Below, one piece after another: positions 1 through 64,000 of a stretch of 64,000 bases of DNA. This DNA is from Fibrobacterales bacterium (GTDB taxonomy: Bacteria; Fibrobacterota; Fibrobacteria; Fibrobacterales; JAOPTW01), in contig JAOPTX010000009.1 of NCBI GenBank assembly GCA_051532055.1, positions 1 through 64,000 on the forward strand, in the 5' to 3' direction. Position numbers and translations under genes: made by a program. Numbering within the stretch: position 1 is the stretch's first letter; every line of letters starts with the position of its first letter. A model generated the notes under the pieces. It was not told where the DNA came from. It saw only the letters and a program-made list of their open reading frames with translations, and ran no database searches.

Positions 1-10
1 TCGGTATGAA

Positions 11-1651
11 TTATGCTGGCTCAAGCTCGAGCATGTCCTCAAGATCTGCTTTTGCAGAGGTTCCAATTAGTTTAAGATTAAAGTTAGCAACTAAGAAATC
101 AAGAACATTTGGTGAGATAAATGCTGGAAGTGTTGGTCCAATTCTCATTCCTTTGATACCGAGGTGGAGAAGTGAAAGAAGTACTACTACTGCTTTCTGT
201 TCGTACCATGAAAGTACAATGTCAAGAGGAAGATCATTGATGTCACATTCAAAAGCATCAGCAAGGGCAAGGGCAATTTTCACTGCAGAGTATGCGTCAT
301 TACATTGTCCGACATCGAGAAGGCGTGGAATGCCACCAATATCACCAAGTTGATCTTGGAGATGGTTAAAGCGAAATTTACCACAAGCAAGAGTAAGGAT
401 TACGGTATCTTTTGGAGACTCCTCAACGAGGTCAGTATAGTAGTTACGTCCTGGTTTTGCACCATCACATCCACCAACAACGAAGAATTTTTTAATAGCT
501 CCAGATTTAACTGCACCAACAATTGTTTCTGCATGGCTGAGTACTGCATCATGTCCAAATCCAGTCATGAGTGGATTGCCTTCGGTTGCAGTAAAGCCGC
601 TTAATGATTTTGCTTTTGCGATAACAACAGAGAAGTCCATGCCATCAACGTGTTGACAACCAGGGTATCCAACAACTGAAGTAGTAAATACCTGTGCTGC
701 ATACGAATCTTTTGGTTCTTGAATACAGTTAGTATTAAAAATAAAGGCAACATCTTGTCCTTCAAATTCTTTACGCTGATTCTGCCATGCGGTACCAAAG
801 TGACCAACGAGAGATTTGTGTGCTTTTAATTTTGGATAGCCATGAGCGGGGAGCATTTCGCCATGAGTATAGACGCTCACGCCAGCTTCATCACATTGTT
901 CAAGAAGTTTGTCGAACATATAAAGGTCATGCCCAGATACAACAATTGACGGTCCGGTAACAAGGTCAGTGCTTACTGAGGTTGGTTCCGGTGTGCCAAA
1001 TGCGTCGATGTGTGCAGTATTAAGGATAGCCATACATGTAATATTTACTTCACCACATTTCATGTTAAGAGCAACGAGCTCTTCCATAGTAATGTCGTTA
1101 CGAGTAGATTCAGTAAGAGCTTCAGCTATGTATGCGAAGATTGATGGGTCAGTAGCGCCAAGAACAGCTGCATGCTCTGCGTATGCTGCAAGGCCTTTAA
1201 TGCCATATATAAGGAGTTGAATAAGAGACTGAAGGTCTTCATCTTCATTCAAAGTATTGATCGCATGTTTTTGTGCTTCAATAAGAAGATCTTGTTGTGC
1301 TACACCTTTTGCACTCCAGCTGATAGTCGAAACTTCTGAACCTTCACGCTCTATTCCTGCAAGCATTGATGCACGGTCGAGCATATTGTCTGATTTGTAC
1401 ACCCAATCAATAACAACTTTTTCGTCAAAGTTTACGTTTGTTACGGTAAGGAAGAGAGCTTCAATAATAAAACGGTCAATTTCTGGGTCTACGTTTCCAT
1501 TTTTGCGTGCTTCAGTTACAAGAAAACTGATACCTTTGACTTGAGCGAGAATAAGGTCAAAAAGATCCGAAACGATAGCTGGCTTTCCACATACCGCTAC
1601 TTTAGAACACCCTACGCCTTTATTTGCTTGTTCACATTGATTACAAAACAT
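11..1651 (-). CDS. hcp: Hybrid cluster protein (hydroxylamine/NO reductase, prismane)
   Basis: N-terminal MFCxQCEQ...C...CGK cubane ligands; SGHDL, YTHGEMLPAH, GCDG, LACGK, GQCND and LSWYEQKA motifs. Confidence 0.96.
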   Translation of the reverse strand: MFCNQCEQANKGVGCSKVAVCGKPAIVSDLFDLILAQVKGISFLVTEARKNGNVDPEIDRFIIEALFLTVTNVNFDEKVVIDWVYKSDNMLDRASMLAGIEREGSEVSTISWSAKGVAQQDLLIEAQKHAINTLNEDEDLQSLIQLLIYGIKGLAAYAEHAAVLGATDPSIFAYIAEALTESTRNDITMEELVALNMKCGEVNITCMAILNTAHIDAFGTPEPTSVSTDLVTGPSIVVSGHDLYMFDKLLEQCDEAGVSVYTHGEMLPAHGYPKLKAHKSLVGHFGTAWQNQRKEFEGQDVAFIFNTNCIQEPKDSYAAQVFTTSVVGYPGCQHVDGMDFSVVIAKAKSLSGFTATEGNPLMTGFGHDAVLSHAETIVGAVKSGAIKKFFVVGGCDGAKPGRNYYTDLVEESPKDTVILTLACGKFRFNHLQDQLGDIGGIPRLLDVGQCNDAYSAVKIALALADAFECDINDLPLDIVLSWYEQKAVVVLLSLLHLGIKGMRIGPTLPAFISPNVLDFLVANFNLKLIGTSAKADLEDMLELEPA

Positions 1652-1706
1652 CTCTACTTCCTTTATTATTAATTGTGCACTTGAGTGCCTTTTGTTATTG
1701 AGACAA

Positions 1707-1748
1707 AGTATAGTAGGTTATTTAATATGCTTCTTTGACATGGGTCAA
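1707..1748 (-). promoter_or_regulatory. hcp promoter: CRP/FNR-family (HcpR-like) box TTGAC-N4-GTCAA plus -10 TATACT
   Basis: Palindrome TTGACATGGGTCAA at 1735-1748; minus-strand TATACT at 1712-1707; box centre about 41-42 bp from the expected start site, i.e. class II CRP/FNR geometry. Confidence 0.7.
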
Positions 1749-1849
1749 GAAAATGTGAGATACGCGATGTTGATTATTTCGTGTGAAACACAGTGTTGAT
1801 TATTAATTGAGTTAATTGGTCCAAAAACAGCACTATTTCTCGATGTGAG

Positions 1850-1964
1850 ATGTCAACAAAGGAGGTTTGATGTCACCAATTATATAGATTTTGTTCTTAT
1901 TTTATAGTAATATCAATCATTGAAGAAGTATATTAAAAGAGGCCTTTAAAAGGATGTCAACAAA
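1850..1964. promoter_or_regulatory. Candidate operator sites ATGTCAACAAA (1850-1860, 1954-1964) and ATGTCACCAA (1870-1879)
   Basis: Identical 11-mer occurs twice, one copy abutting the start codon; the same 11-mer occurs at 21780. Confidence 0.5.
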
Positions 1965-2812
1965 TGGAGTCTAGGAGTAGAGAGAAGGATATATTTGAAT
2001 TTCTTGATTATCAAGAATATCTGAGCTATGTCTACAAAACTCGTAAAAAGGATAAAACCTATTTTACCTATCGCTATATCGCAGGAAAAGTTGGCATCGA
2101 CCATAGTCTGGTTGCTCGAATATTTCAGGGCAAACGACATATTTCAAATAAGAGTATTTGTGCATTCAGTGAGGTATTGAATTTTAGTGAGGAAGAAGCA
2201 GAATATTTCTTTCATTTAGTTAATTACTGTAAATCTGAAAAGCCAGAAGTGATTGAAAAACACTTTGAAAAAATGATGGCTCTTCAGCCTTTTAAAGCGC
2301 AGCTTATTCAAGAATCAGAGTATAAGCTCTTCAAGAATTGGTATGTACAGGCGATACATGCGCTTTTAGAATTTTTCCCTTTTAACGATGATTATCGATC
2401 CCTTGCCCTTAAATTAAGCCCTCAAGTGTCGCTGGCACAGGCTGAAGAAGCTATTACTATTCTTAAAAGCTTAAAATTTATAGAGCGAGATGATGCAGGT
2501 AATTGGCGACCTATTCATGCGGGCTTAACATCAGGTGATCGCTGGAAAAGTGCCGCTATTCATGCATATCATAAAGAAGTTCTTACTATGGCTGCGAATT
2601 CGCTCGAACTTCATAAAAAAAATCAACGTGACTTTTCTTCACTGACTATATCTATTCCTTCTGATTCTATACCTAAAATTAAAGAGGTATTAAAGCAGAC
2701 CCGTGAAAGTATCATTCAAATTTTGGGGGAAAAACCGCCTGAACAAAGTAATGCAGTGTATCAGGTTGCACTTAATCTGTTCCCTATGAGTCGAATAGAG
2801 GAGATCCGTTAG
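1964..2812 (+). CDS. TIGR02147/DUF4423-family HTH protein (cassette 1)
   Basis: IFEFLDYxEYL N-terminus, XRE-like HTH (YRYIAGKVGIDHSLVARIFQGKR), WY..AI segment, C-terminal RDFSSLT...VYQ..LNLFP. Confidence 0.85.
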   Translation: MESRSREKDIFEFLDYQEYLSYVYKTRKKDKTYFTYRYIAGKVGIDHSLVARIFQGKRHISNKSICAFSEVLNFSEEEAEYFFHLVNYCKSEKPEVIEKHFEKMMALQPFKAQLIQESEYKLFKNWYVQAIHALLEFFPFNDDYRSLALKLSPQVSLAQAEEAITILKSLKFIERDDAGNWRPIHAGLTSGDRWKSAAIHAYHKEVLTMAANSLELHKKNQRDFSSLTISIPSDSIPKIKEVLKQTRESIIQILGEKPPEQSNAVYQVALNLFPMSRIEEIR

Positions 2813-2813
2813 T

Positions 2814-4184
2814 ATGAGAGCATGTGGTGTAGCGATGTGGGTATGTTTGAGTGTTCTTATGCTTGGGTGTAGCCTGAGTGAGGATTCGACAACTACAGGG
2901 ACCTTTATTGAAACGACGAATGGTGTTGCTGGTGTTGTGCGGGGGCCTGACTCAGGAGAGGTGTATGGTGCTGAGGTGCGTCTTCGGTCCAAGAAGTATC
3001 TATCATCTCCTTTGACGGTAAATGGTTCTGAGAATTATGATACTAAAACTGATGGAGTTGGATATTTTGCAATTGGGTTAGTTGAGCCAGGAGAATATGT
3101 CCTTGAGATACTCACGAATGATATGCTGGGGGGCAAGAGAAATGTAGTAATAGACGATAATGATCGTGTTGTGGCTGTAAACGAAATGGTCGCTCCATTG
3201 GCGAGGGTCAATGGGACTATAGCTCCTTCAAGAATGGGGGGAGAATCTTCAAACATTTGGATGCAAGTATATGGGCTAGAACGCCTTATTGTTGTGGATA
3301 GTATGGGGAGTTTCACTGTTGTCTTACCTGAAGGCGATTACACCCTTCGTGTGATCTATGGTGACTCGGGCCTTGTGGGGTTTGATTATTCTTCTGTGGT
3401 TGTGACTGCTGGTATGTTGGTAAACCTCGATACTCTTGGTAATGTGTTATTGGGTGGTTCCTTAAGTTCGGTATCTCTTTCAGGTAGTGAGAGTTCTTCG
3501 ATGCATCTCTCCTCGGTAAGTGATAATTTAGGGGGCATTTCTGGGTCGAGTACTGAGCATATAAGTAGCAGTGCGATGTCTAGTATTGCTGGAGATACAT
3601 TATTAGTTCCTGATTACGAGAAAAAAATTGGTAGTGTTTTGGACGGGGAGAGCTTGCTTAATCTTGGAGTTGAGACACAGGTATTTGATCCCAAAGGTGG
3701 TGGGTTCACTGTGCATTTTAGTTTCTCATATTCTCAGCAAGGGCTACAGTATCTTATTATGAAGGGGAATACATTTAGCAGTAATGCGGGATGGAGCTTT
3801 TTTATTGATGTCGATGATAAGCTTTATTGGCGCATAAATCCTTCTGACAATGATGATTATAAAGCAGCGGTCAATTTCCAGTTAACTGAAGATATGCAGC
3901 ATAAAATTCTCACGGTTACCGGTGTTGTAGATAGAGAAATGCAAGAGGTAAGAGCATTTGTCAATGGCTCTTCAGATGGCTGGGAACAAGGTGGAGGAGC
4001 CGTTTCTGGAAGTTCAATTGATGGCTTTCCTCAGGTTAATACTGCTGATAATATTACTGTTGGTGGTTCGCTCCATAGTAAAGAAGAGCCTGGCGAAGGG
4101 CTTTTTAATGGCTATTTTGGGAAAATATCAATCTTCAGAAGGGTACTGACTGTTGAAGAGATTGGGTTACTCGTCGAGGAGTAA
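2814..4184 (+). CDS. Lipoprotein partner of cassette 1: carboxypeptidase-regulatory-like beta domains, Ser-rich linker, C-terminal LamG/ConA-like domain
   Basis: Lipobox LMLG-C; GTFIETTN motif; C-terminal F.G....I.IF.R.LT.EEI LamG-like ending; starts 1 nt after the upstream stop. Confidence 0.75.
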   Translation: MRACGVAMWVCLSVLMLGCSLSEDSTTTGTFIETTNGVAGVVRGPDSGEVYGAEVRLRSKKYLSSPLTVNGSENYDTKTDGVGYFAIGLVEPGEYVLEILTNDMLGGKRNVVIDDNDRVVAVNEMVAPLARVNGTIAPSRMGGESSNIWMQVYGLERLIVVDSMGSFTVVLPEGDYTLRVIYGDSGLVGFDYSSVVVTAGMLVNLDTLGNVLLGGSLSSVSLSGSESSSMHLSSVSDNLGGISGSSTEHISSSAMSSIAGDTLLVPDYEKKIGSVLDGESLLNLGVETQVFDPKGGGFTVHFSFSYSQQGLQYLIMKGNTFSSNAGWSFFIDVDDKLYWRINPSDNDDYKAAVNFQLTEDMQHKILTVTGVVDREMQEVRAFVNGSSDGWEQGGGAVSGSSIDGFPQVNTADNITVGGSLHSKEEPGEGLFNGYFGKISIFRRVLTVEEIGLLVEE

Positions 4185-4212
4185 ATTGATGGGGGCAACC
4201 TGACATACGGAC

Positions 4213-5976
4213 TCACAATTCGAAACAGCTACTCTCCTCAATGGGAAAAGGTGTTTGCACTATTATACTATCTCCAAGAAGCTCTTTGATGCCGCTATTT
4301 ATTGATTGTGCATCCGTTGTGGTGTGAAAGGTGCGCACAGTGTCGTTTGGTGAAAAGAGCGCCTTGTATGCGCTGTCTGAATAAAAAACTAAGGTTGGAA
4401 TGTTGTTCTCTTTTATGCTTTTTTGATAGGCAGATATTGTCTCAGATGATTCATTGTCGATACAATAATAGACGGCAAGTGATAGAGTGTCTGATTGTTC
4501 TGAAAGTTCTGTCGGGTTCTGTATTGGTGTGCCGGTAAATCCCGTTGAGGTTAAATAGAACAGATGTGAATCAAAGGGCATAGCTGTATTGTTAATAATC
4601 CCAAGGGTAAGGGGGGTGGAGCCGAGTGAAGGCGAGAAAATAGTTTCAGGGAGGTCTTTGCTCTCAATGCCAAGATAGTCAACAAAGAATGAAATTTTCT
4701 TAAAGGTGCTTTTAAAGAATGAACCAGGGAAATCTTCTTCGAGTTTAAAACGTGAAAAGAGTTCCCGGGGAATAGTATAGAGAATTTCGTCGGAGCTTCG
4801 ACCTATCCGTGATGCTTTTGCGAATTGATCTGCCAATGTTACAGCGCGGATTAGGGTTGATTGGTCGTGAGGTAAATCGCTATCCGAAAGGTCATTTGCG
4901 GCCTCTTCGAGGGTGAGAATGAGGTCATTGGGCATATTCCATTTAGTAAAGAGTTCTGCCATAAATACATTTTGATCAAGTCTCAAAAGAGATAGCCCGG
5001 ATTCAGCAAAGCTACAGTTGTTTGTCTGGGTGTATTCAATAAGCATTTCGAATATATCTTCAAAGAAACAGTCATAAAGGAGTGATGCATAATCGTGCAG
5101 GAGTCCACATAAGAAAGCAAGCGCCGGGTTAGGGTAATTCGCTCGTTTTGCAAGCTTCTCAGTAAAGAGGGCTGTTGCGAGGCTGTGGTACCAAAACTCG
5201 GTACGATTAAAACCTGGAGTTTTCATCTCTTTAGTGTCGATAAGTTGAATGACTGAAAGCCCTATGGCCACCTGTTGTGTTGCTTCAAATCCAATGCGAA
5301 TAATAGCATCGTGTATTGTTGTTATTTCACGATTTAAACTCGAGAACACAACCGAATTTGAAAGCTTGACAATGGAAGTGGCGATTGATGCATCGGTTGA
5401 TATAACCTGGGCGAGTTCGTGGGCGCTTGATTTGTCTGAGTGTGTAAGATCAACAATCTTTGCGATGGTATTGGGGAACGCCATCAGTTTGCCAACTTCT
5501 TCTATCATGATCCCAATCTTTTCGTGCATTGGTGTTTTAGGGCTGAGTAACATTAACTGATTTTTAGCACTCTGTCCTGTGTGGGTCTCCTGTAGTAGTT
5601 TTTCTACGCTTGGTCCAATGAGTTTTATAAGGGCTTGAAATATACGTGATATTTTAAGGGGGCGTGGATAGTAATTTGTTATACCAACACTACTGTATTG
5701 TTTGCGTTTTGCTATAGATAGTTCATTGCCGTAACAGATGAGAGAGGTGCTGCAAAGCTTTTTATTGTTACGGATCAGATTAACCATGTGGAGTTGTTCC
5801 CGGTCATCCTGTGGTAACTCAAGTAGAATTGCGTCTGGTTTATATTTAAGGAGTTCTAAATAACTCCCTACAAAAGGGGGGAATGATTTTGTTTCGAATT
5901 TGCGTTGAGAAAACGCGGTATCAAAAATCTGCACCTCTTGCTGGTGCGTTCCGATAAAAGCAATTTTTATAGTCAT
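4213..5976 (-). CDS. HDOD-domain signalling protein with N-terminal receiver-like domain
   Basis: D.SIA..IVKLSNS, I.TI.DAIIRIG, FWYHSLATA and AFLCGLLHD HDOD motifs; N-terminal KPDAILL...P.K receiver-like pattern lacking the canonical phospho-Asp. Confidence 0.8.
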   Translation of the reverse strand: MTIKIAFIGTHQQEVQIFDTAFSQRKFETKSFPPFVGSYLELLKYKPDAILLELPQDDREQLHMVNLIRNNKKLCSTSLICYGNELSIAKRKQYSSVGITNYYPRPLKISRIFQALIKLIGPSVEKLLQETHTGQSAKNQLMLLSPKTPMHEKIGIMIEEVGKLMAFPNTIAKIVDLTHSDKSSAHELAQVISTDASIATSIVKLSNSVVFSSLNREITTIHDAIIRIGFEATQQVAIGLSVIQLIDTKEMKTPGFNRTEFWYHSLATALFTEKLAKRANYPNPALAFLCGLLHDYASLLYDCFFEDIFEMLIEYTQTNNCSFAESGLSLLRLDQNVFMAELFTKWNMPNDLILTLEEAANDLSDSDLPHDQSTLIRAVTLADQFAKASRIGRSSDEILYTIPRELFSRFKLEEDFPGSFFKSTFKKISFFVDYLGIESKDLPETIFSPSLGSTPLTLGIINNTAMPFDSHLFYLTSTGFTGTPIQNPTELSEQSDTLSLAVYYCIDNESSETISAYQKSIKENNIPTLVFYSDSAYKALFSPNDTVRTFHTTTDAQSINSGIKELLGDSIIVQTPFPIEESSCFEL

Positions 5977-6189
5977 GTTGAGATTATACCATAAGTTTTG
6001 GAATTTGGGCTACTTTTTGTTTGCATTACATGGGGCATGATTGATGGTTTTGGGTTTAATCCAGTGATTTACTGAAAAGAAGCAATTTTGTTATAAAAAA
6101 CAGCATCTTTCTGAAAGATCGAAATCGAGAAATTGTGTAGTTTTATATTGGGACTCTATTCGGGTATTTATTCTCCAAAGGGCATAATA

Positions 6190-7905
6190 ATGATCAAATG
6201 TGTATGGGCAGCATTATCGTTTTATAATAATTTTTCAACAGCAGCTATAGCGATACTGGTGGGGTTGGTACTTCTTAACTCAAAAAATGTATCTGCGGAA
6301 CAACCTCCAGTTCAATATGTGAAAGGGGCGGCTGAGACAGGAATCTACCGTAATTTATTTGTGGAGTTGGGAATGTCTCAAGAAGAGGTGTCTGTAAAAG
6401 TTACTGCTGCCTATCAACGGCTATTTGAAGGTGATGAAGTATCAGAGACCGTTTATTACGAAGCGGGTGATAGTACTGCTTATATCTTGGATTACTATTC
6501 AAATGATATACGCTCAGAGGGTATGTCCTATGGAATGATGATTGCCGTGCAGATGAATGACCAAATTAAATTTGATAAGCTCTGGAGGTTTGCCAAAACA
6601 TATTCGCAGCATAGCAGTGGAGCGAGTGAAGGGTATTTTTCGTGGCAGCTTGAACCTACCGCACCGTATGCAATGATTGACCCTGGTTCTGCTCCAGATG
6701 GAGAAGAATATTTTATTATGGCTCTTTACTTTGCGGCCCATCGTTGGGGAAATGGTGAGGGTATTTTTAATTATAAAGCAGAAGCAGAAGAGCTCTTGGG
6801 GCATGTGGTAAATAATGATAGGGAAGAGGGCCTCGCAAGTATTTTTAATCTTGAAGAAGGGCAGGTTCGCTTTGCGCCAAATACTGTGGCAGGTGCCTAC
6901 ACAGACCCATCATATCATTTGCCGGGTTTTTATAAATTATGGTATTACTGGGCTGATGAAAATAATGGTTTTTGGGGGGATGTGGCTTTAGTAAGTGAAG
7001 ATTACTTGCCAATGGCACGAAGTGAAACTACTCATTTACCTGCGGAATATATGACCTATGATGGTAAGCCTCAGGTAACAACGTTCAATGAAAATTCTCA
7101 CCTATTTGCGTTTGATTCATGGCGAGTAATTATGAATGTAGCAATGGATTGTCACTGGTTTGGAGTGCAAAATTGGAATAGTGATTATGCTGATAAGTGG
7201 CTTTCATTCTTTTATTCAAAGGGGATCAATGATTATGGGAGTTCTTACACCGAAGAAGGTGAAGTGGTTGCAGCCTACCGGAGCCCAGGACTGATAGCTA
7301 CTAATGGTACCGCGGCCTTATGTACTGAAAACTTTCATGCGCTCGAGTTTACTCAGGAACTGTGGGATATGGAAGTCCCTTCTGGTGAATACCGCTATTA
7401 TAATGGGCTGGTCTATATGTTATCACTCCTCCATGCTGCCGGTGAGTTTAAGGTGTGGGGAGAGGTAATGCAGAAAGTCAGTTCTTCAAGTGAGCCTGAA
7501 GGGGGAGGCAATAGTAGTACTATTGAGATGAGCTCAAGCTCTAGAGAGCGAATATCTATTAGTCTCAATGATGAGCTATCGAGTGAATCAGTAGAAGAGA
7601 GTTCGAATGAGGATAACGAAATGTCCAGTACTGCAGAGATGTCGAGTGAAAAAGAGTCATTGAGTAGTGCGGAAGATGGTTTTTCACCGCTTTTTTCTGT
7701 GCAAAAAAGTGTATTGAGTAATACAACCCTTTTTATAGGTAGTGAGGTACTGAAGCAAGAAATGCCATCAATAAATAATCATTATTCGGTTTACTTACTC
7801 GATGGTGGGGTTATTCAAGAGGGGGCAATTAAAAGTGGTGAAGTGTTGAACGTTTTGCTTCCTCGCTATGTGATAGGAGTGCCGCTCATTCTAGTACTTC
7901 GTTAG
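6190..7905 (+). CDS. Glycoside hydrolase family 8 (xylanase/Rex-like) with Ser-rich linker and C-terminal sorting-like tail
   Basis: RSEGMSYGMM, APDGEEYF, TDPSYHLP, FDSWR and YRYYNG motifs; start moved to ATG 6190 to give a signal peptide. Confidence 0.9.
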   Translation: MIKCVWAALSFYNNFSTAAIAILVGLVLLNSKNVSAEQPPVQYVKGAAETGIYRNLFVELGMSQEEVSVKVTAAYQRLFEGDEVSETVYYEAGDSTAYILDYYSNDIRSEGMSYGMMIAVQMNDQIKFDKLWRFAKTYSQHSSGASEGYFSWQLEPTAPYAMIDPGSAPDGEEYFIMALYFAAHRWGNGEGIFNYKAEAEELLGHVVNNDREEGLASIFNLEEGQVRFAPNTVAGAYTDPSYHLPGFYKLWYYWADENNGFWGDVALVSEDYLPMARSETTHLPAEYMTYDGKPQVTTFNENSHLFAFDSWRVIMNVAMDCHWFGVQNWNSDYADKWLSFFYSKGINDYGSSYTEEGEVVAAYRSPGLIATNGTAALCTENFHALEFTQELWDMEVPSGEYRYYNGLVYMLSLLHAAGEFKVWGEVMQKVSSSSEPEGGGNSSTIEMSSSSRERISISLNDELSSESVEESSNEDNEMSSTAEMSSEKESLSSAEDGFSPLFSVQKSVLSNTTLFIGSEVLKQEMPSINNHYSVYLLDGGVIQEGAIKSGEVLNVLLPRYVIGVPLILVLR

Positions 7906-8003
7906 CATGTACATTACTGCCATAATTTCATGGAGTTAGTATTTTATTTGTGTATACATCCTTTGGAGGCTGAGCCTTGATATAGAGGTCTATCTATCAA
8001 TAT

Positions 8004-8051
8004 ATACTATATGTGGTGTATGATTATTTTTCATCACACTACATATTATGT
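8004..8051 (+). promoter_or_regulatory. Tandem NrdR boxes
   Basis: ATACTATATGTGGTGT (8004-8019) and ACACTACATATTATGT (8036-8051) match acaCwAtATaTwGtgt; 32 bp apart, upstream of the RNR gene. Confidence 0.85.
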
Positions 8052-8187
8052 AGACACGAATGTAAAATAAAACTATACATTGAAAAACCCCGCCATTTTG
8101 GGGAAAGTTTCAACATCATTATTAATAGAAATTGAACTCTACATGTGCGTAGAGTATGGGATCAGTTTCGCAAATTTTAGGAGCACT

Positions 8188-10434
8188 ATGTCTATCAAAG
8201 AATTACAGGAATACACCCGAATATCAAAATATGCTCGGTATAATCACGAATTTAAACGTCGTGAAACATGGGCTGAACAGGTGGATCGTGTAATGGATAT
8301 GCATAAAGAAAAATATGGAGAGGTATTTCCTCTTGTTGAAAAAGATTGGGAGTTTACTAAAGGGCTCATGCTCGAAAAAAGAATCCTAGGCTCACAACGT
8401 GCGCTTCAGTTTGGTGGCTCTGCTATCCTTAAAAAACACGAGCGCCTTTATAATTGTTCAGCTACCTATATTGATCGCCTCAGATCATTTCAAGAGACTA
8501 TTTATCTCGCCCTGTGTGGTGTAGGTGTAGGCTTCTCGGTGCAAAAACATCATATTGCTCAACTCCCAGCGTTAGTTAAAGAAAAATCTACTAATACCCG
8601 TACTTATACAATTGAAGACTCAATTGAAGGTTGGGCTGATGCTACAGGAGCACTGGTTAATTCATTTTTTGACACTGATAATAAATATTCTGGTATTGAT
8701 GTTGAATTTGATTACACTGCAATTAGACCTGCAGGGGCCTACATTAAATCAAGTGGTACTAAAGCACCTGGGCCTGATGGTCTCAGAAGTAGTTTGATCA
8801 AAGTAAAAGAGCTTCTTACTCAGTGTGTAGAAAATGGACAAGAACGTGTTCGTCCTATTCAAGCCTATGATATTCTTATGTATCTGAGTGATGCAGTTGT
8901 TTCTGGTGGAATTCGTAGAGCAGCAACAATTTGTCTCTTTTCACATGATGATGATGAAATGCTCAAAGCAAAAACCGGTAATTGGTTTGTTGAGAATCCA
9001 CAGCGGGGTCGTTCAAATAACTCCGTACTTCTTCTTAGAAATGAGATTGGCTTTGATACGTTCAAAGATATTATGACTTCGGTTAAAGAGTATGGTGAGC
9101 CAGGGTTTGTATGGGCTGATGATAAAGAGATGCTCTTTAATCCTTGTGCCGAAATTGGTCTCTATGCAAAACATTGGGAGACGGGCGAGTCGGGGATTGA
9201 GTTTTGTAACTTATGCGAAATTAATATTAAGGCGTGTGATACTAAGCAGCTCTTTTTAGATGCTTGTAAAGCATGTGCAATTTTGGGTACTTTTCAGGCG
9301 GGATACACTGACTTCCCGTATCTTGGTAAAGTGTCTGAAGAAATTATTCGTAAAGAGGCACTCATTGGTGTGTCTATGACTGGTATGATGGATAGGCCAG
9401 AGATCGCTTTTGATGAAGAACTTCAAAAAGAAGGCGCGCGTCTTATTAATGAAACGAATCAACGAATCGCTTCAGTTATTGGGATTAACCCTGCGGCACG
9501 TACAACTTGTGTTAAGCCAAGTGGTAGTGCATCGTGTATTTTAGGGACTTCATCGGGTATTCATCCGGGGCATGCTAAACGTTATTTTAGAAGAGTGCAA
9601 GCAAATAAACTTGAAGCAACACTTGACTTCTTCAAAAGCTTTAATCCTCATGCAGTAGAATCTTCAGTTTGGGATTCAAATGGTACAACAGATGTGATTA
9701 CTTTTTTATGCGAAGTTGCAGATGGCTCAAAAACAAAAGATAATGTGAGTGCAGTTGAGCTCCTTGATCATGTAAAATCGACCAAGCTTAATTGGATTGA
9801 TGAAGGTAAAAATGAAGACCTTTGTGTGAAACCGTGGTTGTCGCATAATGTATCGAATACTATCAATGTGCTCCCTACTGAATGGGATGAAATTACTGAG
9901 TACATCTATGAAAATCGTCACTGTTTTGCGGGTATATCTCTACTCCCGACATCTGGTGATAAAGATTATCCTCAAGCGCCTTTCACTACAGTGCACACTC
10001 CAGCAGAGATTGTGGGTATGTATGGTGATGGATCACTTATGGCGAGTGGTCTTATTGTACATGCACTTAATGCCTTTGATAATAATCTATGGGCGGCGTG
10101 TGATAGTGTTCTAGGGATGGGAGGGAAACTTGAAATTCCTGAAGATATAATTGTCAACAGAACTGATGAAGAAGTTAAGGATTATGTACAGGGCGTCATA
10201 GAAAAGAAAAACTGGGTGCGTCGTGCTAAAAAATTCGCACGTAACTACTTTAATGATGATGTACGGATGATGACTTATTCTCTAAAAGATGTTCATAACT
10301 GGAAAACTTGGTGTGACCTTTCTCGTACCTATAGTGATGTGCCATGGGATCTTTTCTCAGAAGAACAAGATAATACTAACCATGAAATGGAGAGCGCTTG
10401 CGCTGGTGGTAAGTGTGAGGTTACCTTTCTATAG
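8188..10434 (+). CDS. nrdJ: Class II (adenosylcobalamin-dependent) ribonucleotide reductase, monomeric RTPR-like
   Basis: YNC, NPCAEI, CNL, TTCVKPSG, YPQAPF and C-terminal CAGGKC; no YY radical-transfer pair and no adjacent nrdB; AGGAG RBS before ATG 8188. Confidence 0.88.
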   Translation: MSIKELQEYTRISKYARYNHEFKRRETWAEQVDRVMDMHKEKYGEVFPLVEKDWEFTKGLMLEKRILGSQRALQFGGSAILKKHERLYNCSATYIDRLRSFQETIYLALCGVGVGFSVQKHHIAQLPALVKEKSTNTRTYTIEDSIEGWADATGALVNSFFDTDNKYSGIDVEFDYTAIRPAGAYIKSSGTKAPGPDGLRSSLIKVKELLTQCVENGQERVRPIQAYDILMYLSDAVVSGGIRRAATICLFSHDDDEMLKAKTGNWFVENPQRGRSNNSVLLLRNEIGFDTFKDIMTSVKEYGEPGFVWADDKEMLFNPCAEIGLYAKHWETGESGIEFCNLCEINIKACDTKQLFLDACKACAILGTFQAGYTDFPYLGKVSEEIIRKEALIGVSMTGMMDRPEIAFDEELQKEGARLINETNQRIASVIGINPAARTTCVKPSGSASCILGTSSGIHPGHAKRYFRRVQANKLEATLDFFKSFNPHAVESSVWDSNGTTDVITFLCEVADGSKTKDNVSAVELLDHVKSTKLNWIDEGKNEDLCVKPWLSHNVSNTINVLPTEWDEITEYIYENRHCFAGISLLPTSGDKDYPQAPFTTVHTPAEIVGMYGDGSLMASGLIVHALNAFDNNLWAACDSVLGMGGKLEIPEDIIVNRTDEEVKDYVQGVIEKKNWVRRAKKFARNYFNDDVRMMTYSLKDVHNWKTWCDLSRTYSDVPWDLFSEEQDNTNHEMESACAGGKCEVTFL

Positions 10435-10457
10435 GTGATTTCTTGTTACAGAGCTTT

Positions 10458-10489
10458 AAGGAGTATCGCAATGGCGATACTCCTTTTTT
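10458..10489 (+). terminator. Rho-independent terminator of nrdJ
   Basis: AAGGAGTATCGC-AATG-GCGATACTCCTT followed by a T-run. Confidence 0.9.
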
Positions 10490-10753
10490 GTTTCCATAAA
10501 GTGAATGTATGGGTAAAGATAATTCTGTAAATATGTAGGTGTTTGAGTTGAGTTTGATGATGTCGAATATTGAGTTTATAGAAGTACAATTCTATTGCTC
10601 TCAGTAATAGAATTGCTGTTTTGTAGGGCGTCAAAGTAAAAAACAGTTTTTAAATACCAATTATTTGTCTTCACGTATAGGTTAAATGAAATTCGTTTCT
10701 ATACTTTATTCCGTTCACCCTAGAGAACTGAATAATTAATTGAGGGACCATTC

Positions 10754-13700
10754 ATGACAGTATTAAGAACTGCAACATTAGTTGCGTTTAGTGCCATAGC
10801 TATTTTTTTTACTCATTGTAGTGATAGTGATTCGAGTGATATAGTGCAGGTTACGAGTACCTCCTCTGTAAGTTTTGGGGAAGATAATGGAGAGCAAGAG
10901 TTATTGAAGCTTTATGAGAGTATCGACCTGCTTATGGAAAATATAGATCTCTATGACTCGATGGTGACTAACGAGTCTGACCCATCCCGAAAGGCTTTGT
11001 TGCAGAAGATGCTCAGTGTCAAGGTTGATTCGTTTGAATTACAGCGAGATTTTTTTGTTTTTCAATTAGATTCCCTCTATTCTGCTCGTGAGATTTCGAA
11101 GGCAAAATTCGTTGCTCTTGGTGATACGCTTTCAGAAGAATATCGCTCTGAACAAGATCGTGTAGAGCGGATGCGTTTAATTAAACAAGCCTCAGAAAAA
11201 GCATTTGCTGAAGTTGTTCCTGTTGCGTTGAGTAGTTCGTTTATACCAGTATCTTCAAGTAGTGTAGTGAGCTCTGCGATTTCAGGGAGTGGACCTGTGG
11301 TGGATTCAGTAGTGAATAGTCAATCCAGTGAGACTGTGGTAAATGATTCAACTATTTTCCTGACGTCAAGTAGTGCAATTAAAGAATCGTCATCTATGGC
11401 GCTTTCCTCTGTAATCTTGATAAATACCGCTCCAGTTATTGATACAACAATTGTCGGGGCTGTTAATTCAGTAGAGGATTCTGTTATTTCTTTTGTAGTG
11501 AGAGCCAATGACTTGGAAGGTGACTCTCTTGAGTGGGATATCAGTGTCGATTCTACATGGGGGGCGATTTTAGTGATATCCAATAGTGATAGTAGTATCG
11601 TAACTTTTACCCCAACAGCTCATAAAAATGGTTTGGTACCGATGAATGTGCGAGTATCTGATGGGGCACTAGGAGATTCTCTGGCTGTTACTATTGCTAT
11701 TGCTCCTGTTAATGATGCACCAGAATATTTAGGGCCTGCAACTTTAGTTGGGGTAATGAGAGACACCAAAACTATTGAAATTAATACTGGGGCTGCCTGT
11801 GTTGACACTCTTGACGGGGCCTCTGGTATAACTCGCTTGAGCACCTATTGGTATCGCGATGCCAATGAACAAGGGTATGATGGGGATTCTCTGGCGGTGG
11901 TTGATTCTTTACTCCTGACTGCTTTAGATGTTTCTCACTTTATTTATGCTGTAGTGCACTGTATGGATGCTGAGGGAGCGGTTGCCATTCAAAAAACGCC
12001 GTACTCTAGCAAGGTAGATCATCGTCCTAATAATGCTCCAGTAATTATCGAAGGGCCACTGCTCGCCATTACTCATAACGAGGATGCGGGGCTTCATTCC
12101 CAAACAATAAATGCTACTGACTCTGATAACGATTCCTTAGTTTGGGTGATAATTGCTCAGCCAGCTCAAGGGACTATTGCGTATTCAGATAAAAAAAATA
12201 ACTCAGCAGTTGTTGATCTAAGTGGTGTGCCGCAGCATTTTAATGGAGTGCTCACGGCAGTGGTTGAAGTTCGCGATCCATTTGATGCTGATACTCTTAC
12301 TCTCTCATATACTATTCAGCCTGTGAACGATCAACCGGTGATCACCGGTGATGTTCTCCTAAAGGGTAACGCTGTGGTAACCCAAGAGCTGACTCTTGAT
12401 TCGGTGACATTCGAATGTTATGATACTTATGATTCTCAAAATGCATCGAGCGTTGGGGTTACATGGTATCGCGATGATGTATGTGGTTCTTATGGTGTGC
12501 ATAACCCTCTCGTCGCAGATACTATTTATACACTTGCTGTGCAAGATGAAGGGAGTTGTCTCTTTGTGATAACATCGTGTACAGACAGTGATGGGAGTGT
12601 TGTCTACGATACCTCAGGTCAGAGTGCTCGGGTCGCTGCCGCTCCAGTGTTTAACCAAGAAAGGCTCCTGAAGCTTGAACGTGCTCACTCAGAGTATGCT
12701 CTGTTGCCAGGGCTTGACCTTAATCCATTAAATGGTGGTGTCTTGACTATTGAAGCCTGGGTAAAATGGAATGGCTTACAGGGGCAAAATGAACGTATTG
12801 TTGAGTTTTCAAATAGTACTGTACTGGGGAGTTCTAAAGATAACATTGTCATTTACCATCGTGATGGTGATTCGCGCCTTCGTATTTCGGTCAATAATGG
12901 GAATTGGGGAGATTTAGAGAGCCCCAATGGTTTTATTGTACCGGGAGTGTGGACCCATGTTGCAGTGGTCTTTAGTGCTGCCTCTATTGATAATGTTACT
13001 ATTTATAAGAATGGAGAGGTTGTTGAAGTGGGGACGCTCAGTAATCCAATCCAAGTTGAACGTGCTTATAACTTTATTGGGGGGAGTGCTTTTCAAAATG
13101 ATGATACCTTTGATGGCTTTTTAGAAAATATGAGAGTGTGGAATAGCGTGCGTACTCAACAGGAAATTATTGATAATATGCTTCAGGATTTTGGTGGGTT
13201 GACTCATAGCAGTCACCTCGTTGCAAGTTATGATTTTAGAAGAGCGGCCTCAGTTCCTGTTCTTATAGAAAATCGAGTGGGCAATTCATTGGGGACAATA
13301 ATAAATGGAATCGGAAATGACGGGGATGAGTGGGTTGCTGAGTTTGAAACGTATCGTCTTACCGTCAATGGTCAGACTGGAGGTGCTGTTACGCCAAATA
13401 GTGATGTTGTCCTTGTTGAGGGTCAACAGTACTCCATAGAGGCTGTACCAGACCCAGGGTATCAGTTTAGTGAATGGGTGAGTGATGGAAATGCTGTTGT
13501 GGATAATGCGACTCGAATGAAAACCCAGGTTACTGTACTAGGAAATACAACGGTGACCGCTGAATTTGTTGAACAGTATACTGTGAGCATTAGTTCTGAT
13601 GGCAATTGTGCCCTTCAGTTTGAGGGAGATACGGTGTTGAGTCATGGTGATCAGCTTGAACTCAATGCTTATGCTACAACCAATAGCTTTATTTTTAGTG

Positions 13701-14257
13701 AATGGATTGTTACCGGTGCTGGCGGTGCGGTTTTCTCTGACCCATCGAGCCCCAATACTCAAGTTTCTGTGAATGGTGATGTTTCTATAGAGCCGCGCTA
13801 TTTAAGAAGACATGAATTGATATTCACCATTCACCCATTTGCTTTTCAGGATGGGTGTGTGGTTAATAAATACGGAAAAAGTCAAAACGGAGAAAATGTT
13901 GAGACTGAACGTTGTACGGGGGTGGCGAAAGAGCGATGGAAAACTCAAAATGATGGGAGTTATTTTGCGCTCCGCAATGAGGCAGTTCAACCAGCGAATA
14001 GTTATATTATCATGGATGCTGATGCGGGCCAAGGTCCTAATGTTCATATTTGGGGGCATACAAAAGGGCAAGAGCGTCATTCGGGGCAGTTTCTCTTTAA
14101 GCCATTAAGTGATGGAAGCTATACGATTAAGCTGAGGGAGAACTCAAATAAATGCCTTGAAGTGTACGGTCCTAATCCGTATAATAAAAATGTGTTTCTT
14201 GATTGGTGTGATAGTTCGAATAGCCAGAAATGGATGATTAAGCTCTACTCAAAATAA
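10754..14257 (+). CDS. Large surface lipoprotein: cadherin/Ig-like repeats, LamG domain, InlB-B-like repeats, C-terminal ricin-B-like lectin
   Basis: Lipobox FFTH-C; NTAP/NDAP/NNAP/NDQP repeat starts; TIEAWVKW...WTHVAV...F.G...RVWN; PDPGYQFSEW; KCLEV...C..SNSQKW. Confidence 0.75.
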   Translation: MTVLRTATLVAFSAIAIFFTHCSDSDSSDIVQVTSTSSVSFGEDNGEQELLKLYESIDLLMENIDLYDSMVTNESDPSRKALLQKMLSVKVDSFELQRDFFVFQLDSLYSAREISKAKFVALGDTLSEEYRSEQDRVERMRLIKQASEKAFAEVVPVALSSSFIPVSSSSVVSSAISGSGPVVDSVVNSQSSETVVNDSTIFLTSSSAIKESSSMALSSVILINTAPVIDTTIVGAVNSVEDSVISFVVRANDLEGDSLEWDISVDSTWGAILVISNSDSSIVTFTPTAHKNGLVPMNVRVSDGALGDSLAVTIAIAPVNDAPEYLGPATLVGVMRDTKTIEINTGAACVDTLDGASGITRLSTYWYRDANEQGYDGDSLAVVDSLLLTALDVSHFIYAVVHCMDAEGAVAIQKTPYSSKVDHRPNNAPVIIEGPLLAITHNEDAGLHSQTINATDSDNDSLVWVIIAQPAQGTIAYSDKKNNSAVVDLSGVPQHFNGVLTAVVEVRDPFDADTLTLSYTIQPVNDQPVITGDVLLKGNAVVTQELTLDSVTFECYDTYDSQNASSVGVTWYRDDVCGSYGVHNPLVADTIYTLAVQDEGSCLFVITSCTDSDGSVVYDTSGQSARVAAAPVFNQERLLKLERAHSEYALLPGLDLNPLNGGVLTIEAWVKWNGLQGQNERIVEFSNSTVLGSSKDNIVIYHRDGDSRLRISVNNGNWGDLESPNGFIVPGVWTHVAVVFSAASIDNVTIYKNGEVVEVGTLSNPIQVERAYNFIGGSAFQNDDTFDGFLENMRVWNSVRTQQEIIDNMLQDFGGLTHSSHLVASYDFRRAASVPVLIENRVGNSLGTIINGIGNDGDEWVAEFETYRLTVNGQTGGAVTPNSDVVLVEGQQYSIEAVPDPGYQFSEWVSDGNAVVDNATRMKTQVTVLGNTTVTAEFVEQYTVSISSDGNCALQFEGDTVLSHGDQLELNAYATTNSFIFSEWIVTGAGGAVFSDPSSPNTQVSVNGDVSIEPRYLRRHELIFTIHPFAFQDGCVVNKYGKSQNGENVETERCTGVAKERWKTQNDGSYFALRNEAVQPANSYIIMDADAGQGPNVHIWGHTKGQERHSGQFLFKPLSDGSYTIKLRENSNKCLEVYGPNPYNKNVFLDWCDSSNSQKWMIKLYSK

Positions 14258-14288
14258 TTACTGTATCAAAAGCTAATAGAAATTATTG

Positions 14289-14327
14289 AGCCCTCTCTTT
14301 TAAGTGAGAAAAGAGAGGGCTTTTTTT
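14289..14327 (+). terminator. Terminator between convergent genes
   Basis: 13-bp stem AGCCCTCTCTTTT/AAAAGAGAGGGCT followed by a T-run. Confidence 0.85.
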
Positions 14328-14357
14328 GAGTGCATCGCTGGACTTTATGGTTATAAG

Positions 14358-16187
14358 CTATTCATCAATGGTCCAGAGTACTTCCATAATAACAACGCCA
14401 AAAGGGTCAAGTTCTTTAAGGCTGTCGGTTGTAAATGCATCATCATTACACCAGTAGTATTGGGAGAGTAGGGCGAAATATTCTTCGTCTGTAGTTGGTG
14501 GTGTTATGGTATAAAGATTGCTATTTCTTGCACTATTAAATGCTTCTCTCATAATGCTATTTTCTGACCCGTGACGTCGATCGAAAAAGGATTGAGCAAG
14601 AAGGTGTGTCGTTATAGAAGGGTTTGTGTCAAGAGCAATAAAGCTTTCGGCATCAGCAATATGAATTCCCTTGTGCCACTTGGTTGGGAGCCCGTTGTCT
14701 ATTAACCACTGTTGCTCTTTGTAGAAGGACCAATCAGGTGTGCTTGATGAACTATCAATCCAGAAATTCGTTTGTTGGGCAATAGTAAGTGCAGTCCTGG
14801 GAAGTGTTTGGTTGAGGTATATGAGATCTTCAATGAGCTTATAGTATACATGTTCGCCCTTTTGTAAGTTTCTCATTGCGGGAGAAAAATAGAGTGTCCA
14901 GCCTGCGACTTTTGCTTCATAAAAACCGTCTACTTCAGTAAATACAAGGTCAGGATAGCGGGGGCTTTCGGTTATGGGGGTGTTACTTGTGTCTTTGTAG
15001 TAAATTGAATAGATCTCTGTTGAGGTATTGGGCGGATATTCATAATCTTCTGCAGTGAGAATGATGGTATTGGGCCCTTCTAAAAGTGAAAGTGTGTAAT
15101 GGTACGTGCTGTCTTCCGCAGGGGGAAGTATAGAGTCGTTCAGTGCGATATAGGCAAGGCTCCCATTGTCGAGGGCGTGAATTGTTATTGTTGGATTGGT
15201 AGTGAATAAGGTATCAATGGGGGTGATGCTATCGATCCAAATAAGGGGGGCGATGCTATCAAGAAATGGGGGGTGATAATAAAAGATTACGGAATCGGTC
15301 GATGAATACCCGTTGAGGTCAGTTGCGGTTATGATAGCGTGTTGCTCTCCTGGTTCTTCGGGAATAAAGGGGTACTCCCACTTTCCGAATTCAAAGAGTA
15401 CGGTGTCAGAATTTACGATCACGGATGCAATACCAGATTCATCACTTGCTATACCTTGAATAATTATCGAATCAGCGGAGAGATAGACGGCGCTATCTTT
15501 TGTGGATGTGATGTTGATGATTGGAGGTTTTGAATCTTTTAATGAATCAATGAGATGCACAGGGAGGGTGTGATATAAGTAGTTGCCCTCTGTATCTTTT
15601 ATGGTGAAAACTAATGAGTTGTCACCGGTCTCAAGTATGGTGACCAAGCTCCATTTATCTGAAATCCCCATCTTGATTGGGGTGCTATTTAGGTTGAATG
15701 AGTCAATTTCATTTGTATGAATAAGAGAGCCAACTATTGAGATCTGTTGGTGAGTGAGGCTGTCATAGGGTTGTGGAGTAGAAATGGAAAATTGAATTGC
15801 TGGGTTGTATGTTGGGGTAATGGAACTTGATGTCGTTGTTTCAGGTGTAATTATAACAGTATCTTTTGCAGTAAAAAGAGTGGTGGACATGTCTTGTATC
15901 GAGAATGATAATTTAAGTCGTTTGCTCGGGAGTTCTGTTAGGGAAATGAGTGAGTCAGTATACGGCAGGGTAATAGTTGTGTCGACTCCTGCACCTTTGA
16001 GGTGTACTTTGATATTTCTAAATAGAGGTTTAAAGAGGGAATAAAGGGAGTCGTTTGGTGTCACTATAACCACAGAAAGGTTGCCTGTTGGTTCAGGTGG
16101 GGTTGATGTAGGGCTGGAATCATCTGAACAATACATTAACAAGAGTGAAATCAGGCTCAATACAATAACTTTTCTAATCAGGGGCAT
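14358..16187 (-). CDS. Lipoprotein with Ig-like repeats and a degenerate zincin-like C-terminal domain
   Basis: Start moved to ATG 16187 (AAGGA RBS; lipobox LLMY-C); D..PP.I.I...A.D.SG Ig-like repeats; HLLAQ...EEYFAL...L...DP C-terminus. Confidence 0.65.
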   Translation of the reverse strand: MPLIRKVIVLSLISLLLMYCSDDSSPTSTPPEPTGNLSVVIVTPNDSLYSLFKPLFRNIKVHLKGAGVDTTITLPYTDSLISLTELPSKRLKLSFSIQDMSTTLFTAKDTVIITPETTTSSSITPTYNPAIQFSISTPQPYDSLTHQQISIVGSLIHTNEIDSFNLNSTPIKMGISDKWSLVTILETGDNSLVFTIKDTEGNYLYHTLPVHLIDSLKDSKPPIINITSTKDSAVYLSADSIIIQGIASDESGIASVIVNSDTVLFEFGKWEYPFIPEEPGEQHAIITATDLNGYSSTDSVIFYYHPPFLDSIAPLIWIDSITPIDTLFTTNPTITIHALDNGSLAYIALNDSILPPAEDSTYHYTLSLLEGPNTIILTAEDYEYPPNTSTEIYSIYYKDTSNTPITESPRYPDLVFTEVDGFYEAKVAGWTLYFSPAMRNLQKGEHVYYKLIEDLIYLNQTLPRTALTIAQQTNFWIDSSSSTPDWSFYKEQQWLIDNGLPTKWHKGIHIADAESFIALDTNPSITTHLLAQSFFDRRHGSENSIMREAFNSARNSNLYTITPPTTDEEYFALLSQYYWCNDDAFTTDSLKELDPFGVVIMEVLWTIDE

Positions 16188-16505
16188 GGGTTTCCTTATT
16201 CGGGGCTGTGTGATATATGTATTTACAGTATTGAACAGCTTATTCGGTAGGTATCGAAGCTCGTATGAACTGTAAATGGTATCGTTTTGAATAGTATATA
16301 AATACGGTTTTAAGGGGTGGTATAGAAATATAATATCATTATTATGAGATTGCAGAGTGTCTTCTATTTTGCTTATGATTCGCAAAATAGAAGTCTACGC
16401 CCTCGTCTCGTATATTTGTCAATTTTGTCTTAAATTAAGCAAATGATATGATAAGTGCAAATGGAAATCTCTATGTAACACTGATTTTACGTCATAAATA
16501 ACAAA

Positions 16506-17390
16506 TTACGCGAGAAAAAGCGAAGTGCTATTTCCGCCTGAATTTTTTACATCTATGAGCTCTTGATTGGCTTTTCTCATGATGATATGAGAATCATGAT
16601 CCTGAGGGGTTATACTGGCAATGCCGATACTGAGAGTGATAGAAATATCAGTATGTGAGGTATGCTGAAATCCCTCCATAAATCGATCTATTGCAGCGAG
16701 GGCTTCTTGAGGTTCTGTGTCAGGGAGTAATACTGCAAAATCATCGCCGCCAATACGGGCAATGGTATCTTGGGACCTGAAAAAGGTAAGAAATTCTTTT
16801 CCAAGGAACTGTATGATAGAGTCCCCTGTACTGTGTCCATAAGTACTGTTTATAGAATGGAATGAATCTATGTCGATGAGGGCGAGAGAATAAATGAGTC
16901 CAACACGTTTGAAGCGGTTAAACTCTTTATCAAGTTGTAGGTAGAATTCTCTGCTGTTGGCGAGGTTCGATAGTGAGTCGTGGCCGTTAATTTTATTGTA
17001 ATCAAGCTCGATCTCCTTCAAATTGGTTATGTCTTGTTCGATTATGGCTATATGGGTTATGTTTTTATGTGAGTCAGTAAGAGGGATACATTGTTGATTC
17101 ACCCAGTTGGTTGGCCCTGTTAGGTGTTTTTTTTCTATAGATTTTATTAATGGGGTTTGGGTGTTGGAGATCTCTTTGAGTTGTTTGATGACAGATGGTT
17201 GAAGAAGGTCTTTAATAGAAAATGGGTTTTTGTAGAGAATATCGCAGCGATCAAAGCCATTCAATGTGTCAAAGGACTTATTAATATAGACAATTTTATG
17301 CTCTGGACATTTATCTGATTCACGTTCTATAATCATAACACTGTCGCTACTTTTATCAAATATGTCTTTAAACGAGAATGGGTATTCCAT
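16506..17390 (-). CDS. PAS-GGDEF diguanylate cyclase (GGDDF variant)
   Basis: PAS IVYINKSF; D.LS.LAN, DIDSF..IN..YGH..GD, RSQD I-site and ARIGGDDF; probable start ATG 17390. Confidence 0.9.
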   Translation of the reverse strand: MEYPFSFKDIFDKSSDSVMIIERESDKCPEHKIVYINKSFDTLNGFDRCDILYKNPFSIKDLLQPSVIKQLKEISNTQTPLIKSIEKKHLTGPTNWVNQQCIPLTDSHKNITHIAIIEQDITNLKEIELDYNKINGHDSLSNLANSREFYLQLDKEFNRFKRVGLIYSLALIDIDSFHSINSTYGHSTGDSIIQFLGKEFLTFFRSQDTIARIGGDDFAVLLPDTEPQEALAAIDRFMEGFQHTSHTDISITLSIGIASITPQDHDSHIIMRKANQELIDVKNSGGNSTSLFLA

Positions 17391-17488
17391 TGGGGGCTCA
17401 TAGGGGTTGGTGTAGTGAGAGTATACCACCTTATATAGGGTTTGTACATGTTTATTGGGTTTATACTAAAATTGATAGGGGATTGGAT

Positions 17489-17507
17489 TGTCGACATATT
17501 GTCGACA
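17489..17507. promoter_or_regulatory. Tandem TGTCGACA palindromes upstream of the GGDEF gene
   Basis: TGTCGACA at 17489-17496 and 17500-17507, with 11-bp periodicity. Confidence 0.45.
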
Positions 17508-17748
17508 CTAATGTGTGGTTTTTATTCACTTATATTGCGCTCTTTTTATTTCAAACCTATATTTACTTCTGTATTCGAGAGAATGCTTCTGCTCCTGCAA
17601 GGCAATTATTTCTTATACAATGTATGTATGGTTTGAATTGATGGATAGTCCTATAATCTTCCCGTCAGACAAGAAGCTCATAAGGCTGTCCATCAGTTCA
17701 GTTTAGATGTAAGATTGACATATGTACTGTTCCATATCAATCAAGGTT

Positions 17749-17823
17749 GCCCTTGATAACAGCACTTGCCAATGCGTACTCCCTCGTTTCGTGTTGGATC
17801 TAGGGGGTGCTGTTATCAAGGGC
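17749..17823. repeat. 75-bp element bounded by a perfect 17-bp inverted repeat (MITE-like or structured RNA)
   Basis: GCCCTTGATAACAGCAC (17749-17765) and GTGCTGTTATCAAGGGC (17807-17823), 41-bp spacer. Confidence 0.75.
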
Positions 17824-17940
17824 TTCTTGGTTTCCCAATGTAAAATGTCGACAAAGTCATCATATAAATTATCAAATAATGTTTTCATATGCGTTTCAGA
17901 ATGTATATTGTGCTTGTATTGATTGGGGAAGTGTCGATAG

Positions 17941-18789
17941 ATGAGGGACGAAACTACTGAAAAAAATATCTATGAATTTCTGGATTACCGGGAGTTTCTA
18001 CGCTATGTATACGAATTGCGTAATCAAACATCACAATCATTCACCTATCGCTCCATTGCTCAAAAGCTTAATATGCATCATAGCTTGGTTGCCAGGATTT
18101 TTAGGGGTGAGCGCCATATTTCTGATAAAAGTATTCATGAGTTTGCAAAAGTAATTGGCCTTAAAAAGTTGAAAAGAGACTATTTCTCCCTACTGGTAAC
18201 CTATGGTAAATCTGACAAGCCAGAGGTTATTAAAGAGTGTTTTGAAAAAATGATGCATTTAAAACCGGTTAAAGTGATGGTAGTCCAGGACTCCGAATAT
18301 CGACTCTTTAAAAACTGGTATTCGCAAGCGATTCATGGAGTGCTCGAGTTTTTTCCATTTTCTGGAGATTATAGAGCGCTCAGTCAAAAATTAAGCCCCG
18401 CAATCACGATTTCTGAAGCCAAGGAAGGGATTGAGGTTCTTAAAAATCTTAATTTTATTGCAGAGGATGACGATGGGAATTGGCGACCTGTTAATGCTCA
18501 CCTGACTTCTGGTGATCGGTGGAAATCTGCGGCGATTCATTCGTACCACAAAGAAATTCTTGCACTTGCTTCAAATTCACTTGATATTCATAGAAAAGAT
18601 CAGAGAGATTTTTCATCACTTACCATTTCAATGGATTCAGAAGATGTTCCGGTAATTAAAGAAATTTTGAAAAAGACTCGTGATACTATTGTAAAAACAG
18701 TTGGGAGAAAGGATGCAGATAAAAGTGATTCTGTTTTTCAGCTCGCTCTCAATTTTTTCCCTATGAGCCGTTTGGAGGTGAAAAGATGA
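17941..18789 (+). CDS. TIGR02147/DUF4423-family HTH protein (cassette 2), close paralog of 1964-2812
   Basis: Shares HSLVARIF, LFKNWY, GNWRP..A.LTSGDRWKSAAIH and QRDFSSLTIS with cassette 1. Confidence 0.85.
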   Translation: MRDETTEKNIYEFLDYREFLRYVYELRNQTSQSFTYRSIAQKLNMHHSLVARIFRGERHISDKSIHEFAKVIGLKKLKRDYFSLLVTYGKSDKPEVIKECFEKMMHLKPVKVMVVQDSEYRLFKNWYSQAIHGVLEFFPFSGDYRALSQKLSPAITISEAKEGIEVLKNLNFIAEDDDGNWRPVNAHLTSGDRWKSAAIHSYHKEILALASNSLDIHRKDQRDFSSLTISMDSEDVPVIKEILKKTRDTIVKTVGRKDADKSDSVFQLALNFFPMSRLEVKR

Positions 18790-20108
18790 GAACCTTATTA
18801 CTCTATTGTTTTATGGTATGTTTTACAATCCTTATTGGGTGTAGCTTGCCCGAGCCTGGTCCCACTGCTGGAACAACAATCGAAACGACAAATGGCATTG
18901 CAGGTGTTGTGACCACTGAAAATTCAACACCTGTTGCTGCAGCGCTTATATCTATGAGGCCCAAAGGTTATTTACCTTCAACTGTGGGTACCGATAGTAT
19001 AGTGGTAATGTATGAGGCGTTTTCAGATAGTATTGGATATTTCTTAATTGACTCTATTGCTGATGGTGAGTATGTTGTTGAAATTATTGCATCTGATTCC
19101 TTGGCTACCTTCTTTACCGTTACATTTTTTGGTGAACCAGAGATTGTCGAAGTTGAACCGGTTGTGTATCCTTTGTCTCAGGTGAGTGGTGGCCTTGCTG
19201 ATACAACGGCAGCTATGCAAAATGGAGAAGTAAAGGTTGAAGCCTATGGGTTTGATAGGTCTACAGGTGTTGACTCTGTGGGGCGCTTTGAAATCGACCT
19301 CCCTGCCGGCGACCACACGTTACGTGTTGTATATGATTTTATGTCAAGTGAAGGGTACGACCTCCCGCCTCTAACAACGGCGCCTGGTAGTGTAGTGATT
19401 CTTGATTCTCTAGATAAGACCTCCTTAAGTAGTTCCTCTGTGATACATGAGAATGTGTCGAGTTCAATAAATCAAGAAGAGGTTGAATCAAGTGAATGGT
19501 TTTATGTTGATAGTAATGAGACGACTTCTTCACTTGTGTATCATGCGATTATTGATGATTATTTTACTGGTGATGAGAGTCGGGAGCTCACACAAGATGC
19601 TTCGCTCTTTAATCCACAGGGAGAAAGTTATACTGTTCTTTTTAGTTTCCAATATTCAGGGGTTGTGCCTGAGCATCAGTATATATTAACAAAGGGAAAT
19701 GCTGAAAATCACGATGAGGGCTGGAGTTTTTCTATAGAAGAGAAAAGTCTCTTTTTTAGAGTAAATAGTTCTAATACAATGGAGAGGAGGGCGGGGGTGT
19801 ACATGGATGTATCAGGTCTGTCGCTGGATAGCCTCTCGCTCATTGTTGGTGTGGTTGACCGTCAAACACAAACGATACGATGCTATCTTAATGGGCAAGA
19901 ATCGTGCTGGTATGTCGGTGGTATTGGTACTGAAACAAATAGTATTTCAGGGTTTGGCTCTATCAGCGCGAATGCTCCTCTGGTTGTTGGAGGGGGGTAC
20001 CAACAGGATAGTGCTTATTTTTCAGGGATGGTATCAGAAATTCAAATTTACAATTATGCATTACACCCAGAAGAGATACTCAACATTTCTAAGGAATTAA
20101 CGAGGTAA
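18786..20108 (+). CDS. Lipoprotein partner of cassette 2 with C-terminal LamG-like domain
   Basis: Lipobox ILIG-C; GTTIETTN; ATGA overlap with the upstream stop; co-linear with 2814-4184. Confidence 0.75.
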   Translation: MRTLLLYCFMVCFTILIGCSLPEPGPTAGTTIETTNGIAGVVTTENSTPVAAALISMRPKGYLPSTVGTDSIVVMYEAFSDSIGYFLIDSIADGEYVVEIIASDSLATFFTVTFFGEPEIVEVEPVVYPLSQVSGGLADTTAAMQNGEVKVEAYGFDRSTGVDSVGRFEIDLPAGDHTLRVVYDFMSSEGYDLPPLTTAPGSVVILDSLDKTSLSSSSVIHENVSSSINQEEVESSEWFYVDSNETTSSLVYHAIIDDYFTGDESRELTQDASLFNPQGESYTVLFSFQYSGVVPEHQYILTKGNAENHDEGWSFSIEEKSLFFRVNSSNTMERRAGVYMDVSGLSLDSLSLIVGVVDRQTQTIRCYLNGQESCWYVGGIGTETNSISGFGSISANAPLVVGGGYQQDSAYFSGMVSEIQIYNYALHPEEILNISKELTR

Positions 20109-20309
20109 TAGAAGTCCCTTTCTTTTGGATGGCTAATTTTGTGATTTACTAAAAGCCTTTAAATATTGTTTTTGGGCTAAAGTATGAAATAAAACACTAT
20201 GAACTCAATGTAAACTTTAGTTAACTTAGTGTTTTAAATACACTATTATATTTCCAAAATATAACTTATAAATAGGGTATCGGGGGATACTGAGAATTTG
20301 GGGTAGGTT

Positions 20310-20705
20310 ATGTATTTTTCAAAAAAAATGTCATATTCAATTATCATTGCTATTTGCGTAATTGGGCTTGGGACATCAAGTATTCTTCTTGCTGAGGGAG
20401 ACCTTGCATTACTCAATAGTTCAGCTTATTATCAGAAGAATGTGGTGAAAGGAGCGCACACTTCATCAATCGAAATGGGGCTTAATAGAGTGATTCATAT
20501 CAATAACTCAGTAAGTAGTATTGAGTTTATAAATACATTGAATGGGAGTACAACAGTTTCTATTTCAAATTCATATAAACGATTTGCTTTTTTTACGGTA
20601 ACTGGGGGCTTAATTGGACAAGGTACTACACAGGGGACCACCTCATTGACTGTACCAGAATATGCTTCACCAGGATTGATTTGTTTAAAGCTTATGGCAG
20701 AGTAA
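20310..20705 (+). CDS. Small secreted hypothetical protein (signal peptide plus sorting-tail-like region)
   Basis: Hydrophobic N-terminus; C-terminus resembles the tails of the GH8 and GH3 proteins. Confidence 0.5.
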   Translation: MYFSKKMSYSIIIAICVIGLGTSSILLAEGDLALLNSSAYYQKNVVKGAHTSSIEMGLNRVIHINNSVSSIEFINTLNGSTTVSISNSYKRFAFFTVTGGLIGQGTTQGTTSLTVPEYASPGLICLKLMAE

Positions 20706-20924
20706 CGAATATTTAGTTGAGCCGTACATTATTTTGACTCCTTCTCTTGTAAGTTATTTCATATTTATACTATCAGTCTCTTTTAATCAGAGTAATTTTA
20801 AATCAATGTAACTCTATTGTTTCATAAGCTATATTTGTTGGTGACTGGTGAGTCATTTTTTGTTTAATATAGTGATAGGTGTCAAAAAAGGGCTTGTAAC
20901 GCATTATAATGTTATTATTTGGCT

Positions 20925-21500
20925 ATGAAGAAAATTTTTATTGTTGAAGACGAAATCGTAGTGGCTAAGGAGCTAGAAGAAATACTTATACGAGCTGAGT
21001 ATGACGTTGTTGGCATAGCTATGTCTTTTAATGCGGCAATTAACAAGCTTTCTAAAGTAGTTCCCGACCTTATTCTCTGTGATATTAATTTAAATGGTGA
21101 TGAAAATGGTCTTGATTTAATGCAAGAAATTCAACAGCATAGTGGGATTCCATTTATTTTAATGTCTGCTCATACTGATAATGAAATATTAAATAGGGCT
21201 TCGGAACTTGCGCCTATTAATTATCTTACAAAGCCGTATAGCGAAGCGCAATTGATCACAAGTATTGCGATGGCCGCAGGGGCAACAGAATCCTTTGATA
21301 AGCCCACTAAAAGAGAAAAGTCTATATTACAGCTTCTAGCTCAAGGCAAGAATAGTAAAGTAATTGGTGAGGAGATTGGCCTCTCTTTTCATACCGTCGA
21401 AACCCATCGAAAAAATATGATGAAAAAATATAATGTTAAATCATCAGCTGAACTCATGTGTTTGGCAACTTCTAAAAAATGGATTACTTTTTCGGCTTAA
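20925..21500 (+). CDS. NarL/LuxR-family response regulator (no kinase in this window)
   Basis: IVEDE, PDLILCDINL and YLTKP receiver motifs; TKREK.IL.LLAQG.....I...LS..TVETHRKN HTH; TATAAT at 20905. Confidence 0.92.
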   Translation: MKKIFIVEDEIVVAKELEEILIRAEYDVVGIAMSFNAAINKLSKVVPDLILCDINLNGDENGLDLMQEIQQHSGIPFILMSAHTDNEILNRASELAPINYLTKPYSEAQLITSIAMAAGATESFDKPTKREKSILQLLAQGKNSKVIGEEIGLSFHTVETHRKNMMKKYNVKSSAELMCLATSKKWITFSA

Positions 21501-21730
21501 CGTTACTTTTTAACAGTATATTGCCATTTTTTTATACAATTATTCTGAAAATGTGCAAAAAATACCCAGATTCAGGTATTGTGAATAGGTCTTATTGGAC
21601 CTATTTTTAATGTTGTCCTTATTTTTCCAGGAGGAAAGGGTGCATTATTCACAAATGAGCATGGTCGGCTCCTCTACTGAAACGACTTCATATTCTTAAT
21701 TAATTTGTAAAACTAAAATTCCTATTTTTT

Positions 21731-21767
21731 AAAAAGCGGCTACTCTCATAAAGTAGCCGCTTTTTTT
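21731..21767 (+). terminator. Rho-independent terminator, about 230 bp downstream of the regulator gene
   Basis: AAAAAGCGGCTACT...AGTAGCCGCTTTTTTT. Confidence 0.85.
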
Positions 21768-22039
21768 ATGCATTTATAAATGTCAACAAATAGGGTGAAA
21801 TGTCATCGGAAAAACCATGGGTATCCGCAATTTACTATGCCGAAGGGTTCATAAATCATATTTTAGTATGTGAGGGAAGTACAATCATTGCACTTAAAAA
21901 ACAGAAGAGGGGTATCTTCAAAATATTGATCTGATACGATGTGAATTAAATCGATGGTGAGCTGAGTTTAAAGGCTCATTGGGTAATGCCACATTAGGTC
22001 AATTTTGGAAATAACTCTTAGTTTTAGGGATACAAAATC

Positions 22040-24946
22040 ATGAATTATTTACCGATTATACGAGCAGTACTCATTGTTACTCTATTTGCTGGATTCGCTG
22101 CAAAATCGATCTTTGCCCAAACATTGGATGATACTATTGATGAATATATCTCAGGTATGAATATCCAAGATAAGTTGTGGCAAATTGCAAATAACGGATA
22201 TATGTCCACTGGAGATCATGATATCCAAGGGGTCCCAGGCATGCTGTTTAATGATGGGCCTCACGGTGTTCGTGCGGCGGCCCTCGGATGGATACCCGAT
22301 GCAACTTCATTTCCATTACCTATTGGAATGGCTGCAATGTGGGATAGGCCTATGTGGTATGATCTCGGTGTGGCAATTGCCGAAGAGTTTCAGGGGTATA
22401 ATATAGATGTGATGCTTGGTCCGAGTATGGATCTCTCGCATAACCCTCAAAATGGACGCACCGGTGAAACGGCTGGAGAGGATCCTTATTTGACGAGTCA
22501 ATTTGCAATTAATGTAGTGCAAGGGGTGCAATCTCTCCCCGTTGTGGCAACAATTAAGCACTATTTAGGGGTTAATAAGCAGAATGACCGCCATGGGAGC
22601 GATATTACCATGACTGAGCAACAGTTGATGGATCATCATGGGTACCACTATCGTAGAGCTATTCAAGAGGGAGGGGCAATGGCTGTGATGTCTTCGTATA
22701 ATCTGGTGAATGGTGTACACACCTCTGAAAATGAACTGACGCTTAAAGAAATTTTGAAAAAACGTTGGGGCTACCCCTTTCTCGTAATGACAGATTGGTG
22801 GTCGGTTTATAATGGTGCAAATACCATCAATGCAGGAAATGACCTCTGTATGGGGAGTGAAGATTTTGGTGAAGAATTGATGATGCCAAATATCGAGAGT
22901 GGCGCAGTAAAAGAGGAAACAGTAGATAAGGCAGTAGCACGAGTGCTCAAAGTAAAAATGCTTACAGGGCTTTTAGATGATGGATATCCCGATCCGGATG
23001 AATCAAAAATTAATACAAGAGAGCATCAAGAGTTGGCGCGACGTGCAGATGAGAAAGGGATGGTACTTCTAAAAAATAATGATGGAATTTTGCCTTTTCC
23101 TAGAGATAAAAAAATTGCCATTATTGGCCCAAGTTCAGATGTGGCCCGTACGAATATTGGGGGCTCGTCCAACTTGACAACTCCTTATAACGTAGGTCCA
23201 AAAGAGGGTATTGAGGCACTGATCGGATCAGAAAATATTACACATGTATTAGGCTGTGCGCTCGATGGTGATGATCGTTCGGGGTTTGATGAAGCGAAAG
23301 AAGTGGCAAAGAATGCTGACTATGTTCTCTTTTTTGGTGGATTGAATGATCAGATTGAAGGAGAAATGGGTCATGAAGGTGATTCGCCTGGTGATAGAAC
23401 CACAAATGACTTTCAGACACCTACAATTCAACGTGAACTCATTAAAGAACTTGCAGCAGTAAACCCAAATATCGTAGTAGTTTTGCAGAGTGGTGGTGTT
23501 CTCGGAGTTACTGATTATATCGATACCATTAAAGGTCTTCTTTACAGTTTTTATACGAGTCAGGAAGGAGGGAACGCTTTCGCAAATGTTCTATTTGGTG
23601 AAGTAAATCCCGCAGGGCGTATGCCTGTTACCATGGCTGTTGATGAAGATGATATGCCTGAGTGGAACGAAGATTTCACAGATGATTTTAATGATGGTTA
23701 CCGTTGGTTTGATGAAAAAGGGACCGATATTCAGTATGCTTTTGGGTTTGGTTTAAGTTATACGACCTTTGAATATAGTAACCTTACGTTAAATCCTGCA
23801 CACCCTCAAGCAGGAGATAGAGTTACAGTAATGTTTGACGTGAAGAACAGTGGGAGTGTTGATGGTGAAGATGTGCCACAACTCTATTTTAGTAATCATG
23901 GGAGTGCCGTGTGGCATCCTAAAAAAGAGCTGAAAAATTTTCAGCGAGTAGCAATAGCGGCCGGGCAAACGAAAAATATTACGATGATTATTGATAGTGA
24001 AGATCTTTTCTATTATGACCTCGCTAAGGGGCAATACAGTGTAGAGCCTGGGAGATATACAGTTAAGGTGGGGCCTTCCTCTGATAGTCTCCCACTTGTC
24101 GCTGAACTAGATTATACGGCAGGTGAAGAAAAATCAGATCTTCGTCCTATTACACTCTACACTTACCCGCGTTATCCAAATGATGGCGAGGAGGTGCTCT
24201 TTGTGGCGACTATAAAAAATTATGGAACTGAAAAAACTAATGCGGGAAATATTGTAGTTAAGTGGAGTGTTGATGGTGAGGACATAGCATTTTCTGCTCC
24301 TCTTTCAGAATCGCTCCTTCCAGGGCAAATGACGATGGTAAGTAGCGACCCATCCCTAGCTTCTTCGGCGAAATGGAGCTATAATTCAGGCGCGACTATT
24401 ACGGTCATGGTGGATGCAAACGAAGTTGAGTCTGAGCTCTATGAGCAGAACAATAGTAGGGACTATACGATTCCTCATACGGGAGCATTTAAAAAGGCGG
24501 CGCTATACCATGAAAAAATTATTAGGGATGCTCCAAGTAGTTCTTCAGAGGGGGAATTGTTATCCAGTTCACTTATGAGTTCATCAAGCGGTGATCTTCC
24601 GCTTGAAAGTAGTGATGTTGAGGAGTCCTCAGCTCAAGAGGGTGAAAGGAACGATGACGAGAGTAGCGAGGTAGAGAGTAGTACGACACCAATCATAGGG
24701 GCTTCTCAGGGTAGGGAGTATGTAGATTTGAGAGCAAATACATTAACAGTTTCCTTGAGTACAGACTTAGCTGTTTATGCGGTATTGCTGTACTCGGTTC
24801 ATGGTGATAAAGTGGCCGAGTATCAAATGAATGCTGATGGCTTTCTTAAGCGTAATGTATCTCATCTAGTGGATGGGCCTTATGTGGTATCTATCCGAGA
24901 GGCAGCCAAAGAACAGACCTTTCTTGTCCTTAAAGTATCTCAGTAA
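22040..24946 (+). CDS. Secreted GH3 beta-glucosidase/xylosidase with Fn3-like and CARDB-like domains, Ser-rich linker and C-terminal tail
   Basis: DGPHGVR, GRTGETAGEDP, KHY, MTDWW nucleophile, FGFGLSYTTF and KELKNF motifs; VDAN.V.E..E.NN. Confidence 0.93.
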   Translation: MNYLPIIRAVLIVTLFAGFAAKSIFAQTLDDTIDEYISGMNIQDKLWQIANNGYMSTGDHDIQGVPGMLFNDGPHGVRAAALGWIPDATSFPLPIGMAAMWDRPMWYDLGVAIAEEFQGYNIDVMLGPSMDLSHNPQNGRTGETAGEDPYLTSQFAINVVQGVQSLPVVATIKHYLGVNKQNDRHGSDITMTEQQLMDHHGYHYRRAIQEGGAMAVMSSYNLVNGVHTSENELTLKEILKKRWGYPFLVMTDWWSVYNGANTINAGNDLCMGSEDFGEELMMPNIESGAVKEETVDKAVARVLKVKMLTGLLDDGYPDPDESKINTREHQELARRADEKGMVLLKNNDGILPFPRDKKIAIIGPSSDVARTNIGGSSNLTTPYNVGPKEGIEALIGSENITHVLGCALDGDDRSGFDEAKEVAKNADYVLFFGGLNDQIEGEMGHEGDSPGDRTTNDFQTPTIQRELIKELAAVNPNIVVVLQSGGVLGVTDYIDTIKGLLYSFYTSQEGGNAFANVLFGEVNPAGRMPVTMAVDEDDMPEWNEDFTDDFNDGYRWFDEKGTDIQYAFGFGLSYTTFEYSNLTLNPAHPQAGDRVTVMFDVKNSGSVDGEDVPQLYFSNHGSAVWHPKKELKNFQRVAIAAGQTKNITMIIDSEDLFYYDLAKGQYSVEPGRYTVKVGPSSDSLPLVAELDYTAGEEKSDLRPITLYTYPRYPNDGEEVLFVATIKNYGTEKTNAGNIVVKWSVDGEDIAFSAPLSESLLPGQMTMVSSDPSLASSAKWSYNSGATITVMVDANEVESELYEQNNSRDYTIPHTGAFKKAALYHEKIIRDAPSSSSEGELLSSSLMSSSSGDLPLESSDVEESSAQEGERNDDESSEVESSTTPIIGASQGREYVDLRANTLTVSLSTDLAVYAVLLYSVHGDKVAEYQMNADGFLKRNVSHLVDGPYVVSIREAAKEQTFLVLKVSQ

Positions 24947-24960
24947 TATCAAATTACTAT

Positions 24961-24984
24961 CATTGAGCTTTTCGAAGCTCAATG
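24961..24984 (+). terminator. Hairpin after GH3 (UUCG loop, no U-tract)
   Basis: CATTGAGCTT-TTCG-AAGCTCAATG. Confidence 0.45.
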
Positions 24985-25218
24985 ATGATTTTGAGTAATC
25001 ATGTAATTGTAAATATTCCATGATACTGCTTAAAAAAAATGACTTATTTCTTACATTTATATATTTAGTTAGCTCAAAAAACTCTAGGTTTGTATTTTGT
25101 CTATGGCTATAGAGTTCTCTAGCTCGTTGTTTTGTAAACTTACGTGTTATTTTTACAGTATGTTTCCAAAATGAATGCATTGTAACTAAATTTTACTCTC
25201 CGAGAGAGGGATTTTGGA

Positions 25219-26058
25219 ATGGACACACCGAACATTTTTAGCTATCGAAATTATCGAGAGTATTTAAAAGAGTATCATGCTTTTCGAAAAAGCATTGATA
25301 AAGCTTTTTCTCATCGGTCGTTTGCAAAAAAAGCAGGGTATAGTTCATCGGGTTTTTACTCCAATGTTGTTCATGGCGTGCACAACCTTACAAAACGCTA
25401 TATCCCTTTGTTCATAAATGGTCTTGAGCTCCTAGGTGATGATGCGCTTTACTTTGAATTGATGGTACATTATACTCACGCTGATTCGCCACAGAGTAAA
25501 CAGATCTACTTGGAGCAGATGATTGACTTAATGCCAAAGACGGTTAAAATGCTCAAACAGAACCAGAGTGCCTTTTATGAAACATGGTATCATGCGGTTG
25601 TATTGGCGGCTCTAACCATCATTGATATTGTTGATGAGTACCAAGAACTTGCTCAATTTATTAATCCTCCAATTAAAAAATTAGAAGCCAAGCGTTCTCT
25701 TCTACTGCTTAAAGAATTAAAGCTTATTGATAAGGATGACCAGGGGTTTTATAAGCCTGTTGATCAGAAGCTCTTTGGTGGTGAGGAGGTTGGAGTGTTT
25801 AAAATTCATCAGTTTCAATCGCAAATGATGACTCGTGCAATGCAGGCACAGGAGATGTTTACACCAAAAGAACGGTATATTACTACAAAAACTATTTCTG
25901 CTTCGAAAGATGGATTAGAACGAATAAAAAAAATGGCTCACTCTTTCGCACTAGAGGTTGATAGAATATCTCATGCTGATGTTAATTCTGATCAGGTGCT
26001 TCAGCTTAATGTACAGTGTTTTCCATTGACCCAAAGCCGAGAGGGGTATGATGAATAG
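25219..26058 (+). CDS. TIGR02147/DUF4423-family HTH protein (cassette 3)
   Basis: IFSYRNYREYL, FSHRSFAKKAGYSSSG, WYH and QLNVQCFPL motifs. Confidence 0.85.
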   Translation: MDTPNIFSYRNYREYLKEYHAFRKSIDKAFSHRSFAKKAGYSSSGFYSNVVHGVHNLTKRYIPLFINGLELLGDDALYFELMVHYTHADSPQSKQIYLEQMIDLMPKTVKMLKQNQSAFYETWYHAVVLAALTIIDIVDEYQELAQFINPPIKKLEAKRSLLLLKELKLIDKDDQGFYKPVDQKLFGGEEVGVFKIHQFQSQMMTRAMQAQEMFTPKERYITTKTISASKDGLERIKKMAHSFALEVDRISHADVNSDQVLQLNVQCFPLTQSREGYDE

Positions 26059-27466
26059 GTGTTTATTTAATTTGTTGATTGTATCATTTATCATTTTAAT
26101 AATTACTGGGTGCTCAAACTCAGACGACTCTTCAACAGGAATAACAATAGATACAGGTAATGTTATTACTGCAGAAATAGAGAATGCTGATGGCTCTATT
26201 CCTGATTCTGTTCAATTGCGAATAGTGCCCTTGGATAGTCTTAATGATTTTAGTCGGCCTGTAGGTGATGTGCTTGTAGCTATAACAGGAGAAGCGGATC
26301 TCGAGGTGTCTTTGGAGGCGCTTTCAGATAGTGATCGATATTTTGTCGAATTTATTTCCTTGGGTAGTGCTGCTTCACATAATTCTACAATTGAAGAGGG
26401 GGACCCCGATTGGGAGCCCGCTAAAGGCTTATGGATACGAGGGGCGACGAAGAAAGAAATTTCTATGATATTACAGAGGCCAATCTATTTGACAGAAATG
26501 CAAACGTTGCAAGGAGTAGTGGATACTGAAGTAGTTCAATCTCCTAAAAAAGTTAGAATTGTGCATACAGATATTATAGCGGATGTCGATGAAGATGGAT
26601 ATTATGAGTTTACACAAGTCCCTCGAGGGAGCTATACGTTGCTCTTTTTGGGTAGCTCTGATGATGAAGAAAATGATTGGTACTCATTGGATACGGTAGT
26701 GAGTGTAGGTCTGAGTGAAGATGTGCTCAGTAGTTCACAAGTGGTACGTGGCCCTAAGAATTTGAGTAGTTCTGATGAAATGCCCTCAAGTCGTAGTACT
26801 GAGAATGAAGTGAGTCAGAGTTCTTCTTCTTCTAATGGTTCAATGAGTAGTAGTGAATTTAATGACCGAGAAAGTATCTCGAGTAGCAGTGTTGGTCTTT
26901 CAAGTGAAGAGGTTGCGGTCAGTAGCAGTCAAAGTGATGGTACCGAAAGTGGGTTAGGTATAGTTTTATCTTCTTCAGAAATGTACTCATCTGAAAGAGT
27001 AGATTATTCATCATCATCATTTGATGGGGAAAGTATTGGAGATGGTGAGTACTCTTCAGCAGTGGGGCACAGTAGTAGTGAGTCGATTGATTTTACCGAT
27101 AGTTTAGATCTTTCTCATGTATTGCCACGAGGGACATATATAGGCCCTTGGCGTAATCCTTATGGTGAATTTGAACAAGACCCCTATCCAGAGTCACTTT
27201 ACATAGGTGTTAATACTCAATTTTTATTGCAGCTCGATCAGAATGGTGAGCCTTGGCTTAAGCTATATGGGAAGTGGAGTCAGATAGGAAATACGATACA
27301 CGTACTTTATTCTGAATGTCACCACATTATTTCTTCCATTCCTTTGAATGAAGAAATTGTTAATTGTCCTGACTGGATTAATGATTATAACCGTTTTTTA
27401 TGGAAAGATGGTAAGCTTTTTTTGGTTAGTGGAATGACACTACAGCAATGGGTGTTTATTGAATAA
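26048..27466 (+). CDS. Lipoprotein partner of cassette 3 with long Ser-rich linker and small C-terminal beta domain
   Basis: Lipobox IITG-C; GITIDTGN; DEDGYYEFTQVPRGSYTL; overlaps the upstream stop. Confidence 0.75.
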   Translation: MMNRCLFNLLIVSFIILIITGCSNSDDSSTGITIDTGNVITAEIENADGSIPDSVQLRIVPLDSLNDFSRPVGDVLVAITGEADLEVSLEALSDSDRYFVEFISLGSAASHNSTIEEGDPDWEPAKGLWIRGATKKEISMILQRPIYLTEMQTLQGVVDTEVVQSPKKVRIVHTDIIADVDEDGYYEFTQVPRGSYTLLFLGSSDDEENDWYSLDTVVSVGLSEDVLSSSQVVRGPKNLSSSDEMPSSRSTENEVSQSSSSSNGSMSSSEFNDRESISSSSVGLSSEEVAVSSSQSDGTESGLGIVLSSSEMYSSERVDYSSSSFDGESIGDGEYSSAVGHSSSESIDFTDSLDLSHVLPRGTYIGPWRNPYGEFEQDPYPESLYIGVNTQFLLQLDQNGEPWLKLYGKWSQIGNTIHVLYSECHHIISSIPLNEEIVNCPDWINDYNRFLWKDGKLFLVSGMTLQQWVFIE

Positions 27467-27679
27467 CAAGTGTTAGCTGATGCTCTTTCATCTACTTATA
27501 TCTTTTTGATTTTAACGTATAGGCAAAGATTATCTAGCTGAGAATTCAGATGTATATATGTATTTGTTTTTACTTGCCAGTCAAGTTTATCATACCTACT
27601 TTTACTTGTGCTAGTGTTCAGTATATACATTGTATGATGAAAATGTATATACTGAAGAAATATAAAGATGAGAAAGAGT

Positions 27680-27973
27680 ATGGAAAAATTTTTAGTCGTA
27701 ATATCCTTTATTGTACTCGGTGTAGGAGCTGCAGTTAATGTCAGTTACTTTGAACAATTTCATAATGTGGATATCTCTCAACTATGGCGTTCAAATGATG
27801 TGGTACGAAAAGGTACAGTTCTCGATCATGTGGAATATGTTGCTTGTGATAAAAATATAGAAGAAGTGAATTCTTGTATAAATCCTCATATTAAAACAGG
27901 TTCTCTCACTGGTAACACAACTCTTATCGAATCTCTTGTCAATGGTGGTTCAATTATGTTGTCCCTAAAATAA
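27680..27973 (+). CDS. Small hypothetical membrane or secreted protein
   Basis: Hydrophobic N-terminal segment; no recognisable domain. Confidence 0.4.
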   Translation: MEKFLVVISFIVLGVGAAVNVSYFEQFHNVDISQLWRSNDVVRKGTVLDHVEYVACDKNIEEVNSCINPHIKTGSLTGNTTLIESLVNGGSIMLSLK

Positions 27974-28139
27974 CTAAATTACTCGTTGCTTTAGGCTTCG
28001 AAAGCTCAAGAAACGGTATCAATTAATACTTCAAAATGTAAACTTTGTATGTTGCATAGTCTTAAAGAGCGGAATCTATTGAATTTATATTTGAGTTAGG
28101 TACTTTGGTTCCCGTAAGCAAGGGCATTCGGGACTGGTA

Positions 28140-30032
28140 ATGAAAAATTATGTGAGATACGCTTGTGTCTTTCTGGTACTTCTAGTAAGTGCACTTTTAT
28201 TGGAGTGTACAAATACTGAGATCCTGCAAAAACCCATTACAGTATCTGATAGAACTGATGGTAATGACGATCAGATTACTAATGAAGATTTAATAGAGCT
28301 GATACAGTCCCTCGAAGAATTTGACTCATTAATAGAATACCAAGATGTGGAACTTTCAGAAAATGAGTTGCTATATCTCGATTCTCTCGATAGTATTTTT
28401 AATGTCAAAACAGCCTTTCTTTTGGCCTATAATGACTCATTATTAGAGGAAGCACAAATAGCTATACTCTTTTATCAATCAACTGATGATACTTTACTTC
28501 TTGAACAATATACACAAAAGGTTGAAAAAATATCTTTTGACATAAGGGTCACTAAGGAATTTCAACAAAGAAAAGAGCGACTACCGGTGATTTCAAAAAA
28601 TGTAGGTATTGGAGGCGGGCATTTGCCCGATACTACTCACGATAGCTCGTGGCCTATAGAGCCTCCATCACTTTTTCCATCAAGTAGTAATAACATAGGT
28701 GTGTCAAGTTCAGAATTTAGGGACTTCAATCGAGCGCCAGATTTGGCCCATGGAGATAGTATTCAAAAGATAATTATGGAGGATGCAGGTGTACACTCTA
28801 TGACGCTTATCGCTCATGATATTGAAGGGGATATGTTGTATTGGTCTGTGAATGTGGATAGTACAATATTTAAAATTGATACCAAAGAGAACGATAGCTC
28901 AATGGTCGTTGAGTATTTTGTTTCTAATAATGTTTCGGGTGAATTTGCTTTTAAGGTATATGTATCGGATGGCAATAAACAGGACTCTATAAAAATAATT
29001 GTTAAAGTTCTGGCGGTAAATGATGCGCCACAATATGGTGACTTTTCGGTTGTATCAGGTGACCCTCTTACTTCTCGGGTATTATCGGTTGTGGCTGGCG
29101 GAGTGTGTACTGATACTCTGGATGATGAAAGCAGTATGACATTGCCTTTTACTTATCAGTGGTTTTATACAGAAAATGATGCCGGAAATGAGGGTCGTCT
29201 GATAGGAGATGGGGATTCATTGACTATTGGAGATTCATTAGTTGGCGGGTATATATATAGTGTTGTCTCGTGCATGGATGATAGTAGTGCTGTTGCCTTT
29301 GATAGGAGTGCTCTTGTAGGGCCTATTGAAGACGGTGTAAAGGCGGGTGATGTTCTAAGTTTTGATGCAGCTCATAAGCAGTATGTTGAATTGCCGGATT
29401 ATGAGATAGAGTACAATAAAGGTTTTACCATTGAGGCAATTGTTAAGTGGGATGTTGTTGGGGAAGGCGCACGTATTATTGAGATTGGAAATGATTCAGT
29501 AAATAATGTATCTGCAGAGAATATTGTATTAAAGGTTGAAAAGCCTAATCGGTTGGTATTTTTACACAGTGACTCACCAGGTTCGTGGAGCACTATCTAT
29601 GCCGATGGTGTTATTCAGACAGGAGAATGGATACATGTGGCGGTGACTGTCAATGGTGAAGGTGTTGCACGTTTATACAGGAATGGTCAGTTGCAGGAAG
29701 TTAATGGTGGGGGTATTACTGAGTTTCAATTAAAGCCTATTATAAATCACCGAAGAACAAGTAACTATATAGGGAAAAGTACCTGGGATAAAGAAAATTC
29801 TTATTTTGATGGTCGAATTGATGAAATTCGTATTTGGCAAATCCGAAGAAGCTCAGCACAAATTCAAAATAATTGGAGTAAGGATTTTGTCGATTTTGAA
29901 GAAACTGATGGTATTTATGCTGTTTATGATTTTAATCAAGAATCAGGGTCGGCCTTGATTGATATTGTTGAGGGTAAAGACGGACAGCTCATTAATTATG
30001 TGAGCCCTCAATGGGGCTTAAAGCTTCCTTAA
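28140..30032 (+). CDS. Surface lipoprotein with cadherin/Ig-like repeat and LamG domain; shorter paralog of 10754-14257
   Basis: LLLE-C; NRAP/NDAP; CTDTLD...WF...C.D module; FTIEAIVKW...WIHVAV...FDGRIDEIRIW. Confidence 0.75.
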   Translation: MKNYVRYACVFLVLLVSALLLECTNTEILQKPITVSDRTDGNDDQITNEDLIELIQSLEEFDSLIEYQDVELSENELLYLDSLDSIFNVKTAFLLAYNDSLLEEAQIAILFYQSTDDTLLLEQYTQKVEKISFDIRVTKEFQQRKERLPVISKNVGIGGGHLPDTTHDSSWPIEPPSLFPSSSNNIGVSSSEFRDFNRAPDLAHGDSIQKIIMEDAGVHSMTLIAHDIEGDMLYWSVNVDSTIFKIDTKENDSSMVVEYFVSNNVSGEFAFKVYVSDGNKQDSIKIIVKVLAVNDAPQYGDFSVVSGDPLTSRVLSVVAGGVCTDTLDDESSMTLPFTYQWFYTENDAGNEGRLIGDGDSLTIGDSLVGGYIYSVVSCMDDSSAVAFDRSALVGPIEDGVKAGDVLSFDAAHKQYVELPDYEIEYNKGFTIEAIVKWDVVGEGARIIEIGNDSVNNVSAENIVLKVEKPNRLVFLHSDSPGSWSTIYADGVIQTGEWIHVAVTVNGEGVARLYRNGQLQEVNGGGITEFQLKPIINHRRTSNYIGKSTWDKENSYFDGRIDEIRIWQIRRSSAQIQNNWSKDFVDFEETDGIYAVYDFNQESGSALIDIVEGKDGQLINYVSPQWGLKLP

Positions 30033-30080
30033 TAATTTTTTTATTCACTTCTTGAGATGTGCCTATGAAGATTAAAAGTA

Positions 30081-31907
30081 TTACTTCAGAGCCTGAATAG
30101 ATGTAGTTGATTCTGTAGGGAAGTTGTCTGGCTTGGTATAGGTTACAGTGGCGGTCGCAGCCCACTCAGTCCCTCTTATAAATGACGTTTGAAGTCCGAC
30201 ACAATCCATCACAATACTTGTAGTACTGTTGTCCCCAATATGGCCGTAGTTGCCGTTGTAGATGCGTGCTGTTCCATGGGATACTATCCAGTCAAAAGGG
30301 GCTAATTGTTTGCTGGTGGTGTCTTGAGCAAGAGAGAGTATTTCCATGTTGAGGAGAGGGCCCCTGAGATCGCGATCAAGAGTGTCAATGGTGTGAAGCC
30401 ACGTTGGCGGGAGATCTGCAACAATTGGGTGTGTTGAGTGTGTGATGATTTTAGTCGTGCTGGTAAGTTGCTCTGAAGGTTGGCTTGTGTTGGTTGGGAG
30501 TGTATCAAAAGATAGGTCCTGATTAATACTTATGCCAGGAAATGACCCAATAGGGTTTTTACCGAGCCCCATAATTTCTTGCATAACTGTCCATTGGCCG
30601 TGAACATTTCTTCCTGACTGAGGTATTACCACACCGCCACCATTGGATAGATAGCTTTCAAAAGCACTTTGCATAGATTGAGACCAAGGGTTTGTAAGGT
30701 TGTTTGTGCTCCAGTTACTCGCAAAATTTAAAATAACAACATCATAAGTATTAAAGGGGATTGACCAACTATCCCATATTGATGCAGTTACCCCCGGAAT
30801 AGGTGAGGTCGCTACGTCAATAGTAAAGCGTTTGGTTGATTCGAGAATGAGTTTGTAGTAATCGGTAGTCAGTTCCCAATTGTGATCATTAATGCCGTCT
30901 ATTATAACTGCTTTTATCAGAAAAGGTATTGAAACCTCAAGTTTGTTTCGCCCATCAGTAATCAGAGATGATCGAATGACGGTGTCTCGTGTTGGATTGC
31001 TACTCACGGCAGTTAGGGTAAGGGTGTCATGGGGGAGGTTGCTAAAGGTGTATCGTTGTCCATTTGAGACTTGTTGTTGTAATCCATTACTCAAGCTAAT
31101 GGTAATTAATTCTGAATCAGATTGTGGGGCAGATACAATGCCTGTAATTACACTCAGGGAGTCGGGCGTAGGAATTACCGGAGCTATTGTATCTTCTCCT
31201 GAATTCGGCTCGTCTTGTATTGTGTCTGTTGGGTTTAAAGAAAGTGATTGAAAGTACAATGTGGCTGTAGTAATGCTGTCGGCATACACAGTGATATTTG
31301 AGGTGTCTTTAGGGTTGGTACCTATGGTGGGACTTGTCATCCGTATAGTGTATGTACCAAAGGGCAGATTCATAAAAGTGAAAGTGTTAAAGGCTGTGTC
31401 TACAGTGGTAGAATACTGTGTGCCAAGGAGTTGTATTGTTAATGGTACCTTGGGGGAGTCAATAAATGAAATCATGCCAAGGAGTGATCCTGTTGGGCGC
31501 GTGAGGAGTGACTGTGTTAGAGTGATAGGGCTTTGGTCGGGTTTGTGTAAGGTGTGCTGTACCGCGAAGCTATCTGATGTGGTGGCTACAATAAGGAATG
31601 AGCCAGTGTCGCTGGTATTAAATGAAAATTCACCTCTATCATTAGTAGTGTCAATTAATGGGTAGGTGATGCTTGAAGCTACTTTCGCTGCATTTTGCTG
31701 AGCGCCATTGTATGGGGTAGGTGATAGTGTGACAACTGCAGATACAGCAAGGGTACTATCTGGTAGTGTGATGGTTCCGGCGATACTATTGGGTATTTCG
31801 GTTCCGCCAGCCCCCCCTGCAAGAGAATCAGAAACTGAGCAGTTTAAAAGAGTGAGTACACAGAAGATGGAAATTAAGGAATAGAGAAAAAGTGAATGTT
31901 TAAGCAT
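30081..31907 (-). CDS. Lipoprotein partner of cassette 4 with C-terminal ThuA-like (class I GATase-like) domain
   Basis: Start at ATG 31907 (GGAGGA RBS); lipobox LLN-C; GGTEIPN; IIDG.N.HNW...LRGP..NM...GH...RGTEWAAT...PDNFPT. Confidence 0.75.
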   Translation of the reverse strand: MLKHSLFLYSLISIFCVLTLLNCSVSDSLAGGAGGTEIPNSIAGTITLPDSTLAVSAVVTLSPTPYNGAQQNAAKVASSITYPLIDTTNDRGEFSFNTSDTGSFLIVATTSDSFAVQHTLHKPDQSPITLTQSLLTRPTGSLLGMISFIDSPKVPLTIQLLGTQYSTTVDTAFNTFTFMNLPFGTYTIRMTSPTIGTNPKDTSNITVYADSITTATLYFQSLSLNPTDTIQDEPNSGEDTIAPVIPTPDSLSVITGIVSAPQSDSELITISLSNGLQQQVSNGQRYTFSNLPHDTLTLTAVSSNPTRDTVIRSSLITDGRNKLEVSIPFLIKAVIIDGINDHNWELTTDYYKLILESTKRFTIDVATSPIPGVTASIWDSWSIPFNTYDVVILNFASNWSTNNLTNPWSQSMQSAFESYLSNGGGVVIPQSGRNVHGQWTVMQEIMGLGKNPIGSFPGISINQDLSFDTLPTNTSQPSEQLTSTTKIITHSTHPIVADLPPTWLHTIDTLDRDLRGPLLNMEILSLAQDTTSKQLAPFDWIVSHGTARIYNGNYGHIGDNSTTSIVMDCVGLQTSFIRGTEWAATATVTYTKPDNFPTESTTSIQALK

Positions 31908-32733
31908 CAAATCCTCCATCAAGCTTTTTGGTTAATGGAAAGAGTTGTAGATTGAGTTGGATAACTCTATTGGGGTGTTGTTCTTGGCGTGCTAATTCAA
32001 GAAATTCTTGGCGGAGTTCTGCAAGTTTTTGAGAATAGGTTTCGAGTAATGTATCCGAGCAAGTCAACGTAACCGATGATATATCGCGTTCATTTCGAGA
32101 CACTTTTTCCAGTGCCGTTATGCCAAGTTGCATAAGGGCGTGTTGATGACTTGAGACTGCTATTGAACGCCACTCTTCCCCAAGAGTAATTGTTTGAGGA
32201 AGATGTTTAAATACTCCGTCTTTCCCTTGTGTTATAAAACCAAGGCGGAGGAGTAGAGCGATTGCCTCTTTGGCTTCGGTGGGTGATATTTTTGGAAGTA
32301 AGCTGTGTCCAAGTTCTTTATAGTTGTCGGATACAGGAGTAATGGCAATTATTTCACGAATAGCAGGGATGTACCACTCTTTAAAATAGGCATATTGATC
32401 AGGGGTCACTGTTGTGATGCAACTCCGTTTATGGGATACTATTTTTTTAAAGTATTGAGCTTTTAGATCGTGAGTCTTTGCTTGATCATAGTTTACGAGA
32501 AGTAAAAAATATGCGGCTTCATTTTTGTCATGCTCAAATACTTTCGAAAATTGCTTGGTGAGGGCGGGGGTTATGTTTCTTTTTCCGCTGAGTACCCATG
32601 AAAAAAATCCGGTTGATTTTAGTCCTGCTAATTCAGAAATAGTGGCATGAGTAAAGCGCTTGTCCTTTGACTTGCGTTTAAGGTAGGCGTCTTTTAAATA
32701 GCGCCTATATTGAATGTACTCAAATACTTGCAT
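31900..32733 (-). CDS. TIGR02147/DUF4423-family HTH protein (cassette 4)
   Basis: VFEYIQYRRYLKD, AGLKSTGFFSWVLSGKRN, WYIPAIRE, ERDISSVT and QLNLQLFPL motifs. Confidence 0.87.
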   Translation of the reverse strand: MQVFEYIQYRRYLKDAYLKRKSKDKRFTHATISELAGLKSTGFFSWVLSGKRNITPALTKQFSKVFEHDKNEAAYFLLLVNYDQAKTHDLKAQYFKKIVSHKRSCITTVTPDQYAYFKEWYIPAIREIIAITPVSDNYKELGHSLLPKISPTEAKEAIALLLRLGFITQGKDGVFKHLPQTITLGEEWRSIAVSSHQHALMQLGITALEKVSRNERDISSVTLTCSDTLLETYSQKLAELRQEFLELARQEQHPNRVIQLNLQLFPLTKKLDGGFDA

Positions 32734-33208
32734 AAATCTCCCTACTAAAATATACCTTATAACGAGAAAAAACGGATTGTGAGTTGCAATGATTTAGGGG
32801 GATTTGGTGAGAAAAAAAGACGTCAAAATTGGTTTGTTACTATTTGTAAATAATGGGTTCTTGTAATAAATACAGCAAATTTAGCCAAATACCGTGTTAT
32901 TGGGCATGTGTATCATAAAGTGGTTAATCTGTAGGTTGGTTGTAGAATGGTGACTCATATTATGGTAGCGATAATTAGTGAGTAAATAGGGTGGCACCAG
33001 CGGTATAGCCTTAATGAAATGTGGCGTTTACCAAATCGATACAATACTTCAGTATTGTTGACCATAATAAGAGAGTTATGGGTGAATAGCAGGCCTATTA
33101 AGGTTATTTGGGCCAGTTTTGATGGTATTATTATAATTTAATGAGGATTCAGAGGGGCTTAATTGCAATGCTGAATGTATTAAACATGATGAATAAAGGG
33201 TTTGGTCC

Positions 33209-34792
33209 GTGGTCCAGGTAATGAGTTTTTTAATAGTAGTGTCTTTGTCGTTTGTTGTATTGGGGTGTTGGGGGGATACACCCTCATCAAATAGCAATAG
33301 TGATTCTTTCTCAAGTGAAATGAATAGTCACAGTAGTTCACAAAATATGGAGCCTTCAAGTGAGGTAGTAGTTGATGTATCTTCTGATATTACAGAGCCA
33401 AGTAGTGAGGATAGCTCAGAAGGAACTATTGTGAGCAGTGAAAGTGCGTTGAGTAGCAAAGAAGAAATAGATTCAATATTAGAGGGAAGTGATTGGTCAT
33501 ATTATAAAACAATTGATGGGATGGGTCGAAAGGAACAGACTGAATATGTTTTTGATGACGATACCGTGCGAACCTATGAGTTAGTAATACCCGAAGAGAA
33601 TTTAGCCTACCTCGATGATGCGCCCATGCGAGAGGAGTACGTTACCGGTAGTTTGATCGTTGATGGTGATACTATTTCGCCAGTGGGGATTCGGTATAAA
33701 GGAAACGAGGGCGCTTGGTACGGTTGTGTCGTGGGAGGCCCGTGGGGCGGTGGTATGGGGGATAAACAGTGCCCTCTTAATATGAAGGTTAAAATAAATT
33801 GGGAGGGACGTGATACTACCTTTTTTGGCTTAAAAAAATATCAACTTCATGCAATGAATGCGTATGATTCCGAATTGCGGGAGCGTATTGGGTATTGGTT
33901 TTATCGAGAAATGGGGATTCCAGCTCCTCGAGTTGTACATGTGAAATTAAAGATCAATGGAGAGTACGAGGGTTTGTATGCCCATGTTGAACAGATAGAT
34001 GGCCGATTTACTCGATATAATTTTGAAGATGGAACCGGTAATCTTTATAAAGAGGTATGGCCTTTAAGACATGATAGCACTGCAACGATAATTGGTGATT
34101 ATGAGCGTGCCCTAAAAACGAATGAAGATGAAAATCCATCTGTTGCTTTAATTCTGGGATTTGGGGAGCAGCTTGAAGAGGCGGATACTATTGACGGAGT
34201 AAAAGAGGTTTTGGAAACATATATGGATATTGATGCACTGAACACTATTGCAGCAGTATCATACGTACTTGATGATGATGATGGTCTCTTTCATTGGTAT
34301 GCACATAGTGCAACCACCAAAACTGCAGCGGGTCCACACAACTTTTTTATATACGAAGAGCCAACTACTCAAAAAATACATTTGATTCCTTGGGATAATG
34401 ATTTGGTTCTTGATAAGGTTGCGGTAAAGGATACAATGAATGCCGTTGAAATTTGGGATGACTTTGGCGAAACTTCTCATGGATGTGAGACATTTGGAAA
34501 TGGATGGAATCAGAGATCGGCTGCATGTGATAAGATGATTGCAGCGTGGGCATCGTATACTGAGGGATATACAGAGGCATTACGGATGCTTTATGACGGC
34601 CCTTTTCAGCGTTATGAGTCGGTACTGGATAAATGGACTGACCAGCTTAGGCCGGTGGTTGTTGAAATGGCGGCTGAAGGCGCTAAAGCAATTTCTCTTT
34701 CGGGATGGGAACGAGGTGTTGAAAAATTAAAGTCTGAACTGAAGGACTCGGAGCAATTGCTTCTCGAAAAATTATCGAGTTCTGATCAATAG
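33209..34792 (+). CDS. CotH-family kinase, lipoprotein
   Basis: VVLG-C; Ser-rich linker; GIRYKG, Y.GLY.HVEQID, LYK, HNF..Y and IPWD.DL motifs. Confidence 0.85.
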   Translation: MVQVMSFLIVVSLSFVVLGCWGDTPSSNSNSDSFSSEMNSHSSSQNMEPSSEVVVDVSSDITEPSSEDSSEGTIVSSESALSSKEEIDSILEGSDWSYYKTIDGMGRKEQTEYVFDDDTVRTYELVIPEENLAYLDDAPMREEYVTGSLIVDGDTISPVGIRYKGNEGAWYGCVVGGPWGGGMGDKQCPLNMKVKINWEGRDTTFFGLKKYQLHAMNAYDSELRERIGYWFYREMGIPAPRVVHVKLKINGEYEGLYAHVEQIDGRFTRYNFEDGTGNLYKEVWPLRHDSTATIIGDYERALKTNEDENPSVALILGFGEQLEEADTIDGVKEVLETYMDIDALNTIAAVSYVLDDDDGLFHWYAHSATTKTAAGPHNFFIYEEPTTQKIHLIPWDNDLVLDKVAVKDTMNAVEIWDDFGETSHGCETFGNGWNQRSAACDKMIAAWASYTEGYTEALRMLYDGPFQRYESVLDKWTDQLRPVVVEMAAEGAKAISLSGWERGVEKLKSELKDSEQLLLEKLSSSDQ

Positions 34793-34914
34793 ATAGAGTT
34801 ATACTAAATAAGGGCTCAAGGCTAGTGTAACTTTGTAATCAATACCGTCCTCGGGTATTAAATATTTTGAATTTTCTATTTTCAGAATAGTATTAACAAA
34901 TCAAGAGAATAGAT

Positions 34915-35460
34915 ATGGGCCAGCGATTTACAGAAATTTCTGATGAGCACTCAAAATTTATTAAGGAACAAATGCTGTTCTTTGTTGCGACAGCAATGCA
35001 TGATGGTCGCGTTAATCTTTCACCCAAAGGCATGGATTCATTTAAAGTTCTCGGTTCGAATCGAGTAGTTTGGCTCAATGTGACAGGGAGTGGAAATGAA
35101 ACAGCTACTCATGTACAGCATGACTCTCGTATGACCATAATGTTCACGTCATTTACTCAACAACCACTCATACTGCGACTGTATGGTGCCGCAAAAGTCG
35201 TTCACTCTTATGATGAGGAGTGGAAAGAGTATATTGAATATTTTCCAAAAACAGCGGGGAGTCGTCAAGTATTTGATGTTACCATTGACCTCGTTCAAGC
35301 TTCATGTGGTATGTCAATCCCCTTTTATGAATATCAAAACGAACGAACTTTGTTAACAGAGTGGGCTGAGGGTAAGGGTGAGGATGGCATGAACCAATAT
35401 AGGAATGAAAAGAACCAAGTGAGCCTTGATGGACATGAGACTCATGTAATAAAAAAATAA
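34915..35460 (+). CDS. Pyridoxamine 5'-phosphate oxidase-family FMN-binding protein
   Basis: FFVATA, VNLSPKG, TGSGNET, RMTIMF..F...P.ILRLYG and SCG motifs. Confidence 0.9.
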   Translation: MGQRFTEISDEHSKFIKEQMLFFVATAMHDGRVNLSPKGMDSFKVLGSNRVVWLNVTGSGNETATHVQHDSRMTIMFTSFTQQPLILRLYGAAKVVHSYDEEWKEYIEYFPKTAGSRQVFDVTIDLVQASCGMSIPFYEYQNERTLLTEWAEGKGEDGMNQYRNEKNQVSLDGHETHVIKK

Positions 35461-35488
35461 GTAACCGGTAGGGGTGCCTACCGGTTAC
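35461..35488. terminator. Hairpin between convergent genes
   Basis: GTAACCGGTAGG-GGTG-CCTACCGGTTAC, perfect 12-bp stem. Confidence 0.7.
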
Positions 35489-35498
35489 CGTTACGGTA

Positions 35499-37886
35499 TT
35501 ATCGATTGTTGCTGTTAATTGGATTAGTGTAATCTCTAGAATCAATAATTACTGATTGATAATTCCTAGGGACTGCTGGATTATAAATCTCGATAAGGCC
35601 ACCTTCACCACGTACATATTGTACTCCTGTGAATTGGTACTGGGTATCTACTTCCCATACATCAATAAGTCGACCACTGTTTTGGTTTGTACAACTGTTG
35701 TGACTAAAGCGTACGGGATCAACTTCTTGACCAAGATAGTTTCGTATACGGCTGATAGAAAAACAGTCCTCAATGGTAGAGTCTGGACTGATTGTAATGC
35801 GTTCATAACTTGGAGCTATGGAGTAGGTGAAGTCATTTGAATTTGTTTGTGCGATAGTTCTGTAATTACTGATCAAGGTACACCAACCAAGCATCCATGG
35901 ACTAAAGTAGTGGTTTCCTGGTACAACTTCCCACCATACTTGTTGTTGGTCACCTGCTATACGTGAACCCATGATGATATAGTAGCCATTGAGAGGGTGG
36001 GCCTCTGAGTATCTAAAATCATAGATTTGTATAGAGGTTGTGTTGAAAATGTATGAGTGGCTGAGAGCATTCTGCCACGACTCAGGGAATACCCGTGTTG
36101 TTTCGGGATTTGTGCTTGATGGAATACTCACCATAGAAAAGTTTTTATAGGTGACAGCATTGGCATTCTTCCAAAATTCATTACCTGATTTATTTAGGGT
36201 GAGAGTAGTTTGACTGAGTTCGGTGAGGTCAGAATTCCAATATCCATTGTCCCCTTTAAGAATGAGTGTTTGTGGTTTTGCAAGAGCATCATATTGTTTA
36301 AAACCATCGCTGAGCATTGCTGCATCAAGAGTTGTCCCTAAGAGGTTCACAATGTATTGATTGTATTGTTGGTACAAACCACCTGAAACATTTGAATAAT
36401 CATCAGTGATAAATTGAAGCTCCGTAACAGGTCGACTTTCTCCATCCATGAACACGCTTTTGTCATCATTAAAATAACGGTGTGCTATGTCAGCAGGTTC
36501 GGGAGGTTGGGCCATTATATTAAAGGTGAAGCTCACATCATAATGTCTGTTGGTATATTGTGATTGCATTTTACTCCATACACCACTATTTTTACTTTGC
36601 ATAAATGCAAGGGTTGCCTTGGGGATACGATAATCTGAAAGTGATGCCCATAGTGCAAATCCTGCAGGCTGACCGGCGGTGCTGAAGTGATAGGGGAGTC
36701 TCTCTGCGGAGGTAGGGAGCTCTGGAAAGTAGAGGCTCCCATTGGTGTCATCAAATTGGTATTCACCTGTAAGAGCACCCCAGATATGTGGCATATAGTC
36801 ATTTTGGTAATATCCCAAACGTTCTTTGTATCCAAAGTTTCGACGCATAGGAGCGATGCGTTTATTTTCTAGAGATTGAAAGGCGTATTTTACCGAGAGA
36901 TAGTCGAGCGCATTGAGGGCTGCTGTTTGTATAGTTCTATTCATGGGAGTAGCGGTTGTCTCATCGCTATATGAATAGAGGTTGAGTATTGCGTTGGTGG
37001 TAAAGGCCTCATAGGCTTTTGCATTCGTTTCAAAAAGGCCGTTGTGTACAACACGACCAAGTATTTGTAGGATGAGATCTGAAAGCTCCTCAGAGTTTTC
37101 ATAATGGTTTGGGTCTTGGTTGTAAAGGGTGAGTATCGTTTCGTTGTAAGAAGGGTGTGAACTGTCGAGTGAAGCAACCCAGGTAATATAATTGTTAATA
37201 AGATAGTGCCAACTATAGATGAGAACCATATGATTTTCTGTCTCTGGTTGTTTGACGTCATAATGTATGGGGAGAGGTCCCTGTTGTGTCGGATAGTAAA
37301 AAACATCCTTCAAGTAGACTTGAGTATACGAGAGGTCGTTTCCGGTGTAGGGAAGGTGGAGTGGATCTGTTGTTCCCTGTAAGAGTAATGCACTGACCAT
37401 GCTGGGGGTAAGGATATCGGGGCGGTCCTTAAATGTGTAGAGGAGCGATAGAATACCTTTGAGGATAAAATCATAATCCCCTCCATTGGTACCATCCTGG
37501 GCCACTTTTTGACCCGTTGAGGACGTAGACGTCCCGATGGTGTTGAAGATAGATGCGGTATTGAGGTAGTTAAGCACGCGTTGTTGGTAGGTTGACTTAT
37601 GGAGTTGTAACGCGCTTTCGGGAGGGAGTCCACTGAGAGCTGAGTAATCTCTTGGTGAAAAGTCTTGTGGGTTTGAAAAGAGGTAGAGGCCTGCGGTAAT
37701 TTGCCTCAGGGAATGTTTTGCGTTTTCTGTCCAGGCTTCGAAAACAGGGTCCTGTGCATAATTGTAAATCCAGGTAGAAACAAGGTTCGTGCGTTGTTGT
37801 TCAATAACCTCTTCGGTCGAATGGTGGGGGAGGGCAAAAGAGAAGGAAGCGAGAATTGTTGTTATTATACTTAACCGTTTTATCAT
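35499..37886 (-). CDS. Large secreted hypothetical protein
   Basis: Signal peptide ending SFA; GGAG RBS before ATG 37886; internal GDYDF, ETENH and E.N..Y motifs; family not recognised. Confidence 0.7.
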   Translation of the reverse strand: MIKRLSIITTILASFSFALPHHSTEEVIEQQRTNLVSTWIYNYAQDPVFEAWTENAKHSLRQITAGLYLFSNPQDFSPRDYSALSGLPPESALQLHKSTYQQRVLNYLNTASIFNTIGTSTSSTGQKVAQDGTNGGDYDFILKGILSLLYTFKDRPDILTPSMVSALLLQGTTDPLHLPYTGNDLSYTQVYLKDVFYYPTQQGPLPIHYDVKQPETENHMVLIYSWHYLINNYITWVASLDSSHPSYNETILTLYNQDPNHYENSEELSDLILQILGRVVHNGLFETNAKAYEAFTTNAILNLYSYSDETTATPMNRTIQTAALNALDYLSVKYAFQSLENKRIAPMRRNFGYKERLGYYQNDYMPHIWGALTGEYQFDDTNGSLYFPELPTSAERLPYHFSTAGQPAGFALWASLSDYRIPKATLAFMQSKNSGVWSKMQSQYTNRHYDVSFTFNIMAQPPEPADIAHRYFNDDKSVFMDGESRPVTELQFITDDYSNVSGGLYQQYNQYIVNLLGTTLDAAMLSDGFKQYDALAKPQTLILKGDNGYWNSDLTELSQTTLTLNKSGNEFWKNANAVTYKNFSMVSIPSSTNPETTRVFPESWQNALSHSYIFNTTSIQIYDFRYSEAHPLNGYYIIMGSRIAGDQQQVWWEVVPGNHYFSPWMLGWCTLISNYRTIAQTNSNDFTYSIAPSYERITISPDSTIEDCFSISRIRNYLGQEVDPVRFSHNSCTNQNSGRLIDVWEVDTQYQFTGVQYVRGEGGLIEIYNPAVPRNYQSVIIDSRDYTNPINSNNR

Positions 37887-37918
37887 GGTAATCTCCATGT
37901 TGAATGAATAATATCAAT

Positions 37919-37947
37919 TAGACGTATCGAGGATGAGAGATGTTACC
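37919..37947 (-). promoter_or_regulatory. ECF-sigma-type promoter GGTAAC-N17-CGTCTA
   Basis: Minus strand GGTAAC atctctcatcctcgata CGTCTA, about 30 bp upstream of the 37886 start. Confidence 0.55.
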
Positions 37948-38030
37948 ATAATTATCGAAAAACTAAAAAAAATAAAAATAAGTACGATTGTGCGCACATA
38001 ATCACTACCCAATATCGTTTAATAGCTGTG

Positions 38031-38046
38031 AATGACACTGGTCATT
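38031..38046. promoter_or_regulatory. Palindromic operator AATGAC-N4-GTCATT (TetR-like)
   Basis: Perfect 6-bp arms upstream of the activator-like gene. Confidence 0.45.
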
Positions 38047-38185
38047 TTTACAAATTGATGCTTGGATTCAATGTACTATCGTGTAATCGAAGTCCGTGAG
38101 CCTCATTTGAGGCGGTATATGGAATTACAACTTTGAAATAGCTATATTGTCTTTTTTCGCAGACTCTTAAAGGATTAGGTATTAT

Positions 38186-41100
38186 ATGATGCTTCTTGGG
38201 ATTGATGTTGGGTCAACGACGGTTAAAATTTCACTAGTTGAGGGAACGGTTGAGCGGTTTTCTTACTATATGCGTCACAATGCTCAACAACGAGAAGCTG
38301 TCTGTACTTTGCTTGAGATGGTGCAGGAAAAATATCCTGGTATTACACCTGCTATTTCTTTTTGTGGGAGTGGGGGACACGGTTTTGCAGAAGAAATTAG
38401 GGTGCCGTATACCCAAGAAGTCGTTGCAAATGCAGTGGCTATAAAGGCACGATATCCTCAAATTCGCACCGCAATTGAGTTAGGTGGGCAGGATGCTAAG
38501 GTGGTATTGTTTGCTGTTGACCCTCAGAGTGGCCAGTTGGTAACTCAAGATATGCGTATGAATGGTTCATGTGCAGGAGGCACAGGGGCTTTTATTGATC
38601 AAATTGCTGAGCTACTCAGTGTACCTGTCGAAGAGATGAATGGATTGGCAGAGCAAGGAACTCAAGTGTATGAAGTCTCTGGGCGTTGTGGGGTTTTTGC
38701 AAAAACGGATATTCAACCGCTCCTAAATCAAGGGGTCCCTAAAACAGATATTGCGCTTTCTGCCTTTCATGCTATTGCGAAGCAGACTATTGGAGGATTA
38801 GCTCAGGGAATAGATCTCGCACCTCCGATTATTTTTGAAGGGGGTCCTCTTACCTTTAATGCTGAATTGAGAAAAGTTTTTTGTGAAAGACTTAAGGTGA
38901 CTCCTGAGGATGCTTTACTTCCAGAAAATGCTCATTGCATTATTGCGTATGGTGCCGCGCGCTCACTCGATCATGCTGTAGAGATTGATTCCCATGAAAT
39001 TACGCCTATTGTGAATACACTTCGTTCAGGGTGTAATAAGAAGGGATCAAATGAAGAAGGGATGTCGCCATATTTTGAAAATGAGCGTGAGCGGGAGGAA
39101 TTTACCGTATTTCATACCAATGAGACCTCTGATTTTGATGAAACTAATTGGAAGGGAAGGGAATTGCCTGTCTATATTGGGCTCGATGCAGGGTCGACGA
39201 CATCTAAGGTAGTGGTGCTTTCAAACAAAGGTTCAGTGGTAGATTCGTTCTATGCAAGTAATGATGGGGAACCCCTTGAGGTTATTACTCGTGGACTTAT
39301 GAGTTTAAGAGATCGTTTCCGGAAAAAAGAAATTGGCTTAAAAATACTGGGCCTCGGCACCACTGGTTATGGTGAAGAACTTTTTGCCAAGGCCTTTAAC
39401 GCTGACTTTCATACGGTAGAGACGGTCGCCCATGCGGAGGCTGCTAAAAGTATCTGTCCGGAGGTCTCATTTATTCTGGATATTGGTGGCCAGGATATGA
39501 AGGCGATGTTTCTTAGGAATGGTGTCATTACTAATATTATACTCAATGAAGCATGTTCAGCAGGGTGCGGTTCTTTTTTAGAAACCTATGCTCAGTCTAT
39601 GGGGATTGCCGTACAGGATGTTGCGGAAATGGCTTTTGAATCAAGGAGTCCATCGAAGCTTGGATCACGCTGTACCGTTTTTATGAATAGCTCTGTTATC
39701 ACAGAACAGAAAAATGGGAAGAGCCCCGAAGATATAATGGCGGGTCTTTGTCGTTCGGTAATAGAAAATGTATTTACTAAAGTTGTGCGTATCTCAAACC
39801 TAAAAGAGATGGGAGGTCACATAGTAGTACAAGGGGGGACTTTTAAAAATGATGCGGTACTCAGGGCGTTTGAAGAACATCTAGGGCTTACAGTGATTCG
39901 CCCTAAACATCCAGGACTCATGGGGGCTATAGGAGTGGCGCTCTTAGCAAAAAAAGAAATGGAACGCAGTGGTGCATCTTCAACGTCGATGCGCTTGGAT
40001 GCACTTGAGCGTTTTACTTATACCAAGCAAGCAGGGCAGGTGTGCCGGCTCTGCTCTAATTTGTGTAATAGAACAGTAGTTTCGTTTTCGGATAGCGCTC
40101 ATTTCGTAACGGGTAATAAATGTGAGAAAGGTAAAATTATTGGTGATGCTGCATCGAGTGAGACTCGCGCACAGGTAGCGGAACTCAATAGTACTATAAA
40201 GGCTATTCCAGATCTAGTGCGCTTTCATGGGAGCTGTATTACAGCAGACTATGGCGTAGAGAAAGTCGCTGATGATAAAAAGGTAACTATTGGTATTCCG
40301 CGCGTACTCGACTTTTGGCAGACACTTCCGTTCTGGAAAGCCTTATTTACATCTCTGGGATACACAGTCGTTGTGTCAGATAAAAGTTCTCATGCGCTCT
40401 TTGAATCTGGCCTTTCTACCATACCTTCTGACACCATCTGTTATCCGGCAAAACTGGTTCATGGACATATTCAAAATTTGGTTGAGAAAAATGTTGACCG
40501 TGTTTTTTTACCCATGATGATCAGTAGAAGAAATTTTGAGGAAACAGAAGCGGGGACAGCGGTATGCCCTGTTGTACAGGGGTATGCCCTTGTAATCGAT
40601 TCGTGCTCTGAGATTACAGAAAAGCATGGAATCCGCTTTGATTATCCTGTCTTAGATCTAAAAAACCCTGAGATAATGCAAAAACAGATCGTTAAGTTTT
40701 TAGATGCCTTTTATACGATTCCCAAAAAAGAGGCTGTGGCTGCTTTTAAAGTTGCAGAGCAGTGCCAGTTTAAGTCAATTAAGCGATTACAGGACAAAGG
40801 GAGATCAGTAGTGGCTGACCTTAAGGATGATGAGTTTGCGATTGTTCTTGCGGGAAGGCCCTATCAGTATGATCCTATGGTGAATCACTTTTTGAGTCAA
40901 CATTTTATTGCCCAAGGTATTCCTGTGGTGACATTGGATGCTATTGATCATACTCAATACTCTATTGAAAATAGTAGAGTGGAACTTACAAATTCTACAC
41001 ACTCGAAGCTCTTGTCTGCAACATTGGCGGTGGCGAATAACCCTAAATTAGAGCTTTGTCAGATTGTAAGCTTTGGATGTGGCCACGACGCGATCCTGAG

Positions 41101-42523
41101 TGATGAGATGAATCGAATTATGAGTGAACACTCGGATAAATCAGTGTTACAGCTCAAACTTGATGAAGGAGATGTCAAAGGGCCAGTGTCGATTCGGGTA
41201 CGTTCCTTTATCGAGACCGTGCGAAAAAAACGCGGAACCAGTATCAGTCAGCCAAGGCGTGCAGTACTTTCTGATCCGTATCCAGTAAAATTTACTAAAG
41301 AGGATGCAAAGAAAAGAAAGGTATTGGTTCCTAATCTTTCTCCATCTTTTTCGCGAGTAGTTGCTTCGATATTTAAAAATCAAGGAATTGAGATGGAAGC
41401 TCTTCCCGTGGCTACTCCAGCGGCAATTGCGTTAGGTAAAAAATATGTAAATAATGATATTTGTTATCCCGCTCAAATAAATATTGGAGAGATGCTCGAG
41501 TATCTCGAAACTAATGATTGTGAGAGTAGTGAGATCGCTTTGGGATTGGCTAAGAACTGTGATAACTGCCGTGCGGGGCAGTATGCTGCACTTGCGCGTC
41601 AGGCACTCGACGATGCGGGGTATAGTGATATCCCTATTATGACAACCGGTGATGATAAAAAAAATATGCACCCGGGATTTAAAAGTAATATGGCAATTCA
41701 GATTCGTATGGTCTGGGGTATCGCGCTTATTGATTGCCTTGAAATAATGGTGCGACGTATGAGGCCGTATGAAATACATAAGGGAGAAGTTGATCGCGTA
41801 TATACAGAGCAGCTTGCATTGGTGTGTGCTGGTTTTGAGGTCTCAATAGATGAGGCGCTAAAGCGATTTAAAGTATGTGTCACTGCCTTTAATGAGATCG
41901 GAGTAGATGCTACAAAACGAAAACCTCAAGTGGGACTGCTTGGTGAAATTTTCGTTAAATATCATCCAGCTGCCAATGCTTTTATTGAACGGTATTTAGA
42001 GTCTCATGGTATGGAAGTTATTCAACCGCCAATGCTTGATTTCTTTAGACGAGATGATATCATTCGAAAGTATAAACGGAAAAATGGTATGATGCAGCGG
42101 CCGTTTATGGCGCTCCTTGTAGGGACGGTGTCTGAAGCAGTGTATGCTAAGGCAACTAAAAAAATCAATAACATATTTAAGTCATTTAAATTGTATGAGC
42201 ATCATGCTGATGTGTATGAACTTCATGAGCACGTAAATGGTTTTATTGATACCGCTTTTAAAGTGGGCGAAGGTTGGCTTATTGCGGGTGAACTTTTTGA
42301 TCTTGCAAAGCGGGGAGTAAATAGCTTTGTTATAGTGCAGCCATTCGGGTGTATGCCAAACCATGTGAGTGGTAGAGGTATGACAAAGGTATTTAAGAAG
42401 GAGTTTCCTCATATACAAGTGTTGAGTCTTGATTATGATCCTGATACGAGTATGGCAAATGTTGAAAATCGATTACAGATGTTGGTTATGCGGGCTCGTG
42501 AGCAGCAAACTGAAGTAGGCTGA
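38186..42523 (+). CDS. 2-hydroxyacyl-CoA dehydratase activator-like fusion (two BcrAD/BadFG ASKHA ATPase domains plus DUF2229-like domains)
   Basis: Two G.D.GSTT.K motifs; GGQD.K; MNGSCAGGTG and LNEACSAGCG; C.VF; ICYPAK; SFGCG; QPFGCMPNH. Confidence 0.9.
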   Translation: MMLLGIDVGSTTVKISLVEGTVERFSYYMRHNAQQREAVCTLLEMVQEKYPGITPAISFCGSGGHGFAEEIRVPYTQEVVANAVAIKARYPQIRTAIELGGQDAKVVLFAVDPQSGQLVTQDMRMNGSCAGGTGAFIDQIAELLSVPVEEMNGLAEQGTQVYEVSGRCGVFAKTDIQPLLNQGVPKTDIALSAFHAIAKQTIGGLAQGIDLAPPIIFEGGPLTFNAELRKVFCERLKVTPEDALLPENAHCIIAYGAARSLDHAVEIDSHEITPIVNTLRSGCNKKGSNEEGMSPYFENEREREEFTVFHTNETSDFDETNWKGRELPVYIGLDAGSTTSKVVVLSNKGSVVDSFYASNDGEPLEVITRGLMSLRDRFRKKEIGLKILGLGTTGYGEELFAKAFNADFHTVETVAHAEAAKSICPEVSFILDIGGQDMKAMFLRNGVITNIILNEACSAGCGSFLETYAQSMGIAVQDVAEMAFESRSPSKLGSRCTVFMNSSVITEQKNGKSPEDIMAGLCRSVIENVFTKVVRISNLKEMGGHIVVQGGTFKNDAVLRAFEEHLGLTVIRPKHPGLMGAIGVALLAKKEMERSGASSTSMRLDALERFTYTKQAGQVCRLCSNLCNRTVVSFSDSAHFVTGNKCEKGKIIGDAASSETRAQVAELNSTIKAIPDLVRFHGSCITADYGVEKVADDKKVTIGIPRVLDFWQTLPFWKALFTSLGYTVVVSDKSSHALFESGLSTIPSDTICYPAKLVHGHIQNLVEKNVDRVFLPMMISRRNFEETEAGTAVCPVVQGYALVIDSCSEITEKHGIRFDYPVLDLKNPEIMQKQIVKFLDAFYTIPKKEAVAAFKVAEQCQFKSIKRLQDKGRSVVADLKDDEFAIVLAGRPYQYDPMVNHFLSQHFIAQGIPVVTLDAIDHTQYSIENSRVELTNSTHSKLLSATLAVANNPKLELCQIVSFGCGHDAILSDEMNRIMSEHSDKSVLQLKLDEGDVKGPVSIRVRSFIETVRKKRGTSISQPRRAVLSDPYPVKFTKEDAKKRKVLVPNLSPSFSRVVASIFKNQGIEMEALPVATPAAIALGKKYVNNDICYPAQINIGEMLEYLETNDCESSEIALGLAKNCDNCRAGQYAALARQALDDAGYSDIPIMTTGDDKKNMHPGFKSNMAIQIRMVWGIALIDCLEIMVRRMRPYEIHKGEVDRVYTEQLALVCAGFEVSIDEALKRFKVCVTAFNEIGVDATKRKPQVGLLGEIFVKYHPAANAFIERYLESHGMEVIQPPMLDFFRRDDIIRKYKRKNGMMQRPFMALLVGTVSEAVYAKATKKINNIFKSFKLYEHHADVYELHEHVNGFIDTAFKVGEGWLIAGELFDLAKRGVNSFVIVQPFGCMPNHVSGRGMTKVFKKEFPHIQVLSLDYDPDTSMANVENRLQMLVMRAREQQTEVG

Positions 42524-42570
42524 TTTAAAGAACAGTTATTAATCGTATAGCTCTGTATTAGTTGTGGTAT

Positions 42571-42609
42571 AAAAAACGAGCAGTAGGGGTGACCTACTGC
42601 TCGTTTTTT
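42571..42609. terminator. Bidirectional terminator
   Basis: AAAAAACGAGCAGTAGG-GGTGA-CCTACTGCTCGTTTTTT between convergent genes. Confidence 0.9.
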
Positions 42610-42646
42610 ATAAGGAAATGTTTTTATTGCAACAATTTCCTGGGGG

Positions 42647-43378
42647 CTATTTTTCTTCGAGTAAAGGAAGAAGTTGAAGGAGTTCTTCTTGGATTGTTTC
42701 CCATTCTATGTCACTCTCATTAAAGCTTTCTATTGCGAGTTCACACAGTTCGGTTTCAGAAAATGCTTCAGATGGTGTTTCAGTATTTTCAACAAGAGTG
42801 AGACATTCTTGTACTGATGGATTGAAACTTTTTATGAGTATTGTAAGTGAATCGGTATCAATGGTAAGAGTTGTTTCTTCAATATAATCATTGAGTTCTT
42901 CTTTCCATGCTTTCACTGCGTCATATTCATACTCAAACTCTTCTTTAGAAAAATCCTTTTTTCTGTCATACTCATGTTCTTCTTTTTCATCGGATGACTC
43001 GTCATACTCAGATGAGCTATCGTCATATGATCCGTGGTATTTTTCTTCAGAACTTTCAAATGTTTCATCAGATGAGCTTTCTTCATGCATTGAAGACTCT
43101 TCAAGTTCTTCTTCTGATGAGCTCTCTTCCTCTGAAGAATATTTTTCAAATCGTTCATCAGAAGATGATTCGTCAGAAGAGAAGTTTTCGTCATCTGACG
43201 AAGAGAAAAGGGGGCTATCTTGGTCGTTGCTTGATTGATTGTTCTTGGTTTGATCAGATTCTTCATTTTGTGGCTGTTGTTTGTCGGTGTCTATTGGTGT
43301 TTCTTCATCGACAACACAGCCAGTTATTAGGGTGAACATTATGAAGAGTGCTGTGGTGATAAGGGTAAATTTAGTCAT
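42647..43378 (-). CDS. Acidic Ser/Glu-rich lipoprotein, divergent from cassette 5
   Basis: Lipobox LITG-C; SSDE/SSEE repeats; GGAG RBS. Confidence 0.75.
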   Translation of the reverse strand: MTKFTLITTALFIMFTLITGCVVDEETPIDTDKQQPQNEESDQTKNNQSSNDQDSPLFSSSDDENFSSDESSSDERFEKYSSEEESSSEEELEESSMHEESSSDETFESSEEKYHGSYDDSSSEYDESSDEKEEHEYDRKKDFSKEEFEYEYDAVKAWKEELNDYIEETTLTIDTDSLTILIKSFNPSVQECLTLVENTETPSEAFSETELCELAIESFNESDIEWETIQEELLQLLPLLEEK

Positions 43379-43453
43379 GGTTTCTCCATTTGGTATTTGT
43401 TATGATTATAAATTTACTGTTATATTTATATGATAAATGTATTTAATGCCTAA

Positions 43454-43484
43454 TTGTGCTTATTAATAGGGTATTTGTGCTTAT
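43454..43484. promoter_or_regulatory. Direct repeat TTGTGCTTAT x2 (21-bp period) in a divergent promoter region
   Basis: Copies at 43454-43463 and 43475-43484. Confidence 0.5.
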
Positions 43485-43538
43485 AAAATATGGTAAAAAG
43501 TAGTTGTGTGACTAGTTGAATGAATCTATATTAGTGAG

Positions 43539-44381
43539 ATGGATTATGTGAATATATTTGATTATACCGATTATCGGCTTTTTCTAAAAGAGTATCATAC
43601 GCTTCGAAAAGAGAGTGACTCTCGGTTTTCCCATCGTTTTTTTGCTCAAAAGGCCGGATATTCATCAACAGGGTATTACTCTAATGTGGTGAAGGGTGTT
43701 TTGAATCTCACAAAAAAATATATACCCAAGTTTATCCATGCTCTTGGTCTTGAAGGTAAAGAGGCTGACTATTTTAAATTGATGATTCAGTATAGTCATG
43801 AAATGATTCCTGCAGAACGCCAGATTGTCTATGAACAGATGATTGCATTAATGCCTCCAAAGGCTCAGCGTATGAAATTGTCTCAAAAAAGTTTTTATCA
43901 ATGTTGGTATACAAGTGCGGTACTTATTGCTCTTGATATCCTTGACTTTGAAGATGATTATAAAGAGTTGAGCGATTTCATTAATCCTCCTATAAAAGTG
44001 ATAGAGGCCAAAAAGTGTGTTGCGCTTCTTAAAGAACTTGGCTTGATTGTACAAGATGGAAATGGGTTTTGGAAACAAACCAATGCTAAAATTGTAGGTG
44101 GTGAAGAGGTGGGGGTACATACAATCCATCAATATCAATCTCAATTTATGGAGATGGCGTCAGAAGCACAGGCACGATACGCCCCGAAAGATAGGTTTAT
44201 ATCTACGAAAACTATTTCCACGTCCAAAAGAGGACTTGAGCGTATTAAACAGTCAGTTCGAGAACTGTATGTTAATATTGACTCTATTGTGTTAGCTGAA
44301 TCAGAAGCGAGCCAAGTCTATCAATGTAATATTCAATTTTTTCCGATTACAAAGGATAAACATGATGAAAGTTATTCTTAA
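43539..44381 (+). CDS. TIGR02147/DUF4423-family HTH protein (cassette 5), close paralog of cassette 3
   Basis: FSHRFFAQKAGYSSTG, FINPPIK..EAK, GGEEVGV and VYQCNIQFFP motifs. Confidence 0.87.
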   Translation: MDYVNIFDYTDYRLFLKEYHTLRKESDSRFSHRFFAQKAGYSSTGYYSNVVKGVLNLTKKYIPKFIHALGLEGKEADYFKLMIQYSHEMIPAERQIVYEQMIALMPPKAQRMKLSQKSFYQCWYTSAVLIALDILDFEDDYKELSDFINPPIKVIEAKKCVALLKELGLIVQDGNGFWKQTNAKIVGGEEVGVHTIHQYQSQFMEMASEAQARYAPKDRFISTKTISTSKRGLERIKQSVRELYVNIDSIVLAESEASQVYQCNIQFFPITKDKHDESYS

Positions 44382-45525
44382 TTATTGTGTCGTATGTGTA
44401 GCGCTGTTTTTTGGGGCATGTTCTCTTTCAGAGGAGGGGATACAAGATCAGTCCGGGACGACTCTTGAAACTGATAATGTCATTATGGCGAAGGTTGCCT
44501 ATCATGATGGGGTACCCGCAGGTAATGCTTCGGTAGAGCTGACAGAATGGATTGATAATGGAATATTTATACCTGATAGTATTACGACCATAAAAACATC
44601 AAGTTTTAGTGCGAATAGTGACGGTGAGTTCTCTCTTGATTCTTTAGAACCGGGTGTAGAATATTTTATTGAGTTAATAAGTGATGACGATAGTCGCCCG
44701 GAGAGAGAGTGGCTACAGAAAATATCAGTTGATGCGCTGAAGAAGCGGGGTGTTGTACAGCTTAAGAAAGAGCGCATCATGCGTTTTAATCTAGATAAGG
44801 CGGGTGATGATCAAGCATGGTTTGGGATTCAAGGAACGTCTAAATTTTATCCACTTGGATCGGGGGTTACTCATGTACAGGCCCCGAGCTCTGATTATTC
44901 GTTTGTTGTTGTATCGAACCCTACGGTTTTGGATGGTGACACTCGCTACACTATTACAGAAGATGACAATTATACCAAAGTTGATGAGTACCATTATGAA
45001 AGTTCTAGTCATAGTGAAAGTTCCGAAGAAGAATGGTCATCTGAAGAGTCGGAAGAGGAATCAAGTGAAGGCGAAGAATTGGGAACTGATAGTTCAAGTG
45101 ATACATCAGAAGATGTGGGTGGATTATATAGCGATAATGAGTATGAAGACTCATCTTCTGATAATGATCAACTCATGAATGATGATGTGTATGTTGAGTG
45201 TGTCTTTGGTGGAAGCGAGTATGAGTGTAGCGCTGATGTTTCTCCTACTAAAATAGAATGTGAATCCCTTGGTGATGATTTTGATTGTGAGAAATTATTT
45301 GAAGATCTGTCTCATTACCGTGATGTTTGGAAAAAAAATACTTGGGAGAATAGTAGCGATTTTGATGGAATGGTTCTCTGTTTTACTGCAGGAGATCCTG
45401 TTGCATGTGATACCGCTGCTATTGATCACGTGCTCTGTTTTGATTCAGAATCCTATTATATCGAATGTGATAACTTTGAAGATGAAAGTATTGTTATTCT
45501 TCTCGGGATACATCAAAAATACTGA
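44362..45525 (+). CDS. Lipoprotein partner of cassette 5 with acidic linker and Cys-repeat C-terminus
   Basis: Lipobox FFGA-C; GTTLETDN; four C-x8-C pairs at the C-terminus; overlaps the upstream stop. Confidence 0.75.
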   Translation: MMKVILNYCVVCVALFFGACSLSEEGIQDQSGTTLETDNVIMAKVAYHDGVPAGNASVELTEWIDNGIFIPDSITTIKTSSFSANSDGEFSLDSLEPGVEYFIELISDDDSRPEREWLQKISVDALKKRGVVQLKKERIMRFNLDKAGDDQAWFGIQGTSKFYPLGSGVTHVQAPSSDYSFVVVSNPTVLDGDTRYTITEDDNYTKVDEYHYESSSHSESSEEEWSSEESEEESSEGEELGTDSSSDTSEDVGGLYSDNEYEDSSSDNDQLMNDDVYVECVFGGSEYECSADVSPTKIECESLGDDFDCEKLFEDLSHYRDVWKKNTWENSSDFDGMVLCFTAGDPVACDTAAIDHVLCFDSESYYIECDNFEDESIVILLGIHQKY

Positions 45526-45820
45526 TTGACTCTATGAAACAGGGTGGCAGTTTCATGGCTTGCTTATTTATTCTATCACTAAAATTTGTGTAGCCCCTCA
45601 CCCATAATTCCCAAAATACTATTCTATCTGCTCTTCTTTTCATTTTATTTATTGAGGGGTTTGTTTGCTTTTGTATGCCTTTATAGGGTTTTTGAGCTGT
45701 TATTGTTTGTATTTATTTGTTTTTGCTCTCTAAAAAGGAGCGGAAAGTCAGTAGTATGGGTATATTTAAGAGAGCGAAACTGGTATATTATGATTATAAC
45801 TTAAACCAGTTGAGGAAAAT

Positions 45821-47239
45821 ATGAAACAACAACTTTTAATATCAGCATTTATTGGGTTTGGCCTTATAGGATGTGCTCAAGAAGATGCGGTCGAGAGCAC
45901 CCTAGTGCCTGCAAGTCAGAATACAGAAGCAGTTATCACCGGGACAGTGGCGTATGGATATGCAGCGTCTGATGTGGAAGTAGAAATTGTAGATCAGGAC
46001 GGTGAAGAAGTTTTTTCGGGAACAACCGATGAGGAAGGAGAATTCAGTGCGCACATCCGAAACAAACACCCCAAATTACCCCTCCTTCTTTGTGCTCATA
46101 TTGATGATTCTACAGAGTTTACCTCTATAATTAGTGATGATGACGGTGAACTTGGTGAAGGTGAAGAAATTCATACTCATGTCAATGCAATAACTGACCG
46201 AGCAACACGTGAGCTTCTTGGTGAAGGCGTTGATCATACAAAACTTCGTGGATTAAAAATGGCTCAAATTATTGCTAAGGGTGAGGAAGTTGTTGATAAA
46301 GTACTTGGTGAAGATATTGGTTTTGAATCGTTCTATAATAAGAAAGAGTTCAAGGCGGCGATTAAGGGGCGTGAAGATGTTGTGCCAGGTGTACATGATA
46401 TGATGCTTCACTCTCTTGATGATATGGCTAAAAAAGATGGAAAACCAGTAAAAGAACTGGTAAAAGAGTTTAAAGAAAATCGGAAAGAACTTTTTGAAAA
46501 GAGCGAAGAGTTTAAAAGTGAGCTTGCTGATAATCTTGCTGAGTTTAAAGTAGAGACTGAAGCGTTGAGAGCTGAGGTGAAAGATTTTGCAAGTAACCAC
46601 CCTGAAATTGTACAGAATATTAAAGAACGTCACGAACTTATGCGTGGTGATGTTGAACGTCCAGAACTTGATAGTACAGAACTTGCCGCACGAAAAGCAC
46701 TGATTGAAGCGTTGGCAGAAAATTGTCAAGAGATGACCCACGAAGAGCGTGTGGCTTATATGGATAGTGTCAGTGCAGAGTTCAGAAATTTGATGGCGTT
46801 AGAGCTGGAAGTATTAAAAGACGCTCTCTCGGATTCGGTGACTCGGGAAGATCGACACGTTGTTGATTCGACAATGCGTGCTTATGCGCGAGAACTTATT
46901 GAAACACTTCAACCATGTCCTGAGTTTGTCAAAAATGTTAAAGAGCGAATAGAAGAAAGACACGATGGTGAACGTCCTGAAGAAGAGAATCATGAGGGTG
47001 ACCGTCCCGAGATTGAACGCCCTGAAGGAGAAAAGGCAGAAGGTACTCATCCAGAGGTCGAGCGCCCAAGTGTCGAGGAACCAGAAGGTGATAGGCTAAC
47101 GAAAGAAGAAATGGAAGAGATGTTCAAAAACTGTAAGCCAGAATTAAATAATACAGATTGGGTGAAACCTGAAGAATGTCCTGAATTTCCTGGAAAACCA
47201 GAGGTGCTTCCTGTTCTTGATTTGGAAGAGGTCGAATAA
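45821..47239 (+). CDS. Glu-rich helical lipoprotein, paralog of 48158-49528
   Basis: Lipobox LIG-C; GYA...GTTD..G; FKAAIKG...P...DMMLHSL; G(E/D)RPE-like repeats near the C-terminus. Confidence 0.8.
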   Translation: MKQQLLISAFIGFGLIGCAQEDAVESTLVPASQNTEAVITGTVAYGYAASDVEVEIVDQDGEEVFSGTTDEEGEFSAHIRNKHPKLPLLLCAHIDDSTEFTSIISDDDGELGEGEEIHTHVNAITDRATRELLGEGVDHTKLRGLKMAQIIAKGEEVVDKVLGEDIGFESFYNKKEFKAAIKGREDVVPGVHDMMLHSLDDMAKKDGKPVKELVKEFKENRKELFEKSEEFKSELADNLAEFKVETEALRAEVKDFASNHPEIVQNIKERHELMRGDVERPELDSTELAARKALIEALAENCQEMTHEERVAYMDSVSAEFRNLMALELEVLKDALSDSVTREDRHVVDSTMRAYARELIETLQPCPEFVKNVKERIEERHDGERPEEENHEGDRPEIERPEGEKAEGTHPEVERPSVEEPEGDRLTKEEMEEMFKNCKPELNNTDWVKPEECPEFPGKPEVLPVLDLEEVE

Positions 47240-47290
47240 TATAATATATGGCTGCACGGATTGTGCAGCTCATTTTAAAGTGAGTAATGT

Positions 47291-48157
47291 ATGAGTGATA
47301 GTGTGAACATTTTTCAATATACTGATTATCGCCTCTTTTTAAAGGATGCGATACAGGCGCGTAAAAGCATTGATAAAAAGTTTTCTCAACGGTTTATTCA
47401 TCAAAAACTTGGTATTAAGTCAACAGGGTGGTTGGCTGATATACTTGGAGGGAGGAAAAAAATATCTCGTTCCAATTTAATTACTCTTGCTGGGCTTCTT
47501 AGTGTTGGCCCCCGTGAGGAACTGTATCTTCAAACACTCGTTGATTATAATCATTCCAAGACTGTTGAAGATAAAAATAGAAATTATGCTAAGCTCCTAA
47601 CCTTTCAAGAAGTTCCCAAAGATATTATAGGCAAGGATCGGTTTGAGTATTTCTCAAAGTGGCACTATGCTGCCATTCGAGAATATCTTTTTATTGAACC
47701 ATTTAATGGCAATTACACTACCCTTGCAAAAGCAATTATTCCTGAAATTACAGTGAACGAAGCAAAAATGGCAATTGTCCTTCTTGAGGACCTTGGGATG
47801 ATAAAGCGATATGCTGGTGGCATTTTTAAACCTGCTGTGGAGCATGTTAAAAAGCAAGGTGATTCTTTTGCTCCCGTCTATTACTACAACTATCTGAAAG
47901 CACAGATGGAGCTCGGTATTGGGTCTATGGAGCGGATCCCAAAAGAGGAACGTGATATTTCGGCTATTTCGGCGACCCTCAGCGAAGAGGCTTTTAAAGA
48001 GATTGCTGAAGATATAAAAGTCATTCGAAAAAAAATAGTTCGCCTTTCAGAAGAAGAAAATGGTAAATTTTGGAACTCGGTGGATGGTGACTCTAGAAGA
48101 GTGTACCAAGGTGTATTTGAACTATTTCCGGTCTCTAAAGTGAAAGGGGGGCGTTAG
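47291..48157 (+). CDS. TIGR02147/DUF4423-family HTH protein (cassette 6)
   Basis: IFQYTDYRLFLKD, FSQRFI...GIKSTG, WHYAAIRE, ERDISAIS and VYQ..FELFP motifs. Confidence 0.87.
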   Translation: MSDSVNIFQYTDYRLFLKDAIQARKSIDKKFSQRFIHQKLGIKSTGWLADILGGRKKISRSNLITLAGLLSVGPREELYLQTLVDYNHSKTVEDKNRNYAKLLTFQEVPKDIIGKDRFEYFSKWHYAAIREYLFIEPFNGNYTTLAKAIIPEITVNEAKMAIVLLEDLGMIKRYAGGIFKPAVEHVKKQGDSFAPVYYYNYLKAQMELGIGSMERIPKEERDISAISATLSEEAFKEIAEDIKVIRKKIVRLSEEENGKFWNSVDGDSRRVYQGVFELFPVSKVKGGR

Positions 48158-49528
48158 ATGTATTTGCTATTATTATGTATGCTATGCTTAGTTGTTGGAT
48201 GTACTCGTTCAGAAACTATAGCGAGTACCGAAGTGGAAAATGAAATTGCGGTTAAGATTTCGGGAAGTGCTGCCACAGGCTATGCTATTGAAGATGCTGA
48301 CTGGATAATTCAGAGTGAATCGGGTGATACGCTCGCAACAGGAACAACTGATAGTATTGGCTCGATTATCCACGCCTTTGAAGAGGGGGAAGTGAGAGAA
48401 GATGCGCGCTTAATTATTACAGTGGATAATGGAGAGAAGTACAGAGGAATCTCATTTGAAGAGGGGACTCACCGGTATCCAGTTATATCACCGCTTTCTG
48501 AATATTTTACTGAGTCATTTGTGAAAATATCTCAATCGGGGTCTGCATTTATTGTTCCCAAAATTGATTCATTACACAAGTTAGAGAAAGAGATGCATGT
48601 AATGCTGTATGGAGTGGATAGTGGGATGGTTTTGAGAGATAGTACTTTCAAGCCTGCTCGAAAAGGAATGAGAGAAGGCGAGCCCTCAGAATTGGATCTG
48701 TTCATTCACTCGGTAACAGAGATAAGTAATGGGACGTCGGGTGGACGAGATTCACTTTTTGAAGTACATAGATATGATGATGGTAAAGGGCCACTCGTTC
48801 AAAATAGAGATATGCAACGTCAGTATGCTCAAACAGTATCACTTTTTGAAATACCTGATGATAAAAAAGAGCTCTACTTTAAATCTTTTGATTACGGTGA
48901 TCAGAAAAGCAACGTTGGTCAATTTGGCGCTGTTATGGATATGGTTAGAACAAGCAAGTTCCTTGAAAAATATAACGGCCATCCTGTGAGGCGTGAGGTA
49001 GAAGCGGTTTATTTAGAGACTGTTAATAGTACCGTTTCTGTTATTGATAACAATCGAGAAATGGTAGCTGATGGAGAGTATTGGTTGCATCTTGGGCATA
49101 TTGTAAACGTAGCTATGCAGCCGATACACAAAGACCTTGAGTTAATTGTTGTTGAAGAGTTGTCTGCTATACAATGGAATGCTATAGAGTTATATGGACG
49201 GTTACTTGGCATACAGGTTGGTAGAATGATAGAGGCGTTAACCTTTGCTCCTCTTAAAGCCAATCCTGATAGCGTTGACTTTCTGGTACATACCCTGGTT
49301 GTTGATCTCGTTCTCAATTCTTTTGATATCCATGAATATCTTGCTTCTGATTTTCAGAAGTATCGTGATGATCATGTGAATAAACCGAGCGATTTCGATA
49401 TAAAAGAAGCTCTTGAAAGAATTAAAAATGATGAACGCCTTGGGCCTGGATCTGGACCTGGGCCTGGACCTAGTCCAAATGGTGGCACTCCACAAAATGG
49501 TGCTATGCACGAGATGGCTCCAGAGTAA
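48158..49528 (+). CDS. Lipoprotein partner of cassette 6
   Basis: Lipobox LVVG-C; STEVEN; ATG directly follows the upstream TAG; GPG repeat tail. Confidence 0.75.
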   Translation: MYLLLLCMLCLVVGCTRSETIASTEVENEIAVKISGSAATGYAIEDADWIIQSESGDTLATGTTDSIGSIIHAFEEGEVREDARLIITVDNGEKYRGISFEEGTHRYPVISPLSEYFTESFVKISQSGSAFIVPKIDSLHKLEKEMHVMLYGVDSGMVLRDSTFKPARKGMREGEPSELDLFIHSVTEISNGTSGGRDSLFEVHRYDDGKGPLVQNRDMQRQYAQTVSLFEIPDDKKELYFKSFDYGDQKSNVGQFGAVMDMVRTSKFLEKYNGHPVRREVEAVYLETVNSTVSVIDNNREMVADGEYWLHLGHIVNVAMQPIHKDLELIVVEELSAIQWNAIELYGRLLGIQVGRMIEALTFAPLKANPDSVDFLVHTLVVDLVLNSFDIHEYLASDFQKYRDDHVNKPSDFDIKEALERIKNDERLGPGSGPGPGPSPNGGTPQNGAMHEMAPE

Positions 49529-49545
49529 GAGTTGAGATACTCATA

Positions 49546-49794
49546 GTGAATGCTCTGGCAAAAGAGCATGCAAATGTGTTTATGCTTCTTGGGGGGCATC
49601 ATTGTGCTCGTGAAACTCGGGAAACCATATCGAATAATCATGGTGGTCAATACTAACAGATAATGCAAGATTATCAAGGGGATGACCCAGGCAAGAATGA
49701 GTTTGAAGCATTTACCTATTCACCTGCCTTATATAAATTTGAAGAAGATGACAGCTCAAACTTTACGCTTCAGTATCAGATGACTGCGGAATAA
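49546..49794 (+). pseudogene. Remnant of a calcineurin-like metallophosphoesterase C-terminus
   Basis: Translates as VNALAKEHANVFMLLGGHH...GGQY*QIMQDYQG...TYSPAL..FEEDDSSNFTL; in-frame TAA at 49654-49656; no N-terminal half. Confidence 0.6.
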
Positions 49795-49831
49795 GAATAT
49801 GTTAAACTATTGATCATTAATTTTTAATTAG

Positions 49832-49863
49832 AAAAAGCTTGATTCGATGAATCAGGCTTTTTT
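49832..49863. terminator. Bidirectional terminator-like hairpin
   Basis: AAAAAGCTTGATTC-GAT-GAATCAGGCTTTTTT. Confidence 0.7.
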
Positions 49864-51173
49864 TATTTGATACTATAGTTGTCAAAGAAATCTAGTACAA
49901 GGGGCCATCCCCAGGTTTCTTGAAATTCATGGCCCATTGTGGCTCGGCAGTCTAGGACCTGAGGCCAGCCTGTATCTGAAATACACCACTTTCTACAATC
50001 AGTTTCTCTATAGCCATCATCAAATTGAGTGAGGGTAAGCTCTTCACTACAGTGTTGTTCTGCCCATATTTTAGTGATTGCTGAGGCCGTTACATAGTGA
50101 TAGGCATCGTTTCCTTCACTTGTGGAAAAGCCGGTGGCTTCCCATTCTCCGGGAGGTACTACTGGGTCAGTTGTACCAGTGATGAGAAGAACGGGGAGTG
50201 GGCCTGATTTACCAGGACCGCCTGTATACCCACGATGAGGTTGCCCAATAGTAGGGGCGATGGCACGAAAGAGTGGAGCGCTTTCACTGTTTTGCCCAAG
50301 CTCCCAAGTAAACATGCCGCCATTTGAGGCGCCAAAAGCAAAAATATTATTATCATCGATATTGAGTTTGGATTTAATTTCTGAAATCAGGTGGATTACA
50401 AATTGAACATCATCTTGGATACAATGAGTCCAGGCACAGTTGTTATTGTTTCCTTGTCCATTGTCGCATGACTCATAGCCATAATTTGTTGTTGTGGTAG
50501 TGTCGCATGTTGGTTGGTTGTCGGGTGTGAGGCCCGTTGATGAACCTTTAAAGCGCCAAGAGTTAATGGTTTGAAGGGAAAGTCCGTTATCAGCATCACT
50601 CAGTCCTCGTGGTGCGACAAGTATGTATCCGCGATCTTCGGCTTGTTGAGTGAAAAGTGGTTTTTCAAGAAAGGCATTGTGGTTTTCTCCCCAACCATGA
50701 AAAAGGAGAATGAGTTTGAGAGGGCTGGTATGTGAATAGGTGGTGGGTACAAAAAGCCGGTACTCTCGACTAATGCCTTCAAAGAGTAACGAGTGGGAAC
50801 CGTTAGATGGAGGGACTAGTGGTATGGCTGTTGCGCTGCTTGAGACACTGCTCTTTGATGATAGGGTGTTGGTAGAAGATGATAACGGGACATTGCTTAT
50901 ACTGCTTTGGTTGCTCGATGTGCCTGTAGATGACGGGCTCCATGCGATAGATGACGAACGGGAGTAACTTTGTGACTCTGTTTCAAGGGACGATTCCTTT
51001 TCCTCTGACGATAGGTTAGGGGTGCTCCTTATGATTTCACTTGATTGAAATTGTGCGCTACTTTCGGTAGTAACAAATTCAGTACTGTCATTTGTTTCAC
51101 AGGAGATGAATGAAAGGGATACCATACAGGTAATTGAAAATATCGTTAAATGTAAAAGGAGATTTGTGTTCAT
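49863..51173 (-). CDS. Lipoprotein alpha/beta hydrolase (LpqC/PHB-depolymerase/CE1-like esterase)
   Basis: REYRLFVP, LFHGWG, DDVQF, GASNGG nucleophile, GTTDPVVP and GH motifs. Confidence 0.85.
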   Translation of the reverse strand: MNTNLLLHLTIFSITCMVSLSFISCETNDSTEFVTTESSAQFQSSEIIRSTPNLSSEEKESSLETESQSYSRSSSIAWSPSSTGTSSNQSSISNVPLSSSTNTLSSKSSVSSSATAIPLVPPSNGSHSLLFEGISREYRLFVPTTYSHTSPLKLILLFHGWGENHNAFLEKPLFTQQAEDRGYILVAPRGLSDADNGLSLQTINSWRFKGSSTGLTPDNQPTCDTTTTTNYGYESCDNGQGNNNNCAWTHCIQDDVQFVIHLISEIKSKLNIDDNNIFAFGASNGGMFTWELGQNSESAPLFRAIAPTIGQPHRGYTGGPGKSGPLPVLLITGTTDPVVPPGEWEATGFSTSEGNDAYHYVTASAITKIWAEQHCSEELTLTQFDDGYRETDCRKWCISDTGWPQVLDCRATMGHEFQETWGWPLVLDFFDNYSIK

Positions 51174-51370
51174 TGATTCGTGTGTGCTTGGGGGAATGAG
51201 ATAAATGTACTTTCATTTTAATCTACGAGCACCTGTTTTCTATTCAGTCACTTTTTATTCGTGTAATTAATGTGGATTGAATAGTTGCCAGAACTTCGGG
51301 CTTCGTTATTGTAAACTATGAGTAAAATTCTATACTGTGGGGGTCGCATCTATCCACAGGATTTTTTTTC

Positions 51371-52024
51371 ATGAATCACCAAGATATTCTTACCCAGACT
51401 GAAACATTTGTTAAAACAACTCTTCAAAATGCAGAAGGGGGTCATGACTGGTGGCATAGTTATCGAGTCTGGAAACTTTCACGGACTATTGCTGAAGGTG
51501 AAGAAGTGGATACCCTTGTAGTTGAACTTGCTGCACTTCTTCATGATATTGCCGACTCAAAGTTTAATGGGGGTGACGAAACTATTGGGCCTAAAATGGC
51601 AACACAGTTTTTAACATCTATAGATGTAGATACGAGTGTTGTAGAGCATGTGGTTTATATAATCAATAACATCTCTTATAAAGGTGGGCATCTCGAAAAG
51701 AGTTTTCATTCTAAAGAGCTTGATGTTGTTCAAGATGCTGACCGACTTGATGCTCTGGGTGCCATAGGGATTTCTCGAGCATTTAGTTATGGGGGGCATA
51801 AAGGTCGTGAAATATATAATCCCGATATTCCTCCGCAAATATATGCAACTAAAGAGAAATACAAAAAAAGTACTTCACCGAGCTTTAACCACTTTACCGA
51901 AAAGTTGCTTCTTCTTAAAAATCTTATGAATACTCAAACAGGTAAAGAAATGGCTGGTGAGCGGCATCGCTTTTTAGAGGCATACATGACTCAATTTTTG
52001 GCCGAGTGGGATGGGCATAGTTAA
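51371..52024 (+). CDS. HD-domain phosphohydrolase
   Basis: GHDWWH..RV, AALLHDIAD, VQDADRLDALGAIG and HF.EKLL motifs. Confidence 0.92.
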   Translation: MNHQDILTQTETFVKTTLQNAEGGHDWWHSYRVWKLSRTIAEGEEVDTLVVELAALLHDIADSKFNGGDETIGPKMATQFLTSIDVDTSVVEHVVYIINNISYKGGHLEKSFHSKELDVVQDADRLDALGAIGISRAFSYGGHKGREIYNPDIPPQIYATKEKYKKSTSPSFNHFTEKLLLLKNLMNTQTGKEMAGERHRFLEAYMTQFLAEWDGHS

Positions 52025-52077
52025 TTTAATATATATTTAACATTACTTGCTGGGGATCGAGAGTTACAGAGGTTTTT

Positions 52078-53547
52078 ATGAAAATGAGTGTCATCGTTTT
52101 AATGACTGCTATTCTTCTTTTTATGGGGTGTTTTGGAGGTGGTTCTACTACTCAATCGGAAACAGTGGATTCATCGCAACATAAGAGTTCAGATGTAGAA
52201 ATGAGTAGTGAACGGGCTGATGATGTATCAAGTGAAGTCATTTCGATTGAGTCATCGCAGCTAGTAATAGATAGTAGTGATGAAGACGTTCTCTCTTCTT
52301 CTTCTTCTTCTTCTTCCATGTCTTCTACGGAATTATCTTCCTCTGAATCTGTAAATTCAAGGAGCTCATCAGAAGATACCAATAGTGATAGTAGTGATGC
52401 AGAACGGTCGAGTTCAGTAGTAGTCACGCCAGTCAGTTCATCAGAAGAGGTGTATCTTTCTCAAGAGTCTATCACTATTGACGCAGAAGAATATGATTCT
52501 AAAAATGGGTCTGTTACTCATGAAGGAGATCACATTGCCAATATTGAACAAGGGGATTGGATTCATTATAGTGAGATTGACTTTGGAGCAGGTGGATTTC
52601 GGAGTATTATCTTTTCTGCATCGCTCTTTTTAAATTATGAAGAGCCAGAAGCTGATGAATCATTCTTCGAAATTCATATAGATAGTCTTGGTGGCGAGAT
52701 CATTGGAATATTTGAACCAGACAATACTGGTGACTGGGGAACATTTACTGAACAAAGCATACCGGTATCAAGGGTTGAAGGAGTGCACGACCTCTACTTT
52801 GTAGCAGGAGACTATGGTTTCAGTGATGGTGTAGGTAACCTTGATGCCTTTACTTTACAGTCGGAAAGTGTTGATGCTCTACAGCGAGTGCTCTTTGTGG
52901 GTAATAGTTATACCTTTTATAATAATATGCCTGAACTTGTTGAGGCAATGATACGGAGCGAAGGCTACGAGGTGATTGTTGAGCGGTCGACAAAGCCTGG
53001 GGCCTGGTGGGATTTTCACGATGATACTGCCGAAGCGGTAACCCTTGATCTAATAGAACAGGGTAATTATGATGCGGTCATTATTCAAAACAATAGCAAA
53101 AGCTCACTTGATGCTGAACGGTTTTTAACTCATGGTGCAGTCCTCATAGATGCCATTAAAGAAAGTGGCGCTCGTGCATTACTGTATGAAACGTGGGGTA
53201 GAGAAGCCTACAATGCGGCTGATGGTATCGATCAAGATACTATTAGCGCAATGTATCAGGCTCTTGCAAACCAGGAGAATATATCAGTTGTCCCTGTTGG
53301 TACACTCTGGCAAGAGGTGAGGGATGCTGATGCCACATTGGGTAATGATCTCTTTTCAAATGATGGTTCACACCCGTCGCCCTTAGGGTCTTATTTTATC
53401 GCAATGACCTTTTATCGGTACCTCACAAAAATGTCAGTAGCAGATCTTCCCAAGGCTCTCGAAGGAGTTTCAGTTGATGAGCAGAAACTTGAAGCATTAA
53501 AGACTCATGTGGATGCTCTTTCTGGGGCGAGTATACTCGCTCATTAG
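52078..53547 (+). CDS. Lipoprotein: Ser-rich linker, CBM6-like module, SGNH/GDSL esterase
   Basis: IDAEEY...GDWI.Y..IDFG...TGDW..F...G.HDLYF; VLFVGNSYT and DGSHP. Confidence 0.85.
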   Translation: MKMSVIVLMTAILLFMGCFGGGSTTQSETVDSSQHKSSDVEMSSERADDVSSEVISIESSQLVIDSSDEDVLSSSSSSSSMSSTELSSSESVNSRSSSEDTNSDSSDAERSSSVVVTPVSSSEEVYLSQESITIDAEEYDSKNGSVTHEGDHIANIEQGDWIHYSEIDFGAGGFRSIIFSASLFLNYEEPEADESFFEIHIDSLGGEIIGIFEPDNTGDWGTFTEQSIPVSRVEGVHDLYFVAGDYGFSDGVGNLDAFTLQSESVDALQRVLFVGNSYTFYNNMPELVEAMIRSEGYEVIVERSTKPGAWWDFHDDTAEAVTLDLIEQGNYDAVIIQNNSKSSLDAERFLTHGAVLIDAIKESGARALLYETWGREAYNAADGIDQDTISAMYQALANQENISVVPVGTLWQEVRDADATLGNDLFSNDGSHPSPLGSYFIAMTFYRYLTKMSVADLPKALEGVSVDEQKLEALKTHVDALSGASILAH

Positions 53548-53710
53548 GGATCTAATGGCATTGATGTACGCTAGAATCATCTGAGTTAAAGAGAATGCAG
53601 GAGCGAGAAATAAAATGGTCGCTCAGAGAGACCATTTCAACACACTCCTCTCAAATTGGTTACTATCGAAGCTATTGTGAAAGTATATTATACTCACAAA
53701 GGAAGGATCT

Positions 53711-54460
53711 ATGGTCGTAAATATTCTCTTATGGTGTTGTGTAATTTTCATGGTTGGCTGTGAAGGGGTTAATAGGGGGGCTGAGGTTAATGCTTTTTCA
53801 TCCGATGCAACAGTATCTTCTGAGGGGTCATTCTCTCTGTCAAGTGCCCCTGAAGTTTTGAGTTCAGAAAATATCCAAGAGAGTGCATATGAATTTAGTA
53901 GTTCTCGTGGGATAAGAGAGTCTTCTAAGTCTTCTGAATCTTCTGTAGTACTCGACAATGACGCTGACTCATCTTTTGAGATTGATACAGTAGGGAGTAG
54001 TGCACAATCGTCATCAATTGAGATAACCAGTTCTTCTCGTGGTGAAGCACCGATCTCTTCAAGTATTTCCATAAGACAAGCAAATCTCACGTGGTATACC
54101 TCATATCCCGACCCAGGGAGTGAAGAGTGTATTGTGTATAATGGGTGTCAATGGGCGGGCTATTTTGCAGGAGTCGATGGGCAGATGAGCGAAACATGGG
54201 TAGAGGAACATAACATCGCTGCAGTGCATGAAAAAGATTTTGATACCTTTGCTCTCAAAACGTTACGCCTAAGCCAGGGAGATCACGAGATAGATGTCGT
54301 GGTCTATGATATGTGTGCAGATTCAGATTGTGATGGATGCTGTACTCAAAATGCAGAAGGGCCTGGTTTTTTAATCGATGTCGAAAGTTTTACTGCGGAA
54401 CGGTTTGGAGTAAACGATGGGGTGGTTGACTGGTATTGTCTAGACTGTTTAAATGAATAA
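53711..54460 (+). CDS. Lipoprotein with C-terminal Cys-rich double-psi beta-barrel (RlpA/expansin-like) domain
   Basis: FMVG-C; Ser-rich linker; T.Y...IAAV...V.V.DMC...C...LID. Confidence 0.6.
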   Translation: MVVNILLWCCVIFMVGCEGVNRGAEVNAFSSDATVSSEGSFSLSSAPEVLSSENIQESAYEFSSSRGIRESSKSSESSVVLDNDADSSFEIDTVGSSAQSSSIEITSSSRGEAPISSSISIRQANLTWYTSYPDPGSEECIVYNGCQWAGYFAGVDGQMSETWVEEHNIAAVHEKDFDTFALKTLRLSQGDHEIDVVVYDMCADSDCDGCCTQNAEGPGFLIDVESFTAERFGVNDGVVDWYCLDCLNE

Positions 54461-54567
54461 AGGGGTTGATTTGGACCACTTACTCTTCGTACTATTTCTT
54501 TTCAATCTTAGGTCACCATTTTAAGTATACTATAGATACTAAGAACCATTTGTACCATGGAGTGAGT

Positions 54568-57285
54568 GTGTATTTATTAAAACTACTGGTTATATCTATA
54601 ATGGCGGCACTTTTTATGGTGCACTGCTCCATAGCCCCCTATCAATTACTCGAAAGTGAGAAGTTCACTGTGCACTATCCAGGCTCAGAACAACTAATTG
54701 ATTATTCACAGTATGGGATGTTTAAATACGCAGGAACACCGCACTATCGGTTTCAGATTACTGAGCTTGCAGGTCTCAAAAATGCTGCAGGGGCGGGAGT
54801 ATATCCCAATAGAACCTTTGCTGGTTTAGATTCCCTTTACCCTCAGGTGAGTGCATCACCTATGTTTAGCACGCCTTTTTTTGATCAGGGTGAATATGCT
54901 CACGCTGATTACTTTAAGTCTCTCTTTGCAAAAGAGGGGTGGGCACTCCGGTACTACTATGCTGCAGATGCTCTGGTTCGAACGGGTGAGATTCTCCAGG
55001 CCATAAAAACCTATTACGCTATTGTCGTGCACTTTCCTACGGAGTTCTCATATAGGGCTGATGGAAAAGAGGTGTGGTATATTGCAAAAAGTGCTATAAC
55101 CAAAATTCAAATTCTTGTGGGTAAACATCCACAGTTAGGACTCCGGTATAGCGGCTCATCATTTGTGGTGAAAAATACTGACGACTATGATGTGAGTAAT
55201 GATGTGGTCTCAGTAAATCCTGGGAGGATAACGGGAGAGGCTGTAGGTGCATCTATTATTGGTGGTATTCCAGAAGGATATGCAATAACGCCTGAAAAGC
55301 GTGATACAGAACTCCTTAAAAGCGAAGTTGTACTTTCTGATATGGGGCAGAAGGAGTTTATTGATTATGCGCTCTATGGTGTGTTTACTCATGAGGATGG
55401 GTCAGGCGTTTTTAGCTATACCATTACTGACTCTATAGGCCTTGCGGCGGTTGCGGGTGAGGGGGTCTATCCAAATCAGTCTACGGTATTTACCAATGAA
55501 CTCTATACGATGTTAACAAGTGCAGAGTGGCTCACTGTTGAATGTTTTGAAACCTTCTCGTATAATTCGCCCCTTCTACAATATCTCTCTTTTGCGACAG
55601 TAACGGAAACATCCAATCCTGGGCGCTCAATTAATAAAGGTGAGAAGCTTTTCTTCACAGGAGTTACCTTGCAAAATGCCGGTGATCAACAGCACGATCT
55701 TAATCTAATTCGACAAGCTATTAAGGCTTACTATGCAGTGATTGTTCATTTTCCCGGTAATGCCTCTATGGCAAGGGATAGTAGCTATGTGTGGTATCCC
55801 GCAAAGGCGAGCATTGGTAAAATATCGTTCTTGCTTGAGCAATACCCTGAGCTTGGTACGGCACTTGAGCAGACCATTGTTTCTATAAAAAATGAATTTG
55901 ATATAGACACGAGTAACGATACCATAAGTATTAATCTAGGACACCTTGTACCCGCTATAAATGAGCCCTTGCCGAATCTCGATACACTAAAGGTGGTGGA
56001 GCGTCGGTGTGGTGGCAAAAAAGAGGCAGTAGAACAATGTGATAAAAAAGTATTTGCAGAAAAATATGAGAACGGCCATTGGCAACTCTTTGCAGAGGGT
56101 AAGCCCTATATGGTGCAGGGAGTCTCTTACTATCCAACTGCCGTGGGCAACTCTCCGAAAGATGGTACCGGGCTTAACTGGATGAAGAGTGATAGAAATA
56201 ACAACGGCAAAGCTGACACTCCTTATGATGTATGGCTCGATAAAAACGGTAACAATACTCAAGATGCAGATGAACCCTCTGTAGGCGACTTTGCATTGAT
56301 GCAAGAGATGGGAGCAAATACTATTCGCTATTATCATACACCGGTAGAGAAGCGTATAAAAAGAGACGGGCGTAAAGATTCTGTTTCAATATCTTACGAC
56401 TCTGACGTGGCATTCGATAAAGCCGTACTTAGAGATCTTCATAAGACTTATGGCATTCGAGTGATTATGGGAGATTATATTGGCGCATATCTCATAGGCT
56501 CTGGCGCAGACCCGAAGATTGGTACGGATTATCGGGACCCCGTACAAAGAGAACGAATGAAAGAGATGGTCCGTGCATTGGTTATGGATCACAAAGATGA
56601 GCCCTATGTGTTGTTGTGGGTACTGGGTAATGAGAATAATATGCGCACTGATTATGAAGGGGCAAATATGACCATGACTCTTGCCTCACAATATCCAGAA
56701 GCGTATTGTCAGTTTCTTAACGAAGTTGCGCTCATGATTCATGAGATAGATCCTGATCATCCAGTAATGATTGGTAACCTCGAAACGCAACTGATGGAGT
56801 ATTATGGTGAACATGCGCCAGAGATTGATATTCTTGGGGTCAACTCATATCGAGGTAAGGAGGGTTTTGGCGATCTATTCAACAATGTACAGCGCGTATT
56901 TGATAGACCACTTCTTATTGCTGAGTATGGATCTGATGTGCTTGATGTACGGAGTGATGGGACGTCTATTAATGAGATGAGTCAATTGAATTACCATAAG
57001 GGTACTTGGGGTAATATTGTGAAGAATAGTGCAGGTAATAGTGGTGTAGGTAACGCAATTGGAGGGATCGCTTTTGAGTGGGTTGATGAGTGGTGGAAGA
57101 GTTCACTCGGTTCTAAGAATAATCAGGATATTGATAAAGATGCACCGATGCCCTTTCAAGATGGGTGGTCATCGGAAGAGTTTTTCGGTATTATGAGCCA
57201 AGGTGAGGGTAGAGAGAGTCCTTATATGAGACAGCCCCGTATGGTCTTCTATTATTACAAAACCATTTGGCCTCAGGTGCAATAA
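54568..57285 (+). CDS. Lipoprotein with duplicated N-terminal domain and C-terminal clan GH-A (GH2-like) TIM-barrel hydrolase
   Basis: Probable GTG start at 54568 (FMVH-C); MGANTIR.Y, WVLGNENN acid/base, IAEYG nucleophile and FEWVDEWWK. Confidence 0.75.
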   Translation: MYLLKLLVISIMAALFMVHCSIAPYQLLESEKFTVHYPGSEQLIDYSQYGMFKYAGTPHYRFQITELAGLKNAAGAGVYPNRTFAGLDSLYPQVSASPMFSTPFFDQGEYAHADYFKSLFAKEGWALRYYYAADALVRTGEILQAIKTYYAIVVHFPTEFSYRADGKEVWYIAKSAITKIQILVGKHPQLGLRYSGSSFVVKNTDDYDVSNDVVSVNPGRITGEAVGASIIGGIPEGYAITPEKRDTELLKSEVVLSDMGQKEFIDYALYGVFTHEDGSGVFSYTITDSIGLAAVAGEGVYPNQSTVFTNELYTMLTSAEWLTVECFETFSYNSPLLQYLSFATVTETSNPGRSINKGEKLFFTGVTLQNAGDQQHDLNLIRQAIKAYYAVIVHFPGNASMARDSSYVWYPAKASIGKISFLLEQYPELGTALEQTIVSIKNEFDIDTSNDTISINLGHLVPAINEPLPNLDTLKVVERRCGGKKEAVEQCDKKVFAEKYENGHWQLFAEGKPYMVQGVSYYPTAVGNSPKDGTGLNWMKSDRNNNGKADTPYDVWLDKNGNNTQDADEPSVGDFALMQEMGANTIRYYHTPVEKRIKRDGRKDSVSISYDSDVAFDKAVLRDLHKTYGIRVIMGDYIGAYLIGSGADPKIGTDYRDPVQRERMKEMVRALVMDHKDEPYVLLWVLGNENNMRTDYEGANMTMTLASQYPEAYCQFLNEVALMIHEIDPDHPVMIGNLETQLMEYYGEHAPEIDILGVNSYRGKEGFGDLFNNVQRVFDRPLLIAEYGSDVLDVRSDGTSINEMSQLNYHKGTWGNIVKNSAGNSGVGNAIGGIAFEWVDEWWKSSLGSKNNQDIDKDAPMPFQDGWSSEEFFGIMSQGEGRESPYMRQPRMVFYYYKTIWPQVQ

Positions 57286-57308
57286 TTGGCTAGAGCAAAG
57301 GAAAGAGT

Positions 57309-58124
57309 ATGAAACAAGCATTAATCACTGGAGGGACTTCTGGTGTTGGATTCTCAATTGCAGAAGGTATTCTTGCTCAAGGATATAACGTTGCTCTTAT
57401 TGGTAGAAATCAAAAGCGAGGAGCTGAGGTTATTCAAGAACTGGAGGCGCGCTACCCCGGTAAGGTTTCATTTTTTGCGGTGGACTTGAGTGATCAAATT
57501 GCAGTTCACCACTTTATTGATGAGTATCGTGCACGTTATGATACTCTCGATCTAATAGCCCATTGTGCGGGTATTGTCTCACCCAAAAGAGTACTGACTC
57601 AACAGAATGTTGAGCAGACCTTTGCGGTGGGGTGTGTGAGTGCTGCACAATTGAGTATCGCACTTATGCCGCTGCTTCAAAAGGCCCGGCATGGGAGAAT
57701 TATACATGTTTCGGGTAGTGCTTCAATGGTACTAAAAGAGCGGTTGTCATTTGCCGATCTCACATTCGAAAAGGGGTACAATGGATTTAAAGCGGCAATT
57801 GCCGCAGTTCATGCAAAAACAGTTCTTACAGAAATTCTAGCTGAACGGTATTCCGGTGTTTCGGTTGTGTCGTTTCATCCTGGGATTGTCCGCTCAAACC
57901 TCCAAAGAGATTTGGGAGGTCTATTGGGGGTCATTGCAAGGTTTGCAGCTCGATTCTTCCCTAAGGTTTGTACCACTGGAATTTATGTCGCTACAGACCC
58001 CCTCTTCATTAAAGAGTCTGGGGTCTATGTCGCAAAAATATCAGTGAAAAAATTGCAGTTCTCTGCATCCTATAAAGAGGAGCTTTGGAGGGGGTTACAA
58101 GCGCTCCTTGTACCACACCCCTGA
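57309..58124 (+). CDS. Short-chain dehydrogenase/reductase-like protein, atypical active site
   Basis: ITGGTSGVG Rossmann motif, DLS, CAG and HPG.V.S; YxxxK absent. Confidence 0.8.
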   Translation: MKQALITGGTSGVGFSIAEGILAQGYNVALIGRNQKRGAEVIQELEARYPGKVSFFAVDLSDQIAVHHFIDEYRARYDTLDLIAHCAGIVSPKRVLTQQNVEQTFAVGCVSAAQLSIALMPLLQKARHGRIIHVSGSASMVLKERLSFADLTFEKGYNGFKAAIAAVHAKTVLTEILAERYSGVSVVSFHPGIVRSNLQRDLGGLLGVIARFAARFFPKVCTTGIYVATDPLFIKESGVYVAKISVKKLQFSASYKEELWRGLQALLVPHP

Positions 58125-58254
58125 CTCTTTGAAAAGTTACGCTAAAATAAGTAAAGCCTCCACCCTCAGCACCATATTTCTATATTTACAGTACTGTAAC
58201 CATGGGTTAGAATCTGTTATGGTTATCCTATTGAAAACTAAGGAAGTGGAATAT

Positions 58255-59502
58255 ATGCGTGCAGTAATAGATAAATCAATGGTATCACCGGTAATACTGT
58301 TTGTTTTAGCTACAACCATACTATTGTTTTTGGGCGGGTGTTGTAATTGTAATCAAGTCCGCGTCGTGGTTACGCATCATGATGCTGCAGGTGACTCGCT
58401 CTCAATAGCGGCGAATTGTCGTATTATCGAAGATACAATGGCAACCATATATACTTCGTGGGAATCTGCTCCTGATGATCTTTCTCAGATTAAGAAATCT
58501 GAAAGTACTCCACTACCAAAGCAAGCAGTTACTAACTGGGAAGATGCAGAAATCCCTGAAGATCTCGCTGCAAATTATGAAGACTATACTGTTGATCCCG
58601 CGGGAACAATACCGTACCAGACTGAGTATGTGGTCATTCTTGTTATTGATGGCGTCCGATGGAGTGAATCGTGGGGAGACTCGACCTTCTCCTTAATACA
58701 GAATCAAGCACACATTATGAAGCAACAAGGGGTCTTTAATAAGAATTTTTATAATGATGGTGTGACTGAAACAGTGCCCGGGCATACCGCTCTTACTACC
58801 GGTTATTATCAGAAAATGAATAATCATGGTAAACAGCTCCCTAAGAAATCATCAATTTTTCAACATTGGCGTAAGGCTTTTCATAAAAAGAAAAGTGATG
58901 CCTATATTCTTGCAACAAAAGGAAAACTTGCGGTACTCGGGTCATCTCTCGACCCTAAATGGCGCGGTAAATACGAACCGAAGACTTATTGTGGCGTTAA
59001 AGGGAAGGGTGTTAAAGGCGGCTATTCTAACGATAAAGCTATGATGAAAAAAGCGTTTAAGGTATTGCGAAAATATCACCCTCAGTTGAGTTTGATTACC
59101 TTGTATGGACCTGACTATTGGGGCCATAAGAAAAAATGGAAAAAATATGTGCGTGCGATTGAAGAGACTGATGAGATGGTCTTAACATTACTTGAGTATT
59201 TTCAGAACGACCCTTTTTATAAGGGTAAAACAACGGTCTTCTTAACCAACGATCATGGCCGTCATTTAAAAGGGCATAAGAATGGTTTTCATTCACATGG
59301 AGATAATTGTGAAGGCTGTAAACATTTAAGCTTTATGGCGTTCGGGCCCGACTTCAAACAAGATGTTGAGGTGTCAGTTCGTCGTAACCTTATCGATATC
59401 CCTGCTACTATTGAAGAGCTTATGGGCTTTGATGTCCCCCACGTAAAAGGTGATGTTATGAAAGAGCTCTTTCTTGATAAATACAAAAGCAACTTTAAGT
59501 AA
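58255..59502 (+). CDS. Alkaline phosphatase/sulfatase-superfamily lipoprotein
   Basis: VIDGVRWSE, TVPGH, D.WGH, NDHGRH and DI..TI motifs; start uncertain (58255 or 58279). Confidence 0.75.
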   Translation: MRAVIDKSMVSPVILFVLATTILLFLGGCCNCNQVRVVVTHHDAAGDSLSIAANCRIIEDTMATIYTSWESAPDDLSQIKKSESTPLPKQAVTNWEDAEIPEDLAANYEDYTVDPAGTIPYQTEYVVILVIDGVRWSESWGDSTFSLIQNQAHIMKQQGVFNKNFYNDGVTETVPGHTALTTGYYQKMNNHGKQLPKKSSIFQHWRKAFHKKKSDAYILATKGKLAVLGSSLDPKWRGKYEPKTYCGVKGKGVKGGYSNDKAMMKKAFKVLRKYHPQLSLITLYGPDYWGHKKKWKKYVRAIEETDEMVLTLLEYFQNDPFYKGKTTVFLTNDHGRHLKGHKNGFHSHGDNCEGCKHLSFMAFGPDFKQDVEVSVRRNLIDIPATIEELMGFDVPHVKGDVMKELFLDKYKSNFK

Positions 59503-59522
59503 CTCAATTAATGAGCAGTAAC

Positions 59523-60977
59523 TTATTTCTTCGTTGCTCTTTCTAAATTTCGTTTCGAAATATTAATAAGCCGTTGTAACCTTTTGAATCCTTTTTCAAA
59601 ACTTCGAGGAGAGTAAACCTTTCTCTCTTTTTTGTGGAGGATATAGGCTTCGCCAACCGCTTCAGTGATTTGCTTTTTCCATGTGTCTAACATCTGAGGA
59701 GCTCGTGCAAGAGGACCATTGAGGAGCCTCAGTTGCGCTGCTTTATACTTTTTATTGTAGTAGTTCCAGCCTTTAACCACGGGATCACAACTTGCAGAAC
59801 GTTGATTGTTATAGATTTTACATCGGTTAGAAATCTTACCCCATTGATCAATTTTCATACCTTCACTGGTGTCAAATGCGAGATCCATATCCCACGGTAT
59901 GATATAATTGAGTTTTGTGAGTGGGTCGGCATACCAATAAAAGTTATGGGGTTCAGATATTTCATTCCCTTTGTACCACCAGTGGAAGGCGCCATCATTA
60001 TTCCATATAGCACGGTCTACAGCGGCATAGGTTGCCATATAATCAGTATCAACCCATTTCTTTAGTTTTTTACCCAGAGTGCGGCGTCTTTTCGACTTAC
60101 TCATATCTAAACCAAAAGAGTAGAATAGGTCTATTGCAGCAGAGTCAGCATTATTTTTAAGGGCTTTTCTAATGTCGAGTTTTGAAGCGGGTTGTTTATT
60201 CCAGAGCGTGGGCCACACCTCTTTGATAAGAGCACCATCGCCCCCTTTAAAGTTTCTTTCAACAAAACGAGAATCAACATGCTCAACATGGCAAAAGAGT
60301 CCCATATGCTTGCCATTCATGTAAATTTTGGCATGTACTGCACGGGGGGCGGGTATGCCCGACTCTCTAAAGAGCCAGTAACTCAGGCGCTCCCTCATTT
60401 GAGAAGCGTAGTTATTCATGCTATGAAATTGTAATTTTTTTATACCATAAAAGGTGCGCTCTTTAAGGTGGTCAATTTTTACCTTCATAGAGAGCTTGGA
60501 ACAGGTTTTTTTACCACCCAGTGGCCAACCATTCTCTTTGGTTTTGGATACGCATCCCCAGAATGCACCTAGGGATCCTTTGTATCGTATGCCGACATTG
60601 GTGAGGGTGTCGCCCTCAAATACAAGTGCACCCGTTAAATAGCGTTCAGCCATTGGGTCATGGTTTAAAACATTGAGAGAGTCTTCAGGGAGTAAGAGTT
60701 CATAGGTGCGCAGTGCTTTTTGATCGAAAATATAATCAGAACCTCTAAATAAGCCTTTAAGCTGTAAATAGGGTGGCCTACAACTGATGAATAGTGTGGT
60801 AGCAAATAACACCGGTAGGAGAAATAGAATGGTGACTTTTCGGGCGCAGATAAAATGTAATAGTTTCAAAATTAGTCTTTTGTTATGACGGTATGATGAG
60901 AACACCCAAATACAGGGCAAAAGTGGCATCTTCCCCAAGATAATCCACTCTGTTCTCATCAACTCTCTGTAGGTCAA
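59523..60977 (-). CDS. CotH-family kinase (Lys/Arg-rich); true start probably downstream of 60977
   Basis: GIRYKG, MRERLSY, GLFCHVEHVD, HNFYWY and IPWDMDL motifs; lipobox-like LFIS-C. Confidence 0.8.
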   Translation of the reverse strand: MTYRELMRTEWIILGKMPLLPCIWVFSSYRHNKRLILKLLHFICARKVTILFLLPVLFATTLFISCRPPYLQLKGLFRGSDYIFDQKALRTYELLLPEDSLNVLNHDPMAERYLTGALVFEGDTLTNVGIRYKGSLGAFWGCVSKTKENGWPLGGKKTCSKLSMKVKIDHLKERTFYGIKKLQFHSMNNYASQMRERLSYWLFRESGIPAPRAVHAKIYMNGKHMGLFCHVEHVDSRFVERNFKGGDGALIKEVWPTLWNKQPASKLDIRKALKNNADSAAIDLFYSFGLDMSKSKRRRTLGKKLKKWVDTDYMATYAAVDRAIWNNDGAFHWWYKGNEISEPHNFYWYADPLTKLNYIIPWDMDLAFDTSEGMKIDQWGKISNRCKIYNNQRSASCDPVVKGWNYYNKKYKAAQLRLLNGPLARAPQMLDTWKKQITEAVGEAYILHKKERKVYSPRSFEKGFKRLQRLINISKRNLERATKK

Positions 60978-61066
60978 AATAAAGATATCAAATATAGAAG
61001 CAATCTAAAGGGTAACTCCCCAATGGGGAGCTGATATTGTTGATTATGCGCTCCGACTCTCTATTT

Positions 61067-61786
61067 TTAGTAAAGGATGCCAAGAGTCATTGAGACTGAA
61101 GTCGGTGGCTGTGTTTCCATTGTGTCAAATATTGAGAATGATCGAAGTTCTATGATGATTTGCTTGTCTGATAAGCGGAATACTTGTAGGCCAATTGACG
61201 CACCCGCACCAAATCCATGATACCATGAGTGTAATTCAGATTTTGAAGCACCATATCCAAAATCGAAGCCTACAAAGGGTGAAAACCCTGAATCGGAAAG
61301 GTAGTAGTTGAGGCCCAGTGAGAGTGAGCTCAAGAAGTCATGGTGTTTTATGTTGGCGCTGTTTTGAAAGAGCACTTTAATAGAGCCATGGGGCGTGACT
61401 TCCCATAGTTTTCCAATTCCAGCAGAGTACTGAATTGACTCGGAGTAGCCAGGGAGAAAGGCAGGGCCAAAAGTAAAGAGATTATATTTTTTACTCTCAA
61501 TTTTAGTTTTCATCTTCTTTTTGTTTCGTGGATCGATGTTGCCTACTCTATCTTCATGAGGCTCTGGCTGCATTGGCTGTTGAATGTACTGTGGAGTATG
61601 GGTGGCACTCTGAGCAGGCGCTTGTGGTGCTTGAATTATAACAGGTGCCGCTTGAGCCGGTACCGCTTGAATGGTTGTCTGTTGCTGTGGGGGGGCTGCT
61701 TGTTGAATGATGACGTTTTGGGTAAAAGTTGCAGGCGCAGAGAAAGCAATAGATGCGAGAGTAATCAGAAGTGAAGTACGGGACAT
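61067..61786 (-). CDS. Putative outer-membrane beta-barrel protein with Gln/Pro-rich N-terminus
   Basis: Signal peptide; alternating beta strands, SPFVG..FGYG; terminal aromatic residue. Confidence 0.65.
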   Translation of the reverse strand: MSRTSLLITLASIAFSAPATFTQNVIIQQAAPPQQQTTIQAVPAQAAPVIIQAPQAPAQSATHTPQYIQQPMQPEPHEDRVGNIDPRNKKKMKTKIESKKYNLFTFGPAFLPGYSESIQYSAGIGKLWEVTPHGSIKVLFQNSANIKHHDFLSSLSLGLNYYLSDSGFSPFVGFDFGYGASKSELHSWYHGFGAGASIGLQVFRLSDKQIIIELRSFSIFDTMETQPPTSVSMTLGILY

Positions 61787-61921
61787 AATGACCTAAAGGG
61801 TAAAATACTGAGGTATAAGGTACAAAGTAATGTCTAAAATTCAAGGAAATGAAGGTGAGAAATAGCTTCTTATTCTTACTGAAAGTAAACAGGAGCGGCG
61901 GGGCCTCTCCTTAAAATGACT

Positions 61922-63124
61922 CTAAAAGAGATGTTTGCTAAAGATTGTGGCAGGGAGCTTATTGCCTGTTATGGAGTGTTTAATGGTTCTTTTGAGAACA
62001 AAATCAAACAAGAGCGGGTTATAATCAAAAATTTCATTGAGGAGCTCTCGTTCATGTTGGGTAATGTGGCCTGACTTAACCAGAGCTGAGGTCCGAATGA
62101 TTATGTTGATTGCAGGGAGCGGGTAGTCGCTTCCATTGATGAGTTTGGGATGAATAGCATCGTTTTCAATAATTCTGTCAATTGAATGAAGGCGGTTTGA
62201 TTGGGTAATGGCTGAAATATCTGCATAGAGGAGGCCATCATACCGAGGGTCTTTTAAGAGATCAATAGCAGAAACCAGGTATTCCCCATGAGCGCCACAG
62301 GGTTCTTCAGTGCATGAACCGAGACTTGCGACATGGGCCATAATAACCTTGACTCCTTTATTTAAGGGGGCATACAAATACTGTGGGTTGCCGTAGCGCT
62401 GTGCCTCTTCACCCTCTGTTGCTTTTTCATCGCCGGTATGAGTTATGAGAACCATGTCAAACTTTTTCATTGTTTCATAATAGGCATCCAACATTGGTTT
62501 TTTCTCTTGAGATGCAGGGTTAATATTCATTGAGTTGGGGAGCCATTTTACAAATCGTACTCCCTGTGCGCCGTATCGTTCGAGTTCTGCAATAGCGTCA
62601 AGTCGGTAGGGGTGAATTGATATGATAGGAAAGAAGAGGTCAGGGTATTGCTTAACAACTTTCATCATATAGGCGTTTGAAACATGAAAGGTAGAGTGCT
62701 TTTTTCGTATGGCGCCTGATTCAGAGTAATTATAATCGAATGCCATGAGGCCATACTTTACAGGATAGGGATGCGACGTGATGAGTGCGGTTAATCGTTC
62801 TAAGTATTGGTCATCGATTTTGCTGTTTTTAGAAACGCCTGAGGCACTTTTATACACCTGAAACATAAGGTACCCTTTGGGGTGAGTCAGTGAAAGCCAC
62901 TCCTCATTTACATAGGTACCATTGGCAACTGAGTTACCTACGAGATGGGTGTGGTAGTCATAGGCGGTGTCATTAGGAATACTGCTCAATGCAGAGTCAA
63001 TCAGTGCTTTTGCTTCTAGACTCAACTCTTGGGTGAGTAAAAAGGGGTCTTTTTTAGAAGCCCCACCGATAAGAGAACACGAAATAAAGAGGGGGAGTAA
63101 GAGAGTAAGAAGTATCGCTTTCAT
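61922..63124 (-). CDS. Amidohydrolase_2-family lipoprotein
   Basis: DYHTH, SIHPYR, HTGDE, AHVAS, ADISA and NGSDYP motifs. Confidence 0.87.
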   Translation of the reverse strand: MKAILLTLLLPLFISCSLIGGASKKDPFLLTQELSLEAKALIDSALSSIPNDTAYDYHTHLVGNSVANGTYVNEEWLSLTHPKGYLMFQVYKSASGVSKNSKIDDQYLERLTALITSHPYPVKYGLMAFDYNYSESGAIRKKHSTFHVSNAYMMKVVKQYPDLFFPIISIHPYRLDAIAELERYGAQGVRFVKWLPNSMNINPASQEKKPMLDAYYETMKKFDMVLITHTGDEKATEGEEAQRYGNPQYLYAPLNKGVKVIMAHVASLGSCTEEPCGAHGEYLVSAIDLLKDPRYDGLLYADISAITQSNRLHSIDRIIENDAIHPKLINGSDYPLPAINIIIRTSALVKSGHITQHERELLNEIFDYNPLLFDFVLKRTIKHSITGNKLPATIFSKHLF

Positions 63125-63250
63125 GTGAATCCTAGAAAACTCTAAAAATATAAAGTTTTTTAGCGGGAGGGAATCCAGGAGGATACAATCTTCAGTTTGT
63201 AAAAGAAATTGTCTGAGAACGGTGGGTTTGTTGAGTGTGTTGAGTGAATA

Positions 63251-63616
63251 TTACTCGGTGGGAAGGTTTTTATCACTCCACTCGCGCCATCCCCCACTCA
63301 TTGATACGGTATTGGTGTAGCCCATTTTCTGTAACGTGTTACACACAAGAACACTGCGGTATCCACCACCACAGTAGACGACTATTGTTTCATCAGTATG
63401 GGGATGGAGTGATTCAATGTCACGCTCAATCACTCCTTTGCCAATATGCTGTGCACCCGCGACATGGCCACGAGCCCATTCATCTTGTTCGCGGCAATCT
63501 ATGAGTGCCATAGGTTCATTGTTGTTGATCATAGCGTGTACTGCATCTGGGGTGATTTCAGTGACTTCTTTAAGCGCTGACTTTACTATGGCAAGGAACT
63601 TTGGACTATGATTCAT
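63251..63616 (-). CDS. Single-domain rhodanese sulfurtransferase
   Basis: D.RE..EW..GH..GA, YCGGGYRS and GGW motifs. Confidence 0.93.
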   Translation of the reverse strand: MNHSPKFLAIVKSALKEVTEITPDAVHAMINNNEPMALIDCREQDEWARGHVAGAQHIGKGVIERDIESLHPHTDETIVVYCGGGYRSVLVCNTLQKMGYTNTVSMSGGWREWSDKNLPTE

Positions 63617-63803
63617 GGTGACTCCATTAGTGTGGTATTGAGAATATATTAAAATGCTTTTACTCTGTCTCTGATAATCACAGACTGTTATTCAGCAAAG
63701 GTAGGTGCTTAACTGTTTGAGTGCTCTTAAATGGGTTGGCAGGGCTTATGGCATTACCTTCCTCAGAAATATCAATCTTGTAGCGGAGTATGGGGCCCTA
63801 GTA

Positions 63804-64000
63804 TTAGTAGGGGCGCGCTTGTTTAATGTAGAGGTCTCTATTGACTCCATCTATTTTAAACTCTACATCCATGGCAAAAGTTCGATAACTGAGTGATTCA
63901 TTGGCGTTATAGATCTCGTAAAAATAGTCATTAATGGTACTGAGATGTTTGGCGAGCAGTAGGGTCTCAGGTTCTGAAAGAACGGGTTCGCCATCGGTGA
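63804..64000 (-). CDS. Partial CDS: C-terminus of a PEP/pyruvate-binding (PPDK_N-like) domain protein, extends beyond the window
   Basis: Not in the ORF track; minus-strand translation ends ...FAMDVEFKIDGVNRDLYIKQARPY*. Confidence 0.75.
   Translation of the reverse strand, partial: TDGEPVLSEPETLLLAKHLSTINDYFYEIYNANESLSYRTFAMDVEFKIDGVNRDLYIKQARPY

Follow-up and report, generated by a model that had tools for sequence, protein, structure and literature searches.

The window analysed here, that is the whole stretch of 64,000 nucleotides from a Fibrobacterales bacterium, contains six two-gene cassettes, each made of a gene for a TIGR02147/DUF4423 regulator (R1 to R6) directly followed by a gene for a lipoprotein (P1 to P6). 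Their positions are collected in Table 1, along with operator-like words lying upstream of three regulators and one contig of the RNA library.

Table 1. Cassette genes and associated features in the window
Feature	Coordinates	Strand	Description	Score
Operator-like words 5' of R1	1849..1961	+	GATGTCAAC 1849-1857, GATGTCACC 1869-1877, GATGTCAAC 1953-1961 (2 nt before ATG)	
R1	1964..2812	+	TIGR02147/DUF4423 regulator, 282 aa	TIGR02147, 227 bits
P1	2814..4184	+	lipoprotein; CarboxypepD_reg-like sandwich, Ser-rich linker, LamG head; tag GTFIETTN 2898-2921	profile E 1.6e-5
Operator-like words 5' of R2	17846..17939	+	TGTCGACA 17846-17853, TGTCGATA 17932-17939	
R2	17941..18789	+	TIGR02147/DUF4423 regulator, 282 aa; closest paralogue of R1	TIGR02147, 227.9 bits
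P2	18786..20108	+	lipoprotein; sandwich domains, linker, LamG head; tag GTTIETTN 18870-18893	profile E 2.6e-5
R3	25219..26058	+	TIGR02147/DUF4423 regulator, 279 aa	TIGR02147, 251.8 bits
RNA-library contig cover	25996..26445	.	spans R3 stop and P3 start	
P3	26048..27466	+	lipoprotein; long Ser-rich linker, small C-terminal domain without Pfam match; tag GITIDTGN 26138-26161	profile E 0.0028
P4	30081..31922	-	lipoprotein, likely ATG 31907; transthyretin-like sandwich, ThuA-like C-terminal part just sub-threshold; tag AGGTEIPN 31788-31811	profile E 1.5e-6
R4	31900..32733	-	TIGR02147/DUF4423 regulator, 277 aa; protein used for the structure model	TIGR02147, 270.7 bits
Operator-like direct repeat 5' of R5	43454..43484	+	TTGTGCTTAT at 43454-43463 and 43475-43484, 21 nt start to start	
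R5	43539..44381	+	TIGR02147/DUF4423 regulator, 280 aa	TIGR02147, 261.1 bits
P5	44362..45525	+	lipoprotein; acidic Ser/Glu linker, Cys-rich C-terminus; tag GTTLETDN 44455-44478	profile E 4.3e-7
R6	47291..48157	+	TIGR02147/DUF4423 regulator, 288 aa; most divergent of the six	TIGR02147, 206.9 bits
P6	48158..49528	+	lipoprotein; degenerate tag IASTEVEN 48218-48241; body without family match	

The six regulator ORFs lie exactly where the initial annotation had placed them, and its family assignment holds over their full length: all six match NCBIfam TIGR02147 with 206.9-270.7 bits (cut-off 50 bits), from model positions 2-3 to 271-272 of 272, and Pfam DUF4423 (PF14394) with 71.4-117.5 bits (gathering score 30 bits). 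The Pfam HTH_3 domain appears below its gathering score of 23 bits in R1 (19.9 bits) and R2 (22.2 bits), R3-R6 giving no match. The TIGR02147 entry ("Fsuc_second") describes nothing more than a paralogous family whose function is unknown. PADLOC anti-phage models identified 0 families for three R and five P proteins at E <=0.001. A candidate seventh pair, at 57309 and 58108, consists of an SDR followed by a sulfatase-type enzyme, and is therefore unrelated to the cassettes.

The tight coupling of each regulator to a lipoprotein gene, previously noted, is found at all six junctions, the extremes being a 1-nt gap and a 23-nt overlap. A single nucleotide separates R1 from P1, the TAG of R6 is directly followed by the ATG of P6, and the genes overlap in the ATGA of R2-P2 (-4), in R3-P3 (-11), in R5-P5 (-20) and in R4-P4 (-23 with TTG as the start codon, -8 with the ATG). 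R6 starts 51 nt past the preceding gene, and a terminator-like hairpin (47250-47271) lies between the two. Given the overlapping or abutting genes, and an RNA contig bridging R3 and P3, we propose that R and P form one transcription unit, although RNA contigs neither prove a single transcript nor rank expression, and DNA carry-over in the RNA library is possible. Five further bins of the stretch have zero RNA depth with flat DNA depth; cover is uneven among cassettes, 2 and 3 being covered and R4 falling within a zero-depth bin.

Pairing and architecture of the partners

The genome contains 50 copies of R, 49 of which could be assessed for a partner, defined as a gene on the same strand starting -80 to +15 nt from the R stop. 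Pairing is beyond chance, because 42 of these 49 regulators have such a gene, which is missing in the other seven; a simple rule recognised a lipobox cysteine in 41 of the 42 partners. The neighbourhood survey of other genomes likewise revealed the expected downstream lipoprotein, in 30 of 30 loci of Fibrobacterota, corresponding to about three orthologue groups only, and in 62 of 74 assessable loci of Myxococcota, where a strict pairing test was used; 45 of these 62 feature an ATGA overlap, and the loci failing the test carry mostly near-variants of the tag described below. The pairing is thus conserved across two phyla, beyond the window. The range of the TIGR02147 family comprises Fibrobacterota, Myxococcota and, judging from the names in the source records, Bdellovibrio-type organisms.

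Similarity among regulators correlates with similarity among the first 110 residues of their partners (Mantel r 0.31, p <=0.0005), and less with that of the partner bodies (r 0.15), in agreement with the earlier suggestion that the exported proteins have interchangeable C-terminal parts. A chassis made of regulator, leader, tag and first stalk domain may be inherited as one, the heads being swapped. In principle, such a pattern could arise with no functional link, by repeated duplication of one ancestral unit whose regulator controls other genes: R and the 5' part of P are indeed inherited together, and both orphan regulators and orphan tagged lipoproteins exist. Pairing and overlap, however, have been kept in two phyla despite many head replacements, the tag is under protein-level constraint and operator-like sites are found at the cassette's own promoter, and we regard simple co-inheritance as scarcely credible.

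In all six partners of the window a lipobox cysteine closes a hydrophobic leader. P1-P5, for which a shared peptide had been reported, score against an N-terminal profile made from the partners of this genome; P6 gives no score, and the likeness of its tag (STEVEN) is recognised by eye only. Sequence and model together show a common order of lipid anchor, flexible tether with the tag, transthyretin-like stalk, linker and variable head. In the P4 model, residues 1-18, from anchor to tag, are of low confidence and have no secondary structure, and residues 19-111 form a confident sandwich, similar to carboxypeptidase D transthyretin-like domains and to the SlaB stalk; of 20 further partners, 15 have a CarboxypepD_reg domain after the tag. 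Concerning the C-terminal domains listed in the initial annotation, Pfam finds LamG, along with CarboxypepD_reg, in both P1 and P2, ThuA in P4 falls just short of the threshold (33.3 versus 33.4 bits), and the Cys-rich C-terminus of P5 is visible in the translation, as are Ser/Glu-rich linkers; no Pfam match was obtained for P3, P5 and P6. Partner heads include LamG, LRR, beta-helix DUF1565, Fib_succ_major and ThuA-like domains and, in Myxococcota, serpins and DUF3160.

This assortment bears on the original interpretation of P as an extracytoplasmic ligand sensor, signalling to its cognate R via a transducer encoded elsewhere; in one variant, a shared membrane hub might read the tag on the outer side and, within the cell, a conserved part of R. 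R and P are tightly and anciently paired, the tag is specific to the module and not found in the R-less genomes searched, many heads, such as LamG and LRR, are binding modules, and a nearly invariant F-P motif at the C-terminus of R (F265 invariant, P266 in at least 90%) could serve docking. On the other hand, the cassette has no membrane component: inspection of domains and neighbours agrees with the earlier remark that neither a transmembrane transducer nor a kinase is encoded in it, and the six cassettes of the window are adjoined by no conserved third gene. Moreover, a common hub reading a common tag could not distinguish about 50 paralogues, serpin or DUF3160 heads look like effectors, not receptors, and no fusion of R with signalling domains was found among longer proteins (weak evidence). 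One class of ligand sensors is unlikely because the heads are too mixed, and no inner-membrane signal path is apparent; a sensor reporting to R is thus, in our opinion, improbable.

In this genome the tag has the form C-S-[LV]-S-[DE]-[DE]...G-x-T-x-E-T-x-N, and in Myxococcota C-x-GTETGNP, directly after the cysteine and without the acidic patch. At E <=0.021 the N-terminal profile, which was trained on the partners and makes their own scores circular, selects 39 ORFs of the genome: 33 lie after an R gene, one abuts an R fragment at a contig edge and five are tagged lipoproteins with no regulator. In two Myxococcota chromosomes (18.5 Mb) the exact GTETGNP-coding pattern occurs three times, each 60-100 nt downstream of R, against 0 occurrences of the reversed control in the same 18.5 Mb, and the tag was not found in five relatives devoid of R, all of which were searched. 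By these sequence comparisons, the tag is almost private to partners of R. Synonymous codons vary freely at each of its positions, and the tag is therefore read as protein.

As a sorting signal alone, the tag would be odd, being absent from other lipoproteins and not found in R-less genomes; its distribution would agree as well with tag and regulator being directly linked in function. Tag exclusivity and phyletic coupling to R leave room for some such link, and the sensor idea is therefore weakened but retains some probability. It could also be imagined that R detects its partner while that protein still awaits export or is being exported, for instance by binding the tag of the precursor, or a processing fragment, so that the operon follows export flux or jamming. 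Translational coupling would yield both proteins together, the tag is exclusive to partners of R and, as would suit a peptide ligand, sits in a flexible part of P, and the winged helix of R could bind protein instead of DNA. Such feedback is nevertheless very improbable, the tag being too alike between paralogues for an R-specific signal, and the R model not showing the XRE-plus-TPR fold of known peptide-sensing regulators.

The regulator and its upstream words

The AlphaFold model of R4 (pLDDT 87.8) includes an N-terminal region, residues 7-90, similar to XRE-type domains (3pxp, Z 8.8; HigA, 8.3-8.4; DdrO, 7.8), a winged helix at residues 109-183, similar to those of ArsR, PadR and HxlR (Z 8-8.8), and two long helices; these values fall in the range that the tool rates common for such folds (Z 8-9). 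No TPR regulator is present among the Foldseek or VIA matches listed for this model. Hydropathy does not exceed 1.6 in any 19-residue window of 49 R proteins. With its predicted XRE-type helix-turn-helix and winged helix, no hydrophobic segment and hexamer words upstream, R looks like a cytoplasmic DNA-binding protein, as first proposed, and DNA binding is what we infer.

The proposed parallel with ECF sigma/anti-sigma pairs, which likewise feature a multi-copy, co-transcribed cytoplasmic regulator and an envelope protein, fails instead on each defining feature that could be tested. R has no sigma-70 domain, and no sigma family is found among the Pfam or NCBIfam matches of R1-R6; the partners, which carry a cleavable lipoprotein leader, have no membrane-spanning anti-sigma domain and match no anti-sigma family, and there is no known signal route.

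The upstream words share a GT-NNN-C frame. In the R1 and R2 promoter regions, where TATATT is found at -35 and -37, respectively, the word sites occupy equal relative positions and differ by one core base. ATGTCAAC has 93 occurrences in the genome, of which only those upstream of R1 form a cluster (at least two copies within 150 nt); similarly, the sole cluster of TTGTGCTTAT, which has six genome occurrences, is upstream of R5. No exact GT-NNN-C repeat lies upstream in cassettes 3, 4 and 6 of the window. In the whole genome, 14 of the 47 R genes have a repeated GT-NNN-C word upstream, compared with 104 of the 1711 controls, and the frame ranks first of 64 comparable ones, it being understood that it was first spotted by eye in this genome and tested there afterwards. 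Exact 9-mer direct pairs are found upstream of 7 of 47 R genes and 70 of 1711 controls. In orthologue footprints GTGTTC[CT]C or TGT[GA]GAC is kept, the flanks being variable, and the word pair of the C30 paralogue maintains a spacing of 31 nt throughout five loci with unrelated spacers. In Myxococcota a perfect inverted repeat of this word, GTNNNC-N4-6-GNNNAC, is found 19-95 nt 5' of R at 31 of the 78 loci, compared with 32 of the 2308 control windows (47 of 78 compared with 241 of 2308 with one mismatch allowed), a form which is rare in this genome (3 of 47 against 26 of 1711). A search for R residues varying with the half-site found none.

Carrying about 50 cassettes whose heads are exchangeable, the genome could also encode alternative surface lipoproteins, whose regulators cross-repress so that only some of them are made at once, a logic comparable to that of Bacteroides capsule loci, which have locus-specific regulators. 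Operator words do differ between paralogues, one paralogue's sites also precede another regulator gene, and the uneven RNA cover would be in keeping with such variation. Contig depth, however, cannot rank expression. Furthermore, for six of the ten non-palindromic words examined the sole genome cluster is the paralogue's own promoter, and none of the ten was seen at the promoter of another cassette. Coat variation of this kind appears quite improbable.

Known systems and proposed function

A literature search on TIGR02147/DUF4423 and the tag peptide returned one proteomics table entry and nothing relevant, and in no paper did we find the fixed partner, the tag or the upstream repeats of this family. 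Partial similarities to known systems are nonetheless evident. HigA antitoxins and DdrO, self-regulating repressors of the XRE/Cro type, resemble the predicted fold of the R N-terminal domain and have repeated sites in their own promoters, as predicted upstream of R; the R model has a winged helix and a helical hairpin in addition, and what the downstream gene encodes is neither a toxin nor a stress protein but an exported lipoprotein. RNPP regulators (Rgg/SHP, PlcR/PapR, ComR/ComS) are, as predicted for R, XRE-type proteins of about 280 residues encoded beside a gene for an exported product with a conserved peptide. Their adjacent products, however, are secreted peptides, bound by a TPR domain; the C-terminal half of R is predicted as winged helix plus helical hairpin, the partner is a large lipoprotein and the hosts are of Gram-negative type. 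RcsF and NlpE share with P a flexible N-terminal tether able to report on the envelope, but they are single-copy and signal via known inner-membrane partners to two-component systems, whereas P has no known transducer and its heads are variable.

Another partial parallel is with the surface lipoproteins of Bacteroidota that bear the lipoprotein export signal (LES), and with their polysaccharide-utilisation loci: there too a polar residue and, after it, acidic ones follow the lipid anchor, the binding heads are modular and each locus has a regulator of its own. LES forms, defined by a polar residue followed by at least two acidic residues at +2 to +6, include K-(D/E)2, SDDDD and SDDFE, and their position matters (PMC5080379). 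In this genome 73% of partners have Ser at +2 and 98% an acidic residue at +4 to +7, with Asp or Glu present at +5 (59%) and +6 (44%); relative to the published positions, the patch is offset by some two residues. The T-E-T-x-N/GTETGNP tag has no counterpart in LES lipoproteins, Myxococcota partners carry it directly after the cysteine with no acidic patch, and the cassettes differ from the Bacteroidota loci in having no SusC/SusD pair and a regulator of another family.

The reading that we favour, giving it about an even chance, is that of a self-regulated operon for a modular envelope lipoprotein; that R regulates its own operon, where P resides and what the tag does are what we infer from the data above. 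The cassette would be a two-gene operon, in which R, a soluble cytoplasmic transcription factor with XRE-type helix-turn-helix, winged helix and long helical hairpin, would recognise GT-NNN-C hexamer words repeated in its own promoter at distances of one to a few helical turns, thereby setting the level of its own operon. Differences in the word core between paralogues may insulate the roughly 50 copies from each other, with a few additional targets apparent for at least one paralogue. P, translated from the same message, would start with a lipid anchor and a flexible tether; one or two transthyretin-like domains would form its stalk, and a low-complexity linker would lead to a variable head binding, or acting on, something outside the cell. 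Most likely P resides in the outer membrane or is displayed on the surface. The tag would be no contact site for R, but a linear protein motif that an envelope component dedicated to this family reads for sorting, export or docking.

Somewhat of a long shot is a single undescribed trans-envelope circuit of tag and regulator, in which a dedicated envelope component, encoded elsewhere and present in module lineages only, would read the tag and report to R, for instance via the C-terminal F-P motif. The reported range of the envelope-spanning Agl-Glt machinery (PMC3169522) overlaps that of the TIGR02147 family. If such a circuit exists, the cell would tune each surface lipoprotein by envelope state, with neither a kinase nor an anti-sigma factor in the cassette. 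The finding of the cassettes gives a large protein family of unknown function a testable role.

Pairing of regulator and lipoprotein genes

The association of a TIGR02147/DUF4423 regulator gene (R) with a lipoprotein gene encoded directly downstream (P), described by the initial annotation for six cassettes of the window, is a rule and not a local accident. All six regulator ORFs, R1 to R6, were recovered with the positions and sizes claimed, and all are full-length matches to NCBIfam TIGR02147 (206.9–270.7 bits, cut-off 50), as well as to Pfam DUF4423 (71.4–117.5 bits, cut-off 30). The tight junctions were confirmed too, each P starting on the strand of its R, at a point from 23 nt ahead of the stop codon's end to 1 nt past it, and all six partners, P1 to P6, carry a hydrophobic leader with a terminal lipobox cysteine. 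The conserved peptide attributed to P1–P5, hereafter the tag (of T-E-T-x-N type in this genome), lies 9–20 residues past the cysteine; in P6 it is only degenerate, and P6 has no score against the N-terminal profile discussed below.

The domain assignments stood in part: Pfam identified the LamG heads of P1 and P2, while the ThuA-like part proposed for P4 falls just below threshold. CarboxypepD_reg-like sandwiches were found by Pfam in P1 and P2, and no Pfam family was matched in P3, P5 and P6. Scanning P1–P6 against NCBIfam gave no match better than E 0.029, and the top score of an ESM Atlas search with P6, 0.87, is under the meaningful level. A Pfam match of P2 to a clostridial neurotoxin receptor-binding domain (residues 270–371; E 0.0077, 16.4 bits against a cut-off of 23.8) was discarded as sub-threshold noise; the same C-terminal stretch also matches LamG.

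The genes surrounding the six cassettes are mixed, with no shared third component, and include GH8, GH3 and GH2-like glycoside hydrolases, a GGDEF protein, an HDOD protein, a response regulator, a ribonucleotide reductase and a CotH-type kinase. A candidate seventh cassette at 57309/58108 proved unrelated, being an SDR followed by a sulfatase-type enzyme (NCBIfam/Pfam). Two large LamG proteins of the window, one of which also features an InlB B-repeat and a ricin-type lectin, resemble the partner heads; neither has a TIGR02147 gene in front or matches the tag profile. A simple terminator scan returned a sole hairpin after P6 and is uninformative for the remaining cassettes; a terminator-like hairpin also lies in the 51-nt gap between the end of the preceding gene, at 47239, and R6. 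PADLOC gave no match for three R and five P proteins, and Rfam and tRNA scans of the window found none. The G+C content of the window is 38–43%, and its GC skew is positive in each 4-kb bin (0.13–0.25), regardless of gene strand.

The assembly containing the window as contig C9 (5.17 Mb, 181 contigs) has 52 TIGR02147 matches, 50 of them above cut-off, against 0 in 14 control genomes. A same-strand ORF, starting from −80 to +15 nt of the stop, follows 42 of the 49 R copies with a 3' end internal to a contig, with an ATGA overlap at 14 of the 42 junctions (first-start rule); the other seven have no partner ORF. A lipobox cysteine is present in 41 of the 42 partners, and the exceptional one, of 77 residues, keeps a tag-like peptide, GGSITGNEITA.

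The neighbourhood survey extends the coupling well beyond this genome. The family is present in 140 of 151 sampled Fibrobacterota genomes, one of which has as many as about 70 candidates, and a downstream lipoprotein with the same peptide was found at 30 out of 30 loci from other genomes of the phylum, these loci representing only about three orthologue groups. Alignment of non-Fibrobacterota members retrieved 80 loci of Myxococcota type, 74 of which were assessable: 62 encode a partner with a lipobox cysteine, followed within 14 residues by G/S/V/A-T-E-T/S-G/D-N-P, and 37 of these have a single residue between cysteine and tag. Among the 12 misses, the majority contain near-variants, such as PTETGNP and GTEVGNP. 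An ATGA overlap start was seen in 45 partners of this set (62 passing, 74 assessed).

Coordinates of the features discussed in the text (oriented coordinates for the orphan genes; C followed by a number denotes another contig of the same genome)
Feature	Location	Strand	Description
R1 start	window 1964		
R2 start	window 17941		
R3 start	window 25219		
R4 start	window 32733	-	
R5 start	window 43539		
R6 start	window 47291		
Cassette 1 words	window 1849 and 1953		GATGTCAAC
Cassette 1 word	window 1869		GATGTCACC
Cassette 2 word	window 17846		TGTCGACA
Cassette 2 word	window 17932		TGTCGATA
Cassette 5 words			TTGTGCTTAT, two copies, spacing 21 nt
LamG protein	window 10754-14257		LamG like partner heads
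LamG protein	window 28140-30032		LamG like partner heads
1445-residue ORF	window 38186-42523		two BadF/BadG/BcrA/BcrD ATPase stretches and a DUF2229 CoA-enzyme-activase domain
Terminator-like hairpin	window 47250-47271		GGCTGCAC-GGATT-GTGCAGCTC, then a T run
77-residue partner	C49, downstream of R at 54793-55593	-	leader membrane-anchor-like, no lipobox Cys
Orphan tagged lipoprotein gene	C156:919		no upstream TIGR02147
Orphan tagged lipoprotein gene	C18:2382	-	no upstream TIGR02147
Orphan tagged lipoprotein gene	C4:43788		no upstream TIGR02147
Orphan tagged lipoprotein gene	C95:14111	-	no upstream TIGR02147
Orphan tagged lipoprotein gene	C42:18489	-	no upstream TIGR02147
Partnerless TIGR02147 gene	C8:78548		
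Partnerless TIGR02147 gene	C56		
Partnerless TIGR02147 gene	C23		
Partnerless TIGR02147 gene	C123		
Partnerless TIGR02147 gene	C47:19397		
Partnerless TIGR02147 gene	C3:187936		
Partnerless TIGR02147 gene	C22		truncated copy
Repeat pair	C30:41493-41533		CGTAGCCTA
Repeat pair	C30:43630-43670		CGTAGCCTA
Repeat pair	C31:57995		CGTAGCCTA
Repeat pair	C39:16699		CGTAGCCTA
Repeat pair	C42:53192		CGTAGCCTA

A peptide specific to the cassette

Conservation of the tag acts on the protein, because several synonymous codons are used at every position: in Myxococcota, where the tag reads GTETGNP, GAG and GAA occur 35 and 13 times, AAC and AAT 25 and 23 times, and all four proline codons are found. The same variation rules out a DNA element, such as an operator or a recombination site.

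A profile of the mature N-terminus selected 39 ORFs (E ≤0.021) among the 19,113 open segments of the genome: 33 lie downstream of R, one sits next to a contig-terminal R fragment and five are orphans. Circularity affects the partners' own scores, and what is informative is how rare other matching ORFs are. Two complete Myxococcota chromosomes (18.5 Mb) contain three exact matches to the GTETGNP-coding pattern, in all cases 60–100 nt past an R gene and on the same strand, and the reversed control pattern is absent from the same sequences. In a small sample of related genomes, a 32-position tag profile had no match in five Fibrobacterota genomes devoid of R (two genera, 91–98% complete), and was matched in five out of five R-bearing genomes of the same two families and in four out of five of another family. 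Since matches are tied to R in these searches, the tag is a property of the cassette module and not a signal shared by lipoproteins at large. A literature search for the peptide found nothing relevant.

The regulator and its candidate operators

TIGR02147/DUF4423 is a very large family without known function, numbering 21,215 representative clusters at E ≤0.001 and 7,203 at 1e-30. Among the best 150 of the 21,215 representatives, 148 are 270–374 residues long; the other two, P0144 and P0225, of about 597 residues with two matched stretches each, may be tandem two-regulator fusions. A search for fused, longer forms of R found none, which is weak evidence, and no R protein contains a membrane-spanning hydrophobic stretch. 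Among named relatives, the one nearest to R4 carries a Fibrobacterales MAG annotation.

R4 was modelled with AlphaFold from 60 family sequences (mean pLDDT 87.8), and the model was segmented by all-against-all structural comparison. Residues 7–90 resemble XRE-type DNA-binding domains (3pxp, Z 8.8; HigA antitoxins, 8.3–8.4; DdrO, 7.8), residues 109–183 resemble the winged helices of ArsR, PadR, HxlR and MarR (Z 8–8.8), and residues 189–250 form two long helices; these Z-scores lie in the range that the tool calls common, and therefore name the fold class and nothing more. Foldseek returned only weak matches, headed by a PadR-like protein of unknown function (E 0.012). Peptide sensing of the RNPP kind is disfavoured, a TPR-type regulator being absent among the matches listed by Foldseek and by the structural comparison.

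Reading of the 47 usable R upstream regions of this genome revealed locus-specific words, in 2–4 copies, fitting a GT-NNN-C frame. An identical word of this frame recurs at least twice in 180 nt in 14 of the 47 regions, against 104 of 1711 controls (Fisher p ~9e-7), and the frame ranks first among 64 of the same form, a test which is post hoc because the frame was derived from the same 47 sequences. Exact 9-mer direct pairs were found in 7 of 47 regions and 70 of 1711 controls, at distances of 15, 21, 21, 31, 32, 35 and 51 nt; 9-mers repeated in at least three copies, with one mismatch allowed, are weakly enriched (8/47 versus 26/400), and perfect inverted repeats occur in 3/47 versus 26/1711. 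Fibrobacter orthologues keep either GTGTTC[CT]C, in 3–5 copies, or a TGT[GA]GAC pair, the intervening sequence being variable. In the window, words were identified upstream of cassettes 1, 2 and 5, with none comparable upstream of cassettes 3, 4 and 6; those of cassette 2 match the positions of those of cassette 1 with one core base different, R2 being the closest paralogue of R1.

In Myxococcota, a perfect GTNNNC-N4-6-GNNNAC inverted repeat lies 19–95 nt upstream of the estimated R start at 31 of 78 loci, whereas control windows drawn from these loci contain it in 32 cases out of 2308 (p ~5e-32); allowing one mismatch, the figures become 47/78 and 241/2308. Half-sites are GTATAC (14), GTATCC (6), GTATTC (6) and GTTTAC (3). 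No R residues co-varying with the half-site variants were found, only hypervariable columns.

For six out of ten non-palindromic words examined, the sole genome-wide cluster lies at the promoter of the paralogue itself; counts for palindromic words are confounded. The genome contains 11 copies of CGTAGCCTA, the 9-mer core of a paralogue on contig C30, and ten of them form five pairs with an identical spacing of 31 nt and unrelated spacers. One pair lies at the promoter of that paralogue, and another precedes a 196-residue gene just past its cassette, whose product is, by eye, a LuxR/GerE-type regulator; the fifth, on contig C42, has no evident target gene. The five pairs may represent a small regulon. 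To judge from their sequence and placement, the upstream repeats are the marks of a predicted sequence-specific factor, which would govern its own operon and sometimes a few further genes.

Two additional words are over-represented upstream of R genome-wide, namely TGTAAA (22 observed, 6.9 expected) and TATAT (55 against 27 expected), and TATATT is found 12–37 nt ahead of the R1, R2, R4 and R5 starts. TGTAAA and TATAT look like promoter elements, and the three words may denote a promoter type common to R genes.

Expression is suggested by an RNA library that shares its sample of origin with the best DNA match, and in which 56% of the words sampled from the cassette 2 region are present. Its contigs over 17500–37400 cover R2, P2, R3 and P3, and one (25996–26445) spans the R3/P3 junction, a single transcript not being provable from contigs. 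In this interval DNA depth is flat at about 540 and RNA depth is zero in 6 of 30 bins, one of which spans most of R4; RNA contigs cannot rank genes, DNA carry-over in the library is possible and the coverage holes are uninformative.

A modular lipoprotein and its possible roles

Residues 1–18 of mature P4, from the lipid-anchor cysteine through the tag, show no secondary structure and low confidence (52–66) in the AlphaFold model of its first 115 mature residues (43 sequences, pLDDT 80.9), whereas residues 19–111 form a confident seven-stranded sandwich, similar to carboxypeptidase D transthyretin-like domains, the SlaB S-layer stalk and teneurin (E 7e-5 to 2e-4). Lying outside the confident fold, the tag is thus a linear motif on a tether. 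By comparison with other lipoproteins of the genome, as called by a crude predictor, partners more often have a serine at +2 (73% versus 22%) and an acidic residue at +4 to +7 (98% versus 49%). This patch recalls the Bacteroidota lipoprotein export signal, a polar residue followed by acidic ones; in PMC5080379, however, that signal is position-dependent, and the acidic patch of P is shifted.

Beyond the stalk, the heads vary widely. LamG is found in two of the six window partners and three of 20 others; LRR, DUF1565 beta-helix, Fib_succ_major, DUF2341 and ThuA-like heads occur once each in this genome, and many are unmatched. The 20 Myxococcota partners scanned include three serpins, one DUF3160, one Ig-like domain, two weak CarboxypepD_reg matches and 13 unmatched proteins. 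According to PMC6851124, envelope proteomics of F. succinogenes includes lipoproteins with carboxypeptidase-regulatory-like domains.

Over 40 pairs of this genome, Mantel tests link R similarity to that of the N-terminal 110 residues of mature P (r 0.31, p ≤0.0005) and, only weakly, to that of the rest (r 0.15, p 0.036); R and the N-terminal part of P point to the same closest paralogue in 14 of the 40 pairs. In several paralogue pairs, R similarity is 0.5–0.6 and body similarity just 0.02–0.05. These figures reveal a conserved chassis on which the heads have been exchanged; the correlation itself is co-inheritance, not proof of interaction.

The best-supported account is that of a self-regulated two-gene operon, in which a putative paralogue-specific transcription factor is encoded ahead of a tagged envelope lipoprotein of modular build. 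The initial annotation had proposed P as an extracytoplasmic sensor, cognate to a cytoplasmic DNA-binding R; this model is disfavoured, as it lacks a route for the signal and fits poorly with the variety of heads. Models of feedback or signalling across the envelope are, all variants together, rather unlikely; they are kept alive because a plain sorting role does not fully explain a tag specific to the module.

Full-text literature on TIGR02147/DUF4423 yielded a sole mention, the listing of the DUF4423 protein Bd3700 as up-regulated in Bdellovibrio growing in prey. The range reported for the Agl-Glt core machinery in PMC3169522 overlaps that of the TIGR02147 family, and this overlap is a possible lead.

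Now that the TIGR02147/DUF4423 family can be linked to a constant partner, a defined peptide tag and candidate operators, it is open to experimental testing. Should the tag signal back to the regulator, it would represent a new mode of trans-envelope signalling. If the two-gene operon account is true, the chassis of regulator, leader, tag and stalk would be usable as a display scaffold, and the cassettes would be a main route to build and control modular surface proteins in many Myxococcota and in Fibrobacterota, which are important fibre degraders.
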